Assembly: GCA_050084985.1 (NCBI GenBank)
Contig: JBITNC010000001.1
Coordinates: forward strand, 150,536,001 to 150,600,000
Direction of reading: 5' to 3'
Length of the DNA stretch: 64,000 nucleotides
DNA from: Nageia nagi
Taxonomy: Eukaryota; Plantae; Pinophyta
The notes under the pieces were generated by a model. The model made no database searches and was not told the DNA's origin. It saw only the letters and a list, made by a program, of their open reading frames with translations. Shown one piece after another: positions 1 through 64,000 of the stretch; position 1 is the first letter of the stretch, and each line of letters begins with the position of its first letter. Both the position numbers and the translations under genes were made by a program.

Positions 1-1399
1 GACCTCCATGAGGATGTTAATAATTACCTTTTATAACATCAAGTTTTGTTTAAATACATCTTATAACTTAACAAGGATCTATTTCTTTGTTTACTTCAAA
101 GGAATATAATTGTGCTTGATATATCCCTCTTCATCTTATCGACCACCCTTATTTATTCCTCCTACTTCATCCATTAATGTGTACTTGTATTTAATCAAGT
201 CATTATTTATACTCCATATTCCCCTTAATTTCACCTACCCTTTAGTATATTTATTCCTAGTTTTGACATTTCTCAATCCAATAATAGCTTTCTCTCAACA
301 CCTTCCATCTAGATAGTCAATATTTCTTGCCCTTTACAAACTAACAAATATTGTGGCATTTTCTAAAAATACTACAATGATTTATTTATCACCTATTATA
401 TTATTCTATATTCCCTTTGATCATGTGCATATTTTCTCTATAAGACCTACCACGTTGTCTCATCCTATCTCTTAGCTCATCATTACTCTTGTTCTCCCTA
501 TAATCCTTATCCTTTCTCTATAAAAAAATCTCAAACACTCTAATATGATGATATTGCTTCAACAAATGCAAATTCAATATAAGTAAGAGATGGGTCTACT
601 TAAGGAGTGTATTAAATATGTTACATATATTATCTTAATTCCTCATTCTTATTCCCTTTTTATGACTCCCCAATTAATGCATATCATCATTAATTAGTCT
701 AATTCCCTTTAGCATTAGAATTATAAAATTATGAATATTCATAGGAAAATAATATCCAACATACCACATTCAATAATTTAAGAAAATATGTATTTATTTT
801 TCACATGATAATAAACTTCAAATTAAATTATTCCTTACAATACTTCCCGGTTATACATTTTTATAATTCCTAATACAACCATAAAATTCCAATCACAGTT
901 TCCCTTTCATTATAGATATCTTTCTAGAACACTTCAAGATTAACATTACCAAAGATAAACCTTTCTTAATAACATGTTATGAATAAAAATATAATCAATA
1001 CTTAAGTTCATCACATAATTTAGTAATAAAATCATCATAATTAGATAATACTAGTATCTTAATTTAAATATTTATAAAAATTTTCATGCTTGCTTACTTC
1101 CATAGTTAAATAAATTTATCTCTTCTCATAGAAATAATTATTTTTGTAAAATATATCATGATGTATTATACCAAGAAAATATATCTTCTAAAGTGAGTTA
1201 TCTATATGAAAATAATTTTAATACTAACAAGTTTCCTTTTAAGAAGAACCTAAGAAATGGACCAATAAAAAAACCTAATAATGAGAACAATAATATTACA
1301 AATATGGTTTCTTGAATGGTAATAATTGCAATAAGATAAGAAGAATATGGAGGTGAATGTGGGAACAATGGATACAAATAGGAGGATGCAAATAAAATA

Positions 1400-1750
1400 C
1401 AAAAGTGTGGTATGCAATTTTTCCAAGCAAGGAACCAAAAGGCTTTATTTCTCTTATAAGGAATGGTTTCCATTTTGAGATTGCTATGGCGAACCTTTCT
1501 AGGATTTGTGCCAAGTTTGTCGATAGAAGTAATGTACACATCATAGGATTGTTGCAAATTCACTCTATGATCCTAAATATGAAGAAAGATGAACCAAATC
1601 CTAGGGTTGTTGTTGAGATTGACCATTTCTTAGGTGTGATTGTAAAAGAAGGTCCACATGAATATTTTTGGTGATGATGGTAGGCATGATCACAAGTCAG
1701 AATATTTTCTATAAAAAATCCTTTAGGTTCCATTTAGGATTTTTGGGATG
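1400..1750 (+). pseudogene. Possible decayed L1-type LINE ORF1 fragment
   Basis: LSRICAKFVD...PRVVVEID weakly resembles the plant LINE ORF1 'L..IG..lG.fv..D...RI.VEvD' region; heavily degraded. Confidence 0.3.
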
Positions 1751-4700
1751 TAAAAGAATACTTCTAATAGAATTTATATGAGGTATTTTTGTACCTTTCA
1801 AAAAGCAAAGCCTCTTGATCTCAATTGTGGAGGAGAGTACAATAAATGGACTTAGCTCTCGATTTAGGGTGCTAGTAAGTGTCTACCCAAGGTCGATCAA
1901 AATATTTGGAAGTAAAAGGATAAGTGTACAAGATGATTATCCTTAGATGTCAACTAGGTTATCGGAGAAACTCATGCCTTATTAGTGTTTTAAATATCAG
2001 CCTAGTTATTATCATGATGCTACTAGAGATAGGTAATGTGAGAATGGCTTAATCACTTGCCTTGGCCATGGATGAAAAAAGCACATTTGATATCTCTAGA
2101 GGATTACTAATACAATTGGAAGCTTAGATGTTCGGTACTATCCATGGGCAAGAAATGTTTTTGGAAAATTCTATCGGATTGATGATTCGAATGGAGGCTC
2201 AGATACCCAACCTTGTCCATGGGCAGGAGAAGTTTCATTTTGAAATTAATAATTTAGTTTGATGCTTTTTTATTTTTAAATTGATTTATGATTTGTGTGG
2301 TGGCATTTTGTGTTTGATTTTAGCTTTTAGGTTGTTGTTTTTTAAATAGGGTCTTCCTTGGTAATTTTATCATTAGATTATTTTAGTTTTAAGTATATTG
2401 AATAATTTGATATAAATGGAAAAGGTATGGGGTCCTTCCAAAATTCTAGTTTCTATCACTAATTAAAAAAATATGATTTCCAATATACAATAAGAGATAA
2501 ATTTCTATAATTATGAGGGAGAAAATAAAACTTACATGTTCAATCATAGACTTAAAGATATAATGGATCAATTACTACAAACAAAATTCATTAGTTTTAT
2601 AAACTAAGATCAATTGACCTATCTAAAGAAACCTTTTTTTTTGGTACAAAAGCATTGATTTTTGTGAATTTTGTAGAATTAAAAGATATGACACAAAATT
2701 ATTCTTGCACTTACAGAATGATATTGATGATGTTATTGAAAAGAAAATAATTACCATTGATAATAAAAATAATAATGATTCACATTTATGTTGAACACCT
2801 CCAAATCAAAACTCATAAATTTTCAAAAATAATTTTCCCATCCATAAAATCAATTTTCTTTTAAAAAAATGATAAAAATAATGGATTCATTGTTGGGATG
2901 ATAGACAAATAATCAACATCTTACTCATTGAACATAAACATTACATTTCATGATGATGAGATCATGGATGATATTGACACTCATCCACTTTTCATAAAAG
3001 CAAATGTTGACTTAAGGAATAACACTATGATTGATAATGGATTTTAACTTAATATATGCAATGAATGAATATGAAAGAGATAATGAGTAAATCAAATCCT
3101 TCAATAACATTGCTCATAATATTATAGGCAATATTACAATTAGAATCTTAGTAAGACCTTAAAATATAGTTTCATCATTTTATGTAGTTAAGAATTTACT
3201 ATTTAATATGCTCATATGAGGATCTTGGTTGTATTAAATAAAGGTAATCACATCAATCATTCACTAATGTCTCAATTTCATTCATATAGAGAAAATAATT
3301 ACAATTAAAGACATAAAATTAGTATTATAAAATTCAACTAAAACAAAACTAAATATTATCATAACAACTTAAAAGTAATAATAACCCAAGACCAAAAATC
3401 AAACTCAAAAATAATGTTATAAACAAAATATAATAAGAAGATAAAAATATTCTTTATAAAATACCACAATGATAATATGATTTTTATGCTAATTATTTTT
3501 ATTATAATTATTACATAATAGGTTACATGTGTGTAATTATAGGAGTTATACATTTAGTTTGTTAATTTGTTTTATGTATTGTCATTTCTTTATGACTAAT
3601 AGTTGATACATGGATGTTGCAATAGTTTGGATGTATAAACATATGCCATCCATAATGAAATTATCATCCCAGTATTTAGAAATCTCACATGGTATCAAAG
3701 GAAGATAAAGTGTAGATATGGATTGGTGAGATTATTCTCCCACCTAATTATATGAAAATTATTGTAAAATTGGTTCCTTTTAGAAAAGGTAGATATTGAT
3801 CTACATATTATATTCCTTTTTTGTACATATTATTTATTTTTTAATGTTGAGATGAGGTTGTATTTTCTAGAGAACAATCTCATATCATATATGCCCATAA
3901 TCAAAACTTTTGGTGATAGAGGGAAGGGTGCATTCTTGGATCCACATCCTATGTGTTGCTAAATCTAATGTGAAAGCACTTGCAGGGCCCAAAAATCAAA
4001 ACAATATAAAGAGATATCCATGATCATGGGTGGCACATGGAGGAGTCTCGAAAAAGTAGATGGTGATGAATCTGTAGGATGGAAAACAAGCATTATGGCT
4101 AAAGTTTAATGATAATATTTCATACACAACATTGGTGCAACTACATAAGTAGAGTCAAGCAAGATCTGTAGGGTAATAGAATAACATCCACCTAATAATT
4201 GTTTTATACCAATAAAATTTAATTGACATCATAAAGAGCATAAGTTCAATGATTGGAGAAGTCAATGATATGTAAAACCTAGTTTCCTATAGCATTCTTG
4301 ATTCATCACATATAAATTAATAATGAAATGCTTGATATTTCAATTTGAGAGAACTAGTAATGTGAATTTTGAGATTTTTCAACGATTATATTCAACATAG
4401 AATATTGCCAATTCCAAGAGTAAAGTGTGAACAAGGAAACATCACCAGAAGAGGAAGCTAATTATTTACCTTGGAGAAATACAATGTGGGAAAAAATCCA
4501 TCTCAAAAGCTCCCTTGTGTTCAACAATGAAGAAGTATACAATTTTAGTCTCCTCTAAAGGCTCTCTCAAATATCACTCATAAGAATAATAATGCTTCCA
4601 TAAGCATCAATATAAGTATCTCATAATTCTCCATCCACCAACAATATGACTTGTAATATCTCTTTTTCACAACCCAAAAAAAATCACTATTCTTTTATTC

Positions 4701-6299
4701 ACACTCTCTTTTCTCATGTTCAAGTATCGTCTCTTAATAATCCCCTTTCATAGTATCTTTTTATGTATTTTGAAGGATCTATGCAATAATAATAATGGTT
4801 ACAATAATATTTTGGCTTCACACTCTATAGGCAATAATTTAGTTTTTGTTAGGAACCAATATACAACCCCCTTTGTATCTATCTCCGAAATAAACACAAA
4901 AATAACTCCTTGGAAAATATAGGGGCAAAAACACAATGTTACAATAACCATCTACAAGTTTACAAACAATAACAAACATTCAAAAATATTATGCCTAATC
5001 TAAATAGGATGGCTCTAATCACCAAGCTACATGTGTTTGTCACAAGATATAAAAAGGATAAAAAGATATGCTTATTGTAGATAGGTAGTCAATATTCCAT
5101 GCTTATTGGTAATAAACCAACATTTAATATTCATTGGTGAAGAGTGAAATCTTATATGCACCATCCATATAGGTGACATATTCCAAGGTGCCTTTCTCCA
5201 TGCTCTATGTACACTAAGGTATCCATGGTGGTTATTGATGTATCCCCTTCACATTATCACCTCCTCTATGTTGTCTCCACGTACATAGGCTCCTTACATG
5301 GTCCTTTAGGTTGCCACACTATCTTCATGTGGTTTGTTTGCCAAACAGGTCCACTTACTTCTTACATGGTGGCACTGATTACCTATGTACTACACAGGCT
5401 TCCCAAGTATATGTGATGTGCCCCTTTTGACTGACATTCGACCAACTATGTGCGCACCTGCTTGGTAATTGGGCCCCACTAAAATATGATGGTAAATTAA
5501 TAAATATTTATTTATTTATTACTTTTTTGTATTTTTCTTCCTTTTAATTGAAAATTACACAAACTTCAAACCTTCATAAATCACAAATTGAGAGCATATT
5601 TTGCTTGTCATTCAAATCGTTAGAGGGCTGGAAGAGAGTAGAATATAATAAGAATATCATTTTTCTGAATTGATATGATCTAATTTTGGATTATTAGGAA
5701 ATATTTCAATTGATGAAGATCCATATATGATGGCAAGAGGTTTCCAACGTTGGTAGTCATGTAGAAATTTTTTAAACTCAAGTGTATCTCCATGAGTTTA
5801 ACGAGAACCAAAATAACATGAGGAGAATTGGCAGCAAACTGCCAAGTTTGAATTGATAAGGATGATAAAGCTCAATAGAGGAATGATGAAGTCGAGGTAT
5901 AAATGTTGCCTTAAAATTAATGATCACAATCTTTCAAACAACACCTTAAACATGAATACACATAGTAAGTTGGTGAGTTTCCAAGTTGATGTCTTTTGCA
6001 GGGTTCGTTATATTTGTTGGTCGATATATTTATATATGATAAATGTCATCATAGATGGGGTTCACCCTATTTATGTGGAATCGGTATTATTTACAATATT
6101 TTATTATTATGAGTGAGACATTTTAGGTTATTTAATACTCATCAAGGTCTATAGGCATCCTTAAGTAGGATCTCCTATGGATATGGAGGAAAAAATATCT
6201 ATCACACCTATACCCTTAAAATCTATGGGCTTAAATCCATCTTGTTCCTCTTGCCTCATTGGTGGTGTATCCTTAATACCTTTCCCATCCTAGGGGACC

Positions 6300-6800
6300 T
6301 CATTAAAAATTAATACAATAGGGGTAGGCCATGATGTGATTTATTACCACACATAGTATATATTGCATGTCGACATGCATAATCATATCCTTGGTGATAA
6401 AGCCTAGGATAGTCTAAAAGTTCAATCTTTTCTCATTAAGAAGAATACAACAATGATGATACTTATCAAAATAAGCCAAATCTAAGGTATCTTGGAGCAT
6501 TGCATCATAAAATCGTCCTTGATAAAACATTCCTAAGTAGGCCACTTGAATGCTTGGATACCCATCAACCAAGTATCCTTCTACCTAATCTTATGATTAC
6601 TTATATGATCTTGTAAGATGATAAACCTCCCTCAAATTAGTTTTATAATTTGGTATATATCATTCGATGTCATTATTATCTCCCTTAAAAGACTTTAATA
6701 TTGTTGGTGTTAATCTCTCACCTTCAACCAACATATTAAAAAAGGAAATAGTCCCTACCACTTAAGAAAGTCAAACATGCAGATGAGCCTTATGGTCATC
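6300..6800 (-). pseudogene. Possible decayed plant mobile domain (PMD) relic of a transposon
   Basis: Minus-strand REIIMTSNDIYQIIKL (about 6640-6686) resembles the PMD motif GEMTITLEDVxxILxL; the surrounding frames are full of stops. Confidence 0.3.
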
Positions 6801-8101
6801 AATAGAACATAATCCTTATATAATAATGTGAACCTATGGATTGATGTATGCACATCCTATTGATGAGCTTGGATAACAATCATGTTCTCGTGGTTTGTAA
6901 CAAATGAATAAAACATATATCAATATCTTAGATAAGCACATTAAAATAATAAAAATATCATGACTAATAATGAAAAATATGGTACTACCACCATGATCTT
7001 CATGCATAAATACAAATTTTAAGGTAGAAATTGCAATGCTACTTAAGAAATATAATTAAAATACTTAAAGTTGATTTTACCCCTACTATTTACAGTAATG
7101 TCATAATCTTATCCCTTTTTCTTAGCCATCTTTTCCTCATTTTTGAGTTATTGGAGATACCCTTTACTCTCTTTACCTTGAGGTGGCATCATACCTCCCT
7201 TTGTTAGTTGCTTAATTTTTCTCCCCTTCTTTGCTTCATTAGTTTTTTTAAAGATATCTATTGTTATACTCTTAGCATCATGCACCTTAAGAAGGGTAAA
7301 ACGTAAATGACTAAAATAATGATACGACTATTTTATCTATCAACCTTCCTTCTCCTCCCTTGCCGATTATCCTTAAGAGCCATTTTACCCATGGTTGCAT
7401 AATTTCTTAGATCGATCCCTGTACTACATTTTGAGAACCATGGATTGTTAGACAAAATGGACCAAACATGACACCCTTGTATGTCACCTTATGGATCCAA
7501 ACATACATCCTTATCTTAGTAAACTTTCATCTTAAAAACTATTGGCACTCCTAGCATCATTGTAACTCTCTTTCTTGTTTAAATTCAAAATTTTAAAGAA
7601 ACAAAAATAGAGCTTTGTTCAATCTTGTTGATTTACCAAATCTAAATCATTTCAAAGTATACGTTATCCTATTAATATCATTTTAGTATACATATCAAAG
7701 ATAAATAAATATATTGAAATAAGATAGAAATTTCGTTATAATCATCTACACATCTAATGTTTGATGTTTGACTAATACAATTTTGATTTATTACAAACCA
7801 TTAACTTTAATCTAACATTCTTTCACAATTATTTTTATAATTTTAATTTGATAACATTTATTTATTAATTACTATGGAGAAGGGTTCAATCCCTTTTACT
7901 GCATCAAAAGAGATCCCTCTTCTACAAAAGTTGAAGTAAAATTTAAGTTACCATTAGTTCCAAAAATTAGAAATACCATGACGTCCCACAAAGTAAGTTC
8001 AGTTAAACACAGGACAGTCGAACTTCCATGGATTGTCAGCAATGTTTCAGTCCGAGATAGAGGAGGAAACAATGCGTTTTGATTGAAAGAAATTTCAAAC
8101 A

Positions 8102-8365
8102 ATGGAAGGGTTAAGCTCAGCCTTTCTCAGTACAAAGCACTTTCACTCAACATTGAAACCAATGCTGAGATTAGCAACTGGGCACACGCATTCACAGATT
8201 CCATACCAACTACAACAAAGGCATTTGTATACAGTACAGATGCCATTCTTATGTAGAGCCCATTCAAATTCAGATGGCAGCAGTAATGAGGAAAAAGGAC
8301 GCCTACACTTTGTGGGAATTGGTGGAAGCGGACTTTCAGCCCTTGCCTTGCTAGCCTTGAAACAA
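8102..8365 (+). CDS. MurC: MurC exon 1 (transit peptide plus GxGGxG dinucleotide-binding motif)
   Basis: ATG at 8102; 88 codons; Ser/Thr/His-rich, acid-poor N-terminus ending ...FLCRA; HFVGIGGSGLSALA; donor CAA|GTAAG at 8366. Confidence 0.93.
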
Positions 8366-11300
8366 GTAAGCCACTTAAGAGAGATTTTACTCTTTCCATC
8401 TTTGCATTAACTTCTTCTTAGCAATGCCGCCAAATCAAATGTTGCAATCGATTCTTTTCTGTGCCTTTCAATTGAATAATGGAAGCAACCTACAAGCTAT
8501 ACTATTAAATAAAATGCATATTTGCATATACAAGCTTTTGTAAACCCCTTATCTGTGTTTGTATAGATAACGTTCTTAGTTGAGATTGGTACATAAGAAT
8601 ATGATTAGTGTTGGATTTCAAATGCCTGCTTGATCTCGTAAATTAATTCTTGATTTGTAGCATCAGCTTCTTTTCAGACTGCTGCCTTACTGAATCCTTA
8701 TTTAGTTGTTAGAACTGAAATATACAGAGGTAACCCAAAACTGCATAAGAGATCTCCAGTTAGATACACCAACAGGATGTGTATTTAGCAACGTTTATGA
8801 TGGTAGTAGGATTCACTCTAAGGCAGAGAATTGAGATGTTTTACAGATTAGGGGAGTTATTGAACCCTTGGGGATGAAGTTACATAGTGCTGAGATTTGG
8901 GGTATGGGCTGAGGAGACTCTAGCCACTATACTCCAATTGTTGAATTGATGTAGGTTACGAGGCAGAATGGTGGATGCCATAGATGGAATGGCATTTTCT
9001 GTTTATTTAAATTTTATTTAAGAGAAAATATTAGGTAGGCTTTGTATTACCTGATTGCAATGGTTATGTTATGGCGGGAGCTTCTTGAGGAAGTTGAAAA
9101 TGTCCCCGAGGAAATCCCGACCTGGAGAGAATTCAAGAAATGCAGCAGCATTCAGTTTCTTGGCAACTTCGACTTTGAGGAAAAGAAGCATTAGTTGAAT
9201 CAAAGCAAGTATCTATGATGGTAGGTAAATATCAGCAAAAGATTGTTGAGTTGGTTAAGTGCACTATCAGGAGAAGAGAAGAAATCCATGTAAATAATTT
9301 TAAGTCGAAATTGAAAGAACATGTAAGAAATAGAGTGAAGATCTTCATGTCCAAACCTTTTTTGAGGCAATGGAAAAACATCCTTTTTTGGAAAGGTGTG
9401 GTTCAAAGAAGCAATCATTAGGCAAACTCAGATAAAACATAAAAGATACAAGGGAAGGCGATATTTTGAAAAATAAAAAAAAACTATCCATGGATATGAG
9501 TGATAGGGGCCGTATTGTCAGCAATGAACAGGCACAGAATAATTATTACTAATTGAGAAGGGTTTAATGTTTCAAATGTAGCGATTTGGGTCGTTATGCT
9601 ACATATTTTACAGGAAATGCTTTGAAGTGGATTTCTTGGGTACTATAGCGTAGTGGTAGAGTTGCTTCAGATTGTGATTATAGAATTGGAAGTGCAGTTT
9701 GGGTTTTGAATCTTTTTTATTAATATAGGTGGCAACCACAATTTTTTGATCCCCTTTATAGTCGCTAAGTGTAAGCTACAAGCTAGCAAGCTCCAAGAAT
9801 GCTAGAAGGTGCAGTTAGCAATTGGAGCTAAGAAAATAATTGTTCTTGGAGTTCCAGACTGTAAGGTAAATTTTGGTAATTGAAAACGTAATGTTGCACT
9901 GCATGTAAGAAAACTTTAGTTATGATGACCTCCTTTGGCAAGAACGGCTCCAGACTTGTAATGGAAGGTTGATTTTTCACATTAGCCAGTAGATTGTGTA
10001 GATAACTATAAAGGAGTTTGTGGATTCAAGATGCCATTGGCAATCAAACAGATGTCAACTATCCGTGCAAATAATTGTTTAAGAAAGGGATGGAAAGACT
10101 TGTTTGATTCCTAGTAATTTGTGCAAACTGCCTCTAGTGGAAGGGTGCAAAATGTCTTCCCAGATGACTTTCTATGTCTATATTTTGCCGTGGAAATGAA
10201 ACATAAAATTGCATACTTTTGTAATTGAATCAACATCCAAGTCATCTTGCCTGTTTAGCATTAGTGAACTATGTTAAAGGAGTTGCTGGAAAAAGATACA
10301 TAAGACCAATTGTGTTGACCTGGGTAGCACAAGTTTTAATTGTAAACAAGAAGAATGAGACAATGTACATGTGCATTAATTATTACATATTTGAGAATGT
10401 CATGGTAGCTTCTATCCTTTTCCCAAGATAGACGACTCTGATTGGCTTAGAGGAGCTTAATTTTTACCACAATTAATTTAAAGTATAGCCATCGTCAAAT
10501 AAAACAGAGAGGATGTTTGTAGACAACCTTTCAACTCTGATATGGCCATCACTATTTGAAATTCCTCATTTAACCTTTTGGATTAGCTAACTATCCAGCT
10601 GTGTTTATACAGCTTTTGAATGATATGTTGCAACATTATATGGACAAATTGCTGAGATCCTAATGTATTACAGGAGTCAGGTATACCATGGGTTTAATTA
10701 TTTTTCTAAGTCAATAGCACAAAAAATTAGACATATTAATCAGAAGATATGCTAGAATTCACATCCAATGGTAATGTCACAATAGAGAGTGGGAAAGTAA
10801 TGAAGAGATGAATAATGACGATAAGAAATATAAATGATTTCGGAAGCAACGCCACTTTGCAGAGGAAACCTCCCAATATAATATTCTCATAATAGTTCCA
10901 CTTCAATAATTCCAAATGAAGTCTGTTCTTATATATATTGAATATACCATAATTAAATTAGGGCAACCCATAACATCTAATTAGGCTAACCAATCAAGAA
11001 AAAGAAAGCATGGGAAATATCTAGAAAATTCATTTCCAGTTATGCAACCCTCAAGTTAATTGCTCCATACCTCAATCATGCATAACAAGGATAGTGATAC
11101 ATAAGGTTTAGAGTTCTAACATGCTTTTGACGATGAAAATGTGTTGGCCTTAATGATTGAGGGAAGACAATTGTTCCACATGAATTTTTCATGCTTCAAT
11201 GTAGAATCTTTAGTCGGTATCTTCTTCTACATGATGTGATGTACAATGATTGCCTTGTTAAGCAATTGTAGCCACATTTAGCATTTGCTATATCCAATAT

Positions 11301-12192
11301 TATGATATTGCATATATAAATGGCACATAAGGTCTAAGCAGGGATTTTAGTGGCCCCTTTGATCCATCTTACTTCCCTTACCCCTGTGTCATGACGCTCA
11401 CTTGTCCCTCTTCATTTGTCATTGGGCCCAAGCATTTTCAGCGATCTCCTATACAGCACTCTTTGTAACTCTTTGAATTCAAGTGATCATCTCAAGCAAG
11501 ATCTTCACTATTATTTCGTCTGCTGCAACCTTCTGGTGTGTACAAGGTCTTAGGATTTCTGATCATCTCTTGTTGCTTTGCTTGTCATCATTCATCTGCA
11601 TGATCACTATCTTCCTTGGCAAGCAGCATTACTTATCATCTTAAAGAATTCAACTCTAACATTTCAAATTAGAGCAATTAAACCTAGTTAGAACACAAGT
11701 TGTAGTTATTCCATCGCATTTTCATTTCAGGGCTTAGCAAATTTTTGACAACTAATCTTAGCACTTCATTTTAACTTATTTAGTACTTACAGATTATCAA
11801 GGTGTTATGTATTTCTGTTGTCTATCTGTGTTGTTGGTATATGGCTTTGGTTGGTCAGATTAGGATCTCAGTACTGACCATTGAGAGGAAATAACCTTGC
11901 AATAACAAGATTGTTTATGATGCCATGGCATCGTTCACACTGTAACAGGATTTTGTAAGTCAGATTCAACCTTCAGGAAAATAGTCTGGCTCTTCTTATC
12001 TCTTTGTTACTGTTCTGTTGCTTTGTACATTTGTCTGCTGCATTATCTTTTTTAAATTAGTTTTTCATTATCAGTAGGTTTGAACTTTAAATATTCTATC
12101 CCTATATTGCTTGGGTGGTCTTTTCTTTTTAGCAAAACTTTAGTTGGCTTTGCATCTGTTATTAGTTGTAATTTGAAATTTTAATCATAAAA

Positions 12193-13680
12193 TGTATTAT
12201 CCCCAAAAATTCTCAAGTGCAAATTAGCTACATAAAATACTTCAAAACATCCAAACTAGCCTTCAAGCATGCCACGTCTGATCGAGGGCATCAAATACAT
12301 GAAAAATCAATCCAGGAATGCCAACATAATACACCAACGCTAATATACTATGCCAAATACGTCCAGATATGCCAATGTTGCATTACACAAGTACAAACAT
12401 ACAAAATAGCTCAACGTGGGGAATATAGAAGCATGAACATCACACAATGAGACTATTATTGAGATCCAAAGGTGCCCACGGCTGCATTAATGATGAAAAT
12501 AGTGAATGATACAATACCAAGCCCAAAGGGCTCAACATTGGCCTCCAAGGAGCCAACTAGAGCACATGCAGTGCTGAGATAGACGTTGAAACTAGGGTAG
12601 AACAGCCACCTCCTACTAGTGTTGTGTATGCCTCATTGAAAGGCTCCCTCACAAACTAGCTCCCGATGAAGAGAACGGGTGTGGTTCCGGAATGCCACTG
12701 GATGGATTGAAAGATGAAGATCGCTTGTGGATGCCTCATTGTAGGGCAACCTCACTCCCATGAACAACACCTCAACTGTGTAAGACAAAAGGTGTTCTAA
12801 GCCTCCTGCGCTCTCCTTGTGCGCTGCGCTCAAGGGTGCTTGACACCACCGAGAATTTGGTAGCTCCGAAGAGAAGGGTTTCAATATCAAATTTAGTCTA
12901 TCTTTGCAATGATGTGAATCTCCTTTATATAACAATCCCTGGATCTGGATCTCAACTAGAAATCATCACTCCAACCTCTGAGTCCATCATTAGAGGCCCT
13001 CAAATGCCCAAACGTGGGGTTAGATGTGTCCTAGGTATCATACATATGCCAACGCTGCCTAGGGATGTCAATAATCCTATTTAATTATAAGATCCAATGG
13101 CTAGATATGCAATGCCTCATTATTGGAGACTAATATTGTATTTACAATTATTAATTGCCTTGGAATCATTTATTACAACTCGTACAAGTGGTCCTCATAA
13201 AACATACTAAATCTACTCTTAATTACCAAGCTCACACCTAAATACAATCCATAACTAACTCACATCCCAAGGAGTGGGACGTCACATTTCAAGGGGTCAA
13301 TATGGAGATGTTTTTGGATTTCCGTGAGCGGTCGCAATATGGAAGACTGGTCCAATTGGCAAACTTCAAGAGGCCATAACTCTTTCGTTTCCTGATGAAA
13401 CCATGTCGTGTAACCTGTCAAAATATTTCCCACGAGATGCCCTATCCAATGAACAAATCAAATCAACTCTCAAAGACCTGTGGTGAACTCTATCCTCAAA
13501 TAATTCATCCTAAGCTTGGGAGGAAGATGTCCCACTTTGGGGCTCACCATGTGGGTCCATAGGACCATAATATTCTATCCCAAAGAATTAGCAACAAATA
13601 CATGAACAACTAAAATATTTACAAAAGGGAATCCTTAGGATTCCAAAATTGTTTATTTTTTAGAAAAAGGGGATGTTACA
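12193..13680 (-). mobile_element. Solo LTR (1488 bp) of the local Ty3/gypsy chromovirus family
   Basis: TGTA...TACA termini; perfect 5-bp TSD TAAAA (12188-12192 and 13681-13685); shares CTCAAGTGCAAATTAGC, GGAGCCAACTAG and CCCACTT.GGGCTCAC blocks with the LTRs at 20840-41331. Confidence 0.9.
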
Positions 13681-14270
13681 TAAAATTCAGTCTCAAATCC
13701 TAGATAACGTATATATGTTCATAGGTATGTTGCAAATCTGATACGGTTTGAATGTGGCCTTAGGATATAGTTAACCTACATTCATCAATTACTTCATTTA
13801 TCAATCAGTTGGTGCTTTTAGTTTCAATATCACCTTTCCTTAATTTTCCAGATCTGGAAGTTTTCTCTATATTGGAATTTGATGACCTTAAACCCTTTTT
13901 GGATAGGATAAATAGAACAAAAGTGAGCCTTAAACGGATGGAGGTAGCTCTACATTGTAAGCCAAATTGTCAAAATTGTGTATCATTCAAGAACTCTAAA
14001 GTTGTATGACATGTTTTGATCCTTTGTTTTTTCAATAATTGTTTGTAGGGTTGTAATTGGAGAGCCATAGTCTTGCACAGAAAACTAATGTTTATTTCTT
14101 GTGCTGATCTGCTTGTTGCTTCATCCACTTTTGAGGCATTATTGAATTCTTTCCCGAGGATTCAAAACTATGTAAAAGGGAGTTCTCTTAGTTAATAAAT
14201 AATTTGTAAGGAATCCCTTGTTATATCATAAGGGAAAAAGCTTAAGCCTTTGGGATTGTCATAAAAAATA

Positions 14271-15118
14271 CTAAGTTACCAGGTTCACCTATGCAAGCCT
14301 CGGGTTTGGGTCCAGTTCGTCTTGGGTTCGGGTCCAGTTCGCTTATGCGTTCGGAAAAATCCTCCCCGATTTGCCCCAGGAGAACCTAGAGAGAACCCAA
14401 GAGAACCTAGAGAGAACTCAAGAGAATCCAGATAGAACCCAAGGAGGAAAGGGAGATATTTTGCACTTTTTTAGTGTTTTTTATTTGACTTTGACCAATT
14501 CCACCTTGTAAACCCTAAAAGTTACATGAAACCTTTAAACTACTTCATTCTTGTTCATTTCTCTTGCAAACAACAAATTTTATTCCAAGGGGCTGAGCAT
14601 TGGTTTTTTCTTGTCAAATCAACAAAGGAAGTTGAAGAGTGATCCTTGAAGCTTCTACAAGGATTATATTGCCATTCCTACTCATTTACAAATGTTCATC
14701 TAATATTTCTACTCATTTGCACTAGTTGTGGTTCATCTAATATTCCTACATCATCTAATGTCAATGATGATCACGACATTGCTGATTTAGAAAATCCACT
14801 TGATGATTAAACTAGTTGCTGAACTTGATATTATTATTTTGATATTGAACTTTAAGTTTGAACGATGAATATTTAATATTTATCATGCATGTATGATGTT
14901 TTAAATGACATTCAAGTTTATGGTTGTTTTGTTGTTTATATGATTCTATGTGATACTCTAATCTTAACTTCATGCTTCTAGGCTGCACATATATAAAAAA
15001 TTATGATTTTTAAATATCGTTTGTATGGACGAACCCAAACAAACTGAACCCCCCAAAAAACACTTTAACTGAATTGGTGTACCGGATCACCGAACCGGAA
15101 CCGGAACTGGTAACTTAG
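14271..15118. mobile_element. Non-autonomous hAT-type DNA transposon / MITE (848 bp)
   Basis: 12-bp TIR CTAAGTTACCAG...CTGGTAACTTAG; perfect 8-bp TSD AAAAAATA; subterminal GGTTCG/CGAACC motifs. Confidence 0.9.
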
Positions 15119-16054
15119 AAAAAATATGATAATGGAGGTACACTTCTAAATGGTTGGTAATAATTGTTTGCTGATCTGATTGGGAGTGCTGTGATAAAGG
15201 TTGTGTTCGAGTGTTCAGAACAAACAGTTATGTTTAGCACTAGCACATGATTACAAATTACAGAAACAAAAAAGAAATGATTAACAATTTACAGTAAATA
15301 AAATTATAAATATGTGCGCTCTTTGTGCAGTGTATGGTCATCAACAATCCTGTCCATAAATGAGCACTCTTAATGTCAACACCTTCTGTTGGGATATTTC
15401 ATTGAAATTGAAGATTGGGTAGTCAATCTGTCTAAGCTGTATGATTTTTTATCTAAGGCTAATAGTGGTTGGTCTGTTAGAGTAACATCAAATGCACCGG
15501 AGTATGACACCAACTTAACTGAAATGATCCTAATTTGTGTACTTATTTGATGTTATGCTATACTAAAGTGTTAATAGGTACTTATATCGAGTTTAGCTAC
15601 AAATTGTACTTCTTGCATGTTGGGACATGGGGTATCTAGATTGCCAAAGTTTTGGAATTAATGTTTTTTTTTAAATAATCAGAATAAATTCTCGGTATGT
15701 TTTTTGCATTTTTTATTTTCAGTGAGAATTTCACCTTCATGTAATATGCATCTTTCTTGAATAGCTTTGGTGATTACAATCTACATCTTCTATATGCATA
15801 ATTCTTCCAGTGAAAATAAGGTGGCCAGTTTTAGTATGAAGGTTTTTTGAAGGAGCCCTTGATTGTGTCAGTTTCATTGCCAAATTGATTGAGGGTTGTA
15901 TGGCGCTCTTAGGATCATGCTGACTTTGTTTTGTTCCAGTAAAATTTTGTTCATGATATATCTTATTTTACCGAAATAACGTATTTTTATGGCAGTAATT
16001 GGTTCTTTACATGTAGCTAAATTTGCTATTTGATGTGTTATGCTTGGTATGTAG

Positions 16055-16263
16055 GGTTGGAGGGTAAGTGGCTCTGACGTTACCTGGAGTATTTATATGG
16101 ATGCATTGGAAAGGGCAGGGGCAAGATTACTTTTAGGCCATTCTTCTGCTCATTTACTAGAGAACACTCAGCAAACTTCTCTTCCTGTTGCGGTTGTGGT
16201 TTCTAATGCAATTCCTGAGGACAATGAAGAGATAGAATTTGCAAATTCATTGGGAATACAAGT
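16055..16263 (+). CDS. MurC: MurC exon 2
   Basis: Acceptor TGTAG| at 16054; GWRVSGSD...VVVSNAIPEDNEEIEFANSLGIQV; donor GT|GTTAGT at 16264 (phase 2). Confidence 0.92.
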
Positions 16264-16841
16264 GTTAGTATTTTCTTGTTATACTCCCTTTGTAATACTG
16301 CTTCGGCAAATATATTATGAACCTAAAAAGTTGGAATTTTGATTTCTTATATCCATAGTTACAAAATTTGGGAGTATTTGGTTTATGCGGCTGAATATTT
16401 GTGGAGTCAATGAAACGGAATAAACATGGAAAAGTTTGCAAAAATCACATATTCTGAGAATATGCGTTTTTTTGCTGAATAATTACCATTTGATATATTT
16501 TATGTAATTTTTTTTGCATTTCTAATTTACCATTTTTTTGCCAAATATTCTCTGCATATCTGAATTTTAAAAGTTTGAACCCAAACGAATATTGGTTAAA
16601 TCCAAATTTCACTATGATAATTATATGTTTCAAAACTTAAAACCTATGAATAATAACAAGAGATCAAAAGGTGACAAATGATTGAAGAATTAACTCATAT
16701 GGATGAAATTATAAGCAAAACTTTGATTTCCCATTGTTTTTCTAAGAACATTGCAACCATATCATATACTTATATTATTTGGCTTCTATGTTCATTGAGC
16801 ATAGCGTCAATGCTATATAGGTAGCGCCAACATTGGTTTGG

Positions 16842-18995
16842 TGATAAATCTAGTGACATGATTTTGGGAGATTGAAGTGTTCAGTGATGGATGCATTTTG
16901 GAGGAGTTTGGGTGTGTTTTGACATGAACTAGACCTTAAAATAGTCTTCTACATGATTGGTGTGACTCGGGAAGGTCGACCCAAAGTTTGATGAGTATTT
17001 ACCTGATTGTCAACACCAATGCTGCAAGCAACGTCAACGTTGGGACGACAGGGCATGTTTGGGGTAAGTTGAACCGTTTCTTAGCTGTTTTGGAGTCGTT
17101 TGGAATCCATTGGAAACTGAAGGGGCGATGGTTTCAGTTTATATACTACCTTGAGCACTTCATAGAAGGTTGTTGATAGATTGTAGAGGGATTGATAGGA
17201 TTTGAGAGTGGTTGTAAGGGTTTATGAATCTATGACTGATCATTCTTGAAGCCATTAAAATTGCAGACTTGATAGATTTGTTTGAGGAGGCTAAGAAGGT
17301 TGGAGTTGATTATGTTGAAGGCAATAATAATTCTGCCTTGTCTTTGTAATCTCTTTGCATTCAATTATTTGATAAATTGGGGTTGCTTGAAGTGGATGTA
17401 CTCTCACATTGAGGGGAACTATTATAAATACTTGTGTCATCTTGTATTTGTGTTTGCAAATCTTTTTTACTGTTGTTTTATTTCCTTTATATAGTAATAT
17501 ACAATATATATGCATCAATGGATGATATACAAAACTCATAACAATAAGAAATTTGTATTTGAGGATCCTAGTAGGCCATAGGCTTTAGGTGATTACAAAT
17601 CACGTGTTATCAGAGCTGAGATGGATTTTGTTTTGGAGACTTGTATAAGTGGGGTGGAAGATCTCAAAATCCTAAGTTAGTTTCATTTAATCCTAAGATT
17701 GTGAGAAGAGGAAATTCTTCCATGGAAGGTGGAGAAGAATAGTCCAACAGAGTTGGAGATGGTATATCCATGCCACTATCATAATTTGAAAGAAGATTCT
17801 TACTCATGGAGCGTAATCTCAATAGACTTGTGGAGATGATGTTAAAGGATAGGCAGTCTGGAAATAAGTAGAATAAGCAACAACAACTTGAGAATAGGGA
17901 AAGAGGTCCAAATGATGCATGCCCTTCTTCTGCATCAATTCCTTTCAAGGTGGAGGCAAAGGTGGAAATCCCTCCTTTTGGAGACGTGAATGCTTAGAAT
18001 TAGATAATTGGCTGCAGTAATTAGAAGTCTATTTCCAAGTACAAGGTGTGCCTAGTGATGAGCAAAAGATTTCCTTTGCAAGACTGAAGATGGGTGATCA
18101 TGCTCTAGTTTGGTGGGAAAGTCGTGTGGAATCCTTTAGACATGAGAACCTACCACCTATGTCTTCATGGGGAGAGTTCAAGAAGATATTTAAGGAGCAA
18201 TTCTATCCATTGATTCACCATAATAAGCAACTAATGGAATGGCAATACTTTAGACAACAAAGGGGCCAATCTGTCCAAGACTATACAACAAAGTTTAGGA
18301 AACAAGCTACCTTGCTTGAGATCTCTCTTAGAGATCCACAAGTGCTGATGAAATATATTGGAGGATTGCATAGCCATTTGAGAAGAACCATAATGTTGTT
18401 CAATCCGTCAAATCTTGACCAAGTGAGTGTGTAGGTTCAATATTTGGAAGAAAATGGGAAAGGTAGTAAGGGGATAACTCCAACAAAAATCAGAATCATA
18501 AGGGTCATCAAGATAAGGGAAATCTCAAGATGAAGGCAAGAGAAAGCAATAGGACAGGAAGACCACTAACACCACCAAGAAAGATGATGAAAGAAAGAAA
18601 AAAAGAAAGAAAATATATTAATGTCCATGGGTGACCAAAAGCGGTCAATGGGACTGGAAGGTGACCAAAAGTGGTCAATGAGAAGAAATATTATTCACAT
18701 TGTGACAAAGATGGGCACATTGATGCAAAATGTGGAAGCTTCACCTAGAATTGTATCCTTCCAAGCGGAAGAATCAAGAAAAGATGAATGCAATGATCAC
18801 CAAGAGTGAAGATGTTGATGATAGCTCTAAGTGGATGATGAAATTACTTGTGCAACCATATAGGAGGTTGAAAACAAACTTGTGGAGCATGATGTGGAGG
18901 AGAGGACACAATTGTTTCATCTCAAAATCCAATCTAGGAAGACCACATTGCTAAAAGCTTGGTGAATGAGCTAGGATTGGAGACTTACAACCATT
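16842..18995 (+). mobile_element. 5' fragment of a CRM-like Ty3/gypsy retrotransposon (LTR about 16842-17602, PBS, gag), cut off at 18996
   Basis: TGAT...ATCA LTR-like ends; PBS TGTTATCAGAGC (tRNA-iMet type) at 17605-17616; gag follows. The LTR left boundary is tentative. Confidence 0.7.
17930..18995 (+). pseudogene. gag: Degenerate gag (with zinc-knuckle relic) and start of protease
   Basis: IPFKVEAKVEIPPF...LEVYF...EQKISFARLKMGDHALVWWES...QRGQSVQDYTTKFRK...KYIGGL; knuckle relic HCDKDGH...WKLH; stops and frameshifts. Confidence 0.85.
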
Positions 18996-20839
18996 TGTTG
19001 TGACCGCATAGCACACCCTAAAATATAAGATTTTGGGGACCTTATTTTTGCAAAGGCAATGAGGTGCATTGCCTTGAGATTGGCTTTGGTGACGGATAGG
19101 TCATTCTGAATAGTGCAAACATGATATTAAGGACCAATTCATGGAGATCACACGACAAAGACCTTGAAGAGTATCTGAGTATCCAATCACTAGTTTTGCA
19201 GCCAAGGAGCCAAGATCTGAGAGAAATCATCAGAGTACAAATTTTTGGGTCTAGAATGAGGCCAACGGAGATGGGGTCATTTTTCAAAGTTTGCCAAAGT
19301 TGGAATCAGAGAGTATAGGCTAGAAGAGGACCCTATTTTAGACAAGTTTAGGCTTGGAATTTTCGGAATTCGATTAAGTTTGCTCCTTGGAGAGTTAGGT
19401 GCCAATTTGCAGGCTAAAAAAGCTTATTTAGTATGCAAAATGCATTGTGCTAAAAAATGGTTTCAAGGTTGGATATGAGTACCCATTTCCATTATATTGA
19501 GGATAGTGTATGTTGAAATTGACCAAAAATGAGCAATTTACCCTTAATCGACTACATCAATCAGCTCAAATTTTTACTTGTGCAAATTAAAAATCTAGCA
19601 TATGGATATTTGAGAAGGCCAAAAGCCAAGCATCTTTTGGCTTGGAATTTTTAAAATTGACCAAATCTTACACCATTTGGAGGAAGGTGCAGGTTTGCCC
19701 CTCTTTGATAATTCAAAGCACCCAAAATTAAAGTTTTATGTAAAAATCGCTTTTTGGGTGCAAAATATAAAAAGTTAATTTGGTCAAAAAAGGTGTCTAA
19801 GGGTAGGCAAGTAATTTGCTTTTTCTCAAAATGAAGTAAAAGTAAAAAAAGAAGCAAGGGAAACGACACTTTTCTTCATAAAGCATTTTTTGAAGCAAAT
19901 ATAAAAAGTCAATTTGGTCAATAAAGGTGGGCTGGTGCAAAAGACAAAAATATCCTCCAAAAAGGTGATTTGACATGAAGGAGACTTCAAAAAGTGAATT
20001 GGTGGCTAGTAGAGCAAAAACCAACGGCCAAGTGAGAGAATACCTTTTCATAAAGTAAAATTAGCACTCCATAGAGAAAAAGGTAAATATTTTGAGGCAT
20101 CCAAAGGGGTGATTTCTAGCGCCTAGAACATGGAGAAAAAGGTAAATATTTTGAGGCATCCAAAGGGGTGATTTCTAGTGCCTAGAACATGGAGAAAAAG
20201 GTAAAATATTTTGAGGCATCGAAAGAGGTGATTTCTAGCGCCTAGAACAAGGAGATAAGATGGTATAGTGGCAAAAATGAAGTTTGACTTCATAGGTGCA
20301 TGGAAGACTGCATTGTAAGCATTATTAAACTTTGAATTTTTGCATTTTGAGCAAGTTTAATGCCCCAAAAAGTTAGGCAGGGTTTTCCATGCCTTTGAGG
20401 CATCCAAAGGAGTGAAAAATGGTGCCTAAGGAAGAAAATCCAAATTTTTGGCAAAAAATAAAATTTTTGCAAGGATATGTAGAATGGTTACGTGCATCCA
20501 TCTCTCTTGGATTTTTTGAAAAAAAATGAAAAATGAGCAAGATATGATCAGTTGAACATTTTGGAGGAAAGGGGTTTTGAAAAAGCTTGGTGTGAATATA
20601 GTTTTTTCGGCAACAAGCTCAAACTCAAAATAAAAAACATGGGTATTTTGAGGAACACCATGACAAGCATCTTTAACCTTGGAGGATTTGCCAAAAGATC
20701 AAGCACACACAATTGCAAGAGAGTCTTCATCTTTCTACACCAAAAATACAAGAAAACGGGCTCAAAATCACCGTAATTGCTCTCAAATCCGCACAGACGG
20801 CTCGATTTTCAATGTATATAGCTTACATCATTGATGGGA
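18996..20839 (+). mobile_element. Truncated start of a long-LTR-type element
   Basis: Begins abruptly inside the CRM protease with TGTTGTGACCGCATAGCACACCCTAAAAT, similar to the start of the 28358 unit; non-coding; no matching right end found. Confidence 0.55.
20070..20256. repeat. Tandem repeat, about 3 x 59 bp
   Basis: GGAGAAAAAGGTAAATATTTTGAGGCATCCAAAGGGGTGATTTCTAGCGCCTAGAACAT repeated nearly perfectly. Confidence 0.92.
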
Positions 20840-21997
20840 TGTAAAGATCCAAATACAATCTCAAGTGCAAATTAGCAAATTCAATTAAACAAACCCTAAC
20901 ATCTAGCCTAGGGCATTCGAATCAAACCCCAACAATGCAAATATACCAACGTCTGGCTACTAGCAGATATCAACCAACACAAGCTCACAATGCCAACGTC
21001 TAGCTACAACATGCATAAATGGACAATAATACCACAATGTTGCAATAGTAAAGAATACACAAGATAAATATTGAGATCCAAATGCCCAATGGCTATATGT
21101 ATGATATAGGATGAACAACAATACAATACCAAGCTCCCAGAGTTGGACATTGGCCTCCAAGGAGCCAACTAGGGCACAATGAATATCCTCAAGCTGGACG
21201 GACGAGGGATGGGAAAGTCTTGCTCCCTCAAAACATGAATCCTCTCCATCGAAGGAGCCCTCCTTTGAACCTGGTGACCAACTGAATGGTAGAAGCGCAA
21301 CCTCGGAATACCATCGGATGGGCAAGGGTGCTACACCAATGCCTTAGACTAACAAGATCCCTCAGCCTATCAATCGTCATAGATGCTGCACTTAGGGTTT
21401 GCTTAGCACCGCTAAATCTTCTTGTCCTTTGGACGGTATGAGTGTAATAATAATCAAGCATATCTAGCTATGAGGCTCCAATGTCCTTTTATAACACTTG
21501 GTTGGATCTGGATCTCACCTAGGAATCATCCCTAGCTCCTCTAATCCAACTTTAGCCTCTTGGAGGGCCCAAAGTGCCAACATGGGGGCCTGGAGTGCCA
21601 TAAATGTCAACATGGGGGTCTGGAGTGCCATAAATGTCAACGTGGGGGTTTGGAGTGTCACACATTGCTAATGTGGGTCTAGGAGTCATGCGCGGGGGTT
21701 GGGTGTCATAATGGGGCAACATGGGGGTCTAGGAGTCATGCATGGGGGCTGGGTGTCATCATGGGCCAATGTGGGGGTCTAGGAGCCTCCCCAAGGCTAC
21801 CGCATGTATACAAGTGCTCATCCATCCATCTAAGTGCTAAACAAATCTTGGGATTCCCACAATCATGATCGGGATCTCCAAGTACAATTAAACACCTAAT
21901 CTATGCTTGGGAGGGGACGTTCCACTTGGGGCTCACAGTGGGGTCCATTAACCCATTAAGTCTTCTATCCCAAGTCCTAACTTAAAACATAACATAA
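20840..21997 (-). mobile_element. LTR copy A1 (lacks the last ~70-80 bp; abutted by LTR A2)
   Basis: Starts TGTAAAGATCCAAATACAATCTCAAGTGC; collinear with LTRs A2-A4. Confidence 0.85.
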
Positions 21998-23749
21998 TGT
22001 AATGATCCAAATACAATCTTAAGTGCAAATTAGCTAATTCAATCAAAGAAACCCTAACGTCTGGTCTAGGGCATCCAAAAATTGCATAAACAACACCACA
22101 ATGTCAATGGCTACCCCAAACTAGCAGATAGCAATAAACAACAATGGAAAATGCCAACATATGGCTCATACGATTGCATACATGCAAAGATAACTCAACT
22201 TTGCAAACATAAGCAAGTACACAATGTGTAATGGAGATTGAATGGCCCAATGGCTGTATAATGATATGAGATGAATAACAATACAATACCAAGCTCCTAG
22301 AGCTGGATGTTGGCCTCCAAGGAGCCAACTAGGGCACAACAATGTTCTCAAGTTGGACGGATAGATGGGATAGTCTTGCTCCTTTAGAACTCAAATCCTC
22401 TCCACCAAAGGAGCCCTCCTCTGATCTTGGAAACCACTGAAGGTAGAAGCGCAACCTTAGAATACCATTAAATGGGCAAGGGGTAGACTAACAGGATCCC
22501 TTAGCTTGATAGCCCTCCTAGATGTTGCACCTAGGGGTTTGCTTAGTGCCACTAAATCTTTTTGTCCTTTGGATGGTAGTAGTGTAATAATAATCAAGCA
22601 TATCCAGCTATGAGGCTCCAATGTCCTTTTATAACACTTGGTTGGATCTAGATCTCACCTAGGAATCATCCCTAGCTCCTCTAATCCAACATTAGCCTCC
22701 TGGAGGGCCCAAAATGCCCAATGTGGGTGCGTAGGGGTCAAGCATGCCAACATGGGGGGCTTGGAGTGCCATAAATGCCAACGTGGGAGTATGGAGTGCC
22801 ACGCATGCCTAACGTGGGTCTAGGAGCCATGCATTGGGGCTGGGTGTCATCATGGGCCAACGTGCGGGCTAGGTGTCCCCCAAGGCTGGCGTATGTACAT
22901 AAGTGCTCCTCCAATCTCCTAAGTGCTAAATATACCTTGGGATTCCCACAATCATGATCAGGATCTCCAAGTATAATAAAATGCCTAACGTATGCTTGGG
23001 AGGGAGATGTCCCACTTGGGGCTCACAGTGGGGTCCATTGACCCATTAAGTCTTCTATCCCAAGCCACAACTAAAAAGTACAATGCAATATTAAAATATA
23101 TTACAAAAGGGGAATCCGTTGGATTCGATAATTATTTGTAATAATACAAGGGGGACGTCACAAAGCCTCCCCTCTCGAACTGCTTAACCTCAAGCAATGT
23201 TGGAAGACTGCAGCATATTGACTTCCAAGAATCCTTCAATCCTATGAGCTGTAATTTGCCATGGTGGAATGCAACTTCAATATCTTCTTTCCATGATGGC
23301 AATCTGGCATGGAACGCTAACTTTGTATTTCCATGCATCAATAATGCATGCAAAAACTCTGATTTGTTGTAACTGTCATTCCTCTTTAGCTGTATAATGG
23401 CCGTCCGTTCTCAGAAAGCAGAGGAGTGTAGTGAAGCCTCCAGAAAGATGTGCCTACAAGAACCTCAAGTAAACCATGAGTAAGTGAAAACAGATGGAGC
23501 CTTTGTTCCGTGTATGAGGCCAGGTCACTTCAAAGCTCATCGTGGAGTTCCAAACTCCCTCATCGGCCAATGTGAAGCAAGAAGCCTCCCCATCCTCCAA
23601 CGTGGGGTACCAAGCTATCTTTAGGCAGAATGTCCCACTTCCTATCTCCCCAGTGCTCCATGTAGGGAATAGAAGCTCCTTCATGCCCAAGGTTGAGTGA
23701 CCAACCTTCCTGGAATTCAATACTGGATGACAAGCTTCCCTGAAAACCA

Positions 23750-23970
23750 ACGTGGAAGGTAGAAGCTCCTCAAGGCTTCATGTGAGACATCCAAACTCCC
23801 CAATGTCCATTGTGGGGTGTCCCGCCTCTCCAAGGCCCATCGTGAGGTATCCAACCTCTCCAAGGCCCAATGTGAGGTGTCTAGCTCCTCCAAGGCCCAA
23901 TGTGGGGTGTCTAGCCTCCTCAAGGCTCAACGTGAGATATCCAACCTCTCTAAGGCCTAACGTGGCGAAC
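23750..23970. repeat. Degenerate ~30-bp tandem repeats (10-codon units) in the internal region
   Basis: CCAACCTCTCCAAGGCCCAATGTGAGGT-like units that translate on the minus strand as LGLGEVGYLT / LGLGGARHLT; a related block lies at about 27760-28320. Confidence 0.8.
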
Positions 23971-24169
23971 CAGTAGTTGCTCATGCTTCTTGTCTCATAA
24001 CCAAGCTCCTTGATGTGCAATGTGGGATGTAAGGGTTCCTTGTTGCTCCTCTCCTCATGCCACGACCTCTTCATGCCCAATGTGGTCCCTTTCTCAATTT
24101 CCTCCTTCTGGCACCACTCGATCACCTCCATCTGCTTGTTATCCACCTGTGGACAATCATCCTGGATTC

Positions 24170-26139
24170 CTTGCAGTGTATGGGTCTTCCCATCAATCTC
24201 AAAACTCATGGTGAGTTTCTAGTAGTTGGTATGGATATCACCCAACTCGAATAGCCATAGCATTCCCAATATGATGTGAGAATGCCCCTTCAAGGGGTAA
24301 ACATAGAAATTCTCCCTCACAATATAGCTCTGTAGCCTCAATCCAAATCTCTCCACTATGTGGTCCACAAGTGTGAATTTCCCATTGGCATTGGAAACTT
24401 TGAACCCTTCAAACCCCTTGGTTTTTAGGTTCTTCTTTTCCACAAAACCCTCATCAATGAAGTTGTGTAATGCTTTGGGATCAATCAGGACCATCACATC
24501 TTATCCACCAGCTTGCCCTACCACCTTCAATGTGAGGTACTTCTTCACCCCATGTAGTGAAGTGATCATGCTCCCTAACGTGCCCTCTGCTTTCGGTGCT
24601 TCTTGATGTAATGTATCCATGCCAAGATCCAGGTCTGAATCATCTTACTCCTCCTTTAAAAACACTTATATGTAGTGCACCTGTCCCTTGCCTTGGCAAC
24701 GGTGCACGGTCTCCCAAGTCTTCTTGTAGTATAAGCACTTGCCTTCCTTCCTCAACTTGCTCCATGTGGCTGCGTCCAGCTAGGTCGTTTGAGGTGGGGG
24801 AAGGGTTTGGCCTTGCTAGGCCCCTCCTTGTCTACATAGGTCTTTCACATGGCTTGTCCTTTGAATGTCTGCCCTCCCTTGAGGGATTTCACTATTGGCT
24901 CAGGATCATACGCAACTCGAATAACATCATCAATGTTTCTAGGTGAGGACACCTTGACCATTCCTTGCAATGGCTCCATCAAGCCCTCAATGAAGACGAA
25001 TGTCAACCGTTCCTTCGGAATCTCGTGGATCATGACTACGATTGTCTGAAACTTCAATACATACTCATCCACCGCTCCTTGCTGCGTTAATGATGCAAAT
25101 CTAGAAAATAGTCATTCTCCTTCCGATCAAACCTCTTAAACCAACCATCTAGCAAATTCATCAAAAGAGGTGATGAGCGAGTAATCCTGGCTGATTACTC
25201 CATTCTGCCACTATTTGAGGGCATCACCCCCAAAGTGTAATGATGCAAAATGGATCGTATCTTCCTCCACCATGTTTGGGCTCAAAGTGATTTAAGTTTG
25301 TAGCTAATGCAACCATGCTCTAGCAGTCATTTGCTTTCCATCGTACATTTGCACCTGCATTTTATTTATTTTTTGTTGTAGATCTCTCTTGTCTCCCCAC
25401 GAGTTGCTTGTGGTATGCGGACTGTGTGTGCTACTCCCTTTCAACCCTAAGATCTCCAGGTAGCCATTGAAGTTGACATCTCTCTTCAACCCGAGATCCA
25501 ACATGGAATACTCCTTGACAATTTGATTCAGCTCTAGTGGATCAGGAACCCTGTTCTTCATCTCCTCCCTTGATTTCTTGGCGAACATGGGCTTGGACGG
25601 CTTGGGATGATGGGTTGCTCCACCATCTTGCCAATGTCCTCCTCTAGATAACTCCCTAGGAGAGGGTTAGTACCCTGTGGCATTCGGTGTGAGTGGGATA
25701 TTAGGAATGTGGGATTTGGATGACCCATGGATCCATGGTGAGTGGATTCCCGATCTCTCAAACTATGGAACCTCTTGATACTCGGCTCCTTGCCTGCCCT
25801 ATCCTCCTTGTGCAGCTCTTCTCTGTCATCTGGGATAGGACATGGGGGACTAATTTGCCTCTTTGGCTCCTCACGAACTCCCACATGCCTGTTCAACTAC
25901 CGCTACACGTTATTGATGGCCGAAATGAGCTCATTGAACTTTTGTTCAGGTGTGGAATCTCGAACCAGAGTAGAGCTTCTCATCTTGGCCGATGCAAATC
26001 TCTCTCTTAGTGCATCCTCCTCTCCTCCGAATGCATCTTCATTCGATGCTTCATTCATCCATGGCCGACGTTCTTCCTCCTGGACAGCCCTAGGTGTATC
26101 CTCTGCCTACGACCTTCTACTCTTTGTGGTAGATGCCAT
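24170..26139 (-). pseudogene. gag: Degenerate gag-aspartic protease
   Basis: KMQVQMYDGKQMTARAWLH; DEYVLKFQTIVVMIHEIPKERLTFVFIEGLMEPLQGMVK; protease LIDPKALHNFID...HIILGMLWL. Confidence 0.85.
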
Positions 26140-28539
26140 CTCCTTCCAAATAGTGGATTTGGTGTAATAACAGTGAACTACAATGATCTAGATCCAAGCT
26201 CTGATACCATTGTAATGCTCCAAATACAATCTCAAGTGCAAATTAGCTAATTCAATCAAACAAACCCTAATGTCTGGTCTAGGGAATCCAGAAATTGCAT
26301 AAACAACACGACAATGTCAATGTTTGGCCCAAACTGGTAGATAGCAATAAACAATGGAAAATGCCAACGTATGGCTTATACAATCGCATACATGCAAAGA
26401 TAACGTTGCAAACATGAGCAAGTACACAATGTGAAATGGAGATCAAATGGCCCAATGGTTTTATAATGATATGAGATGAATAACAATACAATACCAAGCT
26501 CCCAGAGATGGATGTTGGCCTCCAAGGAGCCAACTAGGGCACAACGTATATCCTCAATGCCGGACAAACGGATGGAACAATGGGACAATCTTGCTCCCTC
26601 AAAACCTGAATCCTCTCCATCGAAGGAGCCCTCCTTTGATCCTGGTGACCAACTGAATGGTAGAAGTGCAACCTCAGAATAGCACTGGATGGGCAAGGGT
26701 GCTACACCTATGTCTTAGACTAACAAGATCCCTCAGCCTGTTAATCCTCATAGATGCTGCACCTAGGGGTATGCTTAGCGCCGCTAAATCTTCTTGTCCT
26801 CTGGACGGTATGAGTGTAATAATAATCAAGCATATCCAGCTATGAGGCTCCAATGTCCTTTTATAACACTTAGTTGGATCTGGATCTCACCTAGGAATCA
26901 TCCCCAGCTCCTCTAATCCAACATTAGCCTCTTGGAGGGCCCAAAGTGCCCAAGGTGGGTGCCTAGGGGTCAAGCATGCCAACGTGGGGGGCCTAAAGTC
27001 CCATAAATGTCAATGTGGGGGTATGTAGTTCCACGCATGCCTAACGTGTGTCTAGGAGCCATGCATTGGGGTTGGGTGTCATCATGGGCCAACGTGGGGG
27101 TCTAGGAGTCTCCCCAAGGCTGGTGCATATACATAAATGCTCATTCAATCTCCTAAGTGCTAAACAGACCTTGGGATTCCCACAATCATGATCGGGATCT
27201 CCAAGTACAATAAAACTCCCATTCTATGCTTGGGAGGGAGACGCCCCACTTGGGGGCTCATAGTGGGGTCCATTGACCCATTAAATCTTCTATCCAAAGC
27301 CATAACTAAAAGTACAATGCAATAATAAAATATATTACAAAGGGGAATCCGTTGGATTCGATAATTATTTGTAATAATACATGGGGGATGTCACAAAGCC
27401 TCCCCTCTCGAATTGCTTGCCCTCAAGCAATGGTGGAAGACTTTAGCATATTGTCTTCCAAGAATCCTTCAAACTGGTAGACTACAACCTGCCATGGTGG
27501 TATGCATCTTCAATATCTTCTCTCCAATGTGAAGGTCTTGCACAAACTGCTGAATCTGCATCCTCATGTATTAATAATGTAGGCAAGATCTCTGAAATAT
27601 TGCAACTATCACTCCTCATCAGTGGCTTCATGGCTGTCCTCAGAAAACATGGGAGTGTATGAAAGTCTTTAGGAGAAAGTACCTGCAAAAACCTCAAGTA
27701 AATCATAGGTGAGTGTAAACTAGTGGAGCCTTTGCTACATGCATGAGGCCAAGTCCTCTCCAAGTTCCAAGCCCATCATGGAGTCCAAAACTTCGCCAAT
27801 TGCCAGTATGAAGCCAAAAACTCATCCATCCTCCAATGTGGAGTGCCCAATTGCTTTTCAACCCAACATGAAGTACATGGACTTTCCCAGGTCCAACGTG
27901 GGGAACCAACATTCCCTCAACCCAATCGTTGGGTACCCAAGTTCCTCTAAACCAAACGTGGGATATCCCATCTCTTTGATGCTCTCTATCATGCATAAGA
28001 GTCCCTCAACCTCCCACATGAGGTGTAGAAGTCTCCCTTACTCCAACGTGGGATGCAAGAAATCCAAGCCCAATGTCCCTCTCCAAGCTTCCTCAATGCT
28101 CCATGTGAGGGGTAGAGGTTCCCTCCACTCCAACATTGGGTAGTAAACCTCTCTAAGGCTCAACATGAAGTAACAAGCCTTCTTTAGGCCAAACTTGAGG
28201 TGCAGGAGGCCCTCCAAATTCATTGTGCAATACCTGACCTCCCTAGGCTTCAACTTGGTGAACAAGAGGTCCCTCAAACTGCATGTACCATGCCCAAGCT
28301 CCCTAATGTGCAACGTAGGGTATAAAGGCTCCTTGTTGCTCTTCTCCTCATGCCATGTGTTGTGCTTGCACAACACCCCCCAAAATTTTTGTATTTTAGG
28401 ACCCTCACAAGATAGAACATAAGGCATGGAAGAAACCTTTTTCATGGAAATGCATGCATCTTAGTCTAGCAAGAAGAAACATGGCAAAATCTGCACTTTC
28501 ATGATGAAAACCAATCGAAAAACCTCATCCTACCTTAGT

Positions 28540-30050
28540 TGTATGTTTTGAGGGACATGCTTTTGCACGCCCCCTAAAACTTGCACCCTCCTCCATGCTG
28601 CATATTTCGTGTTAAATCTTGCATTTTAGGTCTCAAAACTACATTTTCCATGTCTATCATGCATGCTGCAAAAATTGCATTCCCTCCATTGCATCTCTTT
28701 TGGGGGATCATTCTGGTCGATTTTCAAAGAAAATATGCATTTTACCCCTAGGTGCATGTTTTGAAGGACATGCTTTTGCATTTCCGCAAAACAATGCGAA
28801 CAAGGCCCATAAGGGTCTCCCTACTTCGAAAATTTTTCAAGTTGTGAAGAAAAAGGAAAGAGCATATGTTTTGAGGGACATGCTTTTTCATTTCCCCTAA
28901 ACGGTGCGTCCAGGCTAGAGAAGAGGCTCAGTACTTAGTCATTTTTCTTGAGGAAATTATAAAGGAACTAGAGCGCATGTTTTGAGGGACATGCTTTTGC
29001 ATGTCCCCTAAATGGTGCGCCCAGCTACGAGGTATGAAATTCGGCTAAGTGTTGGACCCAAGCATTGACAAGTGTGATCACATGTATTTGACCTTCATTT
29101 GCACCAATCATATAGTGACACCTGTCCAGCCTCGGGAAGGCTATAAAAGGAAGTTCAGCCAGTTTGGATGGTCAAATTTGGAGCCTTGTGTGGAGCCCAG
29201 TCATGAAAGCACGTCCCCCAAAATGTGCGCCCTATTTTGGATTGTAATTTTCGAGGTCGTTTTCATTATTTTAAAATTCCATTGCATTGAGAGGTGTGCC
29301 ATAGCCTAGTCGCACCATATCTAGAGTGTGCTTAGGCACTCACCTAAATTGGTGCGCCCATTCTCAGACGTCCTTACCCATGTTCAAATTTGCTCAAGTA
29401 TAAAATCAAATCAAATTTGCTTAAGTATAAAATCAAAGTGTAGAAGGGCTAGACGCATGCTTTTGCACCCATCTCAAAAGGTGCGACTAGGATACAAAGA
29501 GCTTTCAAGTATAGTGTGAATAGTTTAAGTCCTTTTTCCATCAAAGTTGACAGGCGCATGTATTTTAAGACATGCTTTTCCACTCATCCAGAACTGTGCG
29601 CCCATCATTCTGGCTCCACCATTTGACCTTCCTATTAGCCACCCAGAGGGTGACACATGGCAAGCTTGGAGACTATAAATATTAAGTCATCCCCTTAAGC
29701 ATTTCACCACTTCATTTCAGTTTGCACTAAGCCCTCCAGTCGCATCATTTCAAGAACATGCTTGAGCACTCATCAAAATTGATGCGCTAAGGAGGAATAA
29801 GGGATTAGGGACGTGCCTATGCTACCAATCAGCCATGCTTAGCAGGAGCATTCCAGTTGAACATGAAAGTTTTAGGCGCATGCTTTCCAGCACATGCTTA
29901 ACCACTCACCCAAATCCATGCGCCCTAGTGTGAAGTGATGAATTGACCTTCCCAAGTGGAAATTGTGACCCCGAGATTGACTAAGTGACCCGCAGACTCA
30001 ATTGCATGTTTTTCAGACAGTGAAACAATACACATCCTAATCCGTGCGCC
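28540..30050. repeat. Dispersed array of about 11 imperfect ~48-nt hairpin repeats
   Basis: Best copy 28973-29020: GCGCATGTTTTGAGGGACATGC-TTTT-GCATGTCCCCTAAATGGTGCGC; other copies near 28540, 28751, 28862, 29203 (inverted), 29309, 29450, 29552, 29739, 29875, 30001. Confidence 0.75.
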
Positions 30051-30332
30051 TTGGGATCAAGGACCAAAATTGTTTTTAGTGTTAGAAGCCAGGAGTTGAG
30101 AAGTCAAGAAGACAAGTGGCAGACATGCATCATGCCATGCATGAACCCTCCATGCATCTGCTATAAATGAGGGCAGCCCTAGCCCATTTCTATAGGACAT
30201 TTTGCAGCCCAGACGTGCATGTCTGGCCATTTTTTGCTACAACCTCCGAGCATCGAGCTTGGTACTTAGTCATTTCTGGGGTGTTCCTAGCCATCTTTAG
30301 TCCTTTTTTGCAAATTTTTTCAGAATTCTAAG

Positions 30333-33300
30333 ATGAGTTCTAAAGTGAGGCCTCCAATCCAAGGCCAAGAAAATCCAGGGGCAACTTTTTGAAAGATGTT
30401 ACCATAGATCAGATGGAAGGGCTCCTGAGGGAGAGCTGCATAGAATTCCAAGAAAGAGAGAAACCAAAGCTCCATGAAGCCAAATTCAAGGGGAGATACG
30501 TCTTAGTTGGAGACACAGATTGGGAAATGTTGATCCCATCTAGACCATAGCCTCCACTGCCTCCATTAGCAAGGAGGATTTATCAGATGAACTCATCCAC
30601 TCTTGTGGATTTTTCAACACCACCATGATGCCTTTTGCAGTTCCATTTCTTGACTTGTGCTACGAGGTAGCCAAACGATGCAGATATGACAAGAGAGTCC
30701 TCCTGGACACCTAAGGAAATGTAATCATGGACTTCTCTCCGGAAGGGATTGAAACAATTTTTGCTTGGAAAAGATATGGAGTTGATTATACACTGACCAA
30801 TTCGGAGGAATTTCATGATTCTACTGTCCGGCTTGGATATTATATCAGAAGATGGTTGTATGAAGATTAATAGAGAATCCAAGGCTAGAGATTGATTAGC
30901 GCTCATAGGGAGGAATTTCTTCCTATAGTTGCTAAGTTGATCACTTTGTTGTCCAGAGTCACAGGTTAGGAGAATGACTCTAAGTATAGGAAGGAGTTCA
31001 TTGGGTTTATTGTAGTAATTAGCTCAGGGAAATCTATTAGATGGAGCAAGGTAATCAACGATGCCTTGCGCCACCAACTGGCTTACTTTGGCTCTTCCAG
31101 AAGATTTTACATGAACTCCTATCTTGTGTACCTGTTGTTGCACGACAAGCTCAGATCATTAGAACTTGCGGATGAAAGGCATTCCTGTGTGGCAGATTTA
31201 CCCGAAGTGGTGGTACCACAATAAGTTTTAGCATTTCTATGAGAGGATCGATTGGTGGGAGTATTCTATCTACAAAGACATCAAAGGGGAATCGGTGGTC
31301 AAAAGAATTTTTGATACTGCTATTCAAGCCATCAACGTACATGCAAATTTCTATCTGTAGTATGTTGTTCATACTTATATCAGAATGTATGGATCCGAAG
31401 AGCAACCCATACTGCCCGAATACGCTAGCGATAGACTCATTCTCATGGAATTTGCCGAACAGTTATTATTCTTGATGGAATGAGTATGGAGAAAAAAGGA
31501 TGCAACCATTAACTTGCCCATCTCAATCGCAAGTTATGTTTGCCAAATGTGGGTTCAGGCCAACAATACGAAGGAGCTGCAACTGTATGTCTTCTTCAAG
31601 GAGATGGCAGCCAAAAATTATGATCCTCAAGGTGTAATTGCTCAATTCTACAACACCGCATTCCAGAAACCCTTCGCTTATCAGCATAAACCTTCAGGGA
31701 ATGTGGAGAAGTACCGAAATGTGCAAGATGAGGAGATACCAAGGATAGATGCTCTATTGAGCAAAAATAAGGCTCCCCTTCACGCAGAAAAGACACCTCA
31801 AACACCCAAAATTGTGAAGGCAAGATCCAAAGAGGTCACACTAAGGATCAAAAGGTCTCCTCCTTCTGCGAGTGTTGTGCCTCCACAAGACAAAATGTCC
31901 TTGCTTCCCATCGGGAAAAGACAAGGAGCTTCAAGGGAGCACACCTCAGGACCTAGCAAACGCAGTGTGGTGATGGCTTATCTGAGAGATGCTAGCTATT
32001 GCACTGTCCCCTTCAGCATGTTGGACGAAGCATGTGCCGATGATTCACTCACTGAAGAAATGCCTTCTAGACCCATTTGTCCTCCTGGATGTGGAGAGAA
32101 AGTTCCCCTGTTGCAACCAAGTTCCAGTTCTTCCGAACAACCCACTTCTTCTGATGAAGAAAATGATGAAGAACCCGACCGTACAGTAGAAGGCTCCGAG
32201 GAAGAGATAGAGAGCCAAAGAAGTGATGAGGAGAGCTGCGATGAAGAGGAAGAAGAAGAAGATAATGATGATGCTGTCGATGAATAGTACCCCGAACAAG
32301 ATAACGTAGTTGTAGGTGCTTCTACACCTAATGAGATGGATATTGAGACTCTCCCAAATGACGATGAGGTTGTAGACGTTGGGACCTATGATGATGAGGT
32401 CCAAATTGTCGGAGTGGAGTGCGCCAAAGAGTTGGGTGTCTCCAAGCCCTCTCCTGCCGAACACAAAAAAGAGGTCATCCTCGTCTTCCCAGAAGCCCTC
32501 TGTGAAGATGACTAGCCATGAAAGATCCCCTCAACCACAAAAGAAAGGCATATCACTCAGTGGCAATGGTGGAGATGAAGAAGACGAAGGGGAGATTGAA
32601 GAACAAAAGAAGAAGAGAAAGTAGGACGAACACCAGGGTAGGGAGATTGCCCTTGTCTAGACCACTTCAACCAAGGAAGTCAAAAAGGTTAGTAGAGGCC
32701 AATTGCTGGTGTAGAGACTCCCTCCCTAGCTAGCAACTGAACATCCGGACCTTGACTTAGATGCTTGCCTTAGAGCCTTGAGCATGAGTATGGCTCATGA
32801 TGAGGAGATAGATCAGGACTTGAGATTTGAGGATGAAGAAGAGGAGCTCTCCGATGGTGAGAAGGTTAGAAGAGTTGATACATTTGTTTCCACTACTTAG
32901 AAAGAGATCTCCATCAGTCATTGTTATTCCAAGGAAAAACATCCTTAGAGGCCCGAGGATTGCATGATTGAGATGTTTAAGATGCTTGTAAAGTTGGGAC
33001 TGATAGCCCGTAAGCACATTGTGACCTAGAATGCGGTTGTCATGTAACAGGAAGGCTACGAAGCCAAGAAAGAGGTGAGGAGGCTCTCAAAAGGGAACTC
33101 ACGGCCAACAAGAAGATCATTAAGGAGTTCCAGATTGTTAGCACCACCCTTGTTAACCTGAAGAAGCAAGCCTCATTTTATGAAGGATGGGAGCTGATGA
33201 AGGACCAACTCAAGAAGGAGATGATGGAAACTATTGAGAAGCTGTCTTCTCAAATATATAGCCTCCTTGAGGAAGGTGTCAAAATCCGAGAACTCAAGTC

Positions 33301-33856
33301 CCAAATCACAACACACCTCGAGAAGTTGGATGGATATCTCCTGAATGTCAGCCATCTACGATAGGTTTTCGTTGATAGACTAGAATAATTGGTCTACTGC
33401 CATGAGTTTATGTATCAGCATGACTAGTTCAGCATGCATTTGAGAAGAGCAATGTTGTTTTGAAGGTAAGGATCCCCTTAAGAAAGGAGGTTGAGGAGCA
33501 AATAAGTAGATATGTGTACCAGCTTAGATTTCAGGGGGAGGATAACAATGTGTGAAGGAAGGAAGCAGTATTGGCAAAGGCCCAAAACTTAATCCAGGAG
33601 CATCTAGATGTGGAAGACCTCAGTTTGTTGAAGGCAAGGCATCCCATTGTCCATGAAAGGTAAATGGTCATCTGGAGACCAGATGCAGGCTACGTCCAAA
33701 CAGATTGGGGACTATTTTCAGCAGAACGACAGCATTGTTGGCATGGTTTCTAGAGGAGTGCGGAAAACCATGGCGTTCTTGGAAGAGACCATTGAGTCGT
33801 ACAGTCTCACCAGTGAGGATTGGAACTTTGCCAGTACCGGATCAAACCTATCCTAG
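30333..33856 (+). pseudogene. Degenerate retroelement accessory ORF (about 1170 codons; conserved N-domain, acidic middle, coiled-coil-like C-terminus)
   Basis: Fragments RFYMNSYLVYLLL, TYIRMYGSEEQPILPEYASDRLILMEFAEQL, YDPQGVIAQF (ORF 31514-32287) and E/D-rich tracts; many stops and frameshifts; TATA-like CTATAAAT at 30161. Confidence 0.65.
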
Positions 33857-35060
33857 ATCTGATCCACTCGCAAATTTTGTCTGCGATAATCTTTCTTTGT
33901 TTAATGCATATTAATGGTGGTTGTTGTTGTTATGTTCAAACTTTATTTGATTTGGGTGGTGAAGGGATGAGGTTTTTCTCCTGCCATATCAAATCTGTCA
34001 GACTTATTAATGGTTCTGATTGGTGCAGGGATGAGGTTTTGCTCTTGCCGGTGCAAAATTTAAACATTTATTGCATATCTGATTTTATTTTGCATAGGTT
34101 AGTGATAGATTAGATGCATTCCAGCTGTGGCATTTATATTTTGTCAGCTTTTAAGTGCCACTTGCATCGGTTTTTTGTGAGCAATAAGATTTTGTATCGG
34201 TATGTGTGTTGCATGTGTGCACACCATATCAGATTTTATGCCTTTAGGGCAACACTTCTAGTGGCCTATTTATACCCCATTCGGGCCATTTAGAAGGGGA
34301 TTTTTGCATATGTGAGAAATTTTACAAAAACTGGAGGATTTTTGCATAATGTTGATTGCATGAGATTTTGCATTTGTAAGAACTGGAGGATTTTTTGCAT
34401 TTGCAAAACTGAAGAATATAGCATATGTGCCATTTCTGCATATTATTGTCTATCTTTGAAGATTTTGCATATATGTGAATTTGCATATGAAAGATTTCAG
34501 TATTCCACTGTATAGAAGTTTGCTGCATAAGGGGTTCTATTATGATTGTGTATTGTTACATCTATGCTATACTTTGAATATCATGTTAAGGATACTGCAA
34601 ACAAGTAAGGAATGTTCTTGCTCATGTCATTGAATATCATTATGAATTGATTTGTTTTTGGAATAGCGTTATAAAGTAATTATTGTGGAGATTATCATTT
34701 GTGGGATCATGCATATTTCCCTGATGGTTTGAATAGTTTTTCCTCTTAAAGTGTATTCTTTTGAAAGCTGTGAGTTTCAAGAGAAGATTATTGAATATTT
34801 GTTGAAGTGGTTTAAGTTGTTCATTGCATGGTTTGCATGTAAGTAAATGTATTTTGGGGCATATAGCTTGTCTCTATGTCATTCGGTTAGACTTGTATAT
34901 TCACACCATCATTTTCTTTTACCCTACTCCATTAAGTCTTCCACCAAGACCCTACAACTTCCTACTCTCGTCTGGTAGTGATTTGAGCGCTTATTGCTAT
35001 TTGCTACCTGGCTTGATAGTGAATACATTTTTCTCAATGAATCCGGAGATGACCTGCTGA

Positions 35061-35402
35061 CATAGTTAGAAAAAATAGAATCGGATCAGAATAGTTTGGT
35101 TGCAAAATTCCGATTTTTTGAAAAATCGGACAAAATCAGCAAAAAAAATGATAAAATCGGCATGAGAAAAAATGAAGGAATTTGTTCGATTTTAGCTAAA
35201 TCTCAAAAAATCGGATAGAATCGGCAAATAATCAGCGGCCGATTCAATGCCATTTTTTTCCGAAAAAAATTGCGATTTTTTTGTCTAAAAGATCGGAATC
35301 GGAATCGGAAAAAATCGGATAAACACTTATTTGAAAAAAATTGGATCCCATTTGAATCGGATCGTTTGCTTGGCCGATTCCAATTTGATTTTTACAACTA
35401 TG
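35061..35402. mobile_element. hAT-type MITE (342 bp) nested in the 28358 unit
   Basis: TIR CATAGTT...AACTATG; 8-bp TSD CCTGCTGA / CCTGCCGA (one CpG-type mismatch); many AATCGG/CCGATT subterminal motifs. Confidence 0.85.
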
Positions 35403-35775
35403 CCTGCCGAGACACTGCATCACTGGTGATGTCTTCATAAGTTCATTATTCATATTCCTATGCATTTATCCCTGCATTTGTGATCTTTCTTCGCTTCCGT
35501 TCACATTTGCAGTCTTTCCTCTTTGTGGAAAACAAACTCAGACAGTGTATTTTCCTTGTATACGGTTAACAACAAGCATCTTTGACTATTGTGCCCTAGA
35601 CCATATTCGATGTGAGCGCTTGGGGTAACCAGTGCTTTTAGGTGGAAACAAGTAACGCTATTTCCTCCAAGTCTTGTGCATGTTTTGGGCAAAGAAAGAA
35701 AAACATACCAACACCATGGCCCCTCCATGTCCAATGTGGCCACATCTTCTTTCTTGTTCTTTTGACACCACTCAA

Positions 35776-37221
35776 TCATATCCAGCCCTTTATTGTCCAC
35801 TCGTTGACAATCATCACGGATCCCCTGAGTGTGAAGCAAGAATGTGGTCTAATGAACATCCAATCAGCAACCAACATTTCCCTCCAAAAATCAGCAAGTG
35901 TGTGATACTCAGGTCTGAAATCAACATGCAATGGCTCAAAATCAGTTTTCAATGTACCCCATGCATCATACGAACACATGATAACAGCTCCTATGGTGGA
36001 CAAGGAAGTTGCCAACATTGGTTCTTCAAAAATACCCCAACATGGTACATGGAAAATCATCCATGGAATCTTCAACTGTGTACTAACAGCAGGTAACAAA
36101 TCAATCCCTGATATACCAACAATAAGCCAATCAAAGTACCTATCCTTCTCATAATATACAATAGTCCATGCAGCCCATGCCTCATCAAATGCAGTCCCTG
36201 ATGGGTGAACAACAGCCCTAAAATCAGCAGCCTTTCTTTTCCATGTGCAGCCACAAAATGTAGTTCTATCAGTCATGAAGAATGCAGTCCAAGATGTTGA
36301 CAACAACAGCAACATTTCAGTCCTAACTGTCTCCACGATCATTGTCTTCAAGGGCAAAGATTTGGTCCCCAAAATCACCAAGCACTCAGTCCCACATGCA
36401 GCCCCAAACTCAGTTCTGGAGTAAAACTGAAACCAAAGTGAAAATGCGAGAAATGTGGCACTTCCTCTTGCAACGGATGAGTGAAGCTCAGATCTGTAAC
36501 ACGTGGTCTTTGACAGCCCAAAATCAGCCCTAAACATTGCCCAATCAGCTCTCCAATTTGTAATGACTATTTCATTTTGATTTTTGAACGCACACAACAA
36601 ATCTTCCCTCTTCTTGATGTTTTGGCTGTAAGTAAATATGTCATGAGAAAGTATGATGCCCTTCTCATGTTCAACTCTTTCAAAAGAAGCTATGGATTCC
36701 TGCAAACTCACAAACAACCAAAGTGAGCTAAAACAAGTGAGGCTAGTGCTCCATGTCATTTGCCAAAGATCCAAGTGGTTCCAAGGACCATCAAGTCCTT
36801 CATCATAGGCTGAAACTGTTTTCCCTTTCTTCTCTAAGGCTGATTTGGAAAGCTTCATGCTTTCATTTTCATTCCCCATGAACACCTCCAACCTTCTAAA
36901 TCTCCCATTGTGTGCTAAGACAATTGGATCCCATGGAGCGAGAAGTCTATTGCAATTCACATAAAGAATCGATTCTTTCCACATATCACACCTTGAAACC
37001 AAAGGCATGAAACTAGTATGTGCATACTCACAAGCCGATTGAAAGGTTTCAACATTCACACCTACATCAAGCTTCTTGTTCTTCACTACATTCTCAACAA
37101 ATAGGGGTGATTGTATTTTGAAGGAAACATCTTGTAGCTTTGCTTGACATACCTCATGTGCTGATACAATGATTTTTGATTTTCCAAGATCTGAAATAGC
37201 ATTTTCTTTGTAATGTACCAA
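35776..37221 (-). CDS. 481-aa open frame of unknown function inside a non-autonomous LTR element
   Basis: Longest ORF in the window; blocks QSPxFVExVxKxKKLDVxVNVETFQSACEYAH...LLAPWDP and LHxDF..RPEYHTLAD are shared with ORFs at 47697-49004; no gag/pol motifs. Confidence 0.45.
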   Translation of the reverse strand: MVHYKENAISDLGKSKIIVSAHEVCQAKLQDVSFKIQSPLFVENVVKNKKLDVGVNVETFQSACEYAHTSFMPLVSRCDMWKESILYVNCNRLLAPWDPIVLAHNGRFRRLEVFMGNENESMKLSKSALEKKGKTVSAYDEGLDGPWNHLDLWQMTWSTSLTCFSSLWLFVSLQESIASFERVEHEKGIILSHDIFTYSQNIKKREDLLCAFKNQNEIVITNWRADWAMFRADFGLSKTTCYRSELHSSVARGSATFLAFSLWFQFYSRTEFGAACGTECLVILGTKSLPLKTMIVETVRTEMLLLLSTSWTAFFMTDRTTFCGCTWKRKAADFRAVVHPSGTAFDEAWAAWTIVYYEKDRYFDWLIVGISGIDLLPAVSTQLKIPWMIFHVPCWGIFEEPMLATSLSTIGAVIMCSYDAWGTLKTDFEPLHVDFRPEYHTLADFWREMLVADWMFIRPHSCFTLRGSVMIVNEWTIKGWI

Positions 37222-40175
37222 AAATAAATATTTTTTGTAAATGTCTCCTACACTTAATTATAAAAGTGAAAAAGGAGTTCATGTGACTAGGAGACATAAC
37301 TTAAGTTGTGTTTATCTATGTTTTATATTTTTATTTTGTAATAGGGCACTTTAAGTGATTTTAGGGTTGGGAGATGTCAACTCCAAATTAGAATATGAGC
37401 TTATAAAAGGGAAGTGGGCATCCCATTTGAGGAAAGCTTGTGGATCATCTATTTTATTATTTTTGAGTGAAGGAGATTCCTTTCTCAACCCAAGTGTGCA
37501 TGTGTTCATGCATATTTGGATCTCAAGGGTTGTGGGCCTTAGTCTTGGGGGTGTTTGTACACCTAGAGCTAAAGGTAGCTATTGCTTGGGAGACTTCAGG
37601 AGTTGTGGGCCTCAATCTTGGGGATGCTTGCACATCTAGAGTTGGAGGTAGCGATTTCTTGGAGAGATCTTGAGGGTTGGAGGCCTTGCATGGGAGCCTA
37701 GCCTCATTCTGTTGCATCATTTTCAGATCTGGCCAATTTGTGGGATTTTTGTGAGCTTGGATCTGCATTTGTGGCACTTCAGCTATTGTATTGGTTTGAC
37801 ATCATTTTTTTTTAATAAAATTCCTTGGCTGATTCTCTCCATTATTTTTCATATTTTTCTGAGTTTTGACATTGTTCCTTGGCTGCAAGTTTATTTCTGT
37901 GTTTTGAGCATTCACTTGAGCAATAAAAATAAAAGGAACATTACATTCTTCTTTGCAATCTTTATCCTCCTCCATGTTAGATTCAAAGCCATCTTCACCT
38001 TCCTCACTATTATTTCCGGAAACCAAATATGAAACAACAATGGCTCTTTCCTCTTTCTTTCCAATATTATTACTTTCAACCACATCATGTAAAATTTCTG
38101 AATTACTGTCATTGAAATCAGAATTGCTTTCATAACTTATTGGGGTGTCAACATGGCTGATCCAAGATTCTTTCTTTGCCAATTCTCCTTCTTGTCCAAC
38201 GTTGGATGCCCAAGCTCCTTGGTGCTCAACGTGGGGTGCTAAACCTCTTCCTAGTTCAATGTTGGGTGCCAAGCCTTCTTTATGTCCAGCATGGGGTGCC
38301 AAATTTCCTCTATGCCCAACGTGTGATGTCAAGACTCCTTGTCTGTCCTTACCATCGAATCTAGGAATCTTATCAATTCCCCTTGATTCCCTCGAAATCC
38401 TTCCTTGGTATTTTTGCGGCCATGGTGAAGATGAACATGATGATGGAGAATGCGAAATTCTTCTTTTTGCATGAAGAGTGTCTTGATATCTGAAATCTTC
38501 TTTGGATTTGATGTCATTTTCTCCACACTCTCATATAGCTAGATCGGAGTGATCTAGGGCTGGTGTAACCCCCAACGTCTCTTCTTGGGGAGTTTCTTTG
38601 GAGAAATGCATCTAACTCCTTAGTACACTGTTGCATCTCTATGATCAATGATCTACAGAGATGTATGAGCTGATCATACTTCTCTGTTTCTTTCCATGGT
38701 GCCATAGTTGTCAAGACCCTAACTCACAAATCTGAAATCTTCATATTAAATTTTTCTAAGTAGCTAAGATAATAGATCAAGACTTTTTATACCTAAAAAC
38801 GGCCTTCAGATCTGTAGATATATCCTTAGAACCCTAGTCAACTTAGTCTAGGAATTCAGACTTTTCTGAAAAATTGCCATTTTGACCTCGAAACTAGTCT
38901 TTTAAGTGCAGCACCTCCAGATCTACTGGTTCAATTTGCTTCTAGCTGGATCTTAACCTCACAGGCTGGCCAAATCCAAGCTTTGATACCACTGTAAAGA
39001 TCTGAATACAATCTCAAGTGCAAATTAGCAAATTCAACCCAATAAACCCTAACGTCTAGCCTAGGGCATTTGAATCAAACATCCACAATGCACATATGCC
39101 AATGTCTAGTTACAATTAGCAATTATCAACCAACACAAGCTCATAATGCCAACGTATGGCTCATACAAACACATACATGCAAAATTAATCCAATGATGCC
39201 AACAGACATGTATCCACAACACAAATATGAGATCCAAATGCCCAACAACTGTGTAGAAGATATGAATTTAGTAACAATACAATACCGAGCTCCCAGAGCT
39301 AAACATTGGCCTTTAAGGAGCTGACTAGGGCACAACGTATATCCTCAATGTTGGACGGACAAATGGAACAATGGGACAATCTTGCTTCCTCAGAACCTGA
39401 ATCCTCTCCATTGAAGGAGCCCTCCTTTGATCCTGGTGACCAACTGAATGGTAGAAGCGCAACCTTGGAATACCATCGGATGGGCAAGGGTACTACACCA
39501 ATGTTGTAGACTAATAGGATCCCTCAGCCTGTTAATCCTCCTAGATGCTGCACCTAGGGGTTTGCTTAGTGTTTCTAAGTCTTCTTGTCCTTCGGATGGT
39601 ATGAGTGTAATAATAATCAAGCATATCCATCTATGAGGCTCCAATGTCCCTTTATAACACTCGGTTGGATCTGGATCTAACCTAGGAATCATCCCCAGCT
39701 CCTCTAATCCAACATTAGCATCCTAGAGAGCCCAAAATGCCCAACGTGCCTAGGGGTCAAGCATGCCAACGTGGGGGCTTGAAGTGCCATAAATGCCAAT
39801 GTGGGTGTCTGGAGTGCCATGCATACGAGGGTCTAGGAGCCATGCGTTGGGGTTGGGTGTCATCATGGGCCAATGTGCGGGTCTAGGAGTCTCCCCAAGG
39901 CTAGCGCATATACATAAATGCTTATTCAATCTCATAAGTGCTAAATAGACATTGGGATTCCCACAATCATGATCGGGATCTCCAAGTACAAGAAAACTCC
40001 TATTCTATGCTTGGGAGGGAGACGTCCCACTTGGGGCTCATAGTGGGGTCCATTGACCCATTAAGTCTTCTATCCCAAGCCATAACTAAAAGTACAATGC
40101 ACTAATAAAATATATTACAAAGGAGAATCCGTTGGATTCGATAATTATTTATAATAATACAAGGGGGATGTCACA

Positions 40176-41331
40176 CAAACACACCAAAATATGAGACAAG
40201 AAATGGAGATCAAATGTGCCACGACTCAATTAATGATGGAATGATTGGTACAATACAATACCAGGCCCTCAAGGGCCCAACGTTGGCCTCAAAGGAGCCA
40301 ACTAGGGAACACTGATTTGCAGATATGAACTCTGATGCAGATATGTTGTAGAAAAACCACACTCTACTAGATCTGTGGACGTCTTATTGAAGGGCTTCCT
40401 CATAGGTTAGCTCCCGGTGAAGAAAACAAGTGCGATTCCAGAATACCATCGGATGGATTCAAAGTTGCAGACCGCTATGGACGCCTCAGGGTAGGGCAAC
40501 CTCACAACACGAACATTCACCTCAACTGCTAGTCAGAAGGTGTTCCAAGCCTCTTGGACTCTCCCTGGTCTACATGCCCAAATGTGCTTGACACCGCAAA
40601 GACTTTAGAAGCTCTGAAGAAGAAGGGGTTTCAATATCAAATTCAACATATATGTGTAATGGTGCACCAATGTCTTTTATAACATTCATGGATCTGGATC
40701 TCACCTAGAAGTTATCACTGAGTCTCTCTAATCCAACATCAGCCTCCTAGAGGCTCCAAAATGCCCAACGTGGGTGTCTAGGGATCATGCATGCCCAACG
40801 TGGGTGTTTAGGGGTCTTACATGCCCAACGTGGGTCCTTATGCGCAACATGGGTGTCTTGGAAGTCATGCAAGCCAACGTGGGGGTTGAGGAGTCATGCG
40901 TGGGTGTCTTGGTGTCATCATGGCCAATGTGGGGGTCTAGGAGTCATGAGTGGGTTTCTTTGTGTCATCATGGCCAATGTGGGGGTCCAGAGTCTCCCCA
41001 AGGTTGGCGCAAGCATACAAGTGTAATAATGTTCGCTAAGTCCAACATTGGATTTAGGGGTGACTATCCGTGCTTACTCTGCCATCTTAAGTGTTACATA
41101 AGACTTGGGATTTCCACAATCAAATTTAGGATATCCAAGTGCATTAATAACTAATAAAATAACTCATCCTAGGCTTGGGAGGAAAACATCCCTTTTTGGG
41201 GCTTACAATGTGGGTCTGATGGACCATTATATTTCTATCCCAAGTAGCTAATAATGCAAAAACAAAATATTTACAAAGGGAACACCTAGGATCCCAAATT
41301 TACTTAATTTTGCTCAAAAAGGGATGTTACA
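40176..41331 (-). mobile_element. Left-truncated LTR related to the 12193 solo LTR
   Basis: Collinear with 12450-13000 (GTAGGGCAACCTCAC, GAAGAGAAGGG.TTTCAATATCAAAT); ends GGGATGTTACA. Confidence 0.8.
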
Positions 41332-41899
41332 AAATGATATTGTTAAAAAGTCTAGAGATGAGGGAGGAGGGTTTTACTAGCATGCTTGACATTCTTGGAT
41401 TGGATCTTTTGAATTTTCTTGCAAACTAGATGGGGAGAGAAGAAATCTGGAGTGGCGGAGTGGGAGAATATGACAGTTGGGGTTTGGTTGGGGTCATTAT
41501 AGAGTCGGGAGGCATAGGCTTGCTAGACATGAAGGGGGATACCGCATAGGTTTTGTCTTTTGGATAGAAAGGAGCTCTAGAAAGATTTGGGGTTGTGGTG
41601 AAGGGAGGAGATAACCTACTGCCTCCTTTTGGCTAAGAAATCATATTTCCTAGCCCTTAGAAGGCAGTGGCAGGATTGATGTAGGGAGAAAGTGGCAGGA
41701 TTGATATAGGGAGTGGGTGGAGGATGTGGATGAATCAAGGGTGATGGCATGCTTGAGGTCACAATTATTAGCTTTACATTCCATGTTAAACTATTGATTC
41801 ATTAGGTAATGTCCTATTAATCAGGCGCATGATGGAGGGTGGGTGGTGTGGGGGAAAGCTTGGAGGGTTGCAAAGTGGAGGGTGTCAACAAGAAAGAGA

Positions 41900-42260
41900 G
41901 CTTGGGCATAAATAGAGGAGAATAACATGAGGAGAATAAGTTCATGTTATGGAGTTTCTATTTTAGGAGGTGGTTATATAAGTTGGAGAGGATCGTGTTG
42001 AAGTGGATGTTTGTACGAGGGGTGGATGGGGTAGGGGGAGGAGGGGCAAATGATAAGGAGCGACATGAAAGGATTGAAAATGAGGAGTTGATAGAAGGAT
42101 TGAAGAGGATGTAGCTGACAACACTGGAGCCATTGACACGGGGAACAAGGTGTGATGTCAAGAGTTAGGGAATTGAGCAATACCATTCAAAATTATAAGG
42201 TCGTGTGCCTTGTCAAGCTTGAGTAAGAATTTGCCATATGCCAAGGGAGGCATAGTGTTT
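41900..42260 (-). pseudogene. Relic of a LINE APE-type endonuclease domain
   Basis: Minus strand reads AYGKFLLKLDKAHDLIILNGI...NGSSVVSYIL...SPHVI, matching the endonuclease motifs GxxLLxLC...LxILNG...GxSxVDY...SDH. Confidence 0.55.
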
Positions 42261-43639
42261 GCAGATGTCTGTTAGAGCCCAAGGATGCGATCAAAGGTAG
42301 ATGTTTGTTGGAGCCCAAGGACATGATCAAAGGCCTTGTGGTGAAGAGGGTTTGACCTGTCATCAAAGTACTGTCTGTAGTTTCCTTGTCCCAGCATTGT
42401 TTGTAATCATGATATTGCCTTGTATTGAGAAATCTTCAGGAAAAGGTCAATTTGCGAGGATTCTCCAAACCATTGTATGATAAAATGCGATGTTATTGGT
42501 GGGAAGTAACACCCTGCTATGTATACTCTCTTGAGTGGTGGGGATCTTGACTAGCTCAATGACTGCTTTTAGCTAGAACATTGGGTACATATAAGAGATC
42601 CAAAAATTGAATTAGGGCCAGAATATATTCAGGGTTTACCCTTTGATAATAAGCTTGTATTATTGTTGCAATATAATTCAAAGCTGTTTGACATTTTCCA
42701 ATTTATGCTTCTGAATTGGTTTGTTTACTAGAATGTTGAGAATTTTCATTTTCGTTTATTCTGATTAACTAAATGACGCTTCAAATTTACTTTTCTGTAT
42801 GAATTTTATTAACATGATTTCAGATGTGTCTTTTAAGTTGAAGATGAATGCTATGTTTAATCCAACCAAATTGATCGTGTGGTTGTTTCCAATACTCAGG
42901 TCATATTGGAATTTTCCTTAGTAAATCTCCAAGACTGGAAATTTACTTTTTGTCTCTTCTTCCTTTTTCCTTTTCCTCTGTTTACTTTCTCTTTCAATAA
43001 ATTATGCAGCTGGTCTACTCCGGATATTGATCTAATAATTTCTTAGTTCATCCAAACACATTGTGACTAAGGGTGCACAATATTATTAAAGGCTAATCAA
43101 CATTTAGTTTTCGATTGCTTCCTACATATTTGTTGAGCTGGTTTTGATTGTTTTGGAGGTGTGGTACAACTCTTCCCCTTTTTTTGGTATCATAGCCAGC
43201 TTTATTATGTCTTATATATAACTAAATAGTTTTCTTTTCAATAAAAAAATATATTAATTCAATTTAAAATAGTAAGTATAAATGATTTGTTAATGAATTT
43301 TGAACCTAGATATTATTGAGATCTTTTTGCCCTTACGTTAATGTGTATCAAATATCAGTATGACACAGTTTTTTTTCTCATTTTTTATTGCTGTCATATT
43401 TGTTTCAAATTTACAGTTTTTTTCATAGACTCTGTGTAATGTCAAGTGACAGAAAGGACTGATTTCCTTATCATCCGTCAACTGTCTCATATGAGGCATT
43501 TTACAGTAATAGTTTAATAGTTGTTTTTGGCTTTTTTCATCTAAATTTTGGTATCTTTAAAGGGAAATGAGGTTTAATGGTCCACTTGTATGGGATTTCC
43601 TTTGCAGTTAGATTCATTGGTTTATTATTTAATTTTCAG

Positions 43640-43710
43640 ATATAAAAGAGATGCTTGGCTGGCAAAAATTACAGAAAGTTACAATGTCATTGCAGTCAGT
43701 GGTTCACATG
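43640..43710 (+). CDS. MurC: MurC exon 3 (71 nt, ends inside the P-loop)
   Basis: Acceptor TTTTCAG| at 43639; first A completes GTA(Val), then YKRDAWLAKITESYNVIAVSGSH-G; donor G|GTACTT at 43711. Too short to appear in the ORF track. Confidence 0.9.
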
Positions 43711-44689
43711 GTACTTGTTACCCTTCGCCTGTTAGCATTCTTTTTTCTTTTTGAATCTTTGTGCCACTTTCATATTATGATAATTGGAGCAGAAACATGA
43801 CATTAGCAATCGCATCATAGGACCTCATTGGATGTTACACTACTCTTCATTTCCATGTTTAGTTGTTTCACTAATATGTTTCAACTTTCATGTCAGTATC
43901 TCTGTTGGCATCTTTGTACGACCATCTTTGCAATAACTTATTATTACTCTTGAGTTCCCAAGAAAAAAAGTGCACAATGTCCTGATTGCATTTGGTACAT
44001 GTATTTATGGGCATCATTAGTTGTTTATTTGCAATTTTGCATAAAATAAGGGAGTGCCCAATATGACTGTAATCAAAGAGTAAATAACTTAGAAATGATA
44101 TCTTATATATCGTATAAATTAGGCACAAAAGCTCACAAAATCTGAAATGTGGAATATCACAAAAACTACAAATAGCGCAGATAATAACCCTAGAGAACAA
44201 GAGGGACTGGTTGCTAAAGTCATTCACAAACGCTTAAATATCCGAGGTAAAGAAAAATAAAAAGCGAGATTTCAAGATTTTGAAGTTGAGTGCTTGCATA
44301 TCTACCTATTTTGAGATCAAACAGATCTGTTATGTAATATTGGTTCTTGTGAAGGCATGGCCTCGACCTTGTATAGGCTGAAGTCTGAACTTTACAGCCT
44401 TTAATAGCTGTCCTTTTCATAGAAAGGAAGAAAAAACATAAATTTATATTATTGCCCTTGAATTCCCAATGTATTTCTTTGGTACTCGAATTCACAGCTA
44501 ATTACAGTAGCATGGAGAAGTCTGCAAGAAATACTACAAAGTAAGAACTTGAACATAGTAGCAGAAGAATCTCAAATTGTAAACTTTTCAGAAATGATAA
44601 CATTGTATCTTTTCTAGAGAAGATGATTAATAAGATGAAGATGTTAGTGCAAGTTTTACTCTACTCTATATGCGGATGTGGAGTTTAAG

Positions 44690-45472
44690 GACTGAAATTG
44701 TCATCAATTACCATGCAAATGCCATTTGATCTGATGACACTCCAAGAATGGACTGGACCATAGTTTGTAAATGTGGATTCATCAAATGTGGTGACAGATC
44801 CATGCCCTTGCGTGATCAAGCCATGATACCACCAATCATATGCCACGCCATGATACTACCAATCATATGCCATGCCATCCAAGTGTAGAGTGGCAAACTG
44901 CATTGCATCCTCAATCATGGGCTAAGGGTGAAATATGTTTTGCAATTTCTCCAACCATGCCCTAGCCATCATCTTGTGACTTCCATCATACAATGGCACC
45001 TGCATCCTACTCAACTTTTGCTGTAGATCTTGCTTTTACACCCCCTGCAAATCTCCATGTGGCTGACTCCGCTTCACCTTCTTCCCCAAAATCTCCAAAT
45101 AGCTCTGAAAACTCATTGTGTCCTTAAACTTGGCTGTGTTTATGGTGTACTCACGAAAAAGGGCATTCAACTCCAAGGGCGTCACCATGCCTGATCATGT
45201 TCATACTTGGGAAGGAAAATGGGCTTATGTGGCCTAGGTAGGGGTGGCGGCTGCACCTATGCCATCTTGGTTGTGTCTCCATCAAAATATCTCTGCATCA
45301 AAACCTCTCCTTGAAATGGATCTCAGTTAGATCCATATCTGAATAAAGAATGCCCAAATCCCTTTGGATCCTTGGTGGATCTAGATCTATGCAGCATGGC
45401 TTCTCCTCCTTTATGCAATCCTTGCTCCAACCCTGGATCTCTAGCAAATCTATATCCGTGTAGCAATGCCTT
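44690..45472 (-). pseudogene. gag: gag fragment of the same chromovirus family, interrupted by the 45473 element
   Basis: Reverse complement of 44800-44960 aligns with 52800-52920 (YFTL.P...DA..F.TLHLDG.AY.WW.HG); 27-bp tandem duplication at 44821-44876. Confidence 0.7.
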
Positions 45473-46429
45473 TGTGATGTCCCTTTTTATTAGCTGTCCT
45501 TTTTTGGGTGTGATTTGGTAGTTAGTATTGTTGAATGTATTGTAGGCATGATTTTAACCTTGCAATAGGAGACTTATGGGTCCAATGGACCAATTGTGAG
45601 CCCCAATGTGGGACGTCTCCTTCCTTGAGATAGATTAGAGTATAATGCACATTTAAGTGTAAGTTTGGGATCCCAAGGCCCAACACATGATTAGAGGGTG
45701 AGTTCATGGATTGGAGTGATCCCAAGGCATGAGGTGGTACCCCCAAGCATGACGTCTCCTAGGTGGGTGTGTAGGCACCTAACCTTGGGGAATTTTTATA
45801 TATATGGCTAGTGCAAGATTGGAGAGATATCATTGAGCATATTCTACATCTTTTATCTTCGGAGTGGCAAAGCCATCTCTTGGGCCTCTTGTTGGACGGA
45901 AACCCAACAAGGGAAGGATTTAGTGGGATGTAGTCCTCACTAGATCTTGGCTAAGGATAGAAATGTCATGTGCCTTTTTTACACTTATGCCTTTTTGATA
46001 CATGTAAAGATCCATGGGGTCCACCGGGGGCTTGGCATCCACCCTTAGGAGGCTTCTAAGCACAAAACAATGTAATCTAGGAGTGATTTTGTAGTTAGGA
46101 GTGCTTTATTATTAATTACATTGTATTTAGACATTGATGTAACCAAGCAATGGGTATTTAAGACAAACTGTGAGTCCCAAAGTGGGACGTCACCCTCCTT
46201 GGATAGATAAAGGTCATTTAGGCTTGATTGGACATATCTCGAGGTGGAATCCTAGTGCCAAGCATAGGATGTCCCCTAGATGAGATCAAACCTCATCCTA
46301 AGGCCCAACGCATGATTTCTATGTGGCGCTCCACTGGTATGGACTCCTAAGTGAGATTTAGGCCACCTAGTGAGACGTCTAGCTACTTAGGGGCTTGGTG
46401 CATCATTTGGAAGACAATTTTTGATCATA

Positions 46430-49400
46430 TGTAAAAGCCCTAATGGAATTTCTCACACAAACAAGCAAATTCCTTCAGACCAACACCCATGTCTAGCTTA
46501 GAAGGGCATAAACATGCATTCAAGACCTCGATATGCCAATGTTAGGGTTAGAGCTCAAGATAAAAGCAAACACAACCTCACAATGCCAACGTCAGGCTAC
46601 AACATGCATGAAAGAGTAAATATACCACAACATTGCATACATAGACAAGTGCACAATACAAGTGCCCAACGATTGTATTGAAGATAAATAAGGATTAGTG
46701 ATACAATACCAAGCCCTAAGGGTTGGACATTGGCCTCCAACAAGCCAACTAGGGCACAAAGTGTGTCTCTCACTGCTGGATGGACAGATGATGGATGGGA
46801 CGGTCTTGCTTCCTCAAAATTTGAATCCTCTCCACCGAAGGAGCCCTCCTCAAACCCTGGCGACCAACTGAATGGTAGAAGCTTAACCTTGGAATACAAC
46901 CAGATGGGCTAGGGTGCTACACCAAAGTCGTAGATTAACATGATCCCTCAGCCTGCTAACCCTCCTAGATGCTGCACCTAGTGATCTTGCTTAGCTCTGT
47001 GCTAAGACTTTTGTCCTTTGGACAGTATGAATAATATTATCAAATCAGTTTATCCAACAATGATGCTCCAATGCCTAATATAGCTCAAGCCTGGATGTAG
47101 AACATCACCTCGGAATCATCCATGCTTAGCCTACCCAACGTTAGCCTCGAAGGGGCCCTCCAATGCCTCAAACATGTCATAAATGCTCATGGGTGGGGTG
47201 TAGAGCCTCCCTAAGATGTGATGTGGGCCTCCTAGGGTGATGGGATGCCTCCAAGTCCAACGTTGGCGTCCTAGAAGGCCCCCCATGTCATGCGTTAGGT
47301 TTCTAGGAGTCATACATGTGCCTAGATCCTATTTACATGCTCATATAAGGCCTTGGGATTGCCACAATCAATTCTCGGAATCTCCAAGTACATTAAATAA
47401 TATTAAATCATTCTAGCGTACGCTTGGGAGGAAGACTTCCCACTTGGGGCTCACAGTGGGGTCCAATGGACCTTTATAATTTCTATCCCAAGTACTAACA
47501 ACTAATGCATAATTAAATAAATAAATAAAGGCGAAATCTGTGGGATTCCATAATTAATTACATTTTGCAAAAGGGGATGTCACAAAGCCTTCTCTCTCAA
47601 AATTGCTTGCCCTCAAGCAATTACAATACAATCTAGGGTTCCAAACCCACCTCAAAGAATAGAGTCCATCATGCTCAAGTGAAGAAATCATATCAACTAT
47701 GCATCCAAAAACTCAGCCTCAAGAGTGTGCACAACAGCCTTCCAAACATCAGCAAGTGTATGATACTCAGGTCTGAAATAAAAATCAGCGTGCAATGGCT
47801 TAAGATCAGTCCTCAAGACTTCCCAATCAATGTGTAAACATGTATCGATAGTTGGCAGAAAGGTTACCAATGTTGGGTCTTCATAATTACCCTCAAATGG
47901 TGCAAGGAGTGCCAACCATAAGGTCTCTAACTGTGTACTAATGGCAGCCAACAAATCAGGAAAAACAATAATCCAAACAAAGCCTTTTATTATCAACAAA
48001 CAGTCATCAATGATTGTAAACATTAAGACTGGGACAGCTGTCATCAAATTATTATCAAATAATGCATCAACAATGTGTGTAAAGACAACAAATATTCCCT
48101 GATCATAGGCAGCCCCTGTCAAGTGAAGAGCATTCCTTATATTATCCGCAACATTCCATCTTGTATCAACAATAAGTTCAGCCTTTACTGAGTGTATATG
48201 AGTCCCAAAGTCATGAGCAAAGTGTACAACAGCAGACTCATTGTTTTTCAACTCTCTTGTTTTTCAACACAAGACCTGCCCATGTCTTTTCTCCACAAAG
48301 TGGCATATATGCAGCCTATAATATGCGAATGGAAGCCTTCAAATCATCATGAAAAGATACATCAACAGTATCTCTTTCAGACGTAGCCAGTACTCTTCCA
48401 AATGCAGTCCTTAAACTGGTACAATATTCAGTCTCAACAACATCCAGATACGCAGCCTTCAATGCATGGATAACAACCTTCAATCCTTCACCAAATGATG
48501 TATCAACAGCACATCCATCAACAACAGTCAATGCTTCTTTGATTTCAGTCCCAAGGTGATAAGGAATGCAGTCCTCCTCCTAAAAACAACATCTATCAAT
48601 GTGTTGTCTGCAGAAGCTTTCATGACGCCATTAGCACCTTCATTACCAAGATGATTCTTCAAAGATGGGGCAAATGGTACCAAGGTAGGAATCAACTGTT
48701 TAGGATGCACCAACTCTTCCTCCAAGTCTGATTTGAAAACCTTCATGGTTTCATTTTCATTCCCCATGATCACCTCCAACCTTCTTATTCTCCCATTGTG
48801 TGCAAACACACCCGGATCCCATGGAGCTAGGAGACTATTGCAATTCACATGAAGAATTGATCTTTTCCACACATCACACTTTGAAACCAAAGGCATGAAA
48901 CTACGATGTGCATACTCACAAGCTGATTGAAAAGTTTCAACATTCACATCTACATCAAGCTTCTTGTCCTTTGCTACATCTTCAACAAATGAGGGTGATT
49001 GCATTTTGAAGGAAACATTTTGTAGCTCTACTTGACATACCTCATGTTAGGATACAATGATTTTTGGTTTTCCAAGATCTGAAATAGCATTCTCTTCTTT
49101 GCAATCTTTATTTCCTCTATAGATTCAAAGCCATCTTCATCTTCCTCACTACTATTTCCAGAAACCAAATCTGAAACAACAATGGCTCTTTCCTCTTTCT
49201 TTCCAATATTATTACTTTCAACCATATCATGTAAAATTTCTGAACTACTGTCATTGAAATCAGAATTGCTTTCATACCTTTTTGGGGTGTCAACATGGCT
49301 GATCCAAGATTCTTCCTTTGCCAATTCTCCTTTTTGTCCAACGTTGGGTGCCCAAGCTCCTTGGTGCTCAACATGAGGTGGTAAACCTTTTCCTAGTGCA

Positions 49401-51296
49401 ACGTTGGGTGCCAAGCCTTCTTTATGTCCAGCGTGGGGTGCCAAACTTCCTCTATGCCCAACATGTGATGCCAAGACTCCTTGTCTATCCTCGCCATTGA
49501 ATCTAGGAATCTCATCAATTCCTCTTGATTCCTTCGGTATTCTTGGTAATTTTGCGGCCATGGTGGAGACGAACATGATGGTGGAGAATGTTGAATTCTT
49601 CTTTTTGCATGAAGAGTGTCTTGAGATCTAAAGTCTTCTCTGGATCTGATGTCATTTTCTTCACACTCTCTCATATGGCTAGATTGGAGTGATCTAGGGT
49701 TGTTGTAACGCCCAACATCTCTTCTTGGTGAGTCTTTTTGGAAAAATGCATTTATCTTCTCAGTTTGCTGCTGCATTTGTGTGGTCAATGATCTACAGAG
49801 GTGTATGAGTTGATCATACTACTCTATTTCTCCCCATGATGCCATAGTCTTTAAAACCCTAACTCAAAAATCTGAAATCTTCATATTAAATTTTTCTAAG
49901 TAGCCGGGACAATAGATCAAGACTTTTTATACCTGGAAATGGCCTTCAAATTTGCAGATATATTCTCCAAACCCTAGACGACTTGGTCTAGGAATTCAAA
50001 TTTCCCCAAACAATTGCCATTTGACCTTGAAATTGGCCTTTTAAGTGCATAACCTTTTGATCCATTGGTTCAATTTGCTTGTAGCTAGATCTCACCACAT
50101 AGGTTGGCCAGATCTAGGCTCTGATACCATTGTGAAAGCCCTAATACAATTTGTCACACAAATAAGCAAATTCCTTCAAACCAACACCCACGTTTGGCCT
50201 AGAAGGGAATAAACAAGCATTCAACACCTCAATATGCCAACATTAGGGTTAGAGCTCAAGAAACAAGCAAACACAAACAATGCCAATGTCTGGCTACAAC
50301 ATGCATGCAAGAGTAAATATACCACAACGTTGCATACATAGACAAGTGCACAATACAATATGAGATCCAATGCCCAACAATTGTATTGAAGATAAATAAT
50401 GATCAATGATACAATACCAAGCCCCAAGGGCTAGACGTTGGCCTCCAACAAGCCAACTAGGGCACGTGTGTCTCTCACTATTGGACGGACAAATGATGAA
50501 TGGGACAATCTTGCTCCCTCAAAATCTGAATCCTCTCCATCGAAAGAGCCCTCCTCAAACCTTGTTGACTAATTGAATGGTAGAAGCTCAACTTTGGAAT
50601 ACCACCGAATGGGCTAGGGTGCTACACCAAAGTCGTAGATTAACATGATCCCTCAGCCTGCTAACCCTCCTAGATGCTGCACCTAGTGATCTTGCTTAAC
50701 GCTGCGCTAAGACTTTTGTCCTCTGGACAGTATGAGTAATATTATCAAATCAGCATATCCAACAATGATGCTCCAATGCCTAATATAGCTCAAGCTTGGA
50801 TGTAGAACATCACCTCGGAATCATCCATGCCTGGCCTACCCAACGTTAGCCTCCGAGGGATCCTCCAATGCCTCAAACATATCATAAATGCTCATGCGTG
50901 GGGTGTAGAGCCTCCCTAAGGTGTGACGTGGGCCTCCTGGGGTGATGGGATGCCTCCAAGTCCAATGTTGGGGTCCTAGAAGGCCCCCCATGTCATGCGT
51001 TGGGTTTCTAGGAGTCATACATGTGCCTAGATCCTATTGACATGCTCATACAAGGCCTTGGGATTCCCACAATCAATTCTCAGTATCTCCAAGTACATTA
51101 AATAATATTAAATCATGCTAGCCTACGCTTGGGAGGAAGACTTCCCACTTGGGGCTTATAGTGGGGTCCAATGGACCTTTATAATTTCTATCCCAAGCAC
51201 TAACAACTAATACATAATTAAATAAATAAATATTTACAAAATGGGATATCTATGGGATTCCATAATTAATTACATTTTGCAAAAGGGGATGTCACA
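46430..51296 (-). mobile_element. Complete non-autonomous LTR element (4867 bp; LTRs 46430-47584 and 50131-51296)
   Basis: Paired ~1.16-kb TG...CA LTRs; TSD TCATA/TCAAA (4 of 5 match); PBS rc TGGTATCAGAGC at 50118-50129; PPT at 47585-47598; internal region lacks gag/pol and is homologous to 35840-38990. Confidence 0.92.
47697..49845 (-). pseudogene. Frameshifted ORF of unknown function in the non-autonomous element
   Basis: ORF pieces 49393-49788, 49028-49576, 48528-49004, 48316-48531 and 47697-48251; most are homologous to pieces at 35776-38714. Confidence 0.5.
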
Positions 51297-51874
51297 TCAA
51301 ACTTGTCAATTTCACTCAGAGATTGGCATGGAGTCATCTCTTGGCATCTTGTGGACGAAAACCTATAGGAGAAGGGTTTAGTGGGATGAAAACCTCACTA
51401 GATCTAAATAAGGACGAACACCCTTAGTCATTTGTTGTAGCACTTCTATCCTTTCGGAGTACCCGGAGTTGGGAAGAGCCCTTTGGTGGAGTGTCCAACT
51501 TGTATAAGGGATTGTTGTTTCAGCTATTTAGTTTTAGATCTAGGTGTGAGACCCTAGTTCTAGACGTCAGCCTTCCAAGAGCATTTTGCCATTGTTACAT
51601 GCTAGATTTGGTCCATAGAGCCAGATGTCCAACCTATTTTTGCTCTATTGCATTGCACTTGCTCATTTGATGATATGATTGAGGCATTATTTATTAGATC
51701 TCATTTCTTGCTTGTGCGTGGGGTGTTTTTGAGCATTGTGAGTGTGTCTGGCATCATTTCCTGTCTTGGTATAATTCATTGGGATTTTTGGCACAATAAT
51801 TTGGCATAGAGATGATTAAGGTGCATCACAGTGGTATTAGAGCCTGATTATGCCATCTTGTGGTAATATTGTGG

Positions 51875-53310
51875 ATGCAATCAACTAAGAAAGTCTACCA
51901 ACGCAAGAGAAAGTCTCCCATGACCCCCCAAACCTGATCGAGTGAGGACGTTGGGTAAGAACATGGTGAATCAGCCAAAAAAAGTTGGATGAATGTACCT
52001 AAGCATGCATCTGGAGATGAGGAGGAAACACATGAGGAAAAGAGGGAAATTCAGCCCAAGAATTCGATCGAAAAGAAGTTTGATGATTTGATGGCCATGA
52101 TGAGGACTATTGCGGAACAAATGCAACTGTAAAATGAGCATGCGACCAGGAAGGAAGCGCATAAGAGAGATGCGGGGCTTGGGGAAAGCCCTAGGATACC
52201 CCAAAGTTGGAGATCCGCATCCGCTCGAGAAAGGGAGTCAGGAGGAGACGTGCCCTTGCAGGAATCTTGTGTGAGAGATCACAGAGAGGAGGCATCCTTG
52301 CACCAAGTTTATAGAGAATAGGAGAATTTTCTGCATCGATCAAGAGGGTGAGGGCATGACCAAGAAGGTGAAGGATTTGAGCAAAGAGAACCCATATTCC
52401 AGATATCCCGATTGACCAAGATTGTGGATAAAGGAGGGCCTTCATTTTTCCGAACCAGATCTACCAAAGTGGGCAATTCAGTATGGGATAGATTCATGGA
52501 AGGAGACGGCTAGAAAATGGATGCATCACCTCCACCCCATGTTCTGTTCCAGATTGTAGAACAGTTCAAGCCAGATCTCACCATTGGAGTTGAATCAACT
52601 ATATCAGAAATACTCCTTGAACTCCCATGAGTTCAAGAATGATGTCTCTTTTTCCCTATATTTGGAGTTTTTTGGTAAAAGGCCAATGGTAGTCAGACAT
52701 ATGGTGGTTCCAAAGATGATAGGAAAGATTTGCAGCAACGCTTAAGTAGAATGCAAGTGTCAGTGTTTGATGGGAGTGATAAGATGCCAGCTAGGGCATG
52801 GCTGCCAAAACTTTAGATCTATTTCACATTCAACTCCATGATAGAAGAGGATGCCATATGTTTTACAATCCTACACTTGGATGGCATTGCATATGAATGG
52901 TGGCAACATGGCATGACAACGTAGGGGCATGGAGCAATTAGGTCATTTTATGTTTTTAGCTGGAGGATGATGGATTGATTTGACAGGAAAGATGAAGATG
53001 ATTACTTCAAAGATTTGACAATGGTAAGACAAAAGGGGTTTGTAGAGGATTATGTGGTAGAGTTCCAACGTATTGCAATTATGGTACCTAGAGTTTCAGA
53101 GAAGAGGGTGACCTTCCTTTTTTGTAAAGGATTATTGGAGCCACTTAGGGGTATGGTGAAATTCTTTTCACCCACATTGTTACAGGATGCTATCAAGAGG
53201 GCCTTAGACTTGGAACTTGGTATGATGAGAGCTAGAGCCCTCCCAACAGTGAGGGAGCCACTTCTAGTAGGACAAGATCCAAAAACACCACACAAGAGGT
53301 AGGAATGGAC
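51875..53310 (+). pseudogene. gag: Degenerate gag
   Basis: VRQKGFVEDYVVEFQRIAIMVPRVSEKRVTFLFCKGLLEPLRGMVK; homologous to the gag at 24845-25588. Confidence 0.85.
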
Positions 53311-53479
53311 ACAACTACAAAGAATGAATTGAGGAAGAAAAATTTGTGTTTCTCATGGAAGCGAATTGGTGTCTGCTCATAAAATGAATTTTTTTTTCAA
53401 AAAAGGAGAGGTATGGGGAGTGATCTTTCTTATGATCAGAGGGAATCCAACATCCACCAGCAGGGAGGAGACCACACCC

Positions 53480-55845
53480 CACTAAGAGATCCAAGAGATT
53501 TTGGAAAGGCACAAGGGCATCTTTGGGGATATGCCCAAGGGCTTACCACCAAAAATGAGGGTTTGAGCACATCATTGAATTGGAGCTAGGATCTAAGCTA
53601 GTCATGATCACTCCATATAGGCACCCACGCATATACAAGGACAAAATTGAGCGGACCATCAAAGAATTGCTTGATATGGGTTTCATACATCCTAGCTCCA
53701 ACCCTTTTGCTTCCTTGGTTGTCTTGGTGAAAAAGAACAATGGGACCATGAGGATGTGCATTGATTATTAGGTGCTCAACAAAAAGACAATCAAGAATAG
53801 GTATCCTATTCCATGCGTGGATGACCTCATTGATGAGCTCCATGGAGCTAAGTACTTCTCCAAAATAGGTCTAAGTTCTAGGTATCGCCAAATCCGCATG
53901 AGGGAGGAAGATATCCATAAAACGACTTTCAAATTGTCATTTTGGGCACTTTCAATTCTTAGTCATGCCATTTGGATTGACCAACACTCTTGCTACCTTC
54001 TAGTCCGCTATGAATCAAATTTTCAGGTAGCAACTAAGAAAGTATGTGCTAGTATTCTTTGATGACATCCTCAGTTACAACCAAACTGGGGAAGATCACT
54101 TGGAACACTTGGATTCAGTTTTGGGGATCTTGCAGCAACAAAAGTTCTATGCCAAGAAATCAAAGTGTGAGTTTGGAATGATCGAAGTCTTGTCCTTGGG
54201 GCATTTAATCAGCCTAGAGGGAGTTTGAGTGGATGAGCAAAAGATCCATGCCATCTAGGAATGGTTGATGCCCACCACACTCATGCACTTGAGGGGATTT
54301 ATGGGTCTATGCAACTATTATCAAAGATTCATCCAAGGTTTCTCACACTTGGCGGCACCTTTGACGCAATTGACCAAGAAGGATGCATTTATTTGGAGCG
54401 ATGAGGCTTAAAGGGCTTTTGAGGAGGTCAAGAGAGTAATGTGCACTTGTCCTTATTTTGCAATTCTTGATTTTTCCATTCCATTTACTATTGAATGTGA
54501 TGCATCTAAGTATGGGGTTGGTGTTGTACTCATGCAAAAGGGGAAACCTATTGCTTTTCAAAGTAGGAAACTCACCCCTATAGAACAAAGCCTCAATGTG
54601 TACGATAGTGAGTTGTTGGCAATAATGCATGCGTTGGCCAGATTCAAACAATACTTGGTGTGTGGATGATTTGTGGTCAAAATTGTTCACAAAAACATGA
54701 GATATTATCTTAAGCAATTAGATCTAAGTGAGTAGCAACAAAAATGGGTAAGCAAATTAAAGTCTTATGATTTTGAGATTGAGTATATCAAGGAAAAGGA
54801 AAACATAGTAGCTGATACACTCTCACGTAACCCTTCTATTCTCTTTCTATCATTACTGCTGATTGGAAAATGTCAATTATAGTTGTATATGCCAAAGATA
54901 AATTTACCACTAACGTCCTTGAAGGACACCTAAAGGATGATAGGTTCATAGTTAGAGAAGGATTGATCCTATATAAAAACATAATGTACCTTGTAACAGG
55001 ATCGAAGATGAGGGAGAAGATCATTGAAGCCATGCATGATATACCCTTAGCAGGACATCCGAGAATAATCATAATGTATAGAGCCGTGAGAGAAAAGTTT
55101 GCATGGAAAGAGCTTAAGGAGGATATCTACAAGCATGTGAAGGAGTGTACTAAATGTCAAGAGAACAGGATAGAGAATATATATCCACCAGGACTTTTGC
55201 AGCTATTGCCAATTCCCATGCAGAAATGGGAGAGCATCTCCATGGATTTCATTACAAGATTACCCTGGATGCAAGGAAAGGATTGCATCTTTATTGTGGT
55301 GGACCGATTGACAAAATATGCCCACTTCTTTGCAATGGCCATCACATACACAACTGTGCAAATAGCTGAAATATTTTTTAAGGAGGTATTTAGGCTGCAT
55401 CGGTTGCCAACACAAATTGTAAGTGATAGGGACAACAAATGCATGAGCATGTTTTGGCAAGAACTCTTCAAATTGAGTGGGAACAATTTAACACACAACA
55501 TCAATTATCATCCTCAAATGGAAGTGGTGAATAAATGACTTGAGACAATATGTTACAGGGCAACAACAAGCATGGAGTAAGTGGTTACATTTAGGGGAAT
55601 ATTGCTACAATACCACTCATCATACTTCCATACAAATGTCACCCTTTATGTCCTTATATGGATATGAGGCTCCCATGTTTGTAGATATAATTTTTGTGGA
55701 TGGAAGAGTGCCAAAAGCCAAGGAGTTTTTGTAGAACAACCATGATATCATGAGGACACTCAAGGAAAATTTTCAAGTTGCCCAAGACCATCAGAAAAAG
55801 TTTATTGATCAGAATAGGATTGAGCGTATATTTGAGGAAGGAGAT
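53480..55845 (+). pseudogene. pol: Degenerate pol (RT, RNase H, integrase); protease region deleted
   Basis: VLVKKNNGTMRMCIDY; [16 protein letters not shown]; LVFFDDIL; FTIECDASKYGVGVVLMQ; HDIPLAGH...CTKCQ; WESISMDFITRLP; IVSDRD. Confidence 0.93.
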
Positions 55846-56989
55846 TGTTGGGAAGGAAACCCTTCCTCTTACTCAACGATTGCCCATACGATCAGTGTTG
55901 ATCGGTATAGCGTAACCTCAAGGGTTTGGTCTGGTCGTGTTCTCCACTTCCCTCAACGGTAGGTTCGTTGAAAGAACGAAAGGTGGTGGGGATGCGCTCG
56001 TGTTCGTTTTCTGCTCAATCTTTGGTTTATAGGCCGATTTCTATCTATGTTTAAGGTCAAAAGTAACAAGAAAGGAATAAAAAGATGGAAAGTTACAGAA
56101 AAGAGATAAACAAATAAACAACTAAAAGAAGAAATTTACAACCTGGGCATTGCAGCATAGGCAGCAATCCATAGCCAAGATTAGGAATAGTAGACTATCT
56201 TGCACTTGGGGTCTTGCAATCACAATACACAACCACAGTTTGAAGAAAACATTCCACACTTAACATTCACAAAAACAATAATAGCCACTTTGTTGCAAGA
56301 AGGCAAAGTATTGTTTGTTTGCATTATCATATGTGAATTGCTTTTACAGATGAGGACAAATTTGCTAGAATGTTCGACCTTCTTAATTTCTAAAAACTAG
56401 CTATGTATACAACTCCCCCCTCTTTGGGTGGTTGAATCTCATTAATGTACATTATTACTACTATCATTGAATGAAACAACTACAACAACACTATTTACAT
56501 AAATGTTACAACTGTGCTAGATTATACAGTGAACAAGTACTAATCAACATCAACTATCTGAACTGTCTGGGGATTTGTAACTTCTGGTCAGCCATGTCCA
56601 TAGAGCCGTAATCTTTCTGACATATCATTGATTGCTCCTTCCTCGGTACTGTAGCTGATTGAATATAACACTGTTGTTGATTGAACAATTATTTAATTGC
56701 ACATTGATTGGTATGATTTGGTTGTATGCTTTATTAGCCTCCATCTGCTTCTTTGCAATCTTTATGATCTCTATCGTGGATGTCAGCAATCAAAGTAATG
56801 ATGCTTGGTAGACATTATGTTCACTTGAATCGAGAAGAATTGCCACTGTTATGTGGAAATGAGTTGGTGTCAACACATTAACAGGGCCTCGGGAGTCAAA
56901 CACTTAAGATGAAGTGGACCCTGATGTTCTTTCTCATGCATTACTTTTTTACTTGCTTGGTGGGCTCTATGTTTTTCTTCCGGGCTCTG

Positions 56990-57400
56990 TTGATGATTTT
57001 AGCCGAAATTCATGATGTCATCTCCCGGAATCGGCAGGTTCTATCGAAATTCTGATTTTTTCGGGACCCGCTGATTTTCACAAAAAAATGTGATGTCACC
57101 TTCTGAAATCCTCTGGTACTATTTATATTTTGATTCAATCGGGACCTGTTGATTTTAGCCAAAATTCATGTTATCATCTCCTAGAATCGGCGGGTTCTAT
57201 CGAAATTCTGATTTCTTTGGGACCCATTGATTTTCACAAAAAAATGTGATGTCACCTTTTGAATTTGCTGGGCTTTACTGATGTTCTTTAAAAATATGCA
57301 CCTGCCATTACTTGCTTTGGGACCTGCTGATTTTGATAAAAAACTGTGACGCCATCCTTCAAAATCCCCGGGCATTGTTGATATTTTTGAAAAATGAAAC
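56990..57400. repeat. About 156-bp tandem repeats in the element's 3' UTR
   Basis: GATTTTAGCC.AAATTCATG...GTTCTATCGAAATTCTGATTT...CACAAAAAAATGTGATGTCACC at 56995 and 57151, plus a degenerate partial copy. Confidence 0.8.
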
Positions 57401-58084
57401 TTTGAATATGTACAAGTTTTGGACATTTGTGCCACCAATTCCCAAGGACTCTAAAGCAATAAACATGACTCTGGGAACTTTTACATTCATGACTTCTTGA
57501 GTATACTTGGAGAAAATGACATGATTCTTAGGGACTCTCGACTCCCGGTCACTAAAGAATAAAAGAATACCAAATTGACACAAGTCTCATTGATATAACT
57601 CCTAGGTAACTTTACTTACATATTTCCTGGGTACTAAAGAACGACAAAACTCACTGGTGACTTTATTTACTAAAAATAATGACTCCCGATAGTGTAAGGA
57701 AAAGCAATGAGAATAGAAGAATTTATACAAAAATCTTACAAGTCATGAAGATCCTAAAAGAATAGTGTTGCCTCGGGTACTCTTATATACACAGCTCCCG
57801 GGTATTAAAAAATGAAATAATAAAGAATGAAGAATAGTAGAATTACCCAAATTTTGAGTGTTATTTTGGAGGAATACAATCTTCTAGCAGCTCTTTGGGG
57901 TCTCCGCCTATTGGAGAAAAGAACTCATCAATTGCTGCTCCCAGTAGCTTGCCCAAAAGTGGACCTGGTTGAAGTCTTAATTGCTACCATCATATCTGGA
58001 GGGAGGAATGCCTACATCCTTTTATTTAGTTCACTCAATTCTTTGTAATTAGGTTGCGAGAGGATGAGGGATACCTTAATCTTC

Positions 58085-61000
58085 TTAGTATCTGCTCTGA
58101 ACCAAGACACTATTTAGCCTTCCAGCATGTAAAAATTTTATAATGGCTTCCTGAGCCAACTCATTTATTTGCTGCGGATCTGAGATTTGTGTTTCAGAGA
58201 AAGATTGCTCCAAAAATTGAATGGTATTGGCTACCCAATTGGCAGCACTACCTTGTACATTCTGTTCTTCCATATCTTGGAAGCTTTTATTTCAACTAAA
58301 GAATTAAAGAATTTGTTAACAAATCCCAACTCTGGTATGAGCTGGTGTTTATTTATGTCCATATTGAATGCTAGACTCTGGAGATTACAAATTTCTTGGA
58401 TTCTTTTTTGATAGGATTGTTATGGCTTGGACGAGACTGTGGCGAACTCCTTTTCAGTCACTATCCTTAATCGGACTTGCATCCTCTCTAAAATTTTTCT
58501 AGGTATATCTAGAGCTAGCTTATGAATAGCACTTTGAGCATGGAATTCTTTAATGGCCTTTATAGCTTCCTTCTTAAGTAGATACAAGTGAGATAATGTT
58601 ATCATTCTATCACCAACTTGTTCTACTAAGGATTTTTTGAAATTCTTTATTAGCAGTAACAGCTTTGCATTATCTTCTGATAGAACCTTATTTGCTGCAC
58701 TGATTGTCTGCATCTCGGCCTCAATCTGTTTTATCTTTTGAGCGTCCACAACTGCAGCCTGAGCTTTGAGCTCCTCTATTACTTGGTTTGCAATGTCTAA
58801 CTCAACTCTTGATGTTACCATGCTCTTATCAAATTCAATCTTCTGTTTCTCAAGCTTTATAATCAAATCTTTATTTTTGTTCTGCAACCCGGCTATTGTT
58901 TTATCCTTAAGGGAGCAGTCCTTATATAGATCAATTTTTTTTATTTAATTTCTCTATTTTAGTCTCCATTGATTGAAGACTCTTTCCAGCTGCCATTGAA
59001 GTGTTCACCAGAAATCTGGACTGATCAATAGCTGGTGCACTCTGCATATTTACATTTATTACAGTCGTGGGAGTCAGCTCCAAATGCCCTTCTTTGAAAG
59101 GCATCTGAGCAATTTTCATATCTCCCGTCTTTGTTACTTTACTCAAAATTCTCGATTGTTGCTCAGGGAGCATAGGAGATTTATTTATAAAAGTTGCCAA
59201 ATCAATGGGCTCTACAATTTGTGTAGAAAAAATAGACTTTATTTCCTCTTGCGAGGCAATAGGAATAAAAGAATGAGTGGGAATTATTTCACCTGCAATA
59301 GGTGTCTCAGTTTGCTGAGTTGGTTGGGACTGCTGGGGAGGAGTGGATTGGTGGGCTTCTGATTCAGGTTCAGCCTCTTCCATTACCTCGCTTTGTTCCT
59401 CTGGCTTATTCATTGGGCCCGAGTCCTTTTTGAATTCATCATCATCATTATCATCTCCATCATCTCCCAGTCCTCCTTCGAGTGCCCCTGTTACTATCTT
59501 TCTGGCCTCAAGTACACTTTCCCTGCTTTGTTGCATCTGGCTTTGTTCCTCTGTTGTTCCTGGGCTTGTCCTGCACCTCCAACTTCTGTATCTTGTGGCT
59601 CTTTAAACTCTTTAGGATAAAAAATTTTTGCTTCTTGTATGACCACCTTTGGAACTTCTTTCATTGCCTCTGAAGATGAAGGTATAGTCATTTGTGACTG
59701 TGACCTTGCTATAGTTGTCCTGGGCCTTTTAATGGGCTTTTGCTCCTTTTTTAATGTTTGCTCTCTTTGAGCAAGAGTTTGATTTTTTCTTTTCTTCTTG
59801 GGAGAAGGTTCCCGTGAAGAGGTGGTGGTGTCCAAAGGATCTTCTTGTCCCTTCTTTGGGACTCAAACCATGCCAGTTGTTTGCTCCACTTGCACTGTCT
59901 TCTCCTCTGCAGCAGGTTTCCCGCGAAAATGAAGAGGAAGAGGTTGTCCCAACTTTGGCAGAAGATCTTTAGAATACTTTGCCTCTTAATATTTGTCGTA
60001 TTTGAACTTTTCAAACAATTCACCTTCAATGTGGTGAATTTTTGTGGTGTATTCAAATCTGAATTTTGTGAAATAATGAATTTGATTGGGATCCCACCCA
60101 AGATATGCTAATTGGGTGAGGACCTTTGGGTTGAGGACAAAATCTTGCCTCTTATTCTCCCAATTTCTATACTTTCTTATTTCTTCTAGAGCCATCCAGA
60201 CTTTATTTAGAGGTACAAATTTCCAATCTGGGTATAATTCTGCCTTCTGTTCTGTTTTATTTACAAAATACTCAATATGGGGCCTACTATTATGGATGAA
60301 TGCTAGAGGTTTCTTGCTAGTCCTTATTAACTGAGTCATTTCTCCTGATGGGTCATACATCTATGCAGTTCCCGCTTTATCTAATTTGAAATTTTGTACA
60401 ATGAATTGGGTAATACTATCTGTACATCCTATCTCTAATAGAGTGAAATTTTCAATAGATGCCGGTATATTTACAATAGACTTGAAATTGCTTCTAGCCC
60501 CATATTTACTTTCTATAGCACAAATTTGCCTACCCATTTCTATTGAATATAATTGGGGAGTAACATACTTGAGCAAAAAGAAAGGTTTTTGAAAATACCC
60601 ATACCTTATTATTACGGTACAGTCTCTTAAGAAGTACTAGTCACCAATTTTATTCCCGTCTTGTAGCTCCGTCATTGTGCTCTTGCGCAGCCTATTGGGG
60701 AGTTTTCTAGTCAAAATTTTCACTGTGGTTGTATAGAACTTGTCCATAAAGTCAATTGGCACCGTTGCAGCACTGGAACTAGTTGACTCAATTGGAAGCC
60801 CCGCCTCTATAAGTTTGTCCAAATTTTGATGGACAAAAACCCACTAGAGATAGGAAGAATGTCTAAAATCTGATTTTTCTATTTTGAATAAACATCTTTC
60901 GATTTCTCCGGTTATGAAAGTTGGGGCTTTTGAGATATTATAGGCCATGCGCACCATGGCTTCGTCTCTATCTGGGTTTTATTTCCCATAATGAGTGCGA

Positions 61001-61628
61001 GTGCCTGCAGCACTTCTCTATCTTTTTTCCTTTCAGAAAGAGCTATTTGGTAGCTCGCCAAGAGTTTCACCTTTCTGTTGTCCTGGTATCTTCCACTAAT
61101 TCAGCTCAGCATCTCATCTTGATTGATGTAAAAATCATATTTCTCCTTTTTCAAATCAATATCTTTTTTAACATGAAATGTCCAGTCTGCTCGAACAACA
61201 AATGCTTGGACAATAGAATCAAGAGAGTAATCTAGCATTGCTTCAAACACTGGCTCAGTAGTATCTTCCTCTTCAGTGCTCTTGAACATACCAATTTGGT
61301 ACCCTTTTTGATGATGCCTGTGTGCAAGAGAGTACAAGAGCTCAAGGCAGGTGAAGGACTTATAGGGCACATAATATGCCAATCCTTGATCAATTATAAC
61401 ATCACTCCTTGAATGGGTAAGCGATTTTCCTTTTCCTCTCACCTCAGGTGTATTAAGCCTCAAAAGAATACGGCTAGGGTCGGCTCTCCATGTATCCAGG
61501 TGACTGATTACTCCCATCTCAATCCAGTTCACTCCTGGTGCATTTTTGAGATATTCTTCTTGTAAAGAGAGCAAGTTAGTGTCGATTTGTTCCACTTCGA
61601 CTGTAGAAGATGATTGAGAGGTCACCAT
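58085..61628 (-). pseudogene. Large accessory ORF downstream of pol (env-like position), about 1180 codons, disrupted
   Basis: ORF pieces 61101-61628 (reads on in frame through TGA into ...LALIMGNKTQ), 60637-60822, 60361-60576, 59986-60360, 59494-59835, 58931-59536, 58420-58887 (coiled-coil-like) and 58085-58273. Confidence 0.7.
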
Positions 61629-62237
61629 GATATTATTACCTTTCTTTGAACCTCTGGTAATCGTTAAAAACTGTAGTCTGTGTAATGCGAGGTCTTACAA
61701 CTTCTCTCTTTCTCAGTACAACTCGGCTCTGAAATCTCTCAGCTTTGAATGCTCTAAAAACTTGAGTGCTCAAAATTAGCTAAGTGTCGAACTATAGAGG
61801 AAGGGAGGAGTTTTATTTGTCCAAGGTTGACAAGATTTCCATTAATGGTAATTACTTCTTGAGGATCTCGAGACCCATGCACTGTACGGATTGAGCTGAC
61901 ATAAGCTAGATTAATAAATTCAAAGCACATCAGACTTAATTTGTTGTACTTGTACAGTGGTTCGTGAAATTTGAGGAAATCTTTTCTTAAATGCTGTTTA
62001 ATTCAGTGACAGTTGGGCAACGTGTCAACATTAACTTTTGACTAAGCTGAATTAAAATTGACAACTAAGCAGTACACTAACATTAACTCCTAATAATACT
62101 GAATTAAATTTGATCATTAAAGACTTTACTTTTTCGAAAACTGTGCAATAATAATTAATTAATTAATTATTATTATTTTTTTTGAAATAAACATTTACAA
62201 TATTTATACTATACAATGTCTTGCGGGGAATGCAAGT

Positions 62238-64000
62238 TTATCTCATCATCCGGTAATGTTTTAAATAGATCTCGTTGATGGGAATAGGTAATTCTCGGGA
62301 TCTGGTAACATCTTGTAACTTGAACTCATTATTTTGCATGGCCTGGGTAATGATGTAAGGCCCGTTCCAAAGAGAGTCAAATTTTTGGTGTCTTCTAGGT
62401 CTTGCTTTCCTCATCCCATTTGAAGACAATATCACCCGATTCGAACTTCACCCGGGAAGACTTTTTCTTATCAAACCACCTCTTGACGATGTGCTGGTGA
62501 TGCTGGAATGATTCATATGCTTTGTTGCGATCTTCTTCCAATTTTAGGAGTTGATTATATCTGGACTGCAATGGCTCAAAGCCATCGTCTTCCATTTCTT
62601 GTAAGATTTTTAAAGCTGGTAACTCCATGTGTATTGGCAACACTAGTCTTTTGCCATATACCAATGCATATGGGGATGTCTTTATTGCTGGTTTTATACT
62701 AATTCTATCAGCCCATAATGCATAGTCCAACTGTGTATACCACTGTCTGGGATTCTCTTCAATTGTTCTCTTGATGATCCGAGTCAGATTTTTGTTAGTT
62801 GATTCAGCTAACCCATTACCCTGTGGGTAATAGTTTGAAGAGAATAACCAGTAGATTCCATATTGAGCTACAAAGCTTGACAGATTGCCTCCGGTAAATG
62901 CCGGACCATTATTTGACACTATGGTTTGTGGGATTCCAAAGCGGGTGATTATCTTTTTAATCATTTCTATCACAGCTTCATGATTTGCATATTTGCATGG
63001 CATAGACTCTGACCATCTAGTGAAGTAGTCTGTTGTAGTCAAAATAAATTTGTGGCCTGCTGAGGAATTGGGGTTTATTACACCAATAAAGTCCATACTC
63101 CACTGTTGAAAAGGCTCTTCGACTATCGCATGTTTGAGAGGCATGGCAGCTTGTCTTCTTTTTCCCACAAATCTGTTGCACTTATCACATTCCCGTGCAA
63201 TCTTAAATGAATCTTGAAATATAGTGGGCCAATAACGTCCTGCTTGTAACACCTTTGCTGCTGTAGTTGGTCCACTATAATGCCCGCCAGAGAATTCGTA
63301 ATGAAAGTCATGCAATATCCTTTGGGATTTATCTTCAATCACACATCTGAGAAGTGTTTGATCAAAATTTTTTCTATACAAGCGGTCATCTATCATAACA
63401 AATTTAAGGGCATGCAACTTGAACCTCCTTTTTTGGAATCTATCTAGAGCTTCAGGGCACTTACCCGTTTGAAAATAAACAATAATTTGCTTAATCCAAT
63501 CACTTTTCTTATTAAGTTGCTATTCATCCTCCAGAAGAGCAATCATATGTGAAGCTTCGCCCATAGTCTCACAGAGAGCCCTGCCTTTGATCAACTTGGT
63601 TGGCTTGATCTTTATATCATATTCCATTATTTTAGTAATACAACCAGCTTTTCTTTCACCTAGATCTCCTTGTATAATATAATTTTTTACATCTGGATGA
63701 ATAGTATATACAAGGATTCTATTGTGTGAGACATAATGCTTGAACTTTTTAAGTTCTTTCATAATAGAAAACAGTTGCTTTTCAATAAATGAGTACCTTT
63801 GTTGGTGTTGATGCAGTGTCTGACTATGAAAGGCAATTGGGTGTTACTCATTATTATCATCCTTTTGTGCAAGAATTGCAGCAATACTCCTATTCGCTTC
63901 ATATGCATACATGATAGAATCTTTTGACATATCAGGGTTTTTAAGCACAAGAGCTTTTGTTATAGTTTTTTTTATCTCTTTGAAGGCTACTTTTGCTTCA
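62238..64000 (-). pseudogene. pol: pol C-terminus: RNase H plus integrase (HHCC, DDE, GPY/F)
   Basis: FHYEFSGGHYSGPTTAAKVLQAGRYWPT...CDKC; PFQQWSMDFIG; TDYFTRW; SNYYPQGNGLAESTNK; WNGPYII; a few stops and frameshifts. Confidence 0.93.

What the first reader, a model, noticed from the sequence alone, without database searches (positions are those of the whole stretch)
8102..43710. Apparently intact plastid-targeted peptidoglycan ligase MurC hidden as three small exons in a probable seed-plant genome
Seen: three exons, 544 nt in total and spread over 35.6 kb, splice in frame with canonical sites and retain every expected N-terminal MurC motif behind a ~52-aa transit-peptide-like leader, while all surrounding coding DNA is decayed. 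Established: MurC adds L-Ala to UDP-MurNAc; plastid peptidoglycan is demonstrated in moss; Mur gene sets have been reported in some gymnosperms, while most angiosperms lack MurC. Inference: this lineage keeps a selected chloroplast peptidoglycan(-like) pathway or a repurposed Mur ligase. The gene family is not new in plants, but to my knowledge a functional wall in seed-plant plastids is unresolved, and this locus would be easily missed by annotation.
Basis: partly seen in the sequence, partly recalled or inferred. Interest (0 to 1): 0.78.

Follow-up and report, generated by a model that had tools for sequence, protein, structure and literature searches.

The report
Ordinary conifer chloroplast-wall ligase gene
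These three small exons are the spliced first third of a conifer's murC gene, which likely makes a chloroplast-imported enzyme for the first peptide step of peptidoglycan, and the same gene is already published for spruce, Japanese cedar and yew.

Summary
Observation confirmed. Exons 8102-8365, 16055-16263 and 43640-43710 have GT-AG ends and give 181 in-frame residues. Public contigs guessed to be RNA show junction 1 in 6 of 7 covering runs and junction 2 in 6 of 7. This is only the N-terminal third; no fourth exon was found in the window. The peptide groups with Taxus and Cryptomeria MurC. Its nearest full-length relative (84.5% identical) passes the murC cut-off, fails mpl, and folds like bacterial MurC. 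The Cryptomeria ortholog is the accession tabulated by Sugita et al. 2025 (PMC12681378), who cloned all 11 spruce Mur cDNAs, so this is another member of a known set. Activity, import and a plastid wall were not tested. Loose ends: all 7 covering runs read C at 16085 where the window has T (Trp99 to Arg), and the lineage evolves somewhat faster. The scan's earlier notes held no plant MurC.

The parts
8001..8101 (+). 5' untranslated part of exon 1 (as far as contigs reach; not a mapped start)
   Evidence: contig pieces begin at 8001, 8010, 8012, 8019 with 0 other letters
8102..8365 (+). coding part of exon 1, residues 1-88
   Evidence: TIGR01082 murC positions 2-20, E 0.0016
8102..8296 (+). 65-residue leader, predicted plastid transit peptide plus linker
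   Evidence: first 50 residues: 10 Ser/Thr, 4 Lys/Arg, 1 acidic; pLDDT under 50 over 1-44 and 54-61 in the P0001 model; Cryptomeria ortholog predicted plastid 0.9687; no targeting predictor run here
8315..8338 (+). glycine-rich UDP-binding loop, residues 72-79
   Evidence: role from PMC3060825 passage
8366..16054 (+). intron 1, 7,689 nt, phase 0, GT-AG
   Evidence: joint 8365>16055 in contigs
8366..8374 (+). 9-nt in-frame extension of exon 1 seen in one run (alternative donor; skipped part reads TT..AG against the window)
   Evidence: run X1, joint 8374>16055; 1 of 7 covering runs
16055..16263 (+). exon 2, residues 89-158: SGSD motif, His117, Ile141
   Evidence: Pfam Mur_ligase 38.7 bits over cut-off 21; murC E 2.4e-8; 7 of 7 PDB hits are MurC; contigs
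16085..16085 (+). first base of codon 99: T in the window (Trp), C in all covering contigs (Arg)
16264..43639 (+). intron 2, 27,376 nt, phase 2, GT-AG, with retrotransposon remnants
   Evidence: loose ends; gag/capsid hit at 18021-18431; repeats
43640..43710 (+). exon 3, residues 158-181, ending just before the P-loop Gly-Lys
   Evidence: first 30 letters seen behind 16263 in 6 runs; tblastn E 1e-8
43711..64000 (+). start of intron 3 (at least 20,290 nt); no further murC exon found in the window
   Evidence: pattern scan for the next exon and tblastn with six homologs found none

Best explanation
This is the spliced 5' third of the vertically inherited nuclear murC gene of a non-pine (conifer II-type) conifer, whose protein is predicted to be imported into the plastid and likely joins L-alanine to UDP-MurNAc using ATP, the first ligase step for a likely plastid peptidoglycan. 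Shown: exons, two splice junctions, MurC identity, orthology. Inferred: the remaining ~386 residues follow in exons beyond 64000. The leader would be removed on import. Domain 1 (exons 1-2) would bind the UDP part, and the P-loop domain (from exon 3) would form the acyl-phosphate that L-alanine, held by domain 3, attacks. MurD-F, Ddl, MraY, MurG, MurJ and PBP would complete the polymer, which in moss is needed for plastid division. The long introns are transposon-filled, as expected in conifer genomes (own knowledge).
For: Splicing: (7 covering runs, 4 coded organisms, 5 coded studies). Five of the 7 contigs carry 1,413-1,510 more letters after exon 2; 1,231 are needed for a 567-residue frame. 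Identity: exon hits to murC. P0001 (84.5% over 181 residues) scores 387.5 on TIGR01082 (cut-off 335.1), 171.2 on mpl (388.7) and 70.2 on murD (211.95). Its model (mean pLDDT 84.2) matches MurC structures at ranks 1-12. Uracil contacts of H. influenzae MurC (Ile50, His70, Ile87; PMC3060825) align to Val97, His117, Ile141, and Asp49 to Asp96. Orthology: window+P0001 (SH-aLRT 100) lie in a clade with Taxus and Cryptomeria (98) in a tree that follows land-plant relationships. P0142 is XP_057842312, the MurC of Sugita et al. Table S2. Constraint: core 107 of 116 identical to P0001 against leader 46 of 65, Fisher p 0.0002. Pathway context: spruce MurE has ligase activity and complements moss; spruce PBP partly complements (PMC12681378 abstract and Discussion).
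Against: Only 181 residues are in the window and the downstream frame of the contigs could not be read. The runs are guessed, not recorded, as RNA. Expressed copies carry Arg99 where 107 of 118 plant homologs have Trp (2 have Arg), and Asn139 where 111 of 118 have Ser. P0001 evolves faster than Taxus/Cryptomeria in 7 of 10 non-independent relative-rate tests. Exon-2 differences to organism J are 5 replacement and 2 silent (ratio about 0.75, n = 7). No plant MurC assay turned up in my searches. Larch MurE was inactive in vitro, and no wall has been shown in gymnosperm plastids.
Confidence: 0.83

Rival explanations
1. The gene is expressed but under relaxed selection or retuned in this conifer lineage: a slower or changed MurC, or one kept for a non-wall role as angiosperm MurE is kept in the plastid RNA polymerase.
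For: Branch to P0001 0.40 against 0.14-0.16 for Taxus and Cryptomeria; 7 of 10 relative-rate tests p < 0.05; Arg99 in four organisms; position 139 is Asn, Tyr or Ser within the lineage; 5 replacement to 2 silent changes in exon 2. Sugita et al. note a deviant MurE motif in podocarp gymnosperms; whether the window is a podocarp was not established.
Against: P0001 keeps all 15 motifs checked and deviates at 8 of 163 conserved columns (median 4, quartiles 2-7, maximum 11 in 102 homologs). Position 99 aligns to Asp52 of H. influenzae MurC, not one of the contact residues named in the passages read. The rate tests have no control genes, so a lineage-wide rate would look the same; with Magnolia as outgroup they are not significant (p 0.76, 0.26). 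Seven changes cannot separate a ratio of 0.2 from 1 (P 0.10 and 0.80).
Confidence: 0.11
2. The locus is a transcribed pseudogene or a silent duplicate: the visible exons are clean but the gene is broken downstream, or the contigs come from a near-identical second copy.
For: Two thirds of the coding sequence is unseen; the window differs from every contig at 16085.
Against: Exon 1 is letter-identical to contigs of four runs and exon 2 differs at one base; contig lengths fit a full frame; the sister protein P0001 is a full 567 residues; core over leader conservation.
Confidence: 0.05
3. It is bacterial contamination, a recent horizontal transfer, or another Mur ligase (Mpl, MurD).
For: Only that Mur ligases are typically bacterial.
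Against: Spliceosomal introns with spliced contigs; all named rows among the 120 best homologs are plants or streptophyte algae; nests with conifers; mpl and murD far below cut-off.
Confidence: 0.01

Closest known systems
Conifer plastid MurC: Cryptomeria japonica XP_057842312 (LOC131051716), Taxus chinensis KI387_036182, Picea abies PaMurC (Sugita et al. 2025, PMC12681378)
   Same: Same gene: 78-80% identical in exon 2, one clade, N-terminal leader plus MurC domains; the Cryptomeria protein is predicted plastidial.
   Different: Shorter leader (65 against 79-81 residues), longer branch, Asn139, and Arg99 in the contigs. This lineage had no named record in my three protein searches.
Moss (Physcomitrium patens) plastid peptidoglycan pathway
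   Same: Orthologous MurC (P0101, passes the murC cut-off). The MurC product UDP-MurNAc-Ala was detected in moss extracts (PMC9434261 passage).
   Different: In moss the wall is labelled and several Mur knock-outs give giant chloroplasts (as cited in PMC12681378); nothing equivalent is reported there for conifers.
Bacterial MurC, EC 6.3.2.8 (number recalled); H. influenzae 1P3D, E. coli 2F00
   Same: Three Pfam domains, fold (TM 0.64-0.65 by query length for P0001), uracil contacts, P-loop, metal-binding Glu and His.
   Different: About 29-34% identity, N-terminal leader, introns, insertions in the middle domain. Plant MurC is reported as sister to Frankia MurC2 and not cyanobacterial (PMC7231273); not tested here.
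Angiosperm MurE/PAP11 (example of a repurposed Mur ligase)
   Same: Plastid Mur-ligase fold kept in seed plants.
   Different: A different paralog (about 15% identity); I found no report of repurposing for MurC.

Membership tests
MurC (TIGR01082) | Whole-protein score above the curated cut-off, and higher than Mpl/MurD | tested here: met
   On the proxy P0001 (387.5 vs 335.1; mpl 171.2 vs 388.7). The window's separate exons hit murC best but cannot reach a whole-protein cut-off.
MurC (TIGR01082) | N-domain UDP-MurNAc site: glycine-rich loop, Asp, and three uracil contacts | tested here: met
   Residues 72-79, Asp96, Val97, His117, Ile141; neighbours 139 (and 99 in contigs) deviate from the plant consensus.
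MurC (TIGR01082) | P-loop Lys, Mg-binding Glu and His, C-terminal amino-acid-binding domain | tested here: inconclusive
   Present in P0001; for the window these lie beyond exon 3 and were not seen.
MurC (TIGR01082) | Three-domain Mur ligase fold closest to MurC | tested here: met
   P0001 model; ranks 1-12 all MurC, first Mpl at rank 20.
MurC (TIGR01082) | ATP-dependent ligation of L-Ala to UDP-MurNAc | not testable with these tools
   Needs an enzyme assay.
Land-plant plastid MurC orthogroup | Monophyly with named plant MurC | tested here: met
   quick IQ-TREE search, 41 rows chosen from 144 proteins plus the window peptide (30% of columns filled), no bacterial outgroup, midpoint root.
Land-plant plastid MurC orthogroup | Nuclear, intron-containing, spliced transcript | tested here: met
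   contigs of runs guessed to be RNA.
Land-plant plastid MurC orthogroup | Plastid import by an N-terminal transit peptide | tested here: inconclusive
   Composition and disorder fit; no predictor or GFP test.
Complete plastid peptidoglycan (11-gene Mur) set | MurA, B, D, E, F, G, J, MraY, Ddl and class A PBP in the same genome | not testable with these tools
   No genome held.
Complete plastid peptidoglycan (11-gene Mur) set | Peptidoglycan around the plastid, needed for division | not testable with these tools
   Open for gymnosperms according to PMC12681378.
Mpl (TIGR01081) | Score above cut-off; bulky residue in the glycine-rich loop | tested here: not met
   171.2 vs 388.7; the window has Gly77 where Mpl has Phe.

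The most novel reading that the evidence does not exclude
In this conifer lineage the expressed MurC has drifted or been retuned (Arg99, unstable position 139, faster evolution), marking a seed-plant group caught in the act of relaxing or repurposing plastid peptidoglycan synthesis. The boldest sub-case, about 0.02 on its own, is that the genome's T and the transcripts' C at 16085 reflect U-to-C recoding of a nuclear mRNA shared by four related conifers.
Probability: 0.11. Interest if true: 0.55.

Novelty: new member of a known kind. Interest (0 to 1): 0.2.

Why it matters
It adds one more conifer lineage to the published list of gymnosperms that keep and splice murC, which fits the view that conifers retain plastid peptidoglycan precursor synthesis. 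It does not make that open question more testable than the spruce and Cryptomeria clones already do. It would matter more if the Arg99 enzyme proved altered, or if the rest of the Mur set were eroding in this lineage.

Tried and rejected
Whole-genome search for other Mur genes: no genome held. Exon 4 in the window: none. Full-length protein of the window's own organism: not returned by three searches; weak evidence, as the collection is incomplete. Sequencing runs: no RNA holder listed on record; all 23 rows are guesses. Run X12 laid nothing on exon 2, no proof of absence. The joined-form count in other runs was not given. dN/dS from 7 exon-2 changes: inconclusive. The careful tree search did not finish; the quick tree was used. 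Literature search for plastid peptidoglycan with Podocarpaceae or Araucariaceae: none of the 10 listed papers held the phrase. Earlier scan notes: no plant MurC. U-to-C editing at 16085 was considered and ranked low: it would replace a conserved Trp; C before G is a mutable site in a window with CpG observed/expected 0.31, so a back-mutation, an allele or a consensus error in the assembly explains it; nuclear U-to-C editing is described as not broadly accepted (PMC8001311, start of abstract only). Bacterial contamination, Mpl and MurD: rejected.
Full report
Observation. Each internal boundary is GT-AG, the phases are 0, 2 and 1, and the joined 544 nt read as 181 open codons. Exon 2 alone passes Pfam Mur_ligase (38.7 bits, cut-off 21), hits TIGR01082 murC best, and all 7 PDB sequence hits are MurC. 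A full-length relative, P0001, aligns to exactly these three places and nothing else significant in the window. A pattern scan and tblastn found no fourth exon up to 64000, so intron 3 is over 20 kb and the window holds about one third of the gene.

Splicing. One search listed 23 runs, none on record as RNA; 8 were laid and 7 covered exon 2. In one search (4 runs of organism A, 4 studies) single contigs cover 8001-8019 to 8365 with no other letters, skip intron 1 and resume at 16055. Three use the donor at 8365; run X1 uses 8374, adding three residues in frame. In one search (organisms B, C, J; organism G laid nothing) the loose ends before 16055 are exon 1's last 30 letters. Five contigs are 1,978-2,073 nt and carry 1,413-1,510 letters after exon 2, where a 567-residue frame needs 1,231. 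Their frame beyond the first 30 letters could not be read. Contigs show presence, not level or strand.

Identity. The spliced peptide is 84.5% identical to P0001 over 181 residues. P0001 passes the murC cut-off and fails mpl and murD, keeps all 15 motifs checked, and its AlphaFold2 model (pLDDT 84.2) matches bacterial MurC structures at ranks 1-12. In the window itself, 41 of 43 highly conserved columns match, and the uracil-contact residues named for H. influenzae MurC in PMC3060825 (passages) align to Val97, His117 and Ile141.

Orthology. In a quick ML tree of 41 rows (40 chosen from 144 proteins to cover the named lineages, plus the window peptide; no bacterial outgroup), the window and P0001 are sisters (100) inside a clade with Taxus and Cryptomeria (98), next to a clade of five unnamed rows that I take to be Pinaceae (inference), then angiosperms, then ferns, lycophytes, bryophytes and algae. 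The organism is therefore most likely a conifer II-type conifer; I did not place it further. Cluster member P0142 is XP_057842312, the Cryptomeria MurC in Table S2 of Sugita et al. 2025, predicted plastidial at 0.9687.

How it most likely works. Shown: a nuclear gene with long, retrotransposon-containing introns is spliced, and encodes a 65-residue low-acid leader and the MurC UDP-binding domain. The core is more conserved than the leader against P0001 (107 of 116 vs 46 of 65; p 0.0002). Inferred from the family: import into the plastid, removal of the leader, ATP-driven acyl-phosphate formation on UDP-MurNAc and attack by L-alanine (mechanism as in PMC3060825). Inferred from moss and spruce: the product feeds MurD-F, MraY, MurG, MurJ and PBP to make a thin wall linked to plastid division. 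None of the inferred steps was tested here, and no genome was held to look for the other genes.

What is known. PMC12681378 (abstract, Introduction, first Results section, Discussion, further passages and Table S2 read) cloned 11 Mur cDNAs from Picea abies, found full frames in Cryptomeria, showed MurE activity and moss complementation, and states that the role of peptidoglycan in gymnosperm plastid division is unresolved. It lists MurC for Cryptomeria, Larix, Pseudotsuga, Thuja, Sequoia and Taxus, and 'not found' for Pinus lambertiana and Abies alba. bioRxiv 10.1101/2023.05.02.539068 (parts 1-2 of 3 read; figures and supplements not seen, and these hold the per-genome gene table) reports full toolkits in Thuja, Asparagus and Citrus and says most angiosperms lack a complete set. 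PMC9434261 (passages) detected the MurC product in moss. PMC7231273 (abstract, Results, Discussion) places plant MurC beside Frankia MurC2. Lin 2017, van Baren 2016, Hirano 2016 and Sato and Takano 2017 were seen only as citations. Eight paper searches showed no enzyme assay of a plant MurC in what I read; the library lacks most subscription journals.

In one search, 96 of the 120 listed homologs (of 190 at E 1e-100 or better) are named angiosperm proteins from 68 genera by hand count, from Nymphaea and magnoliids to monocots, Vitis, Prunus, Gossypium and Solanum. No Brassicaceae, Poaceae or Fabaceae row is among those 120. Vitis and Nicotiana pass the murC cut-off; the Citrus row, damaged at its N-terminus, falls just short. 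MurC is thus widespread in flowering plants, and a conifer copy is expected.

Results against the simple reading. All 7 covering runs read C at 16085, turning Trp99 into Arg; 107 of 118 homologs with a residue there have Trp and 2 have Arg. Residue 139 is Asn in the window, Tyr in P0001 and Ser in organism J. P0001 shows an excess of changes over Taxus and Cryptomeria in 7 of 10 overlapping relative-rate tests, not with Magnolia as outgroup. Exon-2 differences to organism J are 5 replacement and 2 silent among the 7 listed (8 counted). These hint at relaxed constraint but do not show it: the numbers are small, there are no control genes, and P0001's 8 deviations at 163 conserved columns are within the family's range. 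The T/C difference is most simply an allele, a CpG back-mutation or a consensus error in the assembly; it needs DNA and RNA from one plant.

Verdict. Real, spliced and correctly named; an expected ortholog of a published conifer gene. New member of a known kind, interest 0.2.

Noticed in passing
window 16085: T in the window, C in contigs of all 7 covering runs from 4 coded organisms (Trp99 vs Arg); it is the only exon 1-2 difference from organism A, and the window's letter is the ancestral one.
   Followed up: partly
window 8366-8380: Run X1 splices 9 nt later (8374), adding three residues in frame; against the window the skipped part begins TT. A T>G allele at 8375 would make a strong GT donor; untested.
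   Followed up: partly
window 8028-8086: Three upstream ATGs in the transcribed leader (8028, 8042, 8072) open short frames of 10, 14 and 4 codons that stop before the main ATG; possible translational damping.
   Followed up: no
protein list: MurC homologs in 68 named angiosperm genera, with no Brassicaceae, Poaceae or Fabaceae among the 120 rows listed; suggests patchy losses, not general absence.
   Followed up: partly
window 46430-47584 and 50131-51296; 21998-23611 and 26211-27847; 26192-27395 and 38974-40175: Direct-repeat pairs of 1.2-1.65 kb at 90%, 83% and 85% identity, likely LTRs of one repeat family nested in introns 2 and 3.
   Followed up: partly
window 35779-37257 (-): A 493-codon stop-free frame without a Pfam match, partly repeated at 48715-49105 (88%); probably the interior of the same repeat family.
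   Followed up: partly
window 62398-63843 (-), 54831-55535 (+), 18021-18431 (+), 52979-53299 (+): Retrotransposon remnants: integrase, RNase H and gag/capsid domains.
   Followed up: partly
window 12105-15174: Repeats inside intron 1 attract many short contigs at 90-99% identity, i.e. related copies transcribed or present elsewhere.
   Followed up: no
window 56994-57304: Tandem array with a 78/156-nt period.
   Followed up: no
P0002, P0003, P0142, P0143: Cryptomeria MurC is annotated with four isoforms; X2 and X4 lack parts of the ATP-binding domain and X4 falls below the murC cut-off.
   Followed up: no
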